NCBI GenBank assembly: GCA_003427395.1
Contig: BFEA01000018.1
Location: 2,942,905-3,004,741 of the forward strand
Reading direction: 5' to 3'
Source: Chara braunii
Lineage: Eukaryota > Plantae > Charophyceae
DNA: 61,837 nucleotides
Shown here: positions 1 through 61,837 of the stretch, piece by piece
Position numbering within the stretch: position 1 is the stretch's first letter
How the letters are laid out: the number at the start of each line of letters is the position of its first letter
The notes under the pieces: model-generated
The model's database searches: none
Told to the model about the DNA's origin: nothing
The model's input: the letters and a program-made list of their open reading frames with translations, nothing else
Program-made: the position numbers and the translations under genes

Positions 1-1109
1 GGGGGCAGCCGCCGCTCAACCTACATCCACGTGGGCGGCCTTGTACGCAAGAGGTTCTGAACAGGGGGAGTTGTAAGGAAGAAGATTAAAAACGATGCAA
101 AATGTTTTCTTTTTCGTGTTTTCAGTTGTTACTTCTCCAGGCATTTCTTTTTTATTATTTATAGGGTCTGGCTCCACTGCACTCTGAGCGTATCTGGAGC
201 AAAGAATGTGCCCTATACATTCAAAATGCTCGATCAGTCGGAAATGTATCGGTCCATCTAACAGTCCCGATACGTGTCGAGTGTTCAGTGGCGGAGGAAG
301 GCCCATACATTACGTACTCTTTTTCTCATTCGCGGAGGAGGTCACGATCGACAACGTATCGTGTACAACATAAAGATGACTATCAACTAATAACAGAAAG
401 CCTTGTTCTTTTCAAAAAAAAAAGAAGAAGAAAAAGAAAAGGAATAACAGGCTTATCTAGTGATGATGGTCGTGATCTTTTCCAAACGGATCAGTATGTT
501 GCGTTTGGGACGAAAAGCACATGGCGTCTTTGATGATGTGTGCTGATTCTTCTTGTCTTGGTTAAAAACGCTGTGTCATTTTTGGTTTATNNNNNNNNNN
601 NNNNNNNNNNNNNNNNNNNNNNNNNNNNNNNNNNNNNNNNNNNNNNNNNNNNNNNNNNNNNNNNNNNNNNNNNNNNNNNNNNNNNNNNNNNNNNNNNNNN
701 NNNNNNNNNNNNNNNNNNNNNNNNNNNNNNNNNNNNNNNNNNNNNNNNNNNNNNNNNNNNNNNNNNNNNNNNNNNNNNNNNNNNNNNNNNNNNNNNNNNN
801 NNNNNNNNNNNNNNNNNNNNNNNNNNNNNNNNNNNNNNNNNNNNNNNNNNNNNNNNNNNNNNNNNNNNNNNNNNNNNNNNNNNNNNNNNNNNNNNNNNNN
901 NNNNNNNNNNNNNNNNNNNNNNNNNNNNNNNNNNNNNNNNNNNNNNNNNNNNNNNNNNNNNNNNNNNNNNNNNNNNNNNNNNNNNNNNNNNNNNNNNNNN
1001 NNNNNNNNNNNNNNNNNNNNNNNNNNNNNNNNNNNNNNNNNNNNNNNNNNNNNNNNNNNNNNNNNNNNNNNNNNNNNNNNNNNNNNNNNNNNNNNNNNNN
1101 NNNNNNNNN

Positions 1110-1175
<66 letters not shown>
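1110..1175. repeat. (GA)n microsatellite next to an assembly gap
   Basis: Direct reading. Confidence 0.95.
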
Positions 1176-1179
<4 letters not shown>

Positions 1180-1247
1180 GGTGTGGTGGGGAATGAATAT
1201 GAGGGATGAGAAGATGATGGGGCTGATGGTTTTCTCGTTTGTAACAG

Positions 1248-1424
1248 ATTTTAAAAGAAGACGACAACAACTGGCCAGAGCCTGACCGGGTTGGGCGCCA
1301 GGAGCTCGAGATCGTGATGGGCAACGAGCATATCTCTTTCACCACCTCAAAAATTGGGTCCCTTCTTGATGTCCAGAGCAGCAAAGACCCTGAGGGTCTC
1401 CGCATTTTCTACTACCTTGTCCAG
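1248..1424 (+). CDS. MAGO: mago nashi (exon junction complex core), internal exon
   Basis: CAG|ATT...CAG|GTATGT splice sites; 177 nt translate to [59 protein letters not shown], the conserved Mago core. Upstream exon(s) not seen (outside the window or in the gap). Confidence 0.96.
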
Positions 1425-1514
1425 GTATGTCGTCTGACTAAGATAAGACCCATCCTCCTCCTCGTCGTGTTCCAAAATGCCATAGCCTGCGATTGATCAG
1501 CGAGCAAACAGGCC

Positions 1515-1691
1515 TTAAAAACCACCAGTAGTACACGCCATACATTGGCCGCGTGCTGCTTTCAAAGGCCTTAACGCGACAAAAAGGGCCGCCGATTGAA
1601 TTTATCAACGGCGGCCCCGGCCCGACTTTTTCGGATGGGTGGGCGACGGGTTTTGTTTCAGCAAGGCTGGGGCCGTGTACTGATGGTTTAA
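1515..1691. mobile_element. TTAA-flanked MITE (ACCACCAGTA TIR family)
   Basis: ttaa-aa-ACCACCAGTAGTACAC ... GTGTACTGATGGT-ttaa; same TIR as 2915, 17076 and 56231. Confidence 0.6.
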
Positions 1692-1789
1692 CGAGAGCGA
1701 GCGGGCCTTATGGTGGTTTCCTCTGTGTGTGCCTTCTTTTTTTGTCTCTCTCACACACATCTTCCTTATCTCCCCCCCCGGCTTCCCCC

Positions 1790-1975
1790 GTGCGCCCCCC
1801 TCCCCCTCCCTCCCCTCCCCTCCCTCCCCCCCCTCTCTGTCTCTGTTTCCCCGTCTCTCTCTCTCTCTCTCACACACACATCACTCTCTCTCTCACACAC
1901 ACACACATCTCTCTCTCTCTCACACACACACACACACGTCTCTCTCTTTCTCACACAAACACACACACACACACG

Positions 1976-2011
<36 letters not shown>

Positions 2012-2015
2012 GTCT

Positions 2016-2047
<32 letters not shown>

Positions 2048-2049
2048 TC

Positions 2050-2090
<41 letters not shown>
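1790..2090. repeat. compound C-rich/(TC)n/(CA)n simple repeat
   Basis: Direct reading. Confidence 0.95.
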
Positions 2091-2914
2091 TGTCAACGGG
2101 TGGAAAAGACAACAGAAAGTTCATCTCTTTAGCTCATTTTTTTCTAGCTGGGTGGTCCGCTTGACCCTGTTTTGAGCCTCTACAGTGGATTGACCGGCTT
2201 GCTTCAGATTCTTCAGCTTTATTACCTCCCTTGTCTTTTCTTCTTTAACATTTTTATTTGATTTGTTTATATAATTAATATGGCTCCCTCCCCTGTGTAT
2301 GTTGGGGGAGTGTGCATTATGTCTGTTCATCGGATCATTGGCTCACTGGAGCCTTCCGATTGCTGTTCATATTGCCTCAGTTGATGCAGTCAATCTTGGC
2401 AGATCCCATTAGTGCTAGGTCATGCTTAGAAAGTATGAACCCGGATGGGAATCTGGCCACGTTCGTGCCTTTGTAGCATGGACGCAGCATCACCGTGGCT
2501 CGACCCTCAGTTGGGTACCGGACTCTACTCACCCAGACTCCCTCCTGTCACCCTGCCTCCCTCCTCTCACCCAGACCCCTCCTCCCACCCAGACTCCCTC
2601 CTCTCCCTATGCGTGTTAATTGCTCACTTGGTCGCTCGTGTGTGACTGCCCTGGATAACAGTGAGCCATCTAGTTTGTCTTTACAGGTTTCCAAATCGGG
2701 TCGTAAAACTGACCAGGTTCATGCTAGCATGTTACAAACATAGCACTAATGTGCTGTGACCGTTAGTGTGGAATCAATTTTGCCTAATGACTGACTACAT
2801 GCCTAAACCTACTGGTGCTATGGTGGTCCCGACGAAGGACGAATCTTGTTGTAAATCTGACCAAGTTCATGTGAGCACAGCTCAGGCATAGCACCTGTGT
2901 GATCTCGCCCTTAA

Positions 2915-3356
2915 ACCACCAGTCCCCACGATGATTGGAAAATGGCACTCCTGTGCTGGGTGTGCGACGGTGCAGGGGAGTGGGCGTGGGGCTTTCGGTC
3001 TACAGCCCGCGGGTGCTGTATGCGTGACTTCGATGATTTTCGCACAAAGTCCTTTTTGCATGAAAAAATCTGAAAAAAAAACCCACATGTCTGTAGGTTT
3101 GGTGCTGGTCTTTCGAGGCAAAGAAAAAGAGAGATTGTAAGATGGTGAAAAAAACTGTCACCACAAGCTTGCGCATCTTTTCTGTTTTGTTTTCACATTT
3201 TCTCTCTGTGCTGCTACCAGTAGGCCCGATTCTCCCCCCCTGCCCCCCTCTTCCTGGCCACACCGGTTGGATGAATTTGGGCGCTCCTGTAGTAGCGCGT
3301 ACATTTCCGAAAATCGTGGCTTGTTAACGGGCACGACGTTAGGAAGTACTGGTGGT
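2915..3356. mobile_element. TTAA-flanked MITE (piggyBac-like target site)
   Basis: TTAA|ACCACCAGT ... AGTACTGGTGGT|TCAA; the right ~85 bp is the diverged reverse complement of the left part of the 56231 copy. Confidence 0.7.
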
Positions 3357-3414
3357 TCAAGGATTTTTTAAAGGATTTTTAATCAATAGGGCGAAATCGG
3401 AAACCAGCGGACCT

Positions 3415-3506
3415 GTCCCTTTGGGACATCCATTAAAATTGGAACGACACTCAGAAGATTAGCATGGCCCCTGTGGAAAAATGACACACACAAATCGAGA
3501 AATGGT
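3415..3506 (+). pseudogene. U6: near full-length U6 snRNA retrocopy
   Basis: GTCCCTTTGGGACATCCATTAAAATTGGAACGACACTCAGAAGATTAGCATGGCCCCTG...CAAATCGAGAAATGGT matches plant U6; ACAGAGA box altered to ACTCAGA; followed by an A-rich tail rather than a T-run terminator. Confidence 0.9.
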
Positions 3507-3696
3507 AAAAAAAAAACAAGACAAAAAAAAGGGGGAAACGGCTGAACTTTATCCTAAACCCTAAACCTCTAACCCTTTGTTCTATTGTCATGAGGCCGGG
3601 CGAATGCATTTTTGTTTTTTCCCCCCTCTGTTTTTTTGTGTAACTAAGCTATATTCTTCTTTCAAATCCGCCTTCCACTACCCCTACCTGCTGCTA

Positions 3697-3805
3697 CCCC
3701 TAAGGCTATATGGGGGACCCCTAAGGCTATACGGGGGACCCCCAAGGCTATACGGGGGACCCCTAAGGCTATACGGGGGACCTCTAAGGCTATATGGGGG
3801 ACCCC
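3697..3805. repeat. 21-bp minisatellite, about 5 copies
   Basis: Unit CCCCTAAGGCTATAYGGGGGA. Confidence 0.9.
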
Positions 3806-4789
3806 TGCAAGCATAGCTAATATTAGCTATTAGCTACCTCTTAGAGGGAAGGGGATATTGCATGTTGCCCCTTGCCCTAGTGGTCAGGGGGCAGAGTTGG
3901 GGCTGCCGGTGGTGGCCCGGATATCACGAAGAGCAGGTTGCCGTTAGCTGCACCTCCCTTTTGTTCTTCGTCCCCACGCACCGAGTAACCGCTGTGTCCA
4001 AGCCCAACACTCTCTCACACACCGCACACAACCCATTCACAAATTCACTTACACCCTTGTTGGCTAAAGATCCTACTTATTATACCAACCCGGGGGAGCA
4101 ACATGACTCTCTCAGCTGGTTGGCACAAAGCCTGCACAGGCGGTCCCACGACCCGCCTGAATGCCCACTTGCATGCCTATAAGGCTATAACCAATTGAGC
4201 TAGCTAGGCCACTCGCCCTCAGCTGTGAATGTTTCTGCTTTTATCGATTTTGTTTCTTTTTAGTTTCACTCCTTCGTTTTCCTCGCGAGAATGGCTGGCT
4301 CTCTTGCGAAGAGTGTGCAGCAGCTCTATTCCGAGAGGCACCAGGTAAGGGAGGCATGCCATGCTGTACTTGACGCAGCGGGTGGTTTGTCTTCCCTCCA
4401 CCTGTGTGACTGTCGGAGTCAAAAAATGCTATCTTAACTTGTCGGCCGTGTTATATCATTTTGCCTGTCGCTTATTTATTTGATCGCAGGGCCTCGCGGC
4501 TCTATTCGGATTCATGTGAATGGCTGTAGCAGCATGCACTTACTCTTGCTTGTGTGGACTACCACTTTGTATCCTTAATCAGCTTTCAGAGAAAAGGAAA
4601 GGCAGGAAGGATCGTTCGTTCTAATGTAGAAACCAAGACGAAAATGTTTGTAAAAGAAAAAAGGGAACTGAAAGGTATTGTTATGTCAGTCCTGAAATTT
4701 TGAGCAATATCAAGGAGGGATACTCTGCAACTAGGCTATTTAATTCCTGATCTGTTCCTCGTTTACATGCAGGGCATTTCTGGTTGGTA

Positions 4790-5435
4790 CTAACTTTGTA
4801 CTTGGCCTGTACCTGGTTTGCACCTGCTTTGTACATGTATCCTGTTTGAGCCTGTTTCTGAACCTGGTTTCCTCGTGCTTTGTACCTGGTTTTCGTATAT
4901 ACCCACTTTGTACCTGGTTTTTACCAGCCTTGTACCTTGTTTAGGTGTGCAATGTGTACCTGGTGTCTATCTCACCTGGTCTACATTGTGTGTGGGACTG
5001 ACTTTTGTACCTTACTCTTAAACATGTGCCTGGTTTGTGTGCGGTCTTTACCTAGTTTATACCTGCTTTATACCTGGTTTCTACCTAGTTTCTACCTGCT
5101 TTATACCTGGTTTGTACCTGGTTTGTACCTGGTTTGTACCCGTTTTGTACCTGGTTTGTACCTGGTAAGTTTACCAGGTTTGTACCTTGTTTGTCCGTTA
5201 GGTTTATACCTGGTTTGTACCTGGTTTGTACCTGGCTTGTACCTGGTTTGTACCTGGTAAATTTACCAGGTTTGTCTGTACCTTGTTTGTACCTCGTGCT
5301 TTGTACCTGGTTTTCCTATATACCCACTTTGTACCTGTTTTTTATCAGCTTTGTACCTTGTTTAGGTGTGCAATGTGTACCTGGTGTATATCTCACCTGG
5401 TCTACATTGTGTGGGGCGGACTTTTGTACCTTGCT
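4790..5435. repeat. TACCTGGTTTG-based degenerate tandem array with a duplicated ~140 bp block
   Basis: Many 11-mer copies; 4870-5010 resembles 5290-5430. Confidence 0.85.
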
Positions 5436-6016
5436 TGAGTTAGTAGTTTGCTTCAGTTGGCAGAATCGCGTTTCTGATATGGATTCATTTTCTTTTCTTT
5501 ATTGGGTTTCCTATGTTGACTGATTTTCTAATCTCGTATTCGATTTTGTTTGAGAATGTTCCAATTAGCAAAAAGAAAGAAATTTCCAACTGGGCAGTCA
5601 TGAGGACACTGTTGATTTGGCATATGAGGGTTTGGTCCAGTCTTTGGCATGCATGTTGACCATGTGCCGATCCATTCGTGGGGAGCAGCACGTGCTGGGA
5701 ACTGGGTGCAGCGTCCCTTGTGGTAATAGACAGAACTTCGAAGTCGTGGGGCCCGGGGCCATTACCCGGCTTCGGCTAGCAATAAGGGACATCCAGGAAG
5801 ATTCGAGAAACAACAACGAACCAAAAGCCGAAACCACCCATCACCTCCGCGATGAAGAAGACGGGGAGGGGAACCGCCGACCTCTTCCATTGTGGAGGTC
5901 GAAAGAAGACTCAACGTTTGCGGCAGAGGGATGCTGGCTGATTGGGCATTTGAAACGCAATTGCCGTATGCTGACAAATCTCATTCATTTTTTTATTTTT
6001 TATTCTTTTATTTTCA

Positions 6017-6083
6017 GACCTTTTCTTGATTTGTGCATGTCATTGTTGCTCAGGGGCCATGCTAATCTACTCTGTATCGTACC
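6017..6083 (-). pseudogene. U6: 5'-truncated U6 snRNA copy, antisense to mago
   Basis: Reverse complement reads GGTACGATACAGAGTAGATTAGCATGGCCCCTGAGCAACAATGACATGCACAAATCAAGAAAAGGTC, then an A-rich tract. Confidence 0.85.
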
Positions 6084-6221
6084 TTTTTTTTTTTTTTTTT
6101 TAAGGGTGTCGTACTATCGTTCCTATCTTTTTTTTTCTTTTCAAGTTCCTATCTTTTTAACGGATGTGTCATTCGGTTGTGTTTTTTTGTGCGACTTTGG
6201 TGACGACTGCTGTGGTTGCAG

Positions 6222-6281
6222 GATCTCAAGTGTTTTGTGTTTTCGCTCATTGGACTGCACTTCAAAATCAAGCCTATCTAG
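6222..6281 (+). CDS. MAGO: mago nashi terminal exon
   Basis: TGCAG|GAT CTC AAG...ATC TAG = DLKCFVFSLIGLHFKIKPI*, the canonical Mago C-terminus; phase 0 matches the donor at 1425. Confidence 0.96.
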   Translation, partial: DLKCFVFSLIGLHFKIKPI

Positions 6282-6719
6282 TTGTTGTGCACTTGAGATT
6301 TCAATTTTGCCTTTCTTTTTTTGTTTCCAGACCTTTCTCTCTTTTGCAGGCCTCTCCTTTCTGTCTTCCCTCGCGCGGAACGTTTTTTTTATGTTGAATT
6401 AAGCTTTCTTCTTCACCGTCTTTGTGATGACCACCCGAGACCTTGTAGGACTCCAGATTTTGCTTGTATTGATTGTTGTATTTCTGTAATAAAGTTTGAG
6501 AATTTGTTCTTCCTACCGCCAAGAGAATGGCTATCTGGTATCGGTCTCGTTTGTTGTTCGCCTTTTCTTTTCTCTTTCCTTTTGAGCCGTCTTTTTCTTT
6601 TCTTTTCCCCTCTTAGTCTTACTTTTCTTTTCTTCGATTCTTCCTCCTGCTGTACCTCCTGCTCTGATACAATTCGAGAATTCTACAGCTCACTTCCAAT
6701 TTGCGGAAACAGGTATAAT

Positions 6720-7438
6720 GGCTTCTTCCGTTGTCTTCTTCTTCTTCTTCTTTCTGTTTCACTTCTTCCTCTTCTTCTTCTTCTTCTATGGCTTTTTGTC
6801 TGTCTTCTTTTTCTTCCGTTCCTTGTCTTATGTGCGGTGGATGCAGGAGTGTGGTTCGCCCCTTAATAAGCCTGGAGCGCAGCCAAGCGATACGCGTCGG
6901 GGAATGTGCGCGTTTGTGAGCTTCGTCTATGTCCATGCTTGTTCTATGATGTGCATTATTCTGCTCGTGGACTAGTAGCATGTTGCCTTGCTACATTATT
7001 CCATTTCTTCTCCTTCTCCTTCTTCTTTCATCTTCCGTCTCTCTTCGTTCTTCGTTCTTTGTTCTTCGTTCTTCTTGCTGCTTCTTGTTCTTCTTCTTCG
7101 TTGTCTTTGTGTCTTTCTCTTTGTCTTTGTCTTTGTCTTCGTCTACGTCTTCATCTTCGTCTTCGGCCTCTTCCTCTGCATAGCCATGGAAAATGATGAC
7201 CCAGTGAAACAACGGAATTCCTATGTTTGTTCTTCTATTCCACCTGAGAGCCCAAAGCTTTTCATGCATGACGGCAGAGTCGAGTCCCAGAAAATGGATA
7301 ACATGAAAATTATGACAGATGCCAGTGAAAACAAAGATAAACAGCGGCAAGAGGAGGGTAGTGGGGCAATTGTGAACATAAAAAAAAAAACAGTGAGGAA
7401 TCACAAAGTGGTGACATCGCTAGCATCTACTCGGGTTG

Positions 7439-7474
<36 letters not shown>

Positions 7475-7570
7475 TGACAAAGCAGAAGCAGAAGAAGAAG
7501 CAAAGAAGAAGAAGAAGAAAGTGATGAAGAAGAAGAAGTAGAAGAAAAGCAGCAGCAGCAGCAGAAGCTG
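6720..7570. repeat. (CTT)n / (GAA)n low-complexity region
   Basis: Direct reading. Confidence 0.85.
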
Positions 7571-10500
7571 CTAGCAAGAAGCAAGAAACAGCAGCAGGGG
7601 GGTAAGTAGGCTTTTCTTAGCTGTTTTTTTTTTTTTGGTGCTTAGAGAGAAGTTGAATGGGAGAAAAACTTGTTGGGACATGCTTGTGTGGGACACTAGA
7701 TCTGTGACTTGAGTGGGGGTTCTTTCGGTTGAATCCTCGGATTTTTGGTTTGCTTGGCGTGCAGGCAGGTAAAAAGGGTGAGTGCGGAAAGTGAACTTAA
7801 ATCTTGTCGAATGTGGTGATGAGGAAGAGAATGTTTTCCTACCCTTGTTTATTGATGTTATCCACGTACTGGTCAAGCGAACGAGAACTGATTTCTTTGA
7901 GGGAAAAGTGAAGAGGGCCGGAAAAAGAACCTCGGTCATGAAAAAAGGAAAAGGAATGAATGAACCTAGTCTAACCCCAAGGCTTCCCTTTTCTGTCCCG
8001 AATGCCCTCTCGATCTAACCCCGTTCAAACAAGTTATCGTTTGTCCGCGTTTGCCCTTTGTCATTCTTCCGCGGGGCCTACTTTCCTATTCATTCAAATT
8101 TGTCATTGGCATCAGAATTCCATTTGGCTCTGATCCACCTTAATCGAGGCGGCTCCTACTTGCAGCTATAGCCTTAGGTATCCTAAGTCAGGCATCCGTC
8201 CACAAAAGATTTGAAGAAGGTCAAATGTCTTCACCGGCCTTTCCGAGCCCAAATCGTTAGGAAGTAGTTCGTTCTACCCATTCTCTCCTCGCCCGGGCAC
8301 GAGGCGTGGATCTCAGAAGTAGGTGTCGGCTCCTCCACAACAACATTGCACCACCCCCATAAATGGGTCTATGCGGCGTACCGCATCTCTCCCCAGCCAG
8401 CCTCAATGGTCGTGGTTCCAAGAAGAGAGCCATTCCTAGCAATCGAGGTCAGCGAACCTGTCGACAGCCTCACCTGTTTTCTCCCCTCTTGCTTGGGCTG
8501 TCATACAGTGTGAGGGCGCACACAGGTGTGAGAGGATCCAAGCCAACCACTGACCTAGAGTAGTAGTATCAATGCGCCTCAGCTCGTACAAGAAAGTCAA
8601 AAAAAAAAAGTGCACCTTGCCGAAGAAACGACTGCAATCAGTAGTCCCAATCCGCTCTCAACTTCCAAGTCCCATACCTGGCAATCCCAAAAACAAACAG
8701 AACTTTCCCTCTACTAAGTACCACATGACGAATAATAATTTTGGCAGCATAATGCCGCGAAAACTGCCGCCGTCAATGCCGAAAGAAATCGGCAGCATAT
8801 CCCCACAAGAGGGATAACAGCCTGCCGTAGTCCAGTCCACCAGTACTTCCACCAACGTGGCCCTGAAGTTTGCTGCTGCTGCTCGAAACCCGCTGTCAAA
8901 TTAATAAAATTTGGGCGCTGGACAAAGTCCAGGCCCAGAGTACACTCCCGTCATGCCGCCTTGGTCCCGCAGAGTCCCTAGGACCACTCCACCGGACCAT
9001 CACCAGCCAGAGGGAAATGGAGCAGAGCGCTCCTGACCCCGGCTACGGCTGCCCTCTTCCTCCTCTAAAGCTCCACTGCAGACCTCCAGCCTCCTCGCAC
9101 GTTGCCTCCGGCAGCCTCAAAGTACCCCTCTGTTGAACGGTCCACTCCGGGTCGATTACAGCGCCGACTCCTAAAGCAACGAATCCCCACCCCATATTTC
9201 CTCCTAGAGTGAGGAAGACCTCTGGCTTGGAGCCAGGTTGAGCGCCCTAACCTCCTATGCGGGAAAATGACTTAGACAAAATAGAAAGTCAGAGGAAGAG
9301 AGAGTGGAGACTCGTTTGGACGGGGTTAGATCAAGAGGGCCTTTCGGTATAGAAAAGGGGAACCTGGAGGGCACTTGGGTTGAGATGTGCATGTGGGAAC
9401 ATTCCCTTTGTTTTATTCCTCAAGGAAGATGTTGGAAGGTACAAGTCTGAGCGTGTCCTCGGTGTGTGTATGCTATCACAAATTACTTTGACAGGCTTGA
9501 TTATACCCCTTAGCAAGAATGGCTGAGAGCTGCTTCAAATCCAGGGAAAGCAAGCCAGCTATTTCCCTCCATCTCTGTGTCTCCCCTTATCCCTCCTCTT
9601 GCCTCAAGGAACTTTTGTGATTCCTTGCTTTGTGGACATGTTTTCTGGACTTTCTTCCGGCTTCTCCCCCTGCCTTATCTGGGCCCCTTTTTTTGCCTAC
9701 CTACCTGTCAACGCTGGGTGCTACAAGGCCGCAACCCCCATTTGTAGTCTAAGGGAGACCCTGGGCCTCCCCAAAGGAGTACTGGGGGAGTTGAACCCTT
9801 TTCCCCCCGAAAACGTCAATGGCGGGGTTCTGCTTCTGGGGTCATAAGAGCGGCCCCCATTAGCGAGACTGCCTGTTCTGATGGCTCCTGTCTTATATTT
9901 ACCTTCCCTATGCCCGCTCCGCTTCTGGGGGTGGTAAGAACAACCCCCAGAAGCGCCTTCGTCATTATGGAGGTATTAAGGGAAAGATGGGCCCAAGACA
10001 TAGTGCTGGATCATCATCACCTGGGCAACTTCAACTGGGCTAGATATGCTCTTTTTTTTTTTCTTTTTCTTTTTAAGAAAATGGCCCCCTGCAGTGCTAG
10101 TGATGCTGGTTGAAACAGGCACCACTAGCACCCGGGGAGCGGCTCCATCTATTTGGTGGGGAACATCACCTGCTGGAAAATAGGTCCAGCGTCCCATATA
10201 CAAAACGATTCAGGATGACCTCAGGGAAAGTAACTGAGAAAACGCCTGCCAGCATTGATTACTCTGGTGTCCAGAGGATTAACTGTGCAGGTTATTGAGA
10301 AATAGAGAGAAACCTCTTTGCCCTGTATCAGGCGCCAGATACCTGCTGTTAAGAAGTAGTTCCTCCCTCCCTCCGCCGCCCCTACCCACCCTGTCTCAAG
10401 TGTCGTCACCCTCCCTCCCCACTTTCCATCCTCGTTCCTCTCTAATCAGAGACCATTCCCGACCCGCCAGCATTAATCACCCGTGTCGAGAAGAAAAGAG

Positions 10501-11569
10501 CTCTGCTTGGAAAGGAAATTTCTGGCGGGGAGGAGGGGGAACCGGTAAGCGTTCGGTAGCGCCGCGTTAGCGCTAAGGCAGCGCTAATTCGAGCACTGGC
10601 TAATTCGTTCTCGGATTAGCGGAGTCTTAGTGCTCCACGGCCGGTCGCCGCTTGGCGGGAAAGTACGCTAGTCGAAGTCCTGTGGCCACGCGGTATGGAA
10701 AGGCTGGCGTCTCGACGGGAAGAAGACATAGCTGAGCTATGTCTTCGGTTGCTCATATCCGAACCTCTGCTTGAGTGGAGAGGGAGTGCCTTTGCACTCA
10801 AGGATAGGGGCCTCAGGCGACTTCCTCCTCTGTCCCACCTCTCACTTCACTAATTTTCTATCCTTGGAAACTACCGAAATGTTTTCTCTTCAAACACTAA
10901 TATTGGTTATTGCACAATCATGTTGATTACTGGTGCCCGCAAAAGCAGGCTTGAGTCTCAGGCACAGACAACCGTTGGGAACGGCGGACCGAGAGCTGCA
11001 AGGGCAACTACTGGAAGAATGATCTGGACCGCATCGCGGCGGGCAGTGAGAGAGCCTGCAGCAATGGTGGGAGCGTGCCGGAAGATTTCAGAACAAGAGC
11101 TCTAATCTCGGCATGGGATCTCGTGGAAGATCTGGAGCTTTGAGGCTCTGCTTTTGGTGCTCGGAGACAGATGCATTCATTGGCTTTCCTTTTCTTATGC
11201 TTAGTATCTGGCCGTAGCCTTTGCTAATGGGTAGTTAGATCCCCTGGCATCATGCATCTACTGGACATAGTTTGTTAGGTTTACGGGCTGTGTGGTTTCT
11301 TACTGTGTGGTTTCTTACGCTGATAGAAGCTCTGTTTACTCTGTCGTATTTTAGGGTAATGATTGAGGTTGCTGTCGCTTGAATTTCCTGGGCAGTAAAA
11401 TTCTCCCCTGACGTTAATACATATTTTGCCTATAGGGTTTCACACTTAGAAGCACGTACTGGAATGGACACAGTAATGGGTCATCTCAATGCGCTTATGC
11501 AGCAAGCTGGATAATTAGGTGTTAGTAGATGCCACGATCGATTGACGTGGCTGCAGCAGCTTAAAGATG

Positions 11570-12460
11570 AGAGAGGAAGTAATTCTCGAGTGGTTGAGGG
11601 TGAAACTTAGGAGCCACCAGTAGCCGTGCCACCTTGAGCAGTGAGAGTGGCACAAGGGGAAGTGGGAACGCTACTGGTAGGAAGGAAAAGAGAGAACCGA
11701 TGAAGAACAAACTTGAGGTGTATCCACTGGGTGCGTGGTGGGAAACCCGTCTTGGCAGCTCAGGCTCTTTACAGTGTTGTGGACAGTGAGGATGAAAAGG
11801 TTGCCCTGATAAAGCTGAGGGAACCATGATGGATGAGAAATTTAGTTGCTATGTCTGCAGTTGCTTTGAGAAGGTCGCGGTAGTAGTTCACAAATAGAAG
11901 AGGTAAGTAATTTAGAGTAGTTCAGGCCAAACATCACGGAGCCATTAGTAGCGGTGCCACCTTGAGCAGTGAGAGTGGGTCAAGTGCCAGTGGGAACGCT
12001 ACTGGTAGGGAGGAAAGAGAGAACCGGTGAAGAGCAAACTTGAGGTGTACCCATTGGGTGCGTGGTGGGGAAAACCCGTCTCGGCAGCTCAGGCTCTTTA
12101 CAGTGCTTTGGGCAGTAAGGTTGAGAAGCTTGCCCAGATAGAATTGAGGGAATCATTGTGGGTGAGGAATGTAGTTGGTATGTAGTTGATAGGTCTGTAG
12201 TTGTTCTGTGAAGGCTCTTGCCCAAATTCACCAACAGATGAGGGAAGTAATTTAGAATAGCTCAGGGTGAAGTCCACGGAACTACTAGTAGAGGTGCCAC
12301 CTTGAACAGTGGGAGTGTGACGAGGGGCAGTGGGAACTCTACTGGCCGGAAGGAAAGAGAGAACCGGTGAAAAGCAAACTTGAGATGTATCCATTGGGTG
12401 CGTGGTGAGAAACCCGTCTTGGCAAGCTCAGGCTCTTCACAGTGTTTCAGACAGTGAGAA
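11570..12460. repeat. ~330-340 bp tandem repeat, about 2.7 copies
   Basis: GTGCCACCTTGAGCAGTG...CCATTGGGTGCGTGGTG...CTCAGGCTCTT recurs at about 11625, 11955 and 12295. Confidence 0.9.
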
Positions 12461-12709
12461 ATGAGGGGACCACTCTGCTCCTAGGGTCTATGGTAGTAGA
12501 TTGGGTTGGTAGTGTTTAGTGTGTCTGGCTTTATTTCGTTTGCGAATTCATTTTATTTTGCTAGCTCAGAATAAGCTAAACCAGTTGATGCTGCCAGGAT
12601 AACTCCCGGTTGAATTGTAAGGTCCCCGGCCTCGCCAATTGAATTTCGAAATATATGAGTTCCTTAAAAAAAAAAAAAAAAAGAAGAAGTATTATGTGTA
12701 CTGACTCTA

Positions 12710-12747
<38 letters not shown>

Positions 12748-12768
12748 GGCTACTTCCCTTGCATGAGT

Positions 12769-13594
12769 TTATTCTGCTCCATACCATTGCAGATCCACCA
12801 TTGAGAGTTCTTGGGGCGGGAAGGGGTCAGGGAATTCCGAGGAGGGGCGCAGCGGTATTGCGGGGTCCGTCCTGGTCCATTCCTTGAAGCGAAGGGCGTA
12901 ATCTCTTATTGGTTCACCTTGGCTGTGCTTACCTGATGCCAACTGCCAAATGACCCTTACAGTGGCAAATCCCATATAAGTGTGTACCGACTCCAGACTG
13001 GCTGGTTTCCAGAACCGGGCCTTGAACACAAGGGTTTGCATTGCCTGTTGTGCCAGTGCTGTAACAAAACTTCTCCAAGGATGAGGGCCACTCTTGAGCA
13101 GTGTTATTTGCCCACACAGGTGTGTCCCAAAGCTGGAGATGGTAGGAGGCTGTGTGACGGATATCACCGACAACTCTCTCTCATGGTTTGCCAAGCTGAT
13201 GCTACTGGTGTAGCTGGAGGATATCCCATTTAACTGGGGTCCTTGGGAGAGGAAACTCTTCTCCGTGAGGACCATAACCAGACTAGAAGAACTTCTGATG
13301 CTAGCCTAGAGGGCAAGATGCCCCTTTGAACGCAAACACCACAAGATTGGATACCTCCAAGCAAGGCACCATATAACGGATTTCATTCGCGCAAACGTCA
13401 GATGCGCGCATAGGGACATGAGGAAAAGGATTAAACCAGTGGAGGAGGACGGTTGGTTGTCTGGGAACCAATGTAAACACCAGAGAATAACAGAAATAAA
13501 GACTCAGCTCAAAGACAACTATCGGGTCAAAAGAAAAGGTAGCGGGTGTGGAAAGAGGGAAGCAGGGAAGCGGGTTTGGAAAGATTGGTGACAT
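12769..13594 (-). pseudogene. disrupted ORF of unknown function, probably repeat-derived
   Basis: Two adjacent minus-strand ORFs (97 and 168 aa) with ordinary amino-acid composition; no motif recognised. Confidence 0.25.
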
Positions 13595-14263
13595 ACGGAT
13601 AGGTCATGGCAATATAAACCGCACATATACTTCTTTTGGGTCTCTCCCTCGCACAAACCCCCGACCTACCCACTCCTCTGCACCCAGAACCAAGAGTCAA
13701 AACCCTGATCTCATATCCTGATCAGCTCCCTCCCTCCCCTCCTTGCTGGTACAACCAACTGGCTGCCCAAGCCGGGTCTCGCTCCCCTATTCCAAGGAGT
13801 GGTGTTGGTGTCGAGTGGCAAAGGACTAAGACTGACGAAGCTGTGCTCATAGAGCATGTAAAGCTCGTGTTCTATTCAAATGTTTAGTCAAGCCCTAGCC
13901 AGCAGGATATATGTGCGACCAGGACGACATTGACACCTAAGGTGGCTACTAGTCTGGTCGAGATGTCAGTATGGTTGGGGGAAAGGGGTCAGGGGCATGG
14001 GAGCGAGTATGAATGTGGTCATTGTGGTAATGAAACCAGGATAAAATAACAGCAGACAAATCCACAACACATCTTTAGAGGGGGCGCTGGACCTTGTTTC
14101 CAGTATGTGTAGCTCTTCAAGCAGACAATGGAGCCATCCACAAGTGAGTCCTGAATCTAGCCCGTTATCTTACCACCGGCAGGATTAATCCATGTTTTTT
14201 TCCCTCCCCCTATAAAAAAGTACGGGCTGCAGTTTCCATGAAAGATGGCTAAACCACAAAAAG

Positions 14264-14266
<3 letters not shown>

Positions 14267-14357
<91 letters not shown>

Positions 14358-14358
14358 N

Positions 14359-14450
<92 letters not shown>

Positions 14451-15362
14451 CACAACGGGGTCTTGGCCCACATGCGGTCGTGTAGAGTAGTGCGGCCCGT
14501 GGGCGTTTGTTGCCAACCGCACATATGGAGTCCATCTTGTGGTCTGTGAGAGCTCCCGGGTGAATTTCGTGGTTTAGTCAGCCACACCTGTTTCCCATTG
14601 GTTCCGACGACCACGGCGTAGGGGGGAAATGGAGTAGGCCATGTAGAAAACTATGGATTCGCTACCTCAATAGTTTTCTACATGACCTCCTCTGCGCTGC
14701 GGTTTATGGAATTTCATTGAAAGGTCGCAAGCCGGTCGTCGTGGAGCCGGATTTTTCGTGCAGACACTGCCAGACGATCTGTCAGCTATGCTGCTCAGTA
14801 AGCATTTCCCCGAGATTCACAGAAGGCAAAAATCATGGTCGTGTATCTTTCCATGCTCTAGGGGAAGATCCAGGGCCTCGCTCCACTACTCTCAAAATGT
14901 GCAAAATGAGAGTGAATCTTCCGCTGGAACATGGAAAGATACACCACCATGAGTTTTGTCTTTGTGGATGTGGAGAGAAGTGGAGCGAGGCCCTCACTCT
15001 CGACATGCACAAAAGACGAAAGTCATGGCGGTGTACTTTTCCATGTTCTAGCGGGAGATTCACTCTCATGTTGCACATTTAGAAAGTAGTGGAGATAGGC
15101 CCCATATGGACTTCTGTTTTCTTTGAACTTTTTCATCTGGCAGACATGATTCAATATTTATTTTCCTGCCTTCGTGTGTCACACAGTGTAGATTTCTACG
15201 TACAACTACACGGACGCATGTGGGCTGAGACCCCAAGAAAGAATCTAACCGGTTTGGCGGGAAGATTCATTCCGGTTTTGCATTTTGCAAATGGGCGCGC
15301 TGCCAAAAGTGCAAAACGGGAGTGAATCTTCCCGCCAAAGCAGGTAGATTCTTTCCCGTTGT

Positions 15363-15432
<70 letters not shown>
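14267..15432. mobile_element. foldback element with GTGCACAACGGG TIRs capped by (TC)n on the left and (AG)n on the right
   Basis: TIR 14448-14459 / 15355-15366; inner inverted pair 14457-14495 / 15199-15234; microsatellites 14267-14447 and 15367-15432. Confidence 0.7.
14873..14993. mobile_element. PIF/Harbinger-like MITE nested in a related element
   Basis: GGGCCTCGCTCCACT ... AGTGGAGCGAGGCCC TIRs, approximate 3-bp TSD (cca/tca); same family as 24368. Confidence 0.75.
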
Positions 15433-15433
<1 letters not shown>

Positions 15434-15546
15434 ATGTCGGTATAAAAAAACGATGCCTTTCCACTTGGCTATCCTCGAAGGAGATAACGCGACCGGCCAA
15501 CGACCTCATTGTCTTAGCTTAGAATTGTGATTCTCTCTCATTGTAT

Positions 15547-15740
15547 TCTCTCTCTCTCTCTCTCTCTACACTGGCAAAGAATCTACGCGCTTTGGTGGGA
15601 AGATTCACTCCCGCTTCGCACTTTTTCTCTCTGCGCCCGTTTGGAAAATGCAAATTGGGAATGAATCTTCCCGCCAAAGCGGCTAGACTCTTCCTCGTTG
15701 TGCAGACATACAGAGAGAGAGAAAGAGAGAGAGAGAGAGA
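15547..15740. mobile_element. short microsatellite-capped copy of the 15235-15366 module (inverted)
   Basis: (TC)n-...GGGAAGATTCA...TGAATCTTCCCGCCAAA...GTTGTGCA-(AG)n. Confidence 0.65.
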
Positions 15741-16355
15741 GGGGAGGGTGGGGGGGGGAGAGCTGTACGCCGATTTGGTATGTGAATCGTTGTTCTATTG
15801 TGTGATGGTAGAGAGTTGGGGATCCTCCATTCCCTCCTCAAGTTATATCCCTGGAGCCCGCTCCGGCCCTGCGGTAAGGTGCAGTATCTTGTGACACCCC
15901 CAACATCCCGTACTAAGGAATCGCTATGCCGGCCTCAACCCTAAGCTACATACTAGGAGGATAGTCAACCCTGAGAATCTATTGACCCTGTGTTGTATGG
16001 TAATCTGTGAGAGTCGACAATCCTTCGTTCCCTCGTATATCCCTTGAACCTGTTTCGGCCCTATGGTAAGGTGCAGTATCTCTTGACATATGGTTGTCGG
16101 AGAAGAGCAACCGGACTGACACCCCTCAGGATAGAAGGGGCTTTCAAAAAAGAAAGAAAGAAAAAAGGAGGCACAACTACTGGCAAAATGCTCGGTCTTT
16201 GTGTAAATTGGACCCCCACCGACTCCCTCAATCACTACGGCAAGGGGCAACATGCAATATCCCCTTCACCGTGCTTGCAGGGGGGCCCTCTATATAGTTG
16301 TAGGAGTAGGCAGGTAGTGAAGGGCGAAAGAATTTGAAAGAAGAATATAGTGTAA

Positions 16356-16392
<37 letters not shown>

Positions 16393-16394
16393 TA

Positions 16395-16976
16395 AAATTG
16401 CATCTCTACAGATGGTACCCGCTTAGAGATTGGAATACCCGCTATACCCAGTCCTAGTGCCAACTTGCATCTATACCTGTAAAACTGCCAGTGGAAATGA
16501 TTTGCATGCCCAGGACTGAGGTGCACTCGGGTTGGTACTGCAAAACTGTGGTTATAACCAAGTATTAGGATGCAGAAATTATAGACATACCCAGACAAAG
16601 TTACGGGCATACCCAGGACTGAGGTGGACCCGCCAAACTACTGATGTACCGTACTACTGAATGGTTGAAACTATGCTCATACCCAGTCGTCGTTGCACAA
16701 CCGTGGACTTGGTGGGCATGAGGATAATGTCGTAGTCCACCATCCAAGGCCCGCGACTTGGTGTGGGTACACCGTGCTACACAAACAATTTACCAGCCTG
16801 GTTTCTGGGCATGAGCATAATTTTGTGGTCTGGAGACGACTCAGAGGGCCTCTGGGAGTGGGTGCACTTACAATTTTGCACACGGGAAAAGTTGGGTACT
16901 ACGCAAAGTTGAAAGGGGTCCGGGTGTAAATGCAAGTTTGTGTTGGGACTGCGTATGGCGAATATAAATGCAATTT
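16395..16976. mobile_element. degenerate element with long imperfect terminal inverted repeats
   Basis: AAATTGCATCT...CCAGTCCTAGTGCCAACTTGCATCTATACC versus the reverse complement of GGTGTAAATGCAAGTTTGTGTTGGGACTG...ATGCAATTT. Confidence 0.5.
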
Positions 16977-17075
16977 TCCCTTTAAAAAAAAAAAAGAGAT
17001 GGTTGACAGAGATGGGTATCGCAGGCCTTTGCCACCAACCCATAACCACGATCTGAATGTGGGTGCCCCTGTTAA

Positions 17076-17231
17076 ACCACCAGTACTTGGCCTATACATC
17101 AGCCGCGGGCTCCTCACTGCAACTTGCGGAGGTCGTAGACGCGATGCTGCCCGTTGATGAGACTAATCAAAGGCTTACCGACCCCTAATGTGAGGGGCCT
17201 GCGGCCGATGGATGGGCCAAGTGCTAGTGGT
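17076..17231. mobile_element. TTAA-flanked MITE
   Basis: TTAA|ACCACCAGTACTTGGCC ... GGCCAAGTGCTAGTGGT|TTAA. Confidence 0.85.
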
Positions 17232-17758
17232 TTAAACATATGTGGACACCAAACATCACAGAGTATGTACAGGGATGCACATGATGCCAAAGTGATATTG
17301 AATCCTCAACTGCCCTATTCCAAGTGTCGGTAGTCAGACTTATTTGCAATTTTCAATGTTCATGTCTAGTTGGGGATTCTGCAAGAGTGTAATTTGGGGC
17401 CTCGCTCCACTACTGTCCACTATACAAAGTTTTGGTTAGTTCGTGTATAACTGTCAGACTGTACAAAATCGTCGAAAAAACGGTGTCGCTCCACTTGCTA
17501 CTGTATACAACTCTCCAATGTCAGAGGTCACTACTAGACGCCGTGACAACGCTGTAAGACACAGTGTCAATGGTAATTGTCCACCGAGACTCCAGGTACA
17601 CTCTCCAAATTCGGGACCGCATCATGAGTTCCTTGTACTATGGACTCTTTGAGTAACGAATTTTGCAGGCTGGGAACTATACAAACGTGGATAGTGGTAT
17701 TGGAGAGAGTTGTCTGACAACCATCCAAGGAAGTTCAGAGTTCTTTTTCAGATAGTAA

Positions 17759-20700
17759 GGGCCTCGATCCACTACTGCTCGCTATACGAGCATTTGGATA
17801 GTGTATAGCTGTCAGACGGTCCGAAATATTTCAAAACGCGATGTCGCTCCACTTACTATCCGAGTCCGCTATACAAGCCTCCAATTCACGAGTTCCCTAC
17901 CAGCCGTCGTCACATCACAACAAGAAACGGCAACATCAGCAATTTGTCCACCCATACGCTAGGTACACTCTCCAAATTTAGGCGTGGTCGGTGAGTTTTT
18001 TTTTTTTTTTTTTTAGTTAATGTCGCCTGCAACAACAGATAGAAGTAATGGTAAGAGCATGCATTTGTACCTGTCTTGCAGGGAGCTACACCTGCTGGAA
18101 ACCGGGTTCAGCGTCCCTTGAGATACAATGTTAAGATGCTAAATCAACACATGTTGGGAAATGGGTCAGTGTCCCTCATGACAAACTGATAATGCTACTA
18201 ATGTTATAGGATGATGATGAAAAAAAAAAAAAACTTAACCTCTCAATCAACGAGCAACTCCAAGCCTCCTCTATACTGAGCACGACACTCTAAATGCTAT
18301 ATCACCCTGGCCAATACGAACCATAGTTGTCACATTCTCACTTCCAAAACTATACTTGACCGCTTAGGTTGGCATGACAATCTCCCCCAATTCGCCACTA
18401 GATTGTCTTCCTCCATCGACAATCCCCATGTCTCTATACCAAGCCTCATGCTCCTGCTACAAAGAAGTCGGAGGGCCAAGCCCCAACATCGGTTAGCGTC
18501 GTTCTAGCATCGACAAACCAAAAGCACAAAACACCACAGCTTTGTACGACATATGGAAGACTTCTAAACCTCTAAAATCCTATCATGATGTCTGGTGTGA
18601 GAGGAAACAGAGATGGCGCCTATGATAGAAGAATGTCATATAATAAGCTTAAACAACTCAGATAATTAGTAATTATAGTATAATTTATAGATTGTTTTTT
18701 TTTTTTTTTAATAAGAAAATAACACCCATGAATAACCTCCTGCCTCGATCGTTACCAAACACCCATAAATCATGAGATACTGCTATCCTATTCGAAACCC
18801 CACAAACAACCATGTTTTTACCACCATACGTATCCCCAACCTCACGCACCTATAAAACTGGACAACAAGGCAACAATTCCCATCTAACTATTGATTCGGC
18901 CCCCCCCCCCTTTAAAAAAACTCAAAATCTCTTTACAAGGCCTCATGCTTTTGGGAAACAGGTTACAGGGTTGCGTCCTAACACTAGCCAGTGTCGTTCC
19001 GGGAGAGGTGGTTAACAAATCCACTGATATTCAATATTTACATAGGTACTGAAGTTCTGAACACACCTCCCCCAAAACAAAACAAAACAGAGGGAAGAGG
19101 TAGAGGTTCAAGTTTTTCAACATCTTCACCACTTCAAAGTTTTCGAAATCTTCAAATTAATATACATCTAGACTATGAAAATTTTGAATATTTTGAAGTA
19201 GTGAAGGTGTTGAAAATTATGAACAAACCCTCCTTAAAGAAAACAAAGCAAGGGGAGACAGAGGAGGTTCAAAACTTTTAGCATCTTCACCACTTCAAAA
19301 TTTTCAAAATCTTCAGTGTAAAAATTCATCCGGATGCCTCGGGGGGTGTTCATAATTTTCAGCATCTTCACCACTTCATTTTTTTTAGAATCTTCAACGT
19401 CTATATGCATTGGGCTATAAGGGGGGCATTCAAATATACATTTTCAACGGTTCAAAATTTTTATAATGTTCAACATTATGATATCCAAAAAGGGGAACAC
19501 TAGACACCTTTAAATCGTTGAAACCCGATTTTAGAAAACTTCAAAATCACTGAACCTTTCACACTTCATAATTACTTTCGGTAAGGATTCAGCAAATTGT
19601 TGACCACTTATGGAGAGGTGGTTAACAAATCCACTAATATTCAACATTTACACAGGTACTGAAGTTCTGAACATACCTCCCCAAAAACAAAACAAAACTG
19701 AGGGAAGAGACAGGGGTTCAAAATTTTTAACATCTTCACCACTTCAAAGTTTTCAAAATCTTCAAGTTAATATACATCTAGACTATGAAAATTTTGAAGT
19801 GGTGAATGTGCTGAAAATTATGAACAAACCCTCCTTAAAAAAAACAAAGTAGGGGGAGACAGAGGAGGTTAAAACTTTTAGCATCTTCACCACTTCAAAA
19901 TTTTCAAAATCTTCAGTGTAAAAATTCATCCGGATGCTTCGGGGGATGTTCATAATTTTCAGCATCTTCACCACTTCAAAATTTTTAGAATCTTCAACGT
20001 CTATATGCATTGGGATATAAGGGGGACATTCAAAATATTCAGCATTTTCAACAGTTCAAAATTTTTATAATGTTCAACATTATGATATCCAAAAAGGGGG
20101 ACACTGGACACCTTTAAATCGTTGAAACCCGATTTTAGAAAACTTCAAAATCACTGAATCTTTCACACTTCATAATTACTTTCGGTGAGGATTCGGCAAG
20201 TTGTTGACCACTTGTGCGTTATGGCATCGGCCAACCGGAAACCAAACAGAGCAACTTCATCAGGCAACAGATAGAGCTTCACAACCACTTGAAACATGAA
20301 GTCGGTTGCTGAAGAAGTTGTCGATGAGTGTTATTACATGATTATTGGAACCTATGAATTTGTGTATTATGATGCTGATCCAGAGGGTATCGCAAGACAC
20401 CCTCCTCGTTCCTCATCCCTTACCCATATGTTGCCGCCGCCAACAAAGAAACATTTTAATTAGAGATGTTCCCCACTAGCCCCAGCATGAGACAAATCTC
20501 CCCCTCCCTGTTATCCTTCAAAGACTTTCAGTTTCCACCCAAAGTATGCCTCTTACCACCCTTGTTTTTTTCTACCTCCACTGGGATATACTACAAAAAA
20601 CACCCTAAAATTCCGCTACTACCCCCTTTAGGGCGTTCACATCCCACCTTGTTAAGCCCTTGTAGAGTAGTGTTTCCCCCTCGACACCTTCCCCCAATAA

Positions 20701-21567
20701 AACGCCCCATCAATGCAATGCTATAAAAAAAATATTAAAAGGTAAAATTTTTAAAATAAAAATTTAATAAATTATTTAAAGATGGAAAAGTGAAAACTGC
20801 GTGGTTATGTTTAATGTTTTTAGTAACAAAGCTAGAAAAATATTGATTATGATTTAGAAATTTGTTATGTAGTAAGTATCATGGTCTGGAGACCATGTCT
20901 TTAGGAAAGTGAAGATAGAAAAAAATAAAATTAAGGATAAAGAGAGTTTGTGAAATTAATTACGAGATTAGTTACGAAATGAGTAGGAAAGTAGTTGGTT
21001 GATGAGAAGGTTCATGACTAGATGAACGCAATGATTGAGGATGAATATGAGATTGGTGAGATTGATGATCAGGATGACTGTGTTACTACACAAATACATA
21101 ATTGACAAATGCCAAGTAGAGAAAAAATTGAGAAAATAGAAAAAATGTGAGTAACTCATCCCGTAGAAGCACTAAGCCCACCCTCCTTACCCGGTATCTT
21201 GCCTCCCCTCTTTCCTCTTCCTCCCGCTCTCTTCATACTCCAACCCTCCCCCACCCTTCTCCTCCTTTCTTCCCTTCCTCCTAACTCTAACGTTGCCCCT
21301 ACCCCTCTCCCCTCCCTGTCCTCATAACATAACGCCAATTCTTCTATCACTTCCCCCACAATGAGAGAAGTGGACATAAAAAACACCGCAGAGTCCGAAA
21401 AAAAAATGAGAGAGCGGGAATAGGGATATGAAAGAGACAAGAGGGTAGGGAAACAAGAGATTAAAAGGATAAAGAAGGAGGAGAGAAGGAGAGAGAAAAA
21501 CAAGTGAAAAAGACTGATAAAAAGGTGAAAATAGGTGAAGAAATATGGTATTAACCTTCCAAATGAC

Positions 21568-21609
<42 letters not shown>

Positions 21610-22603
21610 ACACTGAAGATGACCTCCCCGATGATGAACCCCTGACCAATAACGATCTTCTCAGTAATGTCGTTGTCGATGTCGAAAAAGAGAAAGATGA
21701 TGATGGAGCTGATGAATGATGCTCCATCCTTGCCCCTGCTGCTGATGATGATGACAAGGCAATCATTGAGAAATTGTACGTTGCCAGTGATGATACCGCC
21801 CTGCCACCGTTGATGGTATTTGATGTATCCGCCGAAATGTGATGATTCCCCCGTGCTAATTAAACCCAATTCATTCCAGAATTTGTGTGGAGAGAGCATG
21901 ACACATAGGTAAATGCTTCTCCCACCCACTCACCGACTGCTCTCCCTCACCTATGAGGTTGAAGAAAAAGAGAACCATCAATACTAATGCCTGACGTGGC
22001 TACAAATAACAAACGACATGTCTAGAAAGGACTTGTTGAGAGGAAGCAACCCACAATCACTATTAGAGCTGACTCGTCTCTGACCAAAGTGCGCGTTGAC
22101 ACGTGGAGTCGCGTTCACCGCTACCGCATATACGCGTGAGTGCACGTGCACACGTGCTTGCGTGTTGACGCACGCGAGGACTTGTCACGCCAACACATGT
22201 CTATGTCATCGCAACACACCCTTCCACCAGTCAGCACTTGCGCCTTAAACACACTCGCACGCCGGCCAACCAGTGTGCATGCCTACCAGCTGGCGCTCGC
22301 CCTTGCCAGCCAGTGCACACGCTCGCCAGCCAGCACTCACACCCGCCAGCCATCACTCGCGCCTGTCAGCCAGCGCACACGCCCGCCAACCGGTGCTCGC
22401 ACCATAGCCAGCCAGTGCTTGTGCCAACTCCATCATGTAACGATTTTTGCAGGCTGGGAACTATAAAACCTTGGATAGCGATTCTGGAGAGCGCCATCTG
22501 ACAACTATACACAGAATTTCAAAGGCCGATTTCAGATAGTAAGTGGAGCGACGTCCAACTATGTGAGATCATATAGTGGAGATCATATAGTGGAGCGAGA
22601 CCC
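17759..22603. mobile_element. inner PIF/Harbinger-like element inserted in a copy of its own family, carrying ~4.4 kb of further insertions
   Basis: TAA|GGGCCTCGATCCACTA ... TAGTGGAGCGAGACCC|TAA; internal segments match the outer copy (17653-17758 resembles 22437-22542). Confidence 0.8.
19006..20213. mobile_element. head-to-tail dimer of a ~600 bp MITE
   Basis: Units 19006-19609 and 19616-20213, each AGGTGGTTAACAA ... TTGTTGACCACTT, with internal CATCTTCACCACTTCAAA repeats in both orientations. Confidence 0.8.
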
Positions 22604-22669
22604 TAAGTGGAGCAACACCCAACTATCCAAATTCGTGTAGCGCTGGAGTAGTGGAGCGAGGCACTTGCA

Positions 22670-22800
22670 CTGGCTATTTGGGACCCTGATTTTTGCAATG
22701 GGCTAGTTGGGACACTGCTTTTTGCAGAGGGCTAGTTGGGACACTGATTTTTGCAATGGGCTAGTTGGGAAACTGATTTTTGCAATGGGTCAGCTGGGAC
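22670..22800. repeat. 30-bp minisatellite, about 4 copies
   Basis: Unit GGGCTAGTTGGGACACTGATTTTTGCAAT(G). Confidence 0.9.
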
Positions 22801-24367
22801 TCCGAGTCCTGCAAGGGTTAGGTGAATTGATATATTGGTCAAAACGGAACCCTCTACTTTACCTAACCCATGTGGCTGAATGGTCCTGTTGATAGGCGAA
22901 CCAGGGCTCGAATCCCGATCCCGTCTATCGGCGAGATGCCTGGAGGCCGGCAGCAGTGTATGAAGGAGGAGGGGAAGAGGGGGAAAAATAGGAGGCCAAA
23001 AAAGGTAACACTAATTCCGTCACTTTTCGGTCCCAGAGGTTACTACCGGTCGCGGAATCCTGCACCTTCGATGACCAGGGCCGTGGTCCCGTTAGCAAAG
23101 AGCATCGGATTGAATGCCTGAATCTGGACGTGTTTGAGGACAGATGCGGGAAATCGAGATAGAACTGCTTTTCGGTATCTCTGCATGAAACTAATACCAC
23201 GCTCGGGCGTGGGGACGCAGCCAGGTCGGGGGCGGACCGGCGACCAGCCGACGAGAGCCGCGCAATGTGCAGTTGCGGAAATGGAAGGAACTCCAAAACA
23301 CGACGCATTTAGGCATTGAGGCAACCCATCGCCCCTATTGGACGTTGTCCCTTACGCAACGACGGAATAAAAAATGGACAATTTGTGAGACATCCCTATA
23401 AGTTGAGCTATATGCCAAAACGCACCTAAAAGATCTGGGTAGACTGGAACACTCCTCTGACACAAAACTTGTCATGTAGAACGTAACCGTAATCGCAAAC
23501 GCACATGCGCGTACACACAACAGTCCCGAAACGTATTCCCTTCGCCATGCCCACATCTAAGTCGGACACGTCCCCCGGATGCTTTTTTTTTTTTTCGCCA
23601 GACTGACCACGATGGCCGCCAGAACAACGCCCGAAGCACGAATCTGGACGCGAATGCGGAGAAGTACACAGACCCGAAAAGAATCCAGCCCATACTTAAG
23701 TTGGGTACGTCCCCCGGATGTTTTTTTTTTACACCAACCTTTTTTTTGGGGGGCCTGCCCCCCCTCAACCCCGTTGGTAGGCAACGACGCGACAACGACG
23801 CTGTGCATGCCGCGTTTCCCGTCTATAAAAATTCTCGGAAACGGAAAGTTTCCTCAGCGCCCGAATCTGGACGTTTTTGTGGAGATGTGCAGAAAGTCGC
23901 AACCCCCCTAAGCACAGCCACTAAGCGTAGCCAAAACATAACTCACCATCACCATAAACTCAACTCAACAATGCCAGCCAGTCTTCACGCCCCCGCCAGA
24001 AAACCATGCTTGTGTCCGTGTTGCTGGCGCGATTTCGAAACCTCCCTCCGACCGCCCTCTCTCGCTTTCCAAAGACCCTGACACTCACGCGCTGCTACAG
24101 ACATGCCCTACCCGGCCGCACGCACGGTTCGCCAGACCGACGAAGCAGTAGCAGCTGCCACTGAGCGAAATACTACAATTCTTTTCTTTTCTTTTCGGGG
24201 GGGGGGGGGGGGGGAGGATACTACATTTTTGAATTTACCAAGGGTCGTTCAGTTCGACATAGTCGGTTTCTTTTTTCCCCCCTTCTTCTTCTTCTTGTTG
24301 TTCTTCTTCTTCTTTCTACAAAAACATATTTAATTTAATGCTAAACAAACAGATATTCCAAGATTTA

Positions 24368-24489
24368 GGGCCTCGCTACACTACTCTTCAAATGTTCGAA
24401 ATGAGAGTGGGTTTTCCGCTAGAACGTGGAAAGATGCACGGCGATGATTTTTGTCTTTTGTGTATTTCAAGAGCAGCGCAACGAGGCCC
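24368..24489. mobile_element. Tourist/PIF-Harbinger-like MITE
   Basis: TTA|GGGCCTCGCT ... ACGAGGCCC|TTA; body similar to 14873-14993. Confidence 0.85.
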
Positions 24490-25094
24490 TTAGTATGTTG
24501 ATCTGATGACGAACTCCTCTTTGAAATTGTTATTATTATGCAAAAAGAAGGAGGGGGCTCTGGGCGGCAAACCGTCCACAGACAAACAACCCCCAAAAAA
24601 GAGCAAAAAGAAATTATGGGACTATTACCCAGCTTAGGTGCAGAAGTTGGGGTATGATCCATATACAGAAAATGCGAAATCCAGACCGGCCCGAAAAAAC
24701 CCCAACAAGCCACAAAGGACCTTATCTTTTTCATTTTTGTTATTTTTTTTGGTTTTAGAGCCCGCCCGCTCAAATAGACTTTCTGAGATGCTTCCCCAAC
24801 CAAAAAAAAAAAAGACGATCATTGAGTGTGCATAGCATTTTGTTTGTCTTGTACTCTGTTCAAAAGAACTGACTCCTTGCCCATATGGTCGAACTCTGGT
24901 CAGCTCCAAAGGCTTCCCTTTGGACATAATTTTCACTATTTTTGTCGGTGTATTTGGGTCATTTACTGACATCCCCCTGCAGTGCACTTTCCCAGTTACG
25001 TCCAAGCTTTTTTGGTTTTCATTTTTCTTTTGCAGCAGCTTGGTTTCTGTCCTGCGTGCAAATCGTAATACAGGGATGAGAATGTAAGTTTTAA

Positions 25095-25205
25095 TGCTCT
25101 TGGGATGTCTGTAAAAACTGGAACAATACAGAGAAAATCAACATGGCACCTGTGCAAGAATAAGAACAGAAGAAAAAGGGACATACACAAAATTTTGTAG
25201 AGACC
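25095..25205 (+). pseudogene. U6: highly degenerate U6 snRNA copy with an internal A-rich insertion
   Basis: GGGATGTCTGTAAAAACTGGAACAATACAGAGAAAATCAACATGGCACCTGTGCAAGAAT[insert]GACATACACAAA aligns to U6. Confidence 0.65.
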
Positions 25206-25689
25206 CAATGGAAATTTTTCAGCATTCGTGTCACAACTGCCGAGATGAAGAGGCGTCGGATGCATCCGGGAAGAAACGTTGGCACATTCATCAGCTGCGG
25301 CTTTTGTAAGCTAACTGGACTGGACAGGTACACTGATAAGATCTAGCATCTTCATCCCAATAGAACGTCTAGTCAGCATAGCCACATTCGGGGCAACTTT
25401 CAGTCTGCATGAAGCCATAATGACCAGACTCGAATGCTAGACCTACGAAAATTCGTGATGGTGCTGGCTGCCTGTTTCTTCTGTGGCTGCATTGGTGGGG
25501 ATCTATGGGATGCTGCCTGGCATCATTTTATAGGCATCATTCTTCCGTGAGATGTCTGAACATGACTGTTAGGATAATTTGCTGAACATTCATCACACCA
25601 GATGCTCTTTGGAAGGAAAGCAGCACATGCTCTGCTATCTGCAAGCGAAAGCCCCAGTCCCAGTGACGATTCGACCCAAACGGGCAGCT

Positions 25690-25839
25690 ACATCTAGATG
25701 TCCCTCCTCTTTGCGTTTTTCCATTTTCCAGAGAGAAACAGAGAGCGCACACATGTACACATGCAGATGCACATGCATTTTTTTTCATGTGTTTGACAGA
25801 CAAACATACATATACGCAGACATAAACATAGACAGATGT
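25690..25839. mobile_element. short derivative of the 28587-28805 segment, flanked by 36-bp direct repeats
   Basis: Starts ACATCTAGATGTCCC and ends CAGACATAAACATAGACAG like 28587-28805; flanks 25645-25680 and 25840-25875. Confidence 0.6.
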
Positions 25840-26470
25840 GCGAAAGCCCGAGTCCCAGTGACGATTAGACCCAAAATGTACGGAACTCGGAAAATTATTG
25901 GCAATGGTAGAAGTAGCAGCATACTTTGCGTTCACCAGTTGAGATAGATGGCTTGGCCCCCCTGGTTGGTCTTGATAGGGGCTTCTGCATGCCGTCGTCC
26001 CTCCAATCCATCGCTAGGGATTAGGCTCAACCCTGAGGGGATGGGCTCAACCCTGAGGGGATACGCTAAACCTCTGAGGGGATAGGCTAAACCTCGAGGG
26101 GATGGTAGGCCGGGATATCTTAGGACAATTACTTGGGGGCCATTACATACTTTTGCGACTTAGCGTCCTAGTGAGAAAGGTCCCCGAGGGGATGGGCTCA
26201 ACCCTGAAAAGAGTAATTTATGTATGGTACATTGATACATAGACAAGAGTGTTTCACCAGAGACTTCAGGTAAGACTTCGAAGTACATTTCTGGTCCAGA
26301 TTGTGGGGCAACAGAAGTTGCATGACCAACGCAGCAGGGTTCACAGAGCTAGACATGTGAAAATCATGGCTGCAATTTCGCTCATGTCATTAAGACATTG
26401 ACACAGTACAATGTCCATTGATACCTGCAGCCATACGGAGGGAAGAACAGTGCTTTGCTCCCTCTATCCA

Positions 26471-26476
<6 letters not shown>

Positions 26477-26538
<62 letters not shown>

Positions 26539-26574
26539 NNNNNNNNNNNNNNNNNNNNNNNNNNNNNNNNNNNN

Positions 26575-26638
<64 letters not shown>

Positions 26639-26934
26639 GGGATCACACAGTAGTTAGTCTTATCCTTCCTGTCAGGTTTAGGGTTCACGAATTGCCGTGT
26701 CTGGGGACGATCTTCACATCATTGGTCCAATCAGGGCCGATGCCTTCGAGAACGTTTTTCGGGTGCTGGCCATCCCTTGAAAAATAATAGGCTGATTTTT
26801 CAATGTCGCTTCACCCCACCGGACAGGGCCTTGAGGTCTGGATACAAAACACCGCAGTTTTTTGGGGTGGCGGGTTTCATACAGGCCTGAGCACTTTCAA
26901 GCGCCCGTTTTGACGTGCTGCCACTGCCCATTGC

Positions 26935-27008
<74 letters not shown>
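26477..27008. repeat. (TC)n(CA)n and (AG)n microsatellites flanking ~300 bp
   Basis: Direct reading; small gap inside. Confidence 0.9.
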
Positions 27009-27009
<1 letters not shown>

Positions 27010-28564
27010 ATTAACTGTGCTGGCAGTCTGAAGACTCTGACGTTCTGAATTGGACTGCAAAGTTCAAACTTGTAAGTTAAGTTATGAACCTGAATCACAC
27101 AATTTAAAGTTCAAACTTCAAAGTCAATTACCCCTTTTTTTTCCTCTTTCTGTTTCTTTAGTCTTGTGCTTGCTTTGCACTCTTTGCAACACTGCATGTT
27201 TGCCAGTTGGATGTGCTTGTTGATTTGCTGCAAGACACGTGCTCTGCTGCCTGAATTACAAAGTGCAAAGCAGGTAAGTGCCTGTCAACAGCCCCCCCCT
27301 CCTCCTCGCCCGTTTTTTCTTCTTTTTTTTCTTCTTCGTGTTAAGACATTATGTACCCCCTAACACCGGTCCGGACTGTCCGGGTAAGGCGTTGTCCGGG
27401 TGTCTGGCGATGTCCGGATCACCGGACAGTCTGAACCGGTCCAGACACTGGTCTAGAAAATAGTCCGGGAGTGTCCAGTTTCTGGGTCTGCGGTTGGCAT
27501 GGTGAATTTGCCCTGAGTTTATTCTCATTATCATCACTTTCCACACACCACAATTTGTGTCATCACTCTGAAGAATGAGGTCAAAATGCCAGGTGAGCAG
27601 AGCAAACAGACGGTGAATCTATGCAAGTTGGGACACAACCGGGGCATAGTGCCTGACTGTGAGCACAAGTGAAGAAGATGAGAGGAGGGGAAGGAGAGGA
27701 GGAGAGGGGGAAGGAGAGCAGGCGGGGAGGGTGAAGAGGAACACGCATATTACACGAGGAGGAGATCATGGTCATGCTGGTCGAGAGGAAGCGGATAAGC
27801 TGCCATGGGGCTGCAACAGAGCTCATGGAATACATGCAATTTCATGATTAGTCCCACACTGTCAAACACCGCCACAAACTGTCACACGCTGTCACACACT
27901 GTCACACACTGTGTCATACTGTCATACACTCAGTCGCTGTCACTGTCACACTGTCACATGTTACATTGTCACACTGTCACACATGTGATTGAATTGGGTA
28001 ACAAGACTCGGCGGAGTACAAGATTTGATGGTGAGTGTGATCACAAGCTGCTGTCATCTTGATGAGGATGCATTAGGTGTCATAACCACACCACGTTCAT
28101 CAACAACTTCAAGTGTGAAAAAATGAGTAAAAAATACTATGTGTGACATTGTGACTAGCAATCAGGGCTATGGGTTGGGTTGGATTGGGTTGGTTGGCTG
28201 CGTTGTTTGTCACATGGTTATATTGTGGAACGACATTGTAACGGGCGATGGTCGTCCTTGACTTATTGCTTACATTGCGTACAAGATGTTAGACAGAACT
28301 AGGGCACATTCAGACCAAGGCTTTCTTTGATATCTGACCTGCATTGAGGCTAGATTCAGATGAGAAAGAAGAGATTCCAAGAAACACATCAATAAGGAAA
28401 ACAACTCTGCAGCTAGATCCTCCTCATTCATTAGCAACACAGAAAGCAAGCAATAAGAGAAAAAGAGGACAACAACTAAACACTGATGGCTCTCCTTAGC
28501 AGCCCTCTCCAATCTTTCCACGGATCAACATTATCCACTCTTCCCTCCACTGGGTAATGACACC

Positions 28565-28620
28565 TGGAGAAGAGCAAAGAGAAGGGACATCTAGATTTCC
28601 CTTCTCTTTGGTCTTCTCCA
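28565..28620. repeat. 56-bp near-perfect palindrome centred on CT|AG
   Basis: 28-bp arms, 26/28 complementary, no loop. Confidence 0.95.
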
Positions 28621-29009
28621 TTTCCCTCTTTTACATACACACGCGTATACACATAGACATATATGCATATAAAGCAATAAAGAGAGAAACAGACAGAGAG
28701 AGGGAAGGAGATATACACATGTACACACACGGACGCACATGTATTTTTTTGCATCTGTTTGATAGGCATACATATACATACACAGACATAAACATAGACA
28801 GCTGTGACATTTCACAACGGGAAAGCGTGAATCCAGTCTGCATTGCTGCGGAAGCCACGGCGACCGGGATTAAGCATTGTGTCGACTCGAACCCCAAAAA
28901 GAACACATGACTGATGGGAGTAGATTGACCAAGAAGATCACTTATTGCAAAATCGAGACCTGCAGAAACAGAAAAGAAAGGTGGAATCAGTATGTTTGTC
29001 GTACAAAAC

Positions 29010-32000
29010 CGCTAAAAAAACGACGGCTGAACCAAGGGGCCTGTCTCAAAGCTCCATTGTGTCTATGGTCACTCCACCGCGGACCCGGATCGTAGCAAAT
29101 TGTAGACAGTGCGTATGCAAATCCGGGAACTGGATGGAACAGCAAAAGGAAAAGCAAAAACAAACAATCGTGTTAGCTGCAATTGGTATCAGTTTTCTCA
29201 CGTGGACAGGGTTTGTACAGCGGCGCAAGACCGCGGTAAAAAGAGCAAATCATATAGCGCGGCAGAAAAGTATAGTTATTTTACACAGATGCGTCTAAAA
29301 GAACGCAGGCCTATGAGCATCCAACAAGGATGCGGTCTACAGCGGCGCAAGACCGAGGCAAAAACAACAAAACGCACGGAATAGTAGAAAAGCATAACTA
29401 TTGTACATGGAAAAAACGACAAGCGGAACGAAGAGTCTGACTGAAAACTCCATTGCGTCTATGATCATTCTGCTGTCAGTTCAGGCTACAGTAAACTGCA
29501 GATGGTGTCTATGCCAACCCGGAACAGCAAAAGGGAAAGTGAAAACAAACAAGCGTAGTGGCTGTATTTAGTACCAGCGGCGTGAGTGTCTTTGGGGCGC
29601 TGACGCTGTTCCCCGACCTCTTTCTTGATGCGCCAGCTTCGTCATGATCGTTGTGGACCGGCGTCTTCTGCACATTGTACACGCGCCATCACAACACCTT
29701 TCTCCTCCTTCATCATCTTCTTCCATAGATAGTAACCTTCGGATGAGACGAGAGACGGACTTGCAAGAGCCAACGTCCGCCCCCCGATTTTCGTCCCAGA
29801 CTTCTTCTTTCCTGCCTTTGCATTCATCGAGGTCGTCGTTGCCCTCTTCGTTGACTCAGACTGTCCACCACTAACATCCTTTCGTTTGTTGGAAGAGGGA
29901 GCCACCCCTGCATTTGGGAAAGCAGTAGAAGATGTGGCCGTTGTGAACGAGTTGGCAATAGACACCTTCTTGGTAGCAGATGTCGTGACAGCAGCTGATG
30001 AGGCAGCAGATGTTGACGTAGCAGCAAATGGTTTGGTAGCAAATGGCTTGGTAGTGAATGGATTGGCAGCAGATGATGCGGCCTAAGATGACTTGGCAGC
30101 AGATGAGGTGGCAGCAAAACGGAAGCACAACATGCAGCGGCGCAGGAGCGTGACAAAAAGAGCGCAGCACACGGTAGAGCAGTAAATGTAGCTATTTTAC
30201 ATCGACGAGTCTAAAAGAACACAGGGTTGCCGGGAGCACACGAGGCACAGTTGAAAGGCACAGCTATTGTGCATGGAGAAACGACGACCGGAACGAAGGG
30301 TCTGTTTGAAAACTCCATTACGCCACGCCACGGATGAACATCCCAAAACCCGCGCGAATGTCTAAGCATAGGTAAAATGAAAACAAACAAGCAATCCACA
30401 GTAGCTTCGTCATACAGAAAGCGTAAGCGCCAAACAAAACGTTCTGCGTATGCTGCTCTGGGAACGATACGAAATGGGGAAACGAAAGCAACAAGGGCAA
30501 ATCACACACCATGGCAGAAAAACGTTTACAGGGATGCGAGTAGCATGCAACCTCCGCTGGCTGGGTATCACAAAGACAGACGTGTGCCATCATCTGCCGA
30601 CGACCGTGGGCGAGTGGTCATCATTGCTAGGTTGCAGGCCAACATATGATGGAGCCATAGATCTCTCAAGAGCCTGAACACCAGCAGCGATTTCTTAAAA
30701 GGCGGACGGCATGCGGCGAAGCAAGCGGCGAAACTGCTAAAAAAACGACGGCTGAACCAAGGAGCCCGTCTCAAAGCTCCATTGTGCCTATGGTCACTCC
30801 ACTGCAGGCCCGGATCGCGGCGAATTGTAGACAGTGTGTATGCAAACCCTGGAACGGGCTGGAACAACAAAAGGAAAAGCAAAAACAAACAACAACGCTA
30901 GCTGCACTCGGTATCAATTTTCTCACGTGGACAGGGTTTGTACACCGGCGCAAGACCGCGGCAAAAAAAGTAAATCATACAGTACGGTAGAAAAGTGTAG
31001 ATTTTTTACACAGATGCGTCTAAAAGAACGCGGGCCGGTGATCATCCAACAAGGATGCGGTCTACAACGGCGCAAGACCGAGGCAAAAACAGCAAAACAC
31101 ATGGCGCAACAGAAAAGCATAGCTATTGTACATGGGAAAACGACAAGCGGAACGAAAAGTCTGACTGAACATTCCATTGCGTCCATGATCATTCTGTTGC
31201 GAGTTTAGGCCACAGTAAACTGCAGACGGTGTGTATGCCAACCCGGAACAGCACAAGGGAAAGCGAAAACAAGCAAGCGCAATGGCTGTATTTAGCACTA
31301 GCGACGAGAGTGCATTTGGCATGCTGGTGTTGCTCTCTGGCTTCTTTCTTGATGCGCCGGCGTCGTCACGATCGTCGTGGGCCGGCGTCTTCTGCACATT
31401 GTACACGCGCCATCACAACACCTCTCTCCTCCTTCATCATCTTCTTCCATAGATAGTAACCTTCAGACGAGACGAAATACGGACGTGCAAGAGCCATTGC
31501 CCGCCCCCTGATTTCCGTCCCAGACTTCTTCTTTCCCGACTTTGCATTCATCGAGGTCGCTGTTGTCTTCTTCATTGACTCAGACTGTCCATCACTAACA
31601 TCCTTCCGTTTGTTGGAAGAAGGAGCCGCCCCTGCATTTGGAAAAGCAGTAGAAGATGTGGCAGTTGTGAACGATTTGGCAACAAACACCTTCTTGGCAG
31701 TAGATGCCATGACAGCAGCTGATGGGGCAGCAGATGATGACGTAGCAGCAAACGGATTGGTAGCAAATGGCTTGGTGGCAAACGGATTGGCAACAGATGA
31801 TGTGGCCTAAGATGACTCTGCAGTAGACGAGGTAGCACAGCATGCAGCGGCGCAAGAGCGCGGCAAAAAAAGTGCAGTACACGGAAGAACAGAAAGTGTA
31901 GCTATTTTACATGAACGAGTCTAAAAGAACCCAGGGCTGCCGGGGGCACTTGCGGCACAGTTGAAAGGCACAACCATCGTGCATGGAGAAACGACAACCG

Positions 32001-32441
32001 GAACGAAGAGTCTGTTCGAAAACTCAATTATGCCGCGCCACGGATGAACGTCCGAAAACCCGCGCGAATGTCTAAGCGCAAAAGACAAAATGAAAACAAA
32101 CAAGCAATCTACAGTAGTTTCGTCATACAGAAAGTGCAAGCGCTAAACAAAACGTTTTGTGTATGCTGCTCCGGGAACGCAGCGAAACAGGGAAATGAAA
32201 GCAACAAGGGCAAATCACATGCTAAGACAGAAAGCCGTTCACAGAGATGCGAGCAGCATGCAGCTTCCGCTGGCTGGGTATCACAAGGACATACGTGCGC
32301 CATCACCCGCCGCCGACCATGGGTGAGCGGTCAGCATTGCCAGGTTGTAGGCCAACATGTGATGGAGGCATAGATCTCTCAAGAGCCTGAAGACCAGCAG
32401 CGGTTTCTTGAAAGGTGGACGACATGCGGCGAAGCAAGCGG
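29010..32441. repeat. two tandem ~1.72 kb units with internal sub-repeats
   Basis: GCTAAAAAAACGACGGCTGAACCAAGG at 29011 and 30736; colinear, diverged copies. Confidence 0.93.
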
Positions 32442-33016
32442 CGGTCGAAACCGTGGACTGCAGGAGCATAGATCTGACGAGGACTTGGAGGTCGATCATT
32501 CAGCGGCGCCGCTGCGCAAACGACTGGAGGTGTAACAGCCATGTGCTGAACATGTGTATTGAAGGTTGACATCGTTGGATTGCATGTATAACAGTGGCCC
32601 GTCGTACGACGAAACGTGATGCAAGAACCAATGGTAGGCATCGTGTCCCGCGACCTGCAGCCATAGACCACGACCCTATGGACGTAGGACATTATGGCAT
32701 GCTGCACGAGGCATGTGCCAGTCGCGAATGCCCCATGTACGCGGCCAACAGCTTGCTGTTCATCGACACCCAGGAGATATACATGTATAATACGTTTAGG
32801 ACGGCGACAACGAACAGCATGGTGCACCAGTAGACCGCATTCCTGAACAACACCGGTATAGCGAACAGATTGGTAGCGAATGTAGTCCTCGAGTTCTGAC
32901 AGAGTAGTATGCGTGACATGATGATGCACAGGAGGTTGCTGTTGAAGCGCCTGCAGTATTGGGATGTTTTCCATCGGGGTGTCTGCAACAACACAATGAC
33001 AAGTAGAATAGAGCAT
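32303..33016 (-). CDS. unknown family X, paralogue B (putative OB-fold ssDNA-binding domain)
   Basis: HTTLSELEDYIR..ECGLLVHH..IHVYLLG..HRVVVYG..MPTIGSCITFRRTTGHCY..FNTHVQHM aligns with 33670, 49257 and 56850. Confidence 0.6.
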   Translation of the reverse strand: MLYSTCHCVVADTPMENIPILQALQQQPPVHHHVTHTTLSELEDYIRYQSVRYTGVVQECGLLVHHAVRCRRPKRIIHVYLLGVDEQQAVGRVHGAFATGTCLVQHAIMSYVHRVVVYGCRSRDTMPTIGSCITFRRTTGHCYTCNPTMSTFNTHVQHMAVTPPVVCAAAPLNDRPPSPRQIYAPAVHGFDRRLLRRMSSTFQETAAGLQALERSMPPSHVGLQPGNADRSPMVGGG

Positions 33017-33669
33017 TTATTGTCAGGAAACGCACGTCAAAATAGGCTCTCCTCCGCCCGCCAAATTGGACACATGGCCGGCGTAGCTATATTGCAGACA
33101 ATTTCCAATCTTCACACAGCAGATCGGCTGTTATGAAATACGAACAACGAAAGTAATGAAATCTCAAAAAAAAAACAAAGAACAGATGACGAGTTGTCCA
33201 TTCCATGGCAGATCTGAGCCGGGGAAACGGTCGAGTTTCCCAAAGCAAGAAAGCCGAGTTGAAATTTCCAAAAGGAGCAAAATGAATAAGAGAGACGAAA
33301 AAGCGACCATAAGAAAGCTGTGTTCGGGGCACCTTTCGGTCCAGGCACAGCAATGACAACAAAGCTAAGAATAATGGTAGAGGATGAGAAAAGAGGAGGG
33401 TGACGAGGGCGCCCAGCCCGGGTCCGAACTCGGGAGAATGCAGGGAGCGTGGCAGAGCATTCGTTTCAGCAGCCGGCCACCGAAACCAGCATTAGGCAGT
33501 ACAATTCTGCCCGCGGCGTGGGGGAGGGGGGCCAGGGCGCTGTGTCCAGCGGGTCAGTGGCATGCACCCCGCGGGCGCGGTGGTCGTAATGGTTTGCATG
33601 GCAGTAAACAGTAACAAGCGTGAGAACTATGCGAGTGAACGTGTCTGCGTCTCACCTTATTCGAGCTTG

Positions 33670-34188
33670 TCACAGGTTGTCGGATCCATGTGGTTTGCTT
33701 GAGCGCCCCGTGTTCGGAGGGCCCCGGGGGGCATTCGTTTCGGCAAAAGTCGGCGCTGCACTAGGCTTGTCTGCCTCCGCAGGAATCAGGGGTTGCGGGG
33801 GCATAGTGCGCATGTTCGTGTTGAAACACGGTATGAACTGTTTGCCGAAATACTTGTGCCCTGTCGTGTGACCGAACGTGAGAATAGTCCCAACCTCTGG
33901 CAATGCGCATCTTTCGTTAAAGTCGTAGACAGTCCCTCGACGCAGAAGCGGCAAGATGTCATTCTGTGTTTCGCCATATGTGTTTGACAGAGTCCAATGC
34001 GCAGCTTGCACCGCATCTTCCTGGTCCATGTCTGCGAGCGTGATATCGAGCACGCACGTCTCACCCGCCCACCTCCAAAGATGGTGCACAAAGTATCCTT
34101 TTTCGATGATCTCTGCTGGCACCTTCGGCTTACCATTTTGTGTAGCCTCTTCTCTTCGCGCGGCCTCTTCTCTTATATACTCTTCCAT
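33670..34188 (-). CDS. unknown family X, paralogue A (putative OB fold); frame open upstream to about 34350
   Basis: HTSTLQMEEYIR..EKGYFVHH..LDITLAD..RRGTVYD..LPEVGTILTFGHTTGHKYFG..FNTNMRTM. Confidence 0.62.
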   Translation of the reverse strand: MEEYIREEAARREEATQNGKPKVPAEIIEKGYFVHHLWRWAGETCVLDITLADMDQEDAVQAAHWTLSNTYGETQNDILPLLRRGTVYDFNERCALPEVGTILTFGHTTGHKYFGKQFIPCFNTNMRTMPPQPLIPAEADKPSAAPTFAETNAPRGPPNTGRSSKPHGSDNL

Positions 34189-34437
34189 TTGCAGGGTGCT
34201 CGTGTGGATGATTTCGTTGCGTTTGACTCGTTTCTGCTCCCTGGTTTCATTTTGAATGCGTAGTCGCTCACGCAGGCAAGGCCGATCGCGTTTAAGTGGC
34301 GGGAGCGCTGCAGGCGCACTATCTCCAACGTTTTGGGAGGAAGCGATAATCTGGACACAAAATCACGTACGTAGTGTGAGCGTCGAAAAACAGACGCTGA
34401 ACAGGTGCCAAGAAAACCAGAAATGGCTTAGCGGAAA

Positions 34438-35238
34438 TCATGTTCTCCGCCGAGCGCAGCAGTAGGGTGGAAGAACGGGAAAACTTAAATGAGGGTGCGG
34501 AGTTATGGATTTCAGGACTTTGGTTATAAGTTCGTCGTGAATGAACGATCGATAAAAGCGTATGTCTTGTTGGCCGAAATTGTTTATAGGCAGGTGGGGA
34601 GGCCCGATCAACAAATGTCGAATCATAACCAGCATAAAAACACCACAATCATACGAGTTTGTTTGAGCAGGGCCTCGAATGTTGAAGCATTGTATGGTGG
34701 CAAGGGCATTGAAAGCATCAGAACGACGACACAACCATTGGCGCATGTTTCGAGAAAACACAGCGTTGGAGTGGCCAAGGTTATCATCGAAGAATAATTG
34801 TTGGTTGTTTATATCAATGTACCCAAGTGCCCAATGATTACCATGCATATGTAGAGGGAGGAAAAAATGTGCAAACGTAGACGCGAGTCTTGGATAGCAC
34901 CGAGTGTCAATGTTTTGGTCGGCGAACGAGAAGTCACCGCATGCGACGTCGTGGACGTATGTAAAACTGTTCGCGGCGAGCACCGATGGAAAAGTGTCCA
35001 TCAGCAAGTCCATATAGTCCCCAATAGGAATGTCACTAAGCCACGCTGTTCCATGGAGACTACAATATACACAGTCCGCCGTAAATTGCGACTTGCCGTG
35101 AGGCGGCGTCCAAGACACAACGGGAACAGATGAACAAACAGAGAATAGCAAAGGTTGCGGGTCGAGCTGCAATGATGGAATGTTTGTTGAAGCAGCAACG
35201 TCGCCTGCGTGCATCGGCGCGTGCGGCCGCTCGGCCAC
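34438..35238 (-). CDS. Ulp1/SENP-like C48 cysteine protease
   Basis: WLSD...FFLPLHMHGNHWAL...FFDDNLG...PAQTNSYDCGVFML: His, Asp, Gln and Cys all present. Confidence 0.9.
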   Translation of the reverse strand: MAERPHAPMHAGDVAASTNIPSLQLDPQPLLFSVCSSVPVVSWTPPHGKSQFTADCVYCSLHGTAWLSDIPIGDYMDLLMDTFPSVLAANSFTYVHDVACGDFSFADQNIDTRCYPRLASTFAHFFLPLHMHGNHWALGYIDINNQQLFFDDNLGHSNAVFSRNMRQWLCRRSDAFNALATIQCFNIRGPAQTNSYDCGVFMLVMIRHLLIGPPHLPINNFGQQDIRFYRSFIHDELITKVLKSITPHPHLSFPVLPPYCCARRRT

Positions 35239-35482
35239 CGAGGTTGTATGCTCGACGAGGGCATCGTTCGGGAGCCTGTCATCAGTGAGAGAGGAATCAG
35301 AGGTTTCACTTGAAGAAATGGCGATCCGAGGCCCCAGATAGGAAGGGAGAAGGCACGAACGTTTTTTAGGCTGCGGTTGTTCATGGGCAGATGGACAGAT
35401 AGAGAATGGCGAAGACCGTGGGTTCAGCTGTGATGGCAGAACAGTCGTCGAAACAGCAGGAGGGGTCGGTGTGCGTGATCAT

Positions 35483-38400
35483 TTACCTGCTGGGGTTGTC
35501 CAGTCTGCAAACGCGCCGTTCGGGGGTCCGATCGAAGGCTTCAAGTGGACGAGCGACGATCTGCGGCCTCGAAATGGAGGTAGAGCAAAAGGCCAGAGCA
35601 GGGGATAGGGTAAGATCCGAAAGTTTGTCAAGGCGCAATTGCTCACGGACAACAGATGGATTTGGCTGGAAAAAGGTTGCGAGGTCCTTTGTGAATGGCT
35701 TTAAAATTACCAAAGCAGAACGGTTGACAACACGGGAGACAATGATTTAACCCTGTTGCGGGACGTTGTGTTTTCGTTTGTGGCCAGCATTGGGGCGCGC
35801 TTTCCACTCGACGACAACGAGAGATGTCAATGTCTCTCCTTGGATCCTGTAGACGTTCGAAGCGACATCAGACACAAATGGAAATTGGAGAGGTCGCACG
35901 TGGCATGTTCTCTGGGGCATTCCTGCACCGGTCGGGAGGTCGACCTTCGCAAAGCCGTATGGCTGTTGTCTGAACGTCGGGTAAACATCCGAAGGCAGGG
36001 CGACAGAAAGCGCAGCAGGGAGCTGTTCGAATGCGGAACGATGGGGGACGCGCACAAGAGCGAGGTCCGGCGGGGAGCTAGGAAGCAGCACGCGAATGTT
36101 TGCATTCGTGTCATGGAACAGTGCAAACGTCGTATGTTCAGGGAACCATAAAGAGTACAGAACACCGTAGGTTCTATTTGCGATGCCTCGAGCGGGATCT
36201 ACGTTCTGGGTGAATAAAACCGACATCCCGGGTAGACGGTCAAGGAACGCAGCGAATCGTCTGAGTTTGTTGTCCGGCAATGACATTATGAATTGTATAT
36301 CATGCGGTTTTCTATTTTTGAATTTTGCGCCGAAGTCTGCCACGATGCGAACAGGTTGATGATCACAAGGCAGCAGTGCACACAACGTGCGCGTAAACGA
36401 ATGCAGTAGCTGTGTACGATTGTCGTTATCCGGGACAACGAAAACAGGGAAATGGCCACCTTTTGGATTGACAAAATTCCGGCGCAGGTCGGGGTTGATG
36501 TTTTCCAAAAGTCTACTGTTGATGATATCTATAAAATCGTTTTCCCATATGCCCCGCCTGGCGTTTTTACAGTGGCGGCCCCATTCGGGGTCTGATCTAA
36601 ACCGAACGGTCTCGGTTAGAACAACAACCGTGTCGAAGAGACGCCAAAGCTTGAATGCTTCGTGGTCGGCGGTCGTGTCTGCCTTATCCAATGAAGGATC
36701 AGAATACACCGGCGTGTTGTTAACAGGGGGAAGCTGGAAGAAGTCTCCCGTAGGCAAGATATGCACACGACCGAAGGGGATATCCAGCTTTCTGGCTGCG
36801 CGCAGAGCTTGGTCAAGTCGAAGGAATGCATCTTTGTCCGTCATGTTGAACTCATCGATGATGAGTAAATCTAGTTCTGGCGTGAAGCCGGGTATGCCTT
36901 TCAGCTGCGCCTGGCGACGTTCGAAACAGTAATCAGCTTTGAGGTTGTGCATCACGAACCAGCTATGGAATGTCACCCCGGCGATGGAAACTGCAGCTTT
37001 GCCAGTCATTGCAGTTTTGACAACGCTGTGTGGATGCTGCCATCTTTTAGCAAAGGCATCGATGGCAGCGATTACGTGGGATTTGTCGGTGCCACCCTCT
37101 CCGGTGAGGAACATGAGGAGCTGCTTTTTTTCAATTACACCGGCCATAGCTGCCAGCGGCATCGGCGTAGGTATGTCTTCAGCTGTCGTTTTGGAGAGTC
37201 AGGTCCTGAGAAGGGAATCAGCCAAAAGAGAGAAAGCAAGGTGTTGTTTGCGATTGAGCGAGAACTGCACCGAGACATCAGAGATTGTAGGGAACAAGGA
37301 GTCGGGCGGTGAAGAGGGCTTTGTGGTGGGATTGTTAGCGAACTCCTTATTCCAAGGCTGAAGCGCGTTTGTGATCAGGCGGAGACGAGTGGGCCGAGGC
37401 AGCTAATGCCAGGCGTCGGGGACAGCACCGACATCTTCTACCAGAGGCGGCGCTGCTTTTGCCCAAGCGTGGATAGTGTTAAGATCGCCAATGGTTTGTC
37501 TCAGGAAACAGTTGGTCGATGATAAGTCGCCTGGGGCGAAGCTCTTACACATATCCAGTGCGATTGTTGCGCAGGATGTCATCAATTCAGACGACAAACC
37601 TGACGCATAGCCATCAGCTATCATTGACACGATTATGGCATTGTCCACGCGACCCGGCTCCACGCTATTTTGTGAGTCAGTGTCAGAAGGAGGACACATT
37701 GGTATAGATGCGTTCGATGAGCTATTAGGCATCCCACCCGAGGAGGCTGCATAGAGAACGCTTGCAGTTTGATCGGACGCTCTTTGATTACGCATTTCTG
37801 CTGCACGTTCTCATGCGACATGGTAGTCTTGCATTTGTAGGTAAATGGCGCATAGAAATGCAGGCATCTGTTCGTAGAATGAAAGGAAAGCATCATGCCA
37901 TGTGTTGCTGGGCGTAACTAAATCCGTCAGAATCCGAAAGGGTTTGAATAGCAAAAGTGACAGTTGCGCGTGCAAAGTTTTGGCTGCATCGTCGTTGCAT
38001 ATTCTGAGATCAGGAACGCGTGTAGAATAAGGCACGACAGGGATTGCGGGAAGTCTCTTGCGTGCCAATGCTTTGCGCTTATACAACGGATGGTTTCGAA
38101 GGAAGCTGCCATCGGTTTTGGAGGCAGCTGATTTCGTACAAGTGTAAAAATGCATCGTGAATTCGTAAAGAGACAGATGCGTCAATGCCAATGGTCGGAA
38201 AACGTAATCATCCAAAGGTCGTTTCACAGCAAAGCCCGCAGGCGCTCTCTCCAGCGAACACAAAGTGCCGGGATCATTTTGCAGCTGTTTCAGCATGTGA
38301 AAAAGAGGGAGTGTTTTGAAACCGTGGCTAAGATACACGCACGACTGCCGTAGCAGATATAGTGCACATAATGGGCCAGCGGTTTCTTGTTTGTTCGTTA

Positions 38401-41300
38401 TACTGAAAAGTTGAGAAGCAAGGCGGCGACGTGTTTTCGTTTCCGCTGACATTTCTGTACGCTCCTCTGCCAACTTTTCTCGCTCACAGCGTGCATCGAA
38501 CACAGCCAAGCGCAGTGCGACTTTGCAGTCAATTTTATGTTGGTCTTTGGTAGCATATCTGCAACAATAGCAGATACGGTCTGTCGCCTCTGCGCCACCG
38601 AATAGAGGTTGTATGTCGTGGTTGCATTTAAATCCAGCGAGCATAACATCATTGTAAGCGTTAATATATTCGGCGCCGAGGCCCCGCCGGAGTTCCACTC
38701 CGGAATCGTGTAAAACTGTCCGTTCGCAATGCGTCCGAGGGAACAGATAGTGACAGACTTCTGCGTTTTTGGTCATACGGGTATTCTTGAAACACGACCC
38801 AGTGTGAGCCCAGTGGTGTGTTTGGACAAGGAAAAGAATCAATGGCAGTGCCGACCAAAAAGAAAGCAAGCTCAGTGGCAGCGCAAGCATTCTGTTGCTT
38901 GTTGCGTGTGTGTGGAACGGATCGTCTGTGAGTTTAGGGTACGAAGCTGGAGCAGCGTTCTGCCAACGAATGTCGTCATAGGCGGGAGATGGAGTAGCTT
39001 CCAGGATGCTCTGGCGCTGCATCTGGTGCGAACTAATTAAAGCATGACAGTGTGCACATTCGGCGCTCGGCGGTTCGACCAATAACTGTGGTTTGCCTTT
39101 CCGGAATGGCGAGCACCGGGCTGACTGCGGGAGCGTATGCATTTTGTAAGTCGGCGCCGGTGCATGGCAGTGTGCACAAGGCAGCCGAGAAACATCTTGG
39201 GATGCAGATGCAAAAACAATGTTGTCCACGTATTCCGTAACGCGATCAGCGAGCGACGCATCTGCTTCCAGCAAATTATCGAAATCACGAGTTGTGGGCG
39301 GCGTGTTTTCAAGCCAGACGAGGCAGTGCAAATGCAATGTGCCGCGGCCCTGCGTTTCCACCGTTCCAAAATATGCCCGCACGGGCCCGAAGAGTCCGCC
39401 CCCGGGTACACTTTGCTGAGTCGTGCGGTCGAATCCCAACACTTTGTTAAAAAATATGGACATCAGCCGATCAAAAAGCCGCGCCGAAGCAATATTGTCG
39501 GCCATGGATAAACGCTTGAGATCTTCTGTCTCGACGTAAGGGTTATCGATCAACACCGCGCAGAATGCTTCCACGTCGAGAAGACCAACGTACGATGCAA
39601 GCGCGAACGAGGTGTCAGTGTTCGGGGTCAACGTATCGAAAATCGTCGGCTGACCGAAACGGTCGCAGGTGGCGAATGCTTCTTGACGGCGTGCACGTCG
39701 CTCTGCGTTGCTGCCCCAAACATACGCTGAAGCGCATTCAACATGACGAAGCAGATCTGTGACCGCCGGATCCGTATCGGGCGTTTTTAAGCCGGCTGTT
39801 CGTCGACGGGTGTTTTCCAAACCTCTGCTCAGCATTTCGGTCGTGACTCCGGCGATATATTGATGCAAATGGGGTTGCATTCTGCACGTGAGGTGCGAGA
39901 ACATGTATCCACGATTTAGCGGAAGATGGTCGAAGGCGGCCATGCAATAATACAGATCCTGCTCAAAGCGCCTGGAGCTCAGCAGACAATAATGCCTCGC
40001 GCAGAGCTGGCGCAAAGTGGTGACTCTTCGTCCTTCTTCGCCGGGATGCCCGCGTCCATATGGGAACAGATGCGGGAACATTTTGGCTTCTAGCGTCGGC
40101 TTAAAAAGGTTGGCGAATTTTGACGAAGTGTGGAGCATGAAAACCGGGTCGTTGGCTCGTCCAGCCTTCAAGAGTTCGACCACACGCTGTTCGACAATCG
40201 GATCCAGTGGCGCAGTGGCGTGCGAAAAAATCACAGACTTTTCAATGTAAGTTGTCTTGGTGGTTGTGCCCGGAGGGGCGTTAAGACCATCCTGTTCATG
40301 GCCCAACAACTTTGCATCGGCGTGATCATTCGACAGGTCTCGGATGACAAGCGTCGGCACAAACGCGGGATCATCGCGCGGAATGCTGTCAAGAACTTCG
40401 TCATCATGTTTTACATCAGAGTAAAGGACATTAAACGTCGTGTAAAAGTTGAGCAGGTTTTCCACCATCGAATGTCTGACGCGATGTAGCTTCTTAATAC
40501 GTGCCACCTGACCATCTGTAAACGGTCCTGCCAAGATAATGCGATAGAACGTATCTTTTGTTATCGACCTGGGAAGCAAAGTGGCTGTCGGCCCGGGCAC
40601 CAAGTCGAAAACGAGCAGATGGGAAAGTATCGAACGATGCCACCCACCGCGCATCACTCTCGTCTGGGCGAGGATATTTGTCAGGCTTGTCATAAGAAGC
40701 TCTGCCCAGGTCGCGCTCTGCAAAGCGGGAGGCAGCGCGCCGACAAAAAAATGATTGGCGATTGCGAATTTCGGGAGGCGAGGCCGGCAGCGTGAACAAA
40801 AAAGCGGTTGCTCGCAGGCGTCGCATATGTTGAAATGGACACTGCCGTCGGCGAGCTGCACAATGCCATTTCGCGACAACATGATGCCCAAGAAAACCGG
40901 AGACAAATCTTCGCAGCTATAATGCTGCACAAGATCTGGATATAACGATGAATCAGGATTATATAAAACTGCACGCATACGGTCGATGATGTCTGTCTCA
41001 GAAGACGGATGGATATTGACTTCAGTGCATAACACCAGTTCGTCACACACACAGCATACGAACTCCTCAAGCTTAACGGGACTGAGTTTGTCAACCAGAC
41101 GGCCGACGATCGTGTTTTTCAACGCTGGCGAGATGACAGAGGGGAACGGCGGACGCAAGGAATAACGTGCTTCTCGATCCTGGGCTAGTCGCTGTAAACA
41201 TGAATATATCACAGCTTCCGCAAAACGGCCAGTGACGATTGTCGGGGTTGATGGCTCGGGGTTCGAGACGCCACAGGAGAGGTCGCGTATGCAGAGTGGG
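35483..41300 (-). pseudogene. Helitron-like Rep-helicase: CxxC pairs + DUF6570-like region + HUH Rep + PIF1-family SF1B helicase
   Basis: One reading frame through ORFs 37811-41212, 37403-37795, 35747-37162 and 35483-35713. Rep motifs PTIFDTLTPN, ETQGRGTLHLHCL, YCCRYATK; helicase motifs GEGGTDKS, LLIIDEFNM, GDFFQLPPV, LTETVRF, YRIQGETL, *IIVSRV. In-frame stops at 37811, 37403, 37199 and 35747. Confidence 0.93.
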
Positions 41301-42585
41301 GAAACCGCCTGCAGAGAGATGCGTGCCGGCGGGGGCAGGGGGGGGCCGTTTCATGCGGGCCAATTGTTTGAGCCTGACAAGCTTCACAAAGGCAGTGCCG
41401 CAGAGGGGGGGCATTTCATGCGGGCCAACTGTTTGAGTCTGATAGGCTTCACAAGCGAAGGCAGTGTCGCGGGGCTCACCTGAGAGCCGAAACAAGAAAC
41501 GGGGGGCGCAAGCAACGTCGTGCCCGTACCTGTGAGAGGGCGTTGCGTATTGCGTTTTCTTTCCCGCGCATGCAGCGTCTCGCTGCAGGCGCTCGCGGCG
41601 AACGGTCTCAGTTTCGTTTAATTTCCGTGTCCGTGTCGCGACCCGTTTTTTGCATAGACGCTCTTCTCGCTGCCCTGCAGTCTCCGCGTGCGTCCGCTAC
41701 GTATTTCCCCTACCGCACAGTGTGGTACGAATGAGATGGAATAAGCGGTCCACCGCATGGTGCGGGCGGGCAAAAAGCGGTAGCATGTTTACGTAGAGCC
41801 AATAGCAAAGCGACGGAAAGATGTGAGAGTTGCGAAGAGAGAAGTAGAGGGAGAAGGAAAACACTAGAGGGAGAAAGCCAGGAAGCAAAAAAGGCAAAAG
41901 AATGAATCGCGGGTTTACAATCGTGGAAGGAAAAGACAAAAGGGGCCGCAAATACGTCGCTGCCTGCTTCAGGGTCCTGAGCTGGTTTGAGAGGAGGGTC
42001 AAGGAGAGTGAAGGAACGAGCCCGGGGAAGTTTTTTTTCGGGTTTTTGAGTGCGTTTCTTTGTTTGCCAAACATTTTCCAAGACGTGTCAACAAGCTGAG
42101 AGACCACGATCTGTGTTTATGTCTGAGTATATGTATGTATGCCTATCAGACGAGACCAGACAAACACATGAGGAAGGAGAATATGTGCGTTTGCATGTAT
42201 ACGTATATCTTTCTTCGGAGTCAAAATACCAGGATAAGTAGACTGAACACGCCCCGCCGCTACATTACCTGTAGACAAGCGTCGACCGCACCTGCGAGCA
42301 AAATCACAAAGAAACAGCCATGCACAATTATAAACATCATTAGGCGCGGGAGGGAAAATGTGAATACATGTTGTAATGAACCGAACGCAAACGCAGGCAT
42401 ACTTAAATGTCACACAGCAAACCGCTTCTTCCTATAACAGATGGCCGGATAATCGGCAACGGGAACGGAGAGGGGCTGGGGAAGGGGGGGGAGGGGGGGA
42501 AGGGGGGAAGTGAAGAGGGGGGGGGGGCGAGCAAGGAGGGGCTCGGCGGAGAAGCGAACGCACCCTGCGACGGACATCGGTAGCC

Positions 42586-43230
42586 TCATGCGTACGCAGC
42601 GCCGTGTGGAGGCTGAACTGGCAGCAGCGGAAAAGACGCGATGGACGATGTGAAAAGCTCATCATGGAGATGACGTCTGTACGTCGGAATATCCAAGTAT
42701 GAAAAAGCGTCAGCATGCGACGATGTTGGCGAAGCCAGCAAAAAACGCAGCATCACGAGCATGAACACGCCGCAGTCATTGTGATTATACTGGATCGGCC
42801 CATCTATATAAACGACCTGCATGGAGAGGGGTGATTGCGGGATCGTGGTCTCTGTTTGTAGCCATGCAAGCAAATCACGGAAAACGGACAGATGCTGGTT
42901 ACCGTAGCTATCGTAAATGCAAAGGGTCGAATCTTTGACGACAAAACATGCCAGCGCCCAATGGCTGTTGTTCAGATGCAATGGAAAGAACCAGCGCCCG
43001 AAGTAGCAAAATGGTTGGCCAGCGGCGCGCGGAACAAGCAAATCATGTGCGAAGCGGTAATCCCGGCAAGCAATCACGAAGCTGTATGTATAGCATGATG
43101 CGAAAAACACGTCGGGGAACAGGGGCATAAGAAGTTTCGTGTATGTATCAATGTAGATATCATTCAACCAATTCTGGCCATGCAATGCACTGAAAGCGCA
43201 CTGCGAATGGCGAACAACGTAGTCTGACAT
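42586..43230 (-). CDS. second Ulp1/SENP-like C48 cysteine protease
   Basis: WLNDIYID...WFFPLHLNNSHWAL...IYDSYG...PIQYNHNDCGVFML; catalytic residues intact. Confidence 0.92.
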   Translation of the reverse strand: MSDYVVRHSQCAFSALHGQNWLNDIYIDTYTKLLMPLFPDVFFASCYTYSFVIACRDYRFAHDLLVPRAAGQPFCYFGRWFFPLHLNNSHWALACFVVKDSTLCIYDSYGNQHLSVFRDLLAWLQTETTIPQSPLSMQVVYIDGPIQYNHNDCGVFMLVMLRFLLASPTSSHADAFSYLDIPTYRRHLHDELFTSSIASFPLLPVQPPHGAAYA

Positions 43231-44322
43231 CGCGATCTGTGTTGCTCATCGCGCCTGCGGCGAACGTTCTGCATCAAACATAGCAGACGGCCGTATATAA
43301 GAATCGCTACAGACAGCAACTGACACGCTGCATTCTCCACGCCCGGCGAAACAGATAAACACATTGGGTAAACGAAATGTGAAAGTGGGTGGAAAAAAGC
43401 ATTCCCCTATAACGGATAACAAAACGGGCATGACTGTTTTAGACGCAGAGCAGGAAAAAACACCGGCTGGAAGCGATCGTCGATGGATGGCTTTTCGCTG
43501 ATAGAATTTCGGATATAAGCCACCGCCAGGGGGACTGAAGGAGTGCAGCACAAACAACAATGGCCAGAGCAACAATGAAGAGACCGAACAAAACAAAAGC
43601 CCGAAGCGAAGCCGGAGGACGTACCTTCGCCGAGGCACGCCGACTAAGGCAAACTATAGCGCGGAATTGGCCGGAGCAGTTTGTGAAGCAGAATAAACTG
43701 CACGATAAACAACAAAGATATGAGCGCAAATATGACGTAGTCAAGAAGTCTACACATCGACGGGCGTCGACACTGCCGAGGCGTTTTCGGAGCAGTGCGC
43801 GCCGGCTGAATCGGCGCCTCCACGGGGCGCTTTGGAAGCACATATGTTTACGGCGACGCCTGCGGGATAAGCATAAGTGGGTGCACAGGCTGTATCGGCG
43901 TCGGTCGCAAAGGCTCTGATGAGGACGAAGATTCAGTCCGCTGGCGATGTTTATGCTTCCTCGAAGTCAGAGGCACGTTGTGTTTCTCTGACAGTCACCG
44001 CTTTTGCGCTTTTTCCATTGCGGGGAAAAAGGGGGGTTCTTCCCGGTCACCCGAGCCGGGTATTTGCCATGCACACACATAACCAATAAACATACACGCA
44101 CACACACACACACCTCGTCATTTCCAGCGCGTGCGCCATAGCAACTTCGAATTTCGAAATTGAACTCCCGATGGCGAGCCGGCATAGCAAAGCAAGCGGA
44201 CGTCGCGAAGGCTGACAGCGCAATGCCCCACCATTCAAATAGCATTTTCTTCATTACCATGTTGTTTTCCCCTCTTAGCTCACCGCATGTCGATTATAGG
44301 ATCGGAGCTGCCAGCGCCCGGA

Positions 44323-44637
44323 TCGCAAGCTTCATCCTGGCCATGGTTAGATCACCCGGGTTCAGGCCCATAGACAGTGACATTAGCCCTAAAAAGACTT
44401 GCTTTCGCTATGGCTCCGGTGGATAATTTCCCTTAACCAAGCCATTGCCTATGAGTCGCCGGCTCATTCTTCAACAAGCACGCAGTCAAAGATACAATTC
44501 TCCTCCCACTGCTTGAAGGCCTACGGTTTCATGTTCTCTTTCACTCCCCTATGGGGGTTCTTTTCACCTTTCCCTCACGATACTTTTTCGCTATCGGTTA
44601 CCCAGGAGTATTTAGCCTTACGAGGTGGTCCTCGCTG
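44323..44637 (-). rRNA. rrn23: plastid-type 23S rRNA fragment (nuclear plastid DNA insertion), not a functional gene
   Basis: CATGGTTAGATCACCCGGGTTC...GAGTCGCCGGCTCATTCTTCAAC...GGGGTTCTTTTCACCTTTCCCTCACG...GAGTATTTAGCCTTACGAGGTGGTCC is the reverse complement of conserved 23S domain I/II sequence, chloroplast style. Confidence 0.9.
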
Positions 44638-44888
44638 GTGGGGCCCCTGTCTGCCAACTGCCCCCCGCCGATATGGCCATCTGCTCGACGAACTTTTTTC
44701 CCTTCGGCCACTGCTAAACACTAAACGGGAGAGATTGTAGGTTCCAGCACAAATGATTAACAACTAGACACTTGTGACATCTCCTAATGTTTCCAGGAGG
44801 CGGAAAAAGAAAGAAGCAGAAAACGAAAAGAAAAGAAGAAAAGAGAAACGGAAGCGCAACAGAACATCTGAAACTTGCAACAACTTTT

Positions 44889-45299
44889 TCAACTCTGCAC
44901 CCCATTTAGGCAAGAGACGCCAGAAAGCACGGACAAAACGGCACCGTGAGAGAGCACAACAACACTCACGTGGGCAACGTTACAGCACGGCGGAGTCCTC
45001 CTGCTGAAGCCGTACAATGCCGACAAAGCTGAGCCGAGCGCCAGTCGACGAGGCGTACCACACGTCGCATCTTTCGAGAAAAAAGATATGTATCGCATTC
45101 GGACGAACGTCGAATCGCATAACAAACATTCTCCGATGGCATCTCTGATGCGACATATCTGGGCTTCGATGTCTTCCCAGTGCCGGTAATCGCGGTTCCT
45201 TTCATGGGGCACCACTTGCATCCTGTTATCTAGGACTGTCAGCGTTATCAGTCTCTCACCATCTTCGGACAGATACCTCGTGGTGTAGGTTGCAATCAC
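44889..45299 (-). CDS. ORF of unknown function in the Helitron cargo
   Basis: 136 aa, ordinary composition, co-oriented with neighbours; no motif recognised. Confidence 0.3.
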   Translation of the reverse strand: MIATYTTRYLSEDGERLITLTVLDNRMQVVPHERNRDYRHWEDIEAQICRIRDAIGECLLCDSTFVRMRYISFFSKDATCGTPRRLALGSALSALYGFSRRTPPCCNVAHVSVVVLSHGAVLSVLSGVSCLNGVQS

Positions 45300-45469
45300 G
45301 GCAGCAGCCTGTGTGATTTCTTGTCAGAATACCCCATGCCCGGTCTGCAAACATTGTCTTGCGCGGTCTCGTACTGCTGTGTCCGCCTCACGTTGGATGG
45401 CGATCCATTCAGCAGAGTGTTGTGCGTGGCGTGCACAAACAAGGATAGAACGCCGACAGACGCCGGAAA

Positions 45470-45906
45470 AGTTTCAGCCAGGTCCTTGGCGACGCCGAGA
45501 CGTGCGTGAAATCCAGTGTGCGCATGGCGGGGCCTATTTCCTGTGGGCAATATACTTGCTAGGGTCTCAACTGAACACGGGGCAATACGATAACACGTCC
45601 CCATTCCAGCATGGTCGCAAAGCGACAATCGTTCGCCCACAGACAGTCCGATAAAGTAGCAGCCCAGTCGTCCTCAGACCAGGTGTGCAAAGGGTCAGCG
45701 CGCCAAGGCACAACAGTCAGCCACTGATCCGTTTCAAAATCTGTTCGTGTGGCGCCCACAATCTCTGTTGACTCTTTCGACCCTTGGAGGGCAACCGCTC
45801 GTGGTTTCAATGGAAATGCGGCAGCGGACTGTTTATCCATTTCCGAGACGCGGGCAAAGTTTGCCAGGTAATATTGCATCGTACGCTGGCATACACAAGG
45901 CAACAA
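45470..45906 (-). pseudogene. unknown Trp-rich family Y, copy 1
   Basis: LTVVPWRADPLHTWSEDDWAATLSDCLWANDCRFATMLEWGRVIVLPRVQLRP*QVYCP; similarity to copy 2 continues past the stop. Confidence 0.55.
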
Positions 45907-46079
45907 TGGTCAAAACAAGTCAAAGACTGCAACACCACCCGAATTTTCCCAAGTCTGTTACACTACACCCCATTGTCAACATAAAGCTCCTCATACATGC
46001 TTCTCTCCGTGTGTTATGCATTCCCCCCTCACCCTTCTTCTTCTGTCATTTTTCGCCCAGCTTCCCAATTTCTATTCGG

Positions 46080-46530
46080 TTCAGCCAGGTCCCTGGCGAC
46101 GCTAAGAAGCGAGTGAATTCCAGCGTGCGCATAGCAGTGCCTATTTATCGCGGGCAGTATACTCTGCGGAGTCTCAACTTACAACGCGGCAATACGATAA
46201 CATGTTCCCATTTCAGCATGGTCGCAAAGCGATAATCGTTTGCCCACGGACAGTCCGACAGAACAGCAGCCCAATCGTCTTCAGACCAGGTGTCCAAAGG
46301 GCGAGATCGCCAAGGCACAACAGTCAACACCGGACCGGGGAGGGTCCACCGGGCACACTTCGGAGTGTTCCAAGGTAGGGTAGGGATATAAGTTGCACCA
46401 GCCAGTGCGAGGTTCATCCGCCCCCAGGTAAGCTACGGGAAAGGCGACAGAATGCATCCGTGGACGTTGGCTTGCCTTGGTTAGGTACTCTTGCTGGGTC
46501 AGCTCCCAGAGTCGGTATGAGGCCACTGCC
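46080..46530 (-). pseudogene. unknown Trp-rich family Y, copy 2
   Basis: LTVVPWRSRPLDTWSEDDWAAVLSDCPWANDYRFATMLKWEHVIVLPRCKLRLRRVYCPR*IGTAMR; offset about 600 bp from copy 1. Confidence 0.55.
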
Positions 46531-48780
46531 AAAAGCTTCTATATGGAAACGTTCGCGAGTTTTCGCTTCCACTACAGTTGTGGATTGGCTCAAGCCTGGT
46601 AATTATCGTTGCTGCCCGGCCCGCATGGAGCCATCTTCTTTTTCTTATGTTGTCAGAGTTTTGAATCGTGCGCAGAACAATGCAAAAGGAACCTTGCCCG
46701 CTTCGACTTCGACAAGCATTCTGCGAACAACAACGAGGCCCACAGGCGCACGATTTGCTGCGTTGCACCGACTAGTGTGAGGCCCATTCGGCCTTGGGCC
46801 AGTTGCAGGGAGGGCAGCAGGATCTGTCCGTGGACGCCGGTTTGCCTCGGCCAGGCATTCTTGCTGGGCGGGCGCTAGGTTTCCACCAGAAGTCTCTGTA
46901 TGACAACGTCTGTGCGCTTTCACTTCTACTAGAGTTGTGGATTGGCGCTTTCTCTATCTCCCTCTCTCTCTCTTTCTCTTTCTTTCGTTTTTTTACTGTT
47001 TGTGTGTGTGCGTGCGTTTCTATTAGTATATGTGTATGTGTGTGTGTGTATCTGCACATGCGTAGAAGCATACACTCTCTGATCCATTTATGCATTATTG
47101 CTTACACACACATGCAACTGCCTTTTCCCTTTGTCGCCACATCCATCAAGCAGTCCGCCGGTCTCAGATAGCCGGTTTCTTGTCACACCTGTGCACCGGT
47201 GTGTGTGTTCACCTGTTTTTATCTGGAATACAGGTATAACAGGTTTGCAAGAACCGGAACCCACTTTAAACATAGCGATACTCACGCACTGTTGATTGCA
47301 GCACCGTCAGACGTTTAGACCCCAAAGCGCTCGCTCTTGTATCTCCACGCTATAATGGCAGCATGACACGAACCAGGTCAACAGATACGCAATAACGGTG
47401 ATTAATATCGCCACTGACTAGACACATATATTAACAAACATTCCCATCGCAAATTGCAAGCTTCCAACGCGCGATCGATCCCTGAAAGTGTTTCCATGGC
47501 ATTGATGGTGGGGGGAAGGAAAACAGAACAGTGCACGCCAACATAACGACGTACTGCAGCGTAAGCTCTTTTCAATGTCGTTCCACAGCGTAGGCTCTTC
47601 TTCCCTACATGCTCGATTCTTTTGGTATTTGTCTATCGCGCTGCTCACATGGCCCGTCTCACTGAAGCACTCGAACACGATTCAAGCTCCGGTTCTCCTC
47701 ACATACATCTTCCCTCGCGCTCTCACTCACAAATCTACCGCCCGGCCGACAGCACATAATCGAATAACCACCCGATTTGTGCAATGTCAGGGCACCACAA
47801 CAGTCTTGTGCCCGTCAGATTTAATCAATCATGAACTACCAAAAGAAACTCCACAAACGACAGGCAGAACCTACGAGAACCAAAGAGCAATCAGATCAGA
47901 TCTGCAACAAACAGGTAAACTTATCAAATCCAAGAAGAAGGGTAAGTAAGGGTTCGTAACAACCGGAGCGGACAACATGAGACTGAGTGTCAAATGAGGC
48001 TAAGCATCAAGCAGGAGCAGCATCAGGAACTAATGAGAATTGGATAAATTCTTTTAGTACGAGTATGGGAAAAGAAGAATAAGAAGAAAAAGAAGAGGTC
48101 TTACTTACATCATTCGCCGCTGGTTTCCGCTTGTAGTACGCTAGAACCTTGGAATCGAGGACAAAGTATCTCTTACGCAAATATCTACGGCCAAGACTGT
48201 GGCGACCAAACGTGAACAGTTGCGGGAGAAAAGGAAAAGAACGAACAAGAAAGAGATTTCATACTATGCGCTATGTTTGTTGTGTTCGAGGTCACTTCAG
48301 ACCATAGTTTATGGTATGTTGTGTTTGCGGCCGGCTACAGTACGTACTATGTGCGATATGCGATGCGACCCATTTTCCAGTTGTACACGCAGGAAACAAA
48401 AAAGAAGCTGCTTTCATCAATGGGTCGAATAAACGCAAAATGTTTAACTATAATGTGAGAATAAACACTGACCTTTTCCCCTTTCTTTTTCTTTCTCTCT
48501 TTCTCTCTTTCTCTCGCTCTCTCTTTCTCCCTTTCTCTCGTTCTTTCTCTCTCTTTATACATATATATATATATATGTTATGCTATCCGGTGCCATATTA
48601 TGCTGCTAATAGTTCGCATGGCGTATCAAGTGCGCAGAACTCTGATTCCGGATGGTCTGTCGACAATTCAAAGACCGTGCCAGCTACGCCCCCCCGGCAG
48701 TCTGTATGCCTTGTTGGCAACACCATGCCAGAGAGTTGCACGTCAACGGAACATATCGATGCAGTCACCCGTTCATCCAT

Positions 48781-48858
<78 letters not shown>

Positions 48859-48859
48859 N

Positions 48860-48934
<75 letters not shown>
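48781..48934. repeat. (TC)n microsatellite
   Basis: Direct reading. Confidence 0.95.
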
Positions 48935-48937
<3 letters not shown>

Positions 48938-49256
48938 ATAAACACATAGCCTGCGAACGAAAACAAACATACATAGCCGCCGAGCATACATATTGCGACA
49001 TGCATACACAATTATTATATGGAGAGCAACAAAGCAAAGACAGACAATACACACTAATTCGTCTTCAATGAATTTCAGCGATCAACGGTTGTCAGCACAC
49101 CAACCGAAACATTGTCCAGCCATGAATAAAGGAATGGGTATAAGCTAACAAAGGTCGGAAAAAATCAAAGAAGCAGCCTGATGTATACACGTAAATGACC
49201 AGGCAAAAATAGCACCCCAAAAAACAAGGACACCCTACTGTACAAAAACCGGAAAC

Positions 49257-49727
49257 TCATCTTACGTTTTCAGTGCGAGCCGTTGCATCGGACAAAGACG
49301 GTCTCTCTTGAACGGCGTGTTTGAACACGATGTATGAGCATATGCCGAAAGTCCACATCAAACAAGACTGCAGAGGGACGCCAACTAATCTATGGTTTCT
49401 GGTCTGGAAAAAAGTCACATGATCGCCCGGCTCAGGAACTGCACGGTGACGAGGGTAATCACGAATGACCGCTCTCCGGACAAACGGTGTAAGGCGCTCA
49501 GATAACGGACAGCGGTCGGCGAAGAAGCGGTGGAAATCAGACACCAGGAAAGACAAAGCTTCATCAACGAGATATAGATCGACGGCAAGAGAGTTTTCGA
49601 TAGCGCAAACGAGTGGGCCGACAACATAACCACGCTCTATGACGTTTTGATGGGCGTGGGGGGGACATCTGGTGATGTAATTTTCCAAGGCTTTTGTTGT
49701 CCTGTGCAGAATACATACATAAGGCAT
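49257..49727 (-). pseudogene. family X, paralogue C (putative OB fold), 1-bp frameshift near the 3' end
   Basis: [53 protein letters not shown]; diverges from copy D after QSC because of one missing A at about 49360. Confidence 0.6.
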
Positions 49728-50369
49728 CGTGTATAGACAGAACAACGGAAACTTCCGGGTGTAATGGTGTTCACAATACACCAGCACAACAAGGGACAAA
49801 ACGAAGAAAGCAGACGTCAAACGAGGGTCGGTTTGTCCCGAACGCCATGTATACAACAACTACCCCCCCCCCCCTCCCCCCTCCGTCGGACCATTTTGTT
49901 TCGAGCATTTGTAGAAGAACAAAAGAAGGCCAGTAAACCATATAGTAAACACACATACAGGACACATGCTCTTTTCTTTCTTCATTACTCCCCCCCCCTT
50001 TGGAAAAAAGCCACAAGGAGTTTATGGCAACACCAGCCGGCCCAATCCCTCCCGACAATCACCATATTCCCTTGACAAAAACAGCAATTGTTTTATGAAA
50101 TCTGATATCCACGCATTTTCGCAACAGTTGCGAGTTTTCTAACGCCGCCTCACCCCGGTACGTGTACAGATTGCTCCGCCGCTGCCCCGACCCATTCGTC
50201 TACCGTATCTATATCATCATTGCTCCGAAATTCCCACCCCTGACGTCAGCCACTCGGGAAAAGCTTAATTCACAGCAGCTACTCAATCTCCGCGCACTCC
50301 ACATGCCCCGCAGTTGCCCCCTCGTTAGTCATCTATTATGAATCCCTTGCAAAGACGAGGATCAGGTAC

Positions 50370-51290
50370 TTAGTCAATCTCTTTGTTGCGCATGAACAGT
50401 GTAGCTGTTTTGCCGTATGCTGCCACCGTTAGTCGGCGGGTCAACGTTATTTTCATCAGAGCTGCCATAGTAAAAGTTGGATGTTCAAATTGCGTGTTGT
50501 TTCTCCCTTTTCCCCTTCTCGCTATGTCGTGTTCAAGAGACATCTGCGTCCAGCTGCGGAGAAGGGTCAAAGACCGGTTGTTTAGTCGATCTCTTTGCCG
50601 CGTATCAACACTCTGGTCGCATCGCAGCAGGCCCTTATCCGTGGCTGTCAGGTCGCCATTATCCTCATCGGGGCTGTCATAAAAGAAGCCGAATATTCGT
50701 ATTGTATGCACCCCCCTCCCCTCCCTTTTCCCCCTCTTCCAAAAGCGTTTAGTTGTTGTGGTAGAGTTCAGCGGCCAAAGCAATACACAAATTCAGCTAT
50801 GGGGTTCAGCCAGGTTGTCCGGTGCAGCCCGCAGCTGGCCACCCCATCTTTATGAACTCTATATGCACCACACCCCCCTTCTCATCACTCATCTGCTATG
50901 AACCCTTCGCAGAGGCGGCCACACGGACGTTGTGGCAGTCTGCCGCGGGGGAAAGCCAAACACTGGCCGGTTCACTGCACATCGTAACTTCTGACCATCG
51001 GACCGACACCATTCTCGTCGGGGCTGTTATAGCAGAAGCAGGATATTCAGATTCGCCATTTTTCTGGCCACCTTTTTCCCCCGCGGACCATGCTGGATTT
51101 GAGAGACGCCTTTGTCCAACTGCGGGGACGAACCGAAAACCGGTCGTTCAACCGGTCTCCGTGTCGCGTATTGACAGGGTAGAAGCTGATTACTCAGATT
51201 GAGTTGCCCCCCCCTCCCCTTGCTCCCCCCTCTTTTTAAACCGTTGAGTCGTTATAATAGGGCTCGATGGCAAAAGCGATAGACATATTC
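50370..51290 (-). other. diverged tandem duplication of a ~350-500 bp segment with an unknown ORF
   Basis: 50665-50800 resembles 51015-51050 plus 51205-51295; ORF 50370-50783 has no recognised motif. Confidence 0.4.
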
Positions 51291-53074
51291 AGCATGCCCT
51301 CGAGAAACCCGAACAGTTATAGCCATTCTAAACAGGTGGCGTAAAGCACGTAAAGACCACGGCCAGAGTAGCCTGGAAGCACTTGGCCCTTTTTTTCTGA
51401 TGCATGCCCAGATTCTAGATTATAACAGCAATTGGATATTCAGATTGTGGATTTGGCGTTCCCCTCTACTCTTTTTTTTTTTAAGGACCTACTCAATCAC
51501 CATAGTGTTTGGGCCGTACGGCGACCGCGGGGCATGGCCATCAACAGTATGTGAAGTTCAGCTTCCGGGGCGCCGGACTTCAACAGCTGGAAGCGCCCGC
51601 TACAAAACTTCAAATCGGCACCCCGGTGACTCAGCAAAAAACGGCGCAGGGGGGGGGTCCACACTCGACGACTACAACCAGGCCAGGTGCCGACTAATTA
51701 AACCTGAGTCAGCGTCCACCGTCATTGAAGCCAAGAAAAAAACATGACAAAACTCACCAGCTGAGGAGATCCAGATGTGAAGACACGCCTGCAGCAACAC
51801 CATGCTAGATCTGATCAACACATCACCAAAAAGGGCATGTGTTGCAAATTTCAGCGAAAAGATGATATGCTGTGTTTAAGAGATATCTTTGTCAATATTG
51901 AAATCAAACTATTAAAGCTAATTAAACCCGATCCAGCAGACGCGACTCTCGTTTATCCCCTTCCCCGTCTATCCGCGCTCAACTTTCAGTACCAAAATGT
52001 TGTCCCCCTTGCTGCACATTCTGCGTCCTCAGCGACCACGGGTTTTTTATCTCTTTGGCCCCTTTCTGTCTGCGTGCTCTGCACATACAGGCGTGGCCCT
52101 TCACTGTCAGCTCCCCCCCGCCGATCTACCCATCTGCTCAATGGACTGTTTTTTTTTGGGTCGCTGCCAAACAACAAATAAGAAAAACTGTATATTCCAG
52201 CATAAAAGATCAACAATGAGGACATTCGTGAGTTTCCTCAACATTTCCAGGAAGCCAAAAAAAAAAGAAACAAAAAACGGAAGACAGAGAAGGAAAAAAA
52301 GACGGAAGCGCAACAGAGCGTCCTTATCTTTCTCCGCTTTTTCACTTGGAATAATACACCCGTCATTGGTGGGGGGGGGGGGGGAACCAAGAATCTGGAG
52401 GGAGAGATAGCAGAACAGGAAAAGGCACATGAACCGAGTTATGCGTTTAAAGACCCTTAAGCTGCACCCAAGCAGATCGAAGCCAAGGCCATATCAATGA
52501 TAAAGCTAGTAGTTGGAAAAAAACAAAAATAGTAATAAACATAAAAAAATATATAGCAAAAGTTTTTGTCCAAGAAAGTCGGAGAATCTCCTCGGCCAAG
52601 AAACGTAACCGAACGGAGGAACAAACGTGGCGCAGCGCACGCCAGCGCTCAAGTTTCTGCCTTCCTCACAATCGTCGAACGGTGTGGAGACGGTAGCTCG
52701 CAAGGTGCCAACGCATAGATAACGACTGTATTTGGCGCANNNNNNNNNNNNNNNNNNNNNNNNNNNNNNNNNNNNNNNNNNNNNNNNNNNNNNNNNNNNN
52801 NNNNNNNNNNNNNNNNNNNNNNNNNNNNNNNNNNNNNNNNNNNNNNNNNNNNNNNNNNNNNNNNNNNNNNNNNNNNNNNNNNNNNNNNNNNNNNNNNNNN
52901 NNNNNNNNNNNNNNNNNNNNNNNNNNNNNNNNNNNNNNNNNNNNNNNNNNNNNNNNNNNNNNNNNNNNNNNNNNNNNNNNNNNNNNNNNNNNNNNNNNNN
53001 NNNNNNNNNNNNNNNNNNNNNNNNNNNNNNNNNNNNNNNNNNNNNNNNNNNNNNNNNNNNNNNNNNNNNNNNNN

Positions 53075-53230
53075 GCTGTATTTAGGCCAACTTTCATGGC
53101 CGTATTTTGGGCAGCTTTCATGACCGTATTCTGGGCAATTTTCAGACCAGATGTTTACCGTCATCGAATAGAACCAGGTCATTACAGCTGTATTTACAGC
53201 TGTATTTGGGGCAACTTTCAGACCAGATGC
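53075..53230. repeat. ~24-bp degenerate minisatellite next to a gap
   Basis: Unit CTTTCATGRCCGTATTYTGGGCAR. Confidence 0.75.
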
Positions 53231-54867
53231 ATCGATAATGACCGTACGTTGTATTCGGGCGGTGGTGGCAGGAGATCGATTGGTCGTGTCGGGTTAACCA
53301 TCTGCAGTGTGCAGCCTGCAGCTCGCTGCTGATGGATACTTGGAGATTGTCAGCTCAGCATTGTAGATTCCCAGCTCAGCATTGCAGGATTGAGCAGTTG
53401 TGGGCGTCGACCAGCTGTAGTACTTTGTATGCTAGTTACAATGTCCAGCTGCTGGCGAGCGGAAGTGTGTGCTATCCATGTTCATGCTCATCAATAGCCA
53501 TGATAAGCAGAAGTGGGTGGAGGCCAATCCATAGAAGCTATGCTTATCAACAGTACTGGGGGTGGCTAACCATTGTCAGTGGTTAGCAACCTAGCAGAAT
53601 GGCTAGCAGCTAGCCACAGCCATGTTTAGTGGTTAGCATAAATGGTTGGGGTGGCTAACCGCAGCTATTCTGGCGGTGGTTGTTTGGCATCGCTATGGTT
53701 CGCGTATGATCATTAAATATATTGCTAGGCATGACACATCTGCCACACAATCGGCTTGTAACCGACCCTGAATAGCTGCCACATGATGACCCTCTGGCCT
53801 TTTTAACTTTTAAGTTTAACGCTCCAGCTTGCGCATCACACTGCTTACGTTGTGGTGGGAATGTCCCGACCGCTTTTGCGTGCGCGTCTTCGAGTATTTC
53901 AGGATTGTTTGTATGGACAATTGTTAGCGAAAGAGAGGGCTCGCATTCTGCTCTTCGTGGCTGTGCCGAACTGGGCGGATGCACTTGCTTCACCGACTCC
54001 GCCGACTTCACGTCTTTGGCGTAGGATATGTCATCTGGCAGATGCTGATTGCTTGGCCTCTTAGGATATAATACAGCCCACCGGTTTGGTGTTTGTTTGT
54101 TGGCATCATAGGGTAAGGTATGTCACCCTGGGACATCTTCGTTTGACTCACCTGATTCCAGTGGAGTTCGAACTCGCTCTGTATTTCAACAGTTCAGGGA
54201 TGTATCTCAACTGAGCTACACCAGTTGGTGCGTGGAACGTGTTGATTGGTTCGCACCGAACTAAGGTATAGGATATGTACCATCCGGGACGTGTTCATTG
54301 AGTTTCGCGTCATGCGGCAGGCCATCTGGCAGGTTTTCGTTGCTTGGAGTCTTTTGGCGAAACTGTTGGCTGTCACTGTATTTGCAGAACGCAGGGTTAT
54401 TCTTCTTTTACCAATGACGATCATTCCTCTTTTACGGCTGGCGGAGTGTAGATTAGTCTCAAAGCAAAGTCTTTGCAGATTGCCTAATCTAAGGAAAGGT
54501 GCGCTTAGGGAGAGGATAGGTGCTGACGGTGCTCTCTTCCCATGCTAGGAAAGCAGAAATCTGGCTGTTGAACGGACGGTGTTCATGCTAGATTAGCATA
54601 ATCGTATACAAGTAGGGTACGAGACGCTTGCACAAATCTTTGGGGCAGCGGCTGTCCAGTAGTTTGTCGAATGTCTATTGTCAAATCTTTGAGGGCGATG
54701 GATTTTCCTCAACTCCATGGAGATAGTTGGCAGTCTCAAGTTTTTTGAACAGGCGGATGAAGCAGGTGGCGAAGATGTTGACGTAGGAGGTTAGTAATGG
54801 TTCACGGAAACCTTCTGGGGATGTGAAGACAAAAGGTTGAAGAACAAAGTGGAGAGGTGACTTGCGC

Positions 54868-54985
54868 TGGATCGGCTTGCTGTAATGCCTAAGCAAGTGC
54901 TGTGCTACACGGTTTATTTGCTCAGCTTAGCCATTGGACTCAGGGTGATTTGCTGCTTCCATTTGCAGTTGGCTTCCCATCTGCT
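54868..54985 (-). pseudogene. Ty3/gypsy integrase core fragment
   Basis: QMGSQLQMEAANHPESNG*AEQINRVAQHLLRHY matches the rve HPxxxGQxERxNRxxxxxLRxY motif. Confidence 0.75.
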
Positions 54986-55671
54986 GTATCCACATCTGCT
55001 GTGAAGATGAAGCATGCACAACGAAGCATTTCCCCATGTTGATTGGTCAAGATGAAGCTGGAGCCATGTCGGATACAGCACTGTCAAAACTTTCAATGAT
55101 TACCACGTTCCCTCCTCTTAATGATTGATTGGTTTACGTGATTGATTGGTTTACGGATTGGTGAGTGATTAATTGGATCGATTTGAGATGATTAAGTGAC
55201 TGAATGAGTGAATTTGTGAGTGGCTAAGCGAGGTATAGCGAGTGAGTGAACGAGGGAGGGAAGGAGGGAGGGGGGGAGGGAGGGAGATCAGAGAAGACAG
55301 TGAAGGAGGGGAGGGAGGGGAAGGAGAGGAGGGAGAGGAGGGAGGAGAGGTGAAGACATGCATCACTTGAGGTATGCATTATGAGTGGTCAAAGAGAAGT
55401 GGCCTGGGAAGAAGGATTGTTTTGTGCTTGTTGAACATATTCCTGTTTGGGTAAGATGGCGCTGGCAGTGATGCCTGGGAGAGCAGCAAGCATAAGCAAG
55501 AGCATCATGTATAGAAAGTCAGCCATCCCTTTTCCATTCATGGTTAGAATTTTGGAGGTCTGTAAGGTGGTTGGGAGGAGAAGCTCAGCTTCTTACAGTC
55601 TCAAGCTGTCCGTACTTCAATTTTTTTTTTCGTAATTTCAAACATATTTGACCCTCCTTCCCAACCACTCA

Positions 55672-55675
<4 letters not shown>

Positions 55676-55738
<63 letters not shown>
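55676..55738. repeat. (TC)n microsatellite next to a gap
   Basis: Direct reading. Confidence 0.95.
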
Positions 55739-56230
55739 NNNNNNNNNNNNNNNNNNNNNNNNNNNNNNNNNNNNNNNNNNNNNNNNNNNNNNNNNNNNNN
55801 NNNNNNNNNNNNNNNNNNNNNNNNNTTGAGGTTCTTCATCGAAAAGGGCAGCCCTTGCTTCATGTGTCCTGGCCGGTAGTGGTTTAAAGTTGTGAAATTC
55901 CAAAAAATCATGGAAAAGGGTAGGCCTTAGTTGATGCCAGGGCCAGTAGCGGTTTTATAGTTTTGGATCTGAACTACAACCAGTAACCCGGATTCAAATT
56001 CTAAAATTTGTCGTTTGCCCGGGGGAACGCTTGCCAAACCTCAGGAAATGATGGCTGATGGGACAAAAAATTGCAGCCAGGAATGCGAATGGTCATGATC
56101 ACAGTTAGATGCTCCATGCTGGCAGCTGTAGCCATTTCTCACGACTGACCCAGGCCGCTACAGCATAGTCTACAGCCCCCTTGTGCGCTGGCGTACAATG
56201 GTGGGGCGAGCACGGGCCGTGATGGCTTAA

Positions 56231-56381
56231 ACCACGAATATTTCCTAAAGTTGTGCCCATCAACAGTCACAATTTTAGCAAACGTACGAGCCACTACAGG
56301 AGCGCCCAAATTAATTCGACTAGAAACGTTTCTGCTCTTTATATTTTTCTGCGGCCAATAGCTGGGCCAAGTACTGGTGGT
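56231..56381. mobile_element. TTAA-flanked MITE
   Basis: TTAA|ACCACGAATA ... GGCCAAGTACTGGTGGT|TTAA. Confidence 0.8.
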
Positions 56382-56644
56382 TTAACAAAGATATTATTGT
56401 CGTGTATTGCACTGACAAGTTGTAAGATTGTCATCCATCTGTGTGTTTGATCGAACTTTTATGGTGCACTGGCCACTATCGTTACTTCCGCCTTCATCCG
56501 AATAGAATGGCCGGTCATTATAGCAGTATTGGGGACCAGCTTTTAGTCTCGATAGAGCTATAATGACTGGGCATCCTATTGGGATGAACAACCAAACTTG
56601 TGAAGCGAGTAGCAGAAGCTGCTGGATCGTTCCGAGCCCAGAGT

Positions 56645-56830
56645 CGAACCCAAACCCAAACCCAAACCCAAACCGGAACCTGAACCTGAGCCCGAACCCC
56701 AACCTGAACTTGAACCTGAACCCGAACCTGAACCTGAACCCGAACCCGAACCTGAACCTAAACCCGAACCCGAACCCGAACCCGAACCTGAACCTGAACT
56801 TGAACCCAAACCTGAACCTGAACCAGAACC
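56645..56830. repeat. hexamer array (AACCCA/AACCCG/AACCTG)n
   Basis: About 30 units. Confidence 0.95.
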
Positions 56831-56849
56831 TAGATCGCTCCTTACTTTC

Positions 56850-58402
56850 TCAGTGCGAGCCGTTGCGCCGGACAACCACAGTTTCTCTTGAACGGCGTGT
56901 TTGAACACGATGTATGAGCATATGCCGAAAGTTCACATCAAAACAAGACTGCAGAGGGACGCCAGCTAATCTGTGGTTTCTGGTTTGGAAAAAGGTCACA
57001 TGATCGCCCGGCTCAGGAACTGCACGGTGACGAGGGTAATCACGAATGACCGCTCTCCGGACAAACGGTGTAAGGCGTTCAGATAACGGACAGCGGTCGG
57101 CGAAAAAGCGGTGGAAATCAGACACCAGGAAAGACAAATCTTCATCAACGAGATATAGATCGACGGCAAGAGAGTTTTCGATAGCGCAAACGAGCGGGGC
57201 GACAACGTAACCACGCTCTATGACGTTTTGATGGGCGTGGGGGGGACATCTGGCGATGTAATTTTCCAAAGCTTCTGTTGTCCTGTGCAGAATACGTACA
57301 TAGGGCCGGACGGAAGTGGAGTGGCAAAGAGCAGAACTGGTCAGCTTGTTTTCATTGATCTCGAAGCCATGCCATAAGGAAGCAAAATCCAGGAAGAGAA
57401 AACAGACTTACCTTTGCAGAGAACTGATGCTACAACGGGCCTCCGCTAAAGCTGTCTGTGCCACTGTGCTCTTGAGCTGAAATAAGGGTGTGCAACTGAG
57501 TGGCCTGTACCTGTGCAAGACAGAACAACACTGCACAACAGGAGGGAACCGAACAGTCTCACTCAGTGAGTACGAAGGATTTCAAAGATTGGCAGTTCTG
57601 GATATCTGTCCGGCAGATTAAGAACAAACACAAAACTGACCCCCCCAAAAAAAAACAGCACAGAAACAAACTCCTCAAAAGTTTGAGTCCATTCTCGGAG
57701 TCAACAAAGCTCTGTAGGGGCTGTAGATTCGAACTGCAAGGCCCTTAATCCAATAGAAAGTTACTAGAAACGGGATCTATGATGTCTGCATTCTTTGCTA
57801 GGATTGGTCAAGATCTGCCCATCCAAAAAAGTAGTCAGACCAGTAGAACTGGGGTCGACTGAACGTTCTTGACATAAACGGCATGGGAATGTGTTCTCAG
57901 GCCAGGATGAATCAATACTGAGGCTCTACTTGGGCTCAGAAGTCAAACAGTCAAAGATTTCTTCAGAAAGTAGTTTTGGCAACAAAATCACACAAATTCA
58001 AGGTCCCGGCTAAAGTTTCCAGAATCCAGATGCATCCAGGCTTAGGGGGGCAATACAGAATTTGAAAGGAGCCGCACGTTCAGGCCGAGTCAGACTGGAC
58101 AGAGGAATATCTTCTTGTTGTCAATGCACTCGAAAGACATTCTGCCGTGCACTGGAGCTGTGTGCCCTGCACTGCAGCCGGGTACCTTGCACTATAGTCA
58201 TGCTCCATGTTGCCTTGCTGCAGCCCACGAGGAGAAGGAGAGATCCTGAGCGGGCAGCCGTAGTTATAGCCGGTAGGGCAAGCAGCCATGGCATGTAGTA
58301 GCGACGTAGAAGGAGAAAGAGAGGGCTGGACAAGCACTCACAGGAGAGAGAAGGGACCCGAGCCGAGAAAACGCTTACCTGCTGACTGGTCGCCATAGCC
58401 AT
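56850..58402 (-). CDS. putative 3-exon gene ending in family X, paralogue D (exons 58379-58402, 57412-57476, 56850-57282)
   Basis: ATG..CAG|GTAAG (phase 0), TTTCAG|..AAG|GTAAG (phase 2) and CACAG|G join in frame: [41 protein letters not shown]...[10 protein letters not shown]...GSH*. Confidence 0.5.
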
Positions 58403-60077
58403 GAAAAAGAAGACTCACGAAGGTGTGACAGACCAGCATTCCTTGCCCAAGGTTTCTCTATTGGATGCTGAGCTTCCGGAAGCGGGAAGGGAGACCAGGG
58501 TGACCAACGGAAAAAGAGGGAGAGAGTGGCTGAGGGGGTCACAAAGGTGGAAGAAGCCATGGTCATCTTCAGGTAAAGCAACACTGAAGGTGATTCCATC
58601 TTCCAGACGTGGGAGGGGAGACTAGGTTGACGAAGGGAAAGGAGGGAGACAGTGGCTGAGGCGATCATGAGGTGGAAGCCACCATAGTCATTATGGGGTG
58701 AGGTGAGGGAAGCAAAAATTCAGCCCATGTGGCTGAATGATGCATCGCTGAATTGTTGATATGAAGATTAGAGTTCAAGTCCTGATATGATCAGTTGAAT
58801 GAACTAACCCGCGCCCCGCCAATGATGATACCTCAAGGGCGTCGTCCTTTAAAGGAAAGAGAGAGGGATAAAGAGAGGCAAAAGGGAGAAAGAAGCAAAG
58901 GGGACAGAAAAAAAGAAGCGAAAAAGGCACGTACATGTTGGCAGCTCAAGGCCTATACAGGCTATATATATTCCCCCGCCCCTGAAAAATAAAGAACAAA
59001 AGAAAAGACTTATGTAGGCTGGCTACATTGTAGGTCGAGCGTCTTGCTACCCTTTTTTTTTTTTCTCTTACTTGCTTTCTTTCTCGTTCTTTTATTTTTT
59101 TTGCCCCCAAAAGAGTGGGCAACCTGTCCTGTATCATTCGGGCACTCCGGCCAGGTTCATACCGAGGTTGCCATTTCTTTATACAGACCTGAAAATAAGT
59201 TTAGCGTCCCTCATATCAAAACCAAATTTCTGGGAGCTCCTGGCCAACTGCAATGAAATGCCTGTGAAACCCAAACCAAGTACTACGCCAAACCAAGAAA
59301 GCTATCCGCCCCCNNNNNNNNNNNNNNNNNNNNNNNNNNNNNNNNNNNNNNNNNNNNNNNNNNNNNNNNNNNNNNNNNNNNNNNNNNNNNNNNNNNNNNN
59401 NNNNNNNNNNNNNNNNNNNNNNNNNNNNNNNNNNNNNNNNNNNNNNNNNNNNNNNNNNNNNNNNNNNNNNNNNNNNNNNNNNNNNNNNNNNNNNNNNNNN
59501 NNNNNNNNNNNNNNNNNNNNNNNNNNNNNNNNNNNNNNNNNNNNNNNNNNNNNNNNNNNNNNNNNNNNNNNNNNNNNNNNNNNNNNNNNNNNNNNNNNNN
59601 NNNNNNNNNNNNNNNNNNNNNNNNNNNNNNNNNNNNNNNNNNNNNNNNNNNNNNNNNNNNNNNNNNNNNNNNNNNNNNNNNNNNNNNNNNNNNNNNNNNN
59701 NNNNNNNNNNNNNNNNNNNNNNNNNNNNNNNNNNNNNNNNNNNNNNNNNNNNNNNNNNNNNNNNNNNNNNNNNNNNNNNNNNNNNNNNNNNNNNNNNNNN
59801 NNNNNNNNNNNNNNNNNNNNNNNNNNNNNNNNNNNNNNNNNNNNNNNNNNNNNNNNNNNNNNNNNNNNNNNNNNNNNNNNNNNNNNNNNNNNNNNNNNNN
59901 NNNNNNNNNNNNNNNNNNNNNNNNNNNNNNNNNNNNNNNNNNNNNNNNNNNNNNNNNNNNNNNNNNNNNNNNNNNNNNNNNNNNNNNNNNNNNNNNNNNN
60001 NNNNNNNNNNNNNNNNNNNNNNNNNNNNNNNNNNNNNNNNNNNNNNNNNNNNNNNNNNNNNNNNNNNNNNNNNNNNA

Positions 60078-60364
60078 GAGCACGGATCCACGATGAGCAC
60101 CGAGCACGAAAAGCATATATCCACGATGAGCATGAAAAGCATGGATCAACGATGAGCACTGAGCACAAGAGAAAGCACAGATCCCCAATGAGCACAAATC
60201 CACGATGCGCACGTATCCACTATGAGCATTGGGCACCAAAAGCACGGATCGACGGCGAGCACGAAAAGCACGGACCGACGATGAGCACGTGATCATGGAC
60301 CAAAGAAAAACACAGATCCAGGATGAGCACGAAAAGCATGTATCATGCACCGCAAAACAGCACG

Positions 60365-60365
<1 letters not shown>
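60078..60365. repeat. degenerate minisatellite (GAGCACGAAAAGCACGGATCCACGAT-like)
   Basis: About 10 related units running out of an assembly gap. Confidence 0.85.
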
Positions 60366-60405
<40 letters not shown>

Positions 60406-60717
60406 CTCGCTCGAGTGCACGCGTGTGGTCATCTTTGCGAGCCAGATTCGTGGATTCTACACACCAGTCCCCCGTGAGAGCACCGCATCCAATTTTCACA
60501 GTTGCAGCCGCTGCCTCAAACGGCACAGCGTAGAGAGATGTCACAGGCTATGTGTCTCCTACATTTTGGGAGCACAGTTGTACATCGATGGCAATTGTAT
60601 GACTGTTGTCGTTCCCGCGCCTGTCTACAAACTGGACATGAAATGTCGGGACGCTATACGCATGAGTGGAACGTCGACTGCCATATTACATACGAAAACA
60701 AGAACTTGCATGGACTA

Positions 60718-60807
60718 CTTGACATTGGCGCCCTGTCCTGAATGTTAAGGGACGCTGGACCAGGTTTCCAGCAGGTGCAGCTCCCCAGCAATGGAACGGA
60801 GCCGTTC

Positions 60808-60848
<41 letters not shown>

Positions 60849-60881
60849 AGAAGAAGAAGAAGAAGAAGAAAGAAAGAAAGA
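60718..60881 (+). mobile_element. SINE or 5'-truncated LINE 3' end with poly(A)/(GAA)n tail and 18-bp TSD
   Basis: TSD AAGAACTTGCATGGACTA at 60700-60717 and 60882-60899; core GGGACGCTGGACCAGGTTTCCAGCAGGTGCAGCTCCC also at about 5680-5718(-), 10158-10195(-), 14081-14117(+) and 18081-18117(-). Confidence 0.9.
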
Positions 60882-61837
60882 AAGAACTTGCATGGACTAT
60901 GCCTTAATAATCCTCAAGACGCAAGGCATGCGAATCACATGCGAGCCGAATCTCAGGTGGGCTATCATAGAGCGTTTTCTACAGTCATCATTTCCTCTCT
61001 TGACAGACGCCGACGGGAACCGATCCAAAGCAAGTGTTTAGCTGTTGCAGGATTCGGTCTGCAACCTGCAACAGCTCGCAGTGATGGGGATAACCCATTG
61101 GTATAGCATTCTGTGAGGGGTTCATATGGTAGTCTATTTTCCTCTTCAGGCTGTTGCGTCGGTTGTTCGCCTGGCGAGGATGAAGGAGATCCAACCGTGG
61201 TTGCAACAGGTGTGCTCAACGCTGCAGACGGACATGCTAGGAGAGGATGTACCGGGGTGATGGCATACGATTCAGGGATAGTCCACGCCGCAGAAGCACA
61301 CGGTTTCTATAACAGTTTCCCGGAAACATTGACGACACATCGCATGGCGTGTGTTTCTCAAAATACGCCAAGCTCTTGCTTTCATTTCATTCACAAATCA
61401 TCAGAAACCATCCACGAAACAAAAAATATACATACTATTACGTAGTCAATATAGTATAAGATGCATCGTTGGCCACGTTTGTGTGGTTATGTGCCAACTG
61501 CCGACAAGATATCCCTCAACAGTCTGCAGAATGCCCCAACTGATTGCACTGCAAATGATAATCCGCCTTAACAGCGGTGCTGGTTTAGCATCAACAACTG
61601 CCCGACAACTGATACCCTGAGGTAGTGGGAACCACCAACCACTGCCCTCAACGTACCTGCGACGAAAATCACATATATATCTATATATCTATAATATGAT
61701 TCTATATCTATATCTATATATCGTCAAATAGAACTGCCCGGTAAACCGTAGGCAGAGAGGGAGAAGAGGACAACAAACGAGGGGCTGTGACAAACTGTTT
61801 CGTCGGAGTTTCACCGACTCATTATATATCTATATCT

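Follow-up and report, generated by a model that had tools for sequence, protein, structure and literature searches.

The window, a 61,837-nucleotide stretch of the Chara braunii genome (GCA_003427395.1, contig BFEA01000018.1, forward-strand positions 2,942,905 to 3,004,741), contains a Helitron-like element of the HLE2 type, and the copy present here is dead. We consider it probable that this is one copy of a multi-copy Helitron, likely about 24 kb long, with Ulp1 proteases and a small protein family, X, as likely long-term cargo. Open reading frame (ORF) coordinates confirmed the order given in an earlier note on this DNA: the named ORFs all have minus-strand orientation and run X(C), three copies of family Y, U, Ulp1, RepHel, Ulp1, X(A) and X(B). 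The stop codons and altered Walker A motif of RepHel, the frameshifts, a 23S rRNA fragment, a PH exon, a tandem duplication, a fourth X copy and a (TC)77 run had been missed in that note. The features are as follows.

28600..53000, minus strand: element, inferred extent about 24 kb from the CpG block; the 5' boundary probably falls at or within the gap 52740-53074
28565..28620, minus strand: candidate 3' terminal stem-loop, a long hairpin (13-bp perfect stem) on the 3' margin of the CpG block
29006..32443, minus strand: 1.7-kb tandem duplication, two copies 87% identical, beginning within the X(B) tail
32303..33016, minus strand: X(B), family X, open ORF with ATG at 32973; probable spliced exon 32303..32982
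33670..34362, minus strand: X(A), family X, predicted OB fold
34438..35478, minus strand: downstream Ulp1/C48 behind a Pro/Ser-rich linker (Pfam Peptidase_C48, E 1.9e-10)
35483..41696, minus strand: RepHel pseudogene, with STPR-like N terminus (in another frame), DUF6570, HUH Rep and PIF1 helicase
42586..43245, minus strand: upstream Ulp1/C48, open frame (Pfam Peptidase_C48, E 2.6e-12)
44178..44609, minus strand: 23S (LSU) rRNA fragments of bacterial/organellar type, captured or inserted (Rfam RF02541, E 2.2e-19; RF02540, E 3.9e-12)
44889..45323, minus strand: ORF U, 144 aa, relatives not found
45412..46953, minus strand: family Y, three broken local duplicates (ORFs 46645-46953, 46145-46432 and 45559-45909)
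47290..47350, minus strand: upstream non-coding exon, GT donor at 47289, probably spliced to X(B)
48107..48200, minus strand: PH-domain-like exon (Pfam PH, E 0.0014, under the curated cut-off)
49257..49859, minus strand: X(C), family X, frameshift near the 3' end
56841..57306, minus strand: fourth, stray X copy lying beyond the CpG block, with 95% identity to X(C)

The assignment to Helitron-like elements was borne out by Pfam matches in RepHel to Helitron_like_N (E 1.3e-21), PIF1 (E 6.9e-21) and DUF6570 (E 3.4e-19), the last a feature of HLE2. The HUH Rep and PIF1 helicase share one frame, and the motifs GTLHLHCLVW and RYATK (with the catalytic tyrosine) are present; the main frame runs from 41350 to 35483, and a 5' piece at 41091-41696 lies in another frame. 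The gene is broken by four in-frame stops (37813, 37405, 37201 and 35749), along with an altered Walker A motif and an apparent frameshift. No Exo_endo_phos match that would indicate an AP endonuclease after the helicase was found in the scanned window ORFs or in the full-length related protein P0029. The Chara protein CBR_g19772 is 100% identical to the window Rep, and CBR_g31939 is a second Chara Rep, 73% identical to it. The closest named relatives outside Chara are from oomycetes (35-36%). A quick tree grouped the window Rep with Phytophthora palmivora and Nothophytophthora proteins, within a set of 16 rows that has two oomycete members (SH-aLRT 95); the branch is long, and proto-Helentron-Pi is not among the references. 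The RepHel scan returned no relatives from prokaryote genome contigs.

A single CpG-rich block covers the whole cassette, which suggests an element of about 24 kb. The observed/expected CpG ratio was 0.87-1.31 in 24 of 24 1-kb segments from 29001 to 53000 and reached at least 0.87 in 1 of 28 segments at 1001-29000 and 1 of 8 at 53001-61000. At the 3' edge of this block, the 101-nt region of the candidate terminal hairpin folds at -23.2 kcal/mol, and the sequence just upstream of the hairpin is repeated at 25749-25840. HLE2 elements are expected to have short, asymmetric terminal inverted repeats, a hairpin and a T-T insertion site. A search for inverted 13-mers (at most one mismatch) between 28400-29100 and 51800-53300, the latter zone containing a 335-nt gap, found none (controls 0, 0 and 4). 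Neither termini nor an empty site was found, and a full-length second copy was not among the sequences analysed. We rejected a 60-bp inverted repeat (42110-42170/28738-28798) as a terminus because it has relatives at 25749-25840 and its bin is of high depth.

Assembly gaps lie at 26539-26574 and 52740-53074. Together with the oomycete affinity of RepHel and a CpG content unlike that of the flanks, they would be compatible with foreign DNA, from an oomycete or some other associated eukaryote, that was wrongly scaffolded into the Chara assembly. However, the 3' edge of the CpG block contains no gap, five further Chara scaffolds (0.6-4.0 Mb) carry annotated relatives of Rep and X, and the spliced contig described below, nearly identical to the window, comes from a second study with the same species label; we regard a foreign origin of this kind as very improbable.

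The element belongs to a dispersed multi-copy family, as indicated by the second Chara Rep and by diverged contigs along the stretch. In DNA run X1, 828 of 1435 placed contigs were less than 95% alike to the window, and all 30 bins were covered, the placement excluding X(C), the far 5' region and the 3' end. Single contigs of this run join the helicase end to Ulp1 via a different linker, or Rep to Y1 across a deletion joint, and diverged-copy contigs reach the 5' end of X(B) and the spacer upstream of it. The joint of the tandem duplication (32443->30731) is present in contigs of runs X1 and X5. Within the duplication, at ~31420-31740, lies a high-copy repeat fragment, with a summed depth of 1894 in bin 31320-31908, summed depth of placed contigs not being equivalent to copy number.

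Family X is predicted to adopt an OB fold, in agreement with the earlier suggestion of single-stranded DNA (ssDNA) handling. The AlphaFold2 model of X(A) (pLDDT 88.7, pTM 0.81) matched MCM10 best (Z 7.6, rmsd 2.9, 102 aligned), followed by Teb1 OB-B (7.4), Stn1, RPA and SSB; OB domains occupied the top rows in both PDB fold searches, in which no match reached Z 8 or a Foldseek E of 0.001. X(A) is paralogous to X(B) (26% identity, E 6e-17) and to X(C) (23%, E 6e-8), and comparison of the fourth copy with X(C) gave a purifying signal (dN/dS 0.20, Fisher p 0.003). Pfam had no match for the X ORFs, and RPA and Ssb-like OB profiles were unmatched by the window, Chara and L001 X proteins (L001 is a related locus described below). 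PDB sequences gave 0 matches at E<=10, a word-index search with the X alignment gave 0 of 789 candidates, and the ESM Atlas gave no usable match to X(A). A full HMMER scan with the alignment returned six matches, four of them Chara proteins; the two weak ones, P0022 and P0023, were treated as chance. The four further Chara X genes have long tails and sit on different scaffolds; no annotated Rep is close by, and their gene numbers are distant from those of both annotated Chara Reps. Therefore, X seems also to exist apart from RepHel. Outside Chara, an X homologue was found only beside a RepHel. This small family with a predicted OB fold has no existing name and is new.

Both window Ulp1s align to the His-Asp-Cys triad, the Gln and the WLND-type Trp of the family, so that the catalytic motifs are kept. 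The best solved relatives of the upstream Ulp1 are SENP5 (E 1.6e-11) and yeast Ulp1 (E 1.8e-10), and weaker ones are deubiquitinases/deneddylases. Family membership suggests SUMO-specific cleavage, with similarity leaving the choice among SUMO, NEDD8 and ubiquitin unfixed. The downstream Ulp1 begins at the end of the RepHel frame but is read in a different one, and by analogy with L001 was likely once fused to RepHel.

The comparison of flanking genes covered 31 RepHel loci, including the eight closest. L001 is the same element as P0002/P0029, apparently an intact relative, and its Rep is 42% identical to the window RepHel. It has an X homologue at 852-1217, upstream of RepHel (E 2.5e-9 with a profile of window copies only; best reversed control 0.19), which aligned to the window X with an hhalign probability of 95.7. 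Peptidase_C48 lies within its 2728-aa RepHel ORF (E 1.3e-17), that is, Ulp1 is fused to RepHel; this fusion is new. In L005, C48 pieces lie immediately behind the helicase (E 9.1e-14). Of the eight closest loci, two extend beyond the helicase and both have Ulp1; one includes enough upstream DNA, and X is present there. No Ulp1 was found in the remaining 29 of 31 loci, most of which are incomplete; the Nothophytophthora RepHel (2000 aa) and P0007/P0010 stop after the helicase, with no C48 listed. Outside Chara, X-RepHel linkage occurs in one lineage only (L001). Because this distant relative holds the same Ulp1 and X, the helper genes likely travel with the element.

The earlier proposal of a long-lived, element-encoded toolkit is partly supported, for Ulp1 and X (Ulp1 only, in the case of L005), and the support does not extend to Y and U, whose membership cannot be shown. 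Neither gave a Pfam match or relatives in homologue searches, and the ESM Atlas returned only scores below 0.9 for U. A by-eye likeness of Y and U to X was rejected, since their hhalign values (13.7 and 10.4) fall within the range of 60 column shuffles run for each, which reached 18.4 and 18.9. The coding signal of Y is weak (dN/dS 0.39 in the called frame versus 0.59-1.14 in the remaining five), its copies are frameshifted, and the fold prediction for Y1 is poor (pLDDT 32.5). Y1 and Y2 share 83% DNA identity over 248 nt, far closer than the X or Ulp1 copies, and so are local duplicates; the deep paralogue divergence claimed previously applies to X(A), X(B) and X(C) and to the two Ulp1s (~36-37% identical).

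Captured material is also present. The 23S rRNA fragment is 79-83% identical to cyanobacterial and other bacterial records, and we take it to be of plastid origin. The PH-domain-like exon is likely a captured host gene fragment. Recent duplication and random capture, set aside in the earlier note, account for part of the cassette. Between X(C) and the remainder of the cassette is a (TC)77 run that includes an N at 48859; it is probably a contig join, which makes the linkage of X(C) less secure. The rRNA fragment and PH exon, the high-copy repeats, the stray copy of X(C) (56.8-57.3 kb) and the lack of homologues of Y and U might suggest that separate elements nested here independently among captured pieces, with only the helicase-adjacent Ulp1 belonging to the Helitron. 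We find this quite unlikely, however, as X adjoins RepHel in L001, diverged-copy coverage is even, a deletion joint links Rep to Y1, and the window Ulp1s share 36% identity with each other and 27% with the L001 Ulp1.

Transcript evidence bears on X(B). One contig of run X5 joins 47290 to 32982 (CT..AC; 61 letters on the exon side), using an acceptor AG at 32984-32983, and differs from the window at 5 positions in 1548 nt; the splice rests on this contig, and its run is only guessed to be RNA, none of the indexed runs listed with matching sequence being on record as RNA. Sense-direction reads cover the X(B) exon in X9 and X11, no reads across the 47290->32982 junction were listed for two RNA runs, of which 6% and 13% were examined, and RepHel is nearly untranscribed in the window copy. 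An RNA contig thus probably spans 14.3 kb to X(B), bypassing the transposase, a new arrangement. Alternatively, X(B) could be a Chara gene or an X-only element with a smaller Ulp1-RepHel-Ulp1-X Helitron and debris inserted in its 14.3-kb intron. The GT..AG junction, the close match of the contig and the silence of RepHel would fit this, as would the four Rep-distant X genes with long tails and the alternative boundaries suggested by the 60-bp inverted repeat. However, the exons and intron lie within one CpG block unlike the flanks, diverged-copy contigs also span the X(B) 5' end and upstream spacer, and outside Chara X occurs only next to RepHel, so that we judge an intron insertion rather unlikely.

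The several compact, co-oriented ORFs and the single long-range splice might also recall an endogenous virus, or a hybrid of virus and transposon carrying a genuine set of viral genes, and the cassette had been called virus-like. That description was not upheld: viral contigs contained no RepHel relative, no PHROG match fell below E 0.06 for eight window ORFs, and a capsid or packaging gene was absent among 24 scanned ORFs. A viral origin is extremely improbable.

On the favoured reading, this is a dead Helitron with likely helper cargo. In an ancestor that was still active, a nick made by the HUH Rep at the end of the element would let the PIF1 helicase peel away one strand, as established for Helitrons. 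By their predicted fold, X proteins may have coated the freed strand instead of RPA. The Ulp1 domains, one of them likely fused to RepHel, may have stripped SUMO from the transposase or element chromatin, as their family would suggest, and so resisted silencing. Surplus genes would have arisen mostly by duplication within the element (three X, two Ulp1, three Y and the 1.7-kb 3' repeat), together with captured rRNA and PH scraps. In the window copy, with its broken RepHel, a transcript that skips the central 14.3 kb by splicing probably continues to supply X(B).

The catalogued cargo of Helitrons already includes C48 proteases and OB genes, and the element does not constitute a new class. According to the HELIANO report, DUF6570 is a proposed HLE2 marker, and Peptidase_C48, RPA, Ssb-like_OB and STPRs are among 20 stably carried domains (PMC11417382); "Chara braunii" is absent from those of its supplementary tables that were searched. 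The Chara element shares a RepHel with DUF6570 with HLE2 elements (the Helitron2/Helentron group) but lacks an AP endonuclease, two Ulp1 genes flank its RepHel, and its OB genes, in three copies, fit no Pfam OB family. Proto-Helentron-Pi of Phytophthora infestans (Thomas et al. 2014, PMC4067079) is likewise an HLE2 element without an endonuclease; it is large (~14 kb) and carries captured fragments as well as accessory ORFs. Proto-Helentrons are marked by 5'-TT and 3'-CTAG ends and insert between A and T. Its cargo comprises SET, TIR/ankyrin and hypothetical proteins, whereas SET and TIR were not found in the Chara element (for SET, among 24 scanned ORFs, which include only some of the small or broken ones). 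RPA-carrying plant Helitrons and Mothra share with it an element-encoded single-strand-binding helper, predicted in the case of X. X-only loci have a precedent in Mothra, which retains RPA but has no RepHel, and at least three independent SSB acquisitions have been counted (PMC4683698). In contrast to the recognisable multi-domain RPA70 of those plant Helitrons, which are HLE1, X is a single small predicted OB domain with no RPA sequence match, and it is possibly a further, independent SSB acquisition by Helitrons. A transposon-borne Ulp1 domain is also found in Kaonashi/KIU elements, non-TIR MULEs (VANDAL) in which, according to a review (PMC13317346), it is long kept and linked to anti-silencing elements. 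Those are cut-and-paste DDE elements of flowering plants, and their Ulp1 is joined to VANC instead of RepHel.

A bolder scenario, which we advance only tentatively, is that a distinct HLE2 lineage with its own OB-fold SSB family and RepHel-fused SUMO protease was horizontally transferred to Chara from an oomycete-like or other associated eukaryote. One leader exon would be spliced past the transposase to the helpers, and in Chara the OB gene would have persisted after the transposase died and multiplied into an expressed family under selection, made up of semi-autonomous helpers or domesticated SSBs. To the accessory genes catalogued for Helitrons, the Chara element adds a recurring pair, a small OB-fold protein and Ulp1, the latter fused to RepHel in a relative, and it extends to a charophyte alga what appears to be a group of HLE2 elements allied with those of oomycetes. 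With L001/P0029, it would be possible to ask directly whether rolling-circle transposition is raised by ssDNA binding and de-SUMOylation.

All of the ORFs named in the earlier note were found on the minus strand, in the order it had given, and a Pfam scan of 24 ORFs returned matches above the curated cut-offs in 4 of them:

1179-aa Rep ORF, minus strand: DUF6570 and Helitron_like_N
483-aa ORF, minus strand: PIF1
two ORFs, minus strand: Peptidase_C48 (C48; Ulp1)

The three family-X ORFs, X(A) to X(C), share 23-29% pairwise identity and are distant yet genuine paralogues; a fourth, stray copy (56841-57306) matches X(C) at 95% identity and is adjoined by a 6-nt tandem repeat (31 copies, 56645-56830) that reads Glu-Pro on the plus strand. 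Y1 and Y2 share 83% DNA identity; the Y copies are local duplicates, and the deep paralogue divergence described in the earlier note does not extend to them. Comparison of X(C) with the stray copy gave a dN/dS of 0.20 (9 synonymous and 6 non-synonymous changes; Fisher p 0.003), and that of Y1 with Y2 gave 0.39 in the best of six frames (p 0.014, uncorrected).

When 1.84 billion representatives were scanned with X, there were 4 strong and 2 weak matches, the strong ones being Chara hypothetical proteins, all on other scaffolds. One of these four proteins, CBR_g49252, carries X(C)-like and X(A)-like stretches side by side. We modeled X(A) with AlphaFold2 from 8 sequences (pLDDT 88.7, pTM 0.81). 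Foldseek with this model found nothing at E<=0.001, its best rows being MCM/MCM10, a telomere end-binding protein, Stn1, RPA and SSB. VIA-align over 48,161 chains gave no match at Z 8; the top hit was maize MCM10-ssDNA (Z 7.6, rmsd 2.9, 102 aligned), followed by Teb1 OB-B (Z 7.4). An OB fold is a good prediction for X, and we infer from the model that X may bind ssDNA.

The window Rep is 100% identical to annotated Chara braunii CBR_g19772, on a 6.1-Mb scaffold. A single frame (41350-35483) covers Rep and helicase with in-frame stops at 37813, 37405, 37201 and 35749, the STPR-like N-terminus sits in a different frame, and Walker A reads GEGGTDKS, versus GxGGTGKS in homologues. No active transposase can come from this RepHel copy. 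The two Ulp1 frames, by contrast with the RepHel frame, are uninterrupted, and the Trp, His, Asp, Gln and Cys motifs are retained in both; their closest relatives of solved structure are SENP5 (E 1.6e-11) and the yeast protein Ulp1 (1.8e-10).

One contig from run X5, which we guess to be RNA, aligns to 31435-32982 with 5 differences and connects 32982 with 47290 on the minus strand with GT..AG ends, skipping 14,307 nt that hold Y, U (the ORF without an assigned relative), both Ulp1s, RepHel and X(A). The 61 nt upstream of the joint lack an ATG; the start of X(B) comes 9 nt past the acceptor. In two oligo-dT runs, of which 6% and 13% were read, X(B) bins had a depth of 2.8-6.4, with reads in sense orientation assuming a standard library type, and RepHel bins 0-0.34; no 32982/47290 junction reads were listed in these portions. 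Many 3' reads in these runs differ from the window copy and may derive from other copies.

Two Rep searches, with the best 7996 candidates scored in each and all counts of relatives within that scope, gave at least 17 and at least 6 proteins. Among the matches listed were a second Chara Rep (73% identity), metagenomic proteins (at most 43% across long stretches), oomycete proteins (Nothophytophthora 36%, Phytophthora palmivora 35%) and basidiomycete proteins (25-28%). The DUF6570-Rep region was used for a quick tree (38 rows), which omitted fragments of <250 aa, the duplicates P0001, P0029, P0034 and L001, and P0035, in which the region is not covered. The window grouped with P0002 (the L001 element), P0036 and L002 (SH-aLRT 97), nested in a 16-row set with both oomycete proteins (SH-aLRT 95) and separate from the fungal rows. 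Because the window branch is long and the tree comes from a quick search, horizontal transfer of the element is put forward only as a hypothesis. CpG is low in the closest relatives L001 (0.45) and L002 (0.32) versus about 1.0 in the Chara block, and therefore their hosts may methylate CpG.

We surveyed 31 metagenomic RepHel loci for cargo; the X profile was built from window copies only. In L001, an X homologue lies directly upstream of RepHel (E 2.5e-9; next best 0.32; best reversed control 0.19; hhalign probability 95.7), and a C48 domain follows RepHel in frame (P0029, 2728 aa, E 1.3e-17). In L005, C48 pieces lie directly behind the helicase in several frames, from which we infer a spliced RepHel-C48 fusion. 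This Ulp1 (4400-5502) seems split by several introns, the L001 and Chara versions being intronless, and may have been captured independently from a host gene. Among the 8 closest loci (L001-L007, L023), DNA past the helicase is present in 2, both with Ulp1, and sufficient upstream DNA only in L001, where X is present. Neighbors that the earlier note assigned to an element-encoded toolkit recur at L001 (X and Ulp1) and L005 (Ulp1). Ulp1 was not seen in the remaining 29 loci, nor X in the remaining 30, though the majority of these are truncated or distant. These absences, and the termination of P0003, P0007 and P0010 after the helicase, count against generality of the cargo. Y and U had no match in the 31 loci.

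Each of the 24 1-kb windows of 29001-53000 has a CpG observed/expected ratio of 0.87-1.31, whereas a ratio of at least 0.87 occurs in 1 of the 28 windows on the left and 1 of the 8 on the right. This pattern points to a unit some 24 kb long, more than the feature originally noted, whose ends would lie near a hairpin (28565-28620) and a gap (52740-53074); no terminal inverted repeat was found at the candidate element ends. The following features were also recorded:

44178-44609: 23S rRNA fragments
near 48.1 kb: PH exon, sub-threshold
3' end: 1.7-kb duplication with a high-copy repeat inside
50247-51291: duplicated unit, period about 560 nt, upstream of X(C) in the CpG block, with short degenerate ORFs
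3415-3516, plus strand: U6 snRNA-like copy, above Rfam gathering score
6008-6091, minus strand: U6 snRNA-like copy, above Rfam gathering score
25088-25195, plus strand: U6 snRNA-like copy, above Rfam gathering score

The 23S fragments, PH exon, high-copy repeat and duplicated units show that ordinary capture and duplication operate inside the block. The U6-like copies are probably dispersed pseudogenes or repeat parts. A 224-nt direct repeat (74%; 44642-44863 beside a 23S fragment, 52095-52317 close to the presumed 5' end) may be the trace of an old internal duplication. A short repeat occurs three times, once inverted (25690-25840, 28738-28806, 42110-42170); its 25.7-kb copy, bounded by a 36-nt direct repeat (25645-25680 / 25840-25875), is possibly a small non-autonomous element. 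At 19002-20216, an AT-rich unit of 615 nt that contains inverted repeats is duplicated in tandem (92%).

Contigs from X1, a DNA run that may come from the same sample as the assembly, were aligned on 30731-48400 at 85% likeness. The 1435 contigs (367 at >=99%, 240 at 95-99%, 544 at 90-95%, 284 at <90%) covered all 30 bins. In one contig a different 267-nt linker connects the end of the helicase with the downstream Ulp1, and in another Rep (38613) is joined to Y1 (45585); as single contigs at 85% likeness, they are suggestive only. Opposite-strand joints at 45302-45465, inside U/Y1, in several contigs point to an inversion in other copies.

In Helitrons, the HUH Rep nicks, PIF1 displaces the strand and a circular intermediate forms (PMC5148889, in part). 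X proteins would coat the displaced ssDNA, and Ulp1 might strip SUMO from RepHel or local chromatin, so that silencing is resisted. Alternatively, Ulp1 could process the RepHel fusion, resembling the role proposed for Helentron OTU proteases in the portion of PMC4067079 consulted. In HELIANO (PMC11417382), the stable cargo listed includes Peptidase_C48, RPA, Ssb-like_OB, STPRs and DUF6570, and HLE2 (the Helitron2/Helentron group) is reported from land plants; 'Chara braunii' is absent from the supplementary tables searched. Excerpts on Mothra (PMC4683698) and Kaonashi/KIU MULEs (PMC13317346) provide precedents for SSB and Ulp1 cargo, respectively. In the literature listings searched, neither family X nor this cassette architecture was described. 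Our analysis establishes domain content, decay, cargo co-occurrence in relatives and a multi-copy state. The 'virus-like' label of the earlier note is not supported; the feature is real, an HLE2 Helitron in which Ulp1 recurs together with a predicted OB-fold family that had no name before, its size inflated by duplication and capture.

Follow-up and report, generated by a model that had tools for sequence, protein, structure and literature searches.

Helitrons move via a single-stranded DNA intermediate. Many of them carry genes for RPA-like OB-fold proteins, and HELIANO places RPA downstream of RepHel in HLE1 elements and upstream of it in one subgroup of HLE2, the latter type being marked by DUF6570 (PMC11417382). 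We analysed a 61,837-nucleotide stretch of the Chara braunii genome, hereafter the window (contig BFEA01000018.1), in which a Helitron of the HLE2 type lies next to small ORFs of a family with a predicted OB fold. The family adjoins two diverged Helitrons in this early-branching relative of land plants, and its members are compared below with the single-strand-binding proteins of Helitrons, of replication and of telomeres.

A family of four ORFs on the minus strand

The four ORFs, A to D, are all encoded on the minus strand, were each recovered as family members by BLASTP and HMM, share a domain of ~130 aa and are absent from the Chara gene-set annotation. ORF A (32303-33016; 237 aa, ATG present) contains an A-type OB-like domain (copy A, 32525-32932) with a pI of 9.2, and its final ~45 codons fall within a 1.72-kb tandem repeat. 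ORF B (33670-34188) belongs to an open frame spanning 33673-34362, and the HMM places its B-type domain, the one modelled below with AlphaFold2, at 33790-34218. The first ATG (34188) thus lies inside the domain, the conserved H-T-S-T motif is upstream of it, and no ATG occurs from there back to the frame end at 34362. ORF C (49257-49859) holds a C/D-type domain (copy C, 49362-49727) with a start codon and a frameshift near the 3' end; its C-terminal remainder (49273-49362, minus strand, ~30 codons with the F-D-x-D-F-R-H-M motif) is read in another frame, and the two pieces were kept separate rather than joined. ORF D (56850-57269), also with a C/D-type domain (copy D, 56904-57308), has an intact C-terminal end and lacks the ATG found in C and in the Chara relative at locus L003.

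C and D share one common unit of ~470 nt with 96-97% DNA identity (about 49260-49725 in C versus 56840-57310 in D), flanked on both sides by unrelated DNA. They are non-independent copies, and both are damaged, C by the frameshift and D by the missing ATG. Two assembly gaps, outside all four ORFs, separate them, at 52740-53074 and at 55739-55825, the second preceded by a (CT)n run; C ends 2.9 kb ahead of the first and D starts 1.0 kb past the second. The 3.5-kb island that carries D (55826-59313) is bounded by assembly gaps at both ends, so that the distance and orientation of D relative to C and the Helitron hinge on the scaffolding. Three further ORFs listed in this region (52649-53182, 52666-53121 and 52732-53085) were rejected as artefacts of frames read through N.

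The initial annotation, which had aligned the four ORFs by eye on shared motifs and had seen no evident DNA similarity among A, B and C, was borne out on both counts. The alignment has 17 invariant columns, including H5, E12, Y14, I15, G41, P107, G110, T114, F115 and H121, and pairwise BLASTP connected A with B (1e-15, 28% identity over 120 aa), B with C (3e-8), A with C (2e-3) and C with D (2e-79), so that the profile relationship among A, B and C proved significant by BLASTP as well as by HMM. A six-frame scan of the whole window with the domain HMM recovered exactly four copies (E 1e-62 to 1e-74), all other matches in the window having E > 0.5. At the DNA level, the best blastn match (word size 7) among A, B and C had an E of 0.27, and their synonymous sites are saturated (pS 0.79-0.88). 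The family falls into three subtypes that have diverged from one another (A, B and C/D) and, with dN/dS of 0.08-0.24 in seven within-subtype pairs, is under purifying selection.

Predicted fold and sequence relationships

OB folds are closed beta-barrels of five strands, the third and fourth of which are linked by a helix. An OB fold of the RPA or POT1/TEBP type had been suggested earlier from the order of predicted elements, and structure prediction led to the same class. The AlphaFold2 model of B, built with 13 family sequences, reached a mean pLDDT of 89.7 and a pTM of 0.82, with elements E36-51, E54-62, H67-79, H83-91, E93-98, E112-124 and E129-135, in the order N-terminal helix, three strands, helical insert and two to three further strands. 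The top Foldseek matches listed from the PDB were OB folds, namely RPA32/RPA14, archaeal RPA, Stn1-Ten1, Teb1, TEBP-alpha, POT1, Cdc13 and the MCM10 internal domain (MCM10-ID), and among these listed structures those of MCM10-ID and TEBP-alpha are ssDNA-bound. The matches were weak (E 3.2e-3 at best to 4e-2, TM 0.35-0.52, none at E <= 1e-3), with 4-12% sequence identity in the structural alignments. In the BFVD library, the matches listed were phage SSBs, CcmE and tRNA_anti-like proteins. Taken together, AlphaFold2 and Foldseek point to an OB rather than a non-OB fold, and the assignment of the family to the OB fold, of the nucleic-acid-binding type, is supported by these models.

A modelling artefact, in which the family would be real and its true fold and function different, appears improbable to us. 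It would fit the shallow alignment behind the model (13 sequences, several partial, all from one species), the poor result obtained with 4 sequences only (pLDDT 39.5), the spread of the five models (pLDDT 73.6-89.7) and the low Foldseek scores; it is opposed by the recovery of OB-containing chains as the listed top matches in two independent libraries, by a predicted element order that is that of the OB fold, and by a pTM indicative of a single compact fold.

Sequence searches gave no such relationship. A to D had no Pfam family match, the models Rep_fac-A_C, REPA_OB_2, tRNA_anti-codon and DUF223 gave no match to the 13 members searched with a cutoff as lax as E <= 1, and the bacterial and phage SSB models of Pfam did not match either, the resemblance to phage SSB models being weak and structural only. 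PDB sequence searches returned no relative (best profile match E 0.27). The same fold as that of RPA is predicted for the family, although no relation in sequence to RPA or to any curated family could be detected. The family alignments contain no invariant or near-invariant cysteine column. As indirect pointers to binding of single-stranded nucleic acid, the domain compositions are mixed: aromatic residues abound (7-15 in each domain), but the B-type has an acidic domain (pI 5.0-5.6, net charge -3 to -7), in contrast to the basic A and C/D types.

The neighbouring Helitron and the distribution of the family

Upstream of B, on the same strand, lies a block of transposon genes. A Helitron Rep ORF of the HLE2 type (37811-41212; Helitron_like_N, PF14214, 1.2e-21; DUF6570, PF20209, 3.2e-19) is part of the annotated gene CBR_g19772 (protein P0007, 100% identical) and is followed by the PIF1-family helicase of RepHel (35747-37162; PF05970, E 6.7e-21) and by an Ulp1/SENP-type cysteine protease (34438-35238; Peptidase_C48, PF02902, E 1.1e-10) located directly upstream of B. 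A second Ulp1/C48 protease ORF (42586-43230), 37% identical to the one next to B, precedes Rep, and the order on the minus strand is Ulp1, Rep, PIF1 helicase, Ulp1, B and A. B begins ~220 nt past the Ulp1 stop, in the same frame, with TGA stops at 34438 and 34363 between the two. The window RepHel frame is broken by in-frame stops; separately, the annotated RepHel gene model is mis-spliced. By its domain content (Rep, PIF1 and DUF6570), the block beside B and A is an HLE2-type Helitron, and among the named matches the nearest relatives of its Rep outside Chara are from oomycetes (31-42% identity).

The location of B and A directly after a rolling-circle replication gene suggests that they may be its DNA-coating helpers. 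We tentatively favour, at somewhat short of an even chance, a lineage-restricted family of single-OB proteins, two of which, B and A, form the 3' end of an HLE2-type Helitron coding block and serve the element in an RPA-like accessory role. The HUH Rep domain would nick the element and the PIF1 helicase would then peel off one strand; the OB-fold proteins could coat and protect this intermediate, single-stranded or circular, or keep it in place for the transposase. They might do so as a hetero-oligomer of subtypes, with DNA contact confined to some of the subunits, a possibility raised by the recurrence of head-to-tail C/D-B pairs (see below) and by the acidic B-type as opposed to the basic A and C/D domains. 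On this proposal the proteins would bind ssDNA, take part in transposition and hetero-oligomerise, and their ORFs would lie within the element termini.

Profile searches of 1.84 billion representative proteins retrieved four true relatives only, all from Chara; in that set, other plants and algae yielded no orthologue. Outside the window, four Chara loci (L001-L004) contain another four proteins of the family, and nine copies of the domain were located there. At L001, a second Chara Helitron, the RepHel is 48-49% identical to that of the window (helicase 49%), the B-type gene P0003 ends ~1 kb before it on the same strand, and the 37-41% identity of P0003 to B indicates a divergence depth comparable to that of the two RepHels; the two diverged Helitron copies share no DNA similarity. 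The position of the B-type gene differs, being 3' of RepHel-Ulp1 in the window and 5' of Rep in L001. A remote homologue occurs in a Helitron locus of Aphanomyces astaci (L007:3435-3914), matching the family profile with 20.3 bits by HMM, where the best of 2000 shuffles scored 8.5, and with an hhalign probability of 84% (E 7e-6), versus 0.08% for a control ORF. The domain was not found in the other five of six non-Chara Helitron loci or in 33 Rep-related proteins (P0008-P0040), mostly oomycete. In public data, as far as these searches resolve homology, the family is confined to Chara braunii plus this one remote oomycete homologue.

Copies thus adjoin two Chara Helitrons and one occurs in an Aphanomyces Helitron locus, but of the four annotated Chara members three (at L002, L003 and L004) lack any Rep or helicase in the surrounding 10 kb. 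Of the initial interpretation, the OB-fold half was supported and the element-encoded ssDNA-binder half is no more than plausible. Besides the members without RepHel and the variable position relative to it, further observations speak against the role: the acidity of the B-type domains, unusual for a DNA-binding surface, and the missing sequence link to RPA, SSB, any Pfam family or PDB sequences. The weak Foldseek E-values, the negative result in the 33 Rep-related proteins and five Helitron loci, the want of an ATG ahead of the N-terminal motif of B and the damage to C and D weigh on the same side.

A rival reading is an ordinary lineage-specific host family of small OB-fold proteins, for instance replication, telomere, RNA- or protein-binding factors, spread by duplication of the C/D and B pair, the closeness to Helitrons reflecting capture of gene pieces, nearby insertion or chance in a repeat-rich 1.7-Gb genome. 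A C/D-type gene followed head-to-tail by a B-type gene recurs at L002, L003 and L004, all RepHel-free within 10 kb; DNA similarity between the Chara loci is limited to the domain coding region, the flanks sharing none, with the low dN/dS given above; and the annotated proteins are each single-copy, P0002 being represented by one member sequence on one contig. Unrelated flanks and single-copy proteins look more like old paralogous genes than like transposon copies. In addition, the annotation gives P0002-P0004 as genes of one exon, whose long tails of low complexity (47-52% P/S/T/A/G/Q, no Pfam match) end in a basic patch, and the C/D unit, a duplicated 470-bp coding piece, resembles the outcome of capture or gene conversion. 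We nevertheless regard a host family as unlikely, if a serious contender, given that two Helitrons only 48% identical each have a same-strand B-type copy within ~1 kb, that the remote homologue lies in an oomycete Helitron locus, that a core replication or telomere factor would not usually lack orthologues in all other plants and algae among the 1.84 billion representatives, and that Ulp1 ORFs, typical transposon passengers, accompany the family in the window, L001 and L003.

The protease itself could be the partner, with the OB-like genes and Ulp1 forming a module of several kinds of Chara mobile elements, tied to the protease/SUMO pathway and not to the rolling-circle machinery. The PF02902 ORF in frame with B would agree with such a module, as would L003, a locus lacking RepHel in which the C/D-B pair is preceded on its own strand, at a distance of 8 kb, by an Ulp1 ORF, near a 738-aa ORF that has no assigned family, and so would the listing of Peptidase_C48 by HELIANO as only one of 20 Helitron-like passenger domains (PMC11417382). 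We give this module little credence: tblastn (E 1e-3) detected no Ulp1 at L002 and L004, no OB domain follows the helicase-Ulp1 fusions of L001 and of Aphanomyces euteiches L006, and the loci yielded no transposase of another kind.

Cellular RPA70 is under the control of SUMO and SENP protease. In a more elaborate version of the accessory role, which we consider a long shot, C/D, B and A would form a transposon-borne 'mini-RPA' hetero-oligomer, unrelated in sequence to RPA, inherited with an HLE2 Helitron clade common to Chara and oomycetes, and would act on the single-stranded intermediate jointly with the Ulp1/SUMO protease that the element encodes.

If the family is element-encoded, rolling-circle transposons would have gained helpers that bind single strands repeatedly, each time from another source, and the Chara proteins would be small single-domain proteins, easy to express and to test on ssDNA and terminal hairpins. 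If it is a host family, it would constitute a set of Chara-specific OB-fold genes with no assigned role, and an example of Helitron neighbourhoods misleading annotation.

Comparison with known single-strand-binding proteins

The RPA-like (RPA70-type) proteins of Helitrons and Helentrons, thought to bind the rolling-circle single strand, share with the Chara family the (here predicted) OB fold and the location next to RepHel on the same strand. Unlike them, the Chara ORFs hold one OB each and not several in tandem, and lack the conserved cysteine columns of a Cys4 zinc ribbon; the family is also limited to Chara, and its adjacency to Helitrons is not constant. The window block, with DUF6570, Helitron_like_N and PIF1 followed by Peptidase_C48, is like the HLE2 helicase-Ulp1 fusion Helitrons of Chara L001 and Aphanomyces euteiches L006, from which it differs in the OB-like ORFs after Ulp1 and in the interruption of RepHel by stops.

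MCM10-ID, bound to ssDNA, provided the second to fourth best Foldseek matches and the top query-normalised TM (0.52). It combines an OB with a zinc finger, unlike the Chara family, which has no conserved Cys/His cluster and no sequence similarity to it. The best structural matches to the model among those listed, RPA32/RPA14, Stn1/Ten1, Teb1, TEBP-alpha and POT1, are set apart from the family by the low identities and TM values of their alignments. RPA14 and Ten1-type subunits are acidic, as are some members of the family. RPA32/Stn1-type subunits have a C-terminal winged-helix domain after the OB core and assemble with partner OB subunits through flanking helices, whereas the low-complexity tails of P0002-P0004 gave no Pfam match. 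With these subunits and telomere-end binders, the modelled Chara proteins have in common a similar size and an OB core with flanking helices, and in Chara distinct paralogues lie side by side, an arrangement that would suit a heteromer.

Domain copies in the window and their relatives in Chara

The four minus-strand ORFs in which the initial annotation recognised a common domain of about 130 residues are present in the window at 32303-33016 (A), 33670-34188 (B), 49257-49859 (C) and 56850-57269 (D), and all the motifs then noticed by eye are visible in an alignment of the domain, which has 17 invariant columns. A, B and C align significantly as proteins (BLASTP E-values of 1e-15 for A-B, 3e-8 for B-C and 2e-3 for A-C, with 2e-79 for C-D) and, as suspected, have no detectable DNA similarity to one another (best blastn E-value 0.27 at word size 7; synonymous sites saturated). 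The proposal that selection acts on the protein was borne out by Nei-Gojobori dN/dS values of 0.08-0.24 in seven within-subtype pairs (0.24 for C vs D, at a dS of 0.115) and by a DNA similarity between loci of 70-77% that is limited to the domain coding region. A domain HMM run against the six-frame translation of the window matched exactly four places, A to D, with no further match below an E-value of 0.5, and in 20 further long frames neither extra domain copies nor known domains were found. None of the four ORFs is part of any annotated protein.

C and D are not independent copies: they have in common one unit of about 470 nt (96-97% identity) whose limits lie shortly ahead of the conserved N-terminal motif and about 10 nt beyond the stop codon, with unrelated flanks on both sides. 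C keeps the start codon (M-P-Y-V...), as does the intact relative in the Chara locus L003, and is frameshifted about 30 codons before its end, the remainder lying in another frame at 49273-49362; D has an intact C-terminal end and no ATG at its start. The first ATG of B comes only after its H-T-S-T motif and a leader, both conserved, and the frame stays open, without an ATG, back to 34362. The two pieces of C, like those of RepHel (Rep plus PIF1 helicase), were searched separately, unjoined across stops or frameshifts. A 12-nt repeat array (GAACCYGAACCY-like, at least 13 units; 56622-56855) begins right after the stop codon of D and is not present at the matching place after C. Close to A, positions 29006-30730 and 30731-32443 form an exact head-to-tail duplication of a unit of about 1.72 kb (87-88% identity) that holds internal sub-repeats at 122-nt spacing. 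The last 45 or so codons of A lie inside this repeat and recur at 30596-30730 (73% amino acid identity), so that the tail of A may not be genuine coding sequence; otherwise the repeat may mark the 3' region of the element.

The window Rep ORF matches the annotated CBR_g19772 of Chara braunii (BFEA01000018.1, GCA_003427395.1) at 100% identity. (CT)n and (CA)n microsatellites are abundant in the window, and its seven N runs touch none of the four ORFs. Two assembly gaps (52740-53074 and 55739-55825) separate C from D, which sits on a 3.5-kb island (55826-59313) with a gap at either end; how far it lies from C and the Helitron, and in which orientation, is therefore set by scaffolding. ORFs across 52649-53182 were discarded as artefacts whose frames read through N.

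Pfam searches with A to D and the 13 aligned members returned nothing relevant, and sequence searches of the PDB with B, A and the family profile gave only chance-level matches (CerJ, E 0.006 over 46 residues; complement receptor 2, E 0.27). A word-index protein search with B had no match; with the full-length alignment, P0002, an annotated Chara relative, was alone among the matches listed, because low-complexity tails dominated the candidates. An exhaustive profile search of 1.84 billion representatives yielded six proteins at E <= 1e-3. Two of them, P0005 and P0006, were discarded as false positives due to low complexity or repeats; the remaining four (P0001-P0004) are true matches, and all belong to the Chara braunii assembly. 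JGI metagenomes, scanned with the B-type alignment, yielded no relative.

Nine further domain copies were recovered by HMM from the four Chara loci that carry relatives (L001-L004). Those of C/D-type are 58-64% identical to C and D of the window (about 34% for a more diverged copy in L004), those of B-type are 35-41% identical to B and 45-64% to one another, and the A-type was seen in the window only. L002, L003 and L004 each have a C/D-type ORF with a B-type ORF 0.4-0.7 kb downstream on the same strand. A fixed C/D-B-A trio was considered and dropped, as the partial third copies in L002 and L003 have no clear subtype and are not clearly A-type. P0002, P0003 and P0004 are single-exon genes with the domain N-terminal and a long tail (47-52% P/S/T/A/G/Q) ending in a short basic patch. 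In L003, gene model P0001 begins with a 738-aa open frame without a Pfam match (L003:21834-24047, plus strand) as its N-terminal part and continues by splicing into a C/D-type copy, which is truncated, and one of B-type; the model is probably chimeric. A second repeated ORF family without a Pfam match occurs at 44892-45909 of the window and at L003:1886-2404 and L003:15430-16344 (35-53% amino acid identity).

Predicted fold

AlphaFold2 gave a pLDDT of 39.5 with the four window copies alone; with the 13-sequence family alignment, the best of five models of B, which span 73.6-89.7, reached a mean pLDDT of 89.7 and a pTM of 0.82. This model opens with a short strand and a long helix (residues 8-28), followed by strands 36-51 and 54-62, helices 67-79 and 83-91, and strands 93-98, 112-124 and 129-135. 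This succession (three strands, a helical insert and at least two further strands) is that of an OB fold. Foldseek returned no PDB match at E <= 1e-3; among the matches listed, the top ones were OB folds, with the Ta0387 OB domain at E 3.2e-3. Other top matches were the MCM10 internal domain, free or bound to ssDNA (TM up to 0.52), CST/POT1, TEBP-alpha with ssDNA, the TTC5 OB domain, RPA32/RPA14, archaeal RPA, Stn1-Ten1, Teb1, Cdc13, MCM N-terminal domains, HIN, CcmE and the anticodon-binding domain of lysyl-tRNA synthetase. Against BFVD, the matches were phage SSBs, CcmE and tRNA_anti-like proteins. The OB fold guessed in the initial annotation is thus supported by the B model and its structural neighbours, on the basis of a prediction from a shallow, single-species alignment, and we consider it probable that this is a real family with that fold. 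A ubiquitin-like beta-grasp fold was entertained because a Ulp1 protease adjoins B; neither the B model nor the structural matches support it.

Linkage to Helitrons

On the minus strand of the window, in order, lie a Ulp1/C48 protease (43230-42586), a Rep with DUF6570 and Helitron_like_N (41212-37811), a PIF1 helicase (37162-35747) and a second Ulp1/C48 (35238-34438), followed by B and then A. DUF6570 marks the HLE2 group of Helitrons according to HELIANO (PMC11417382). The two Ulp1/C48 ORFs, on either side of RepHel, are 37% identical. The whole stretch from Rep through the helicase reads in a single frame, with no frameshift and with five in-frame stops within 35483-37813 (TGA 37811, TAG 37403, TGA 37199, TAA 35747 and TAA 35483), the last in a donor-like context (CAG/GTAAAT); in L001 the corresponding frame is uninterrupted. 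The stops may be nonsense mutations that mark decay of this copy, or some of them may be intronic. Ulp1 and B occupy a common frame with two TGA codons between them, 25 codons apart; an acceptor-like sequence ends at a codon boundary near 34352, and inspection by eye found no matching in-phase donor for a small intron joining them in frame. The CBR_g19772 model joins 40978-39179 to 36988-35750, taking out 39178-36989 (2.2 kb) as an intron; the ORF is continuous there, and this intron is probably an annotation artefact. Elsewhere in the window, 11-nt tandem-repeat arrays (GGTTTGTACCT-like) occupy 4771-5389 in two blocks with short palindromic junctions.

Whether the family is Helitron cargo was weighed across loci. 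In favour, L001 contains a second Helitron that shares 48-49% identity with the window in Rep and helicase, and the B-type gene P0003 ends about 1 kb short of it, on the same strand; a B-type copy thus accompanies each of two Helitrons of ancient divergence. Where the family gene lies relative to RepHel is not the same in the two, which counts against cargo. Helicase and Ulp1 are fused in a single ORF both in L001 (15096-18701) and in Aphanomyces euteiches (L006:2898-5183), so that, with the window layout, the RepHel-Ulp1 architecture is common to Chara and oomycete HLE2 Helitrons. Besides the window, L001 and L003 also have Ulp1 alongside the family.

Among six non-Chara Helitron loci, the family HMM had one match, counted in favour, in Aphanomyces astaci (L007:3435-3914, minus strand; QUTH01005949.1): an unannotated 160-aa ORF 1.9 kb upstream of RepHel, in opposite orientation. 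It scored 20.3 bits (maximum of 8.5 in 2000 shuffles) and had an hhalign probability of 84% (E 7e-6; 0.08% for a neighbouring control ORF); its best tblastn matches in the loci under study were the Chara B-type copies, and an exact-sequence look-up returned no database record. Counted against cargo, the domain was not found in the other five loci (L006, the environmental L008 and L009, and the A. astaci Rep fragments L010 and L011) or in 33 Rep-related proteins, mostly oomycete (P0008-P0040), and L002, L003 and L004 have neither Rep nor helicase within 10 kb. The flanks of the copies are likewise unrelated to each other, and P0002 is single-copy.

Among the matches listed, the closest named Rep relatives outside Chara are all oomycete (Aphanomyces, Phytophthora and Nothophytophthora; 31-42% identity) and none is from a plant, a picture that may be biased. 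Such an affinity could reflect horizontal transfer or an old HLE2 clade in common.

Possible function and relation to RPA-like proteins

Since ssDNA is what Helitrons produce and what the matched class of OB folds binds, the simplest reading is an accessory role like that of RPA, and we tentatively propose, at somewhat less than even confidence, that the family is a Helitron accessory ssDNA-binding protein. The domain is acidic in B-type copies (pI 5.0-5.6) and basic in A (9.2) and C/D (8.4-8.5), which, together with the conserved C/D-B pair, may point to a heteromer with some subunits that would not contact DNA, as is the case for the OB subunits RPA14 or Ten1.

RPA-like genes of Helitrons are already well known. 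The Chara family differs from the RPA70-like proteins in its lack of a Pfam match and of a zinc ribbon and in having a single OB per ORF, which places it outside that group, although it may work in a similar way. On the predicted fold, it is best described as an orphan, Chara-restricted family of putative OB-fold proteins beside HLE2 Helitrons.
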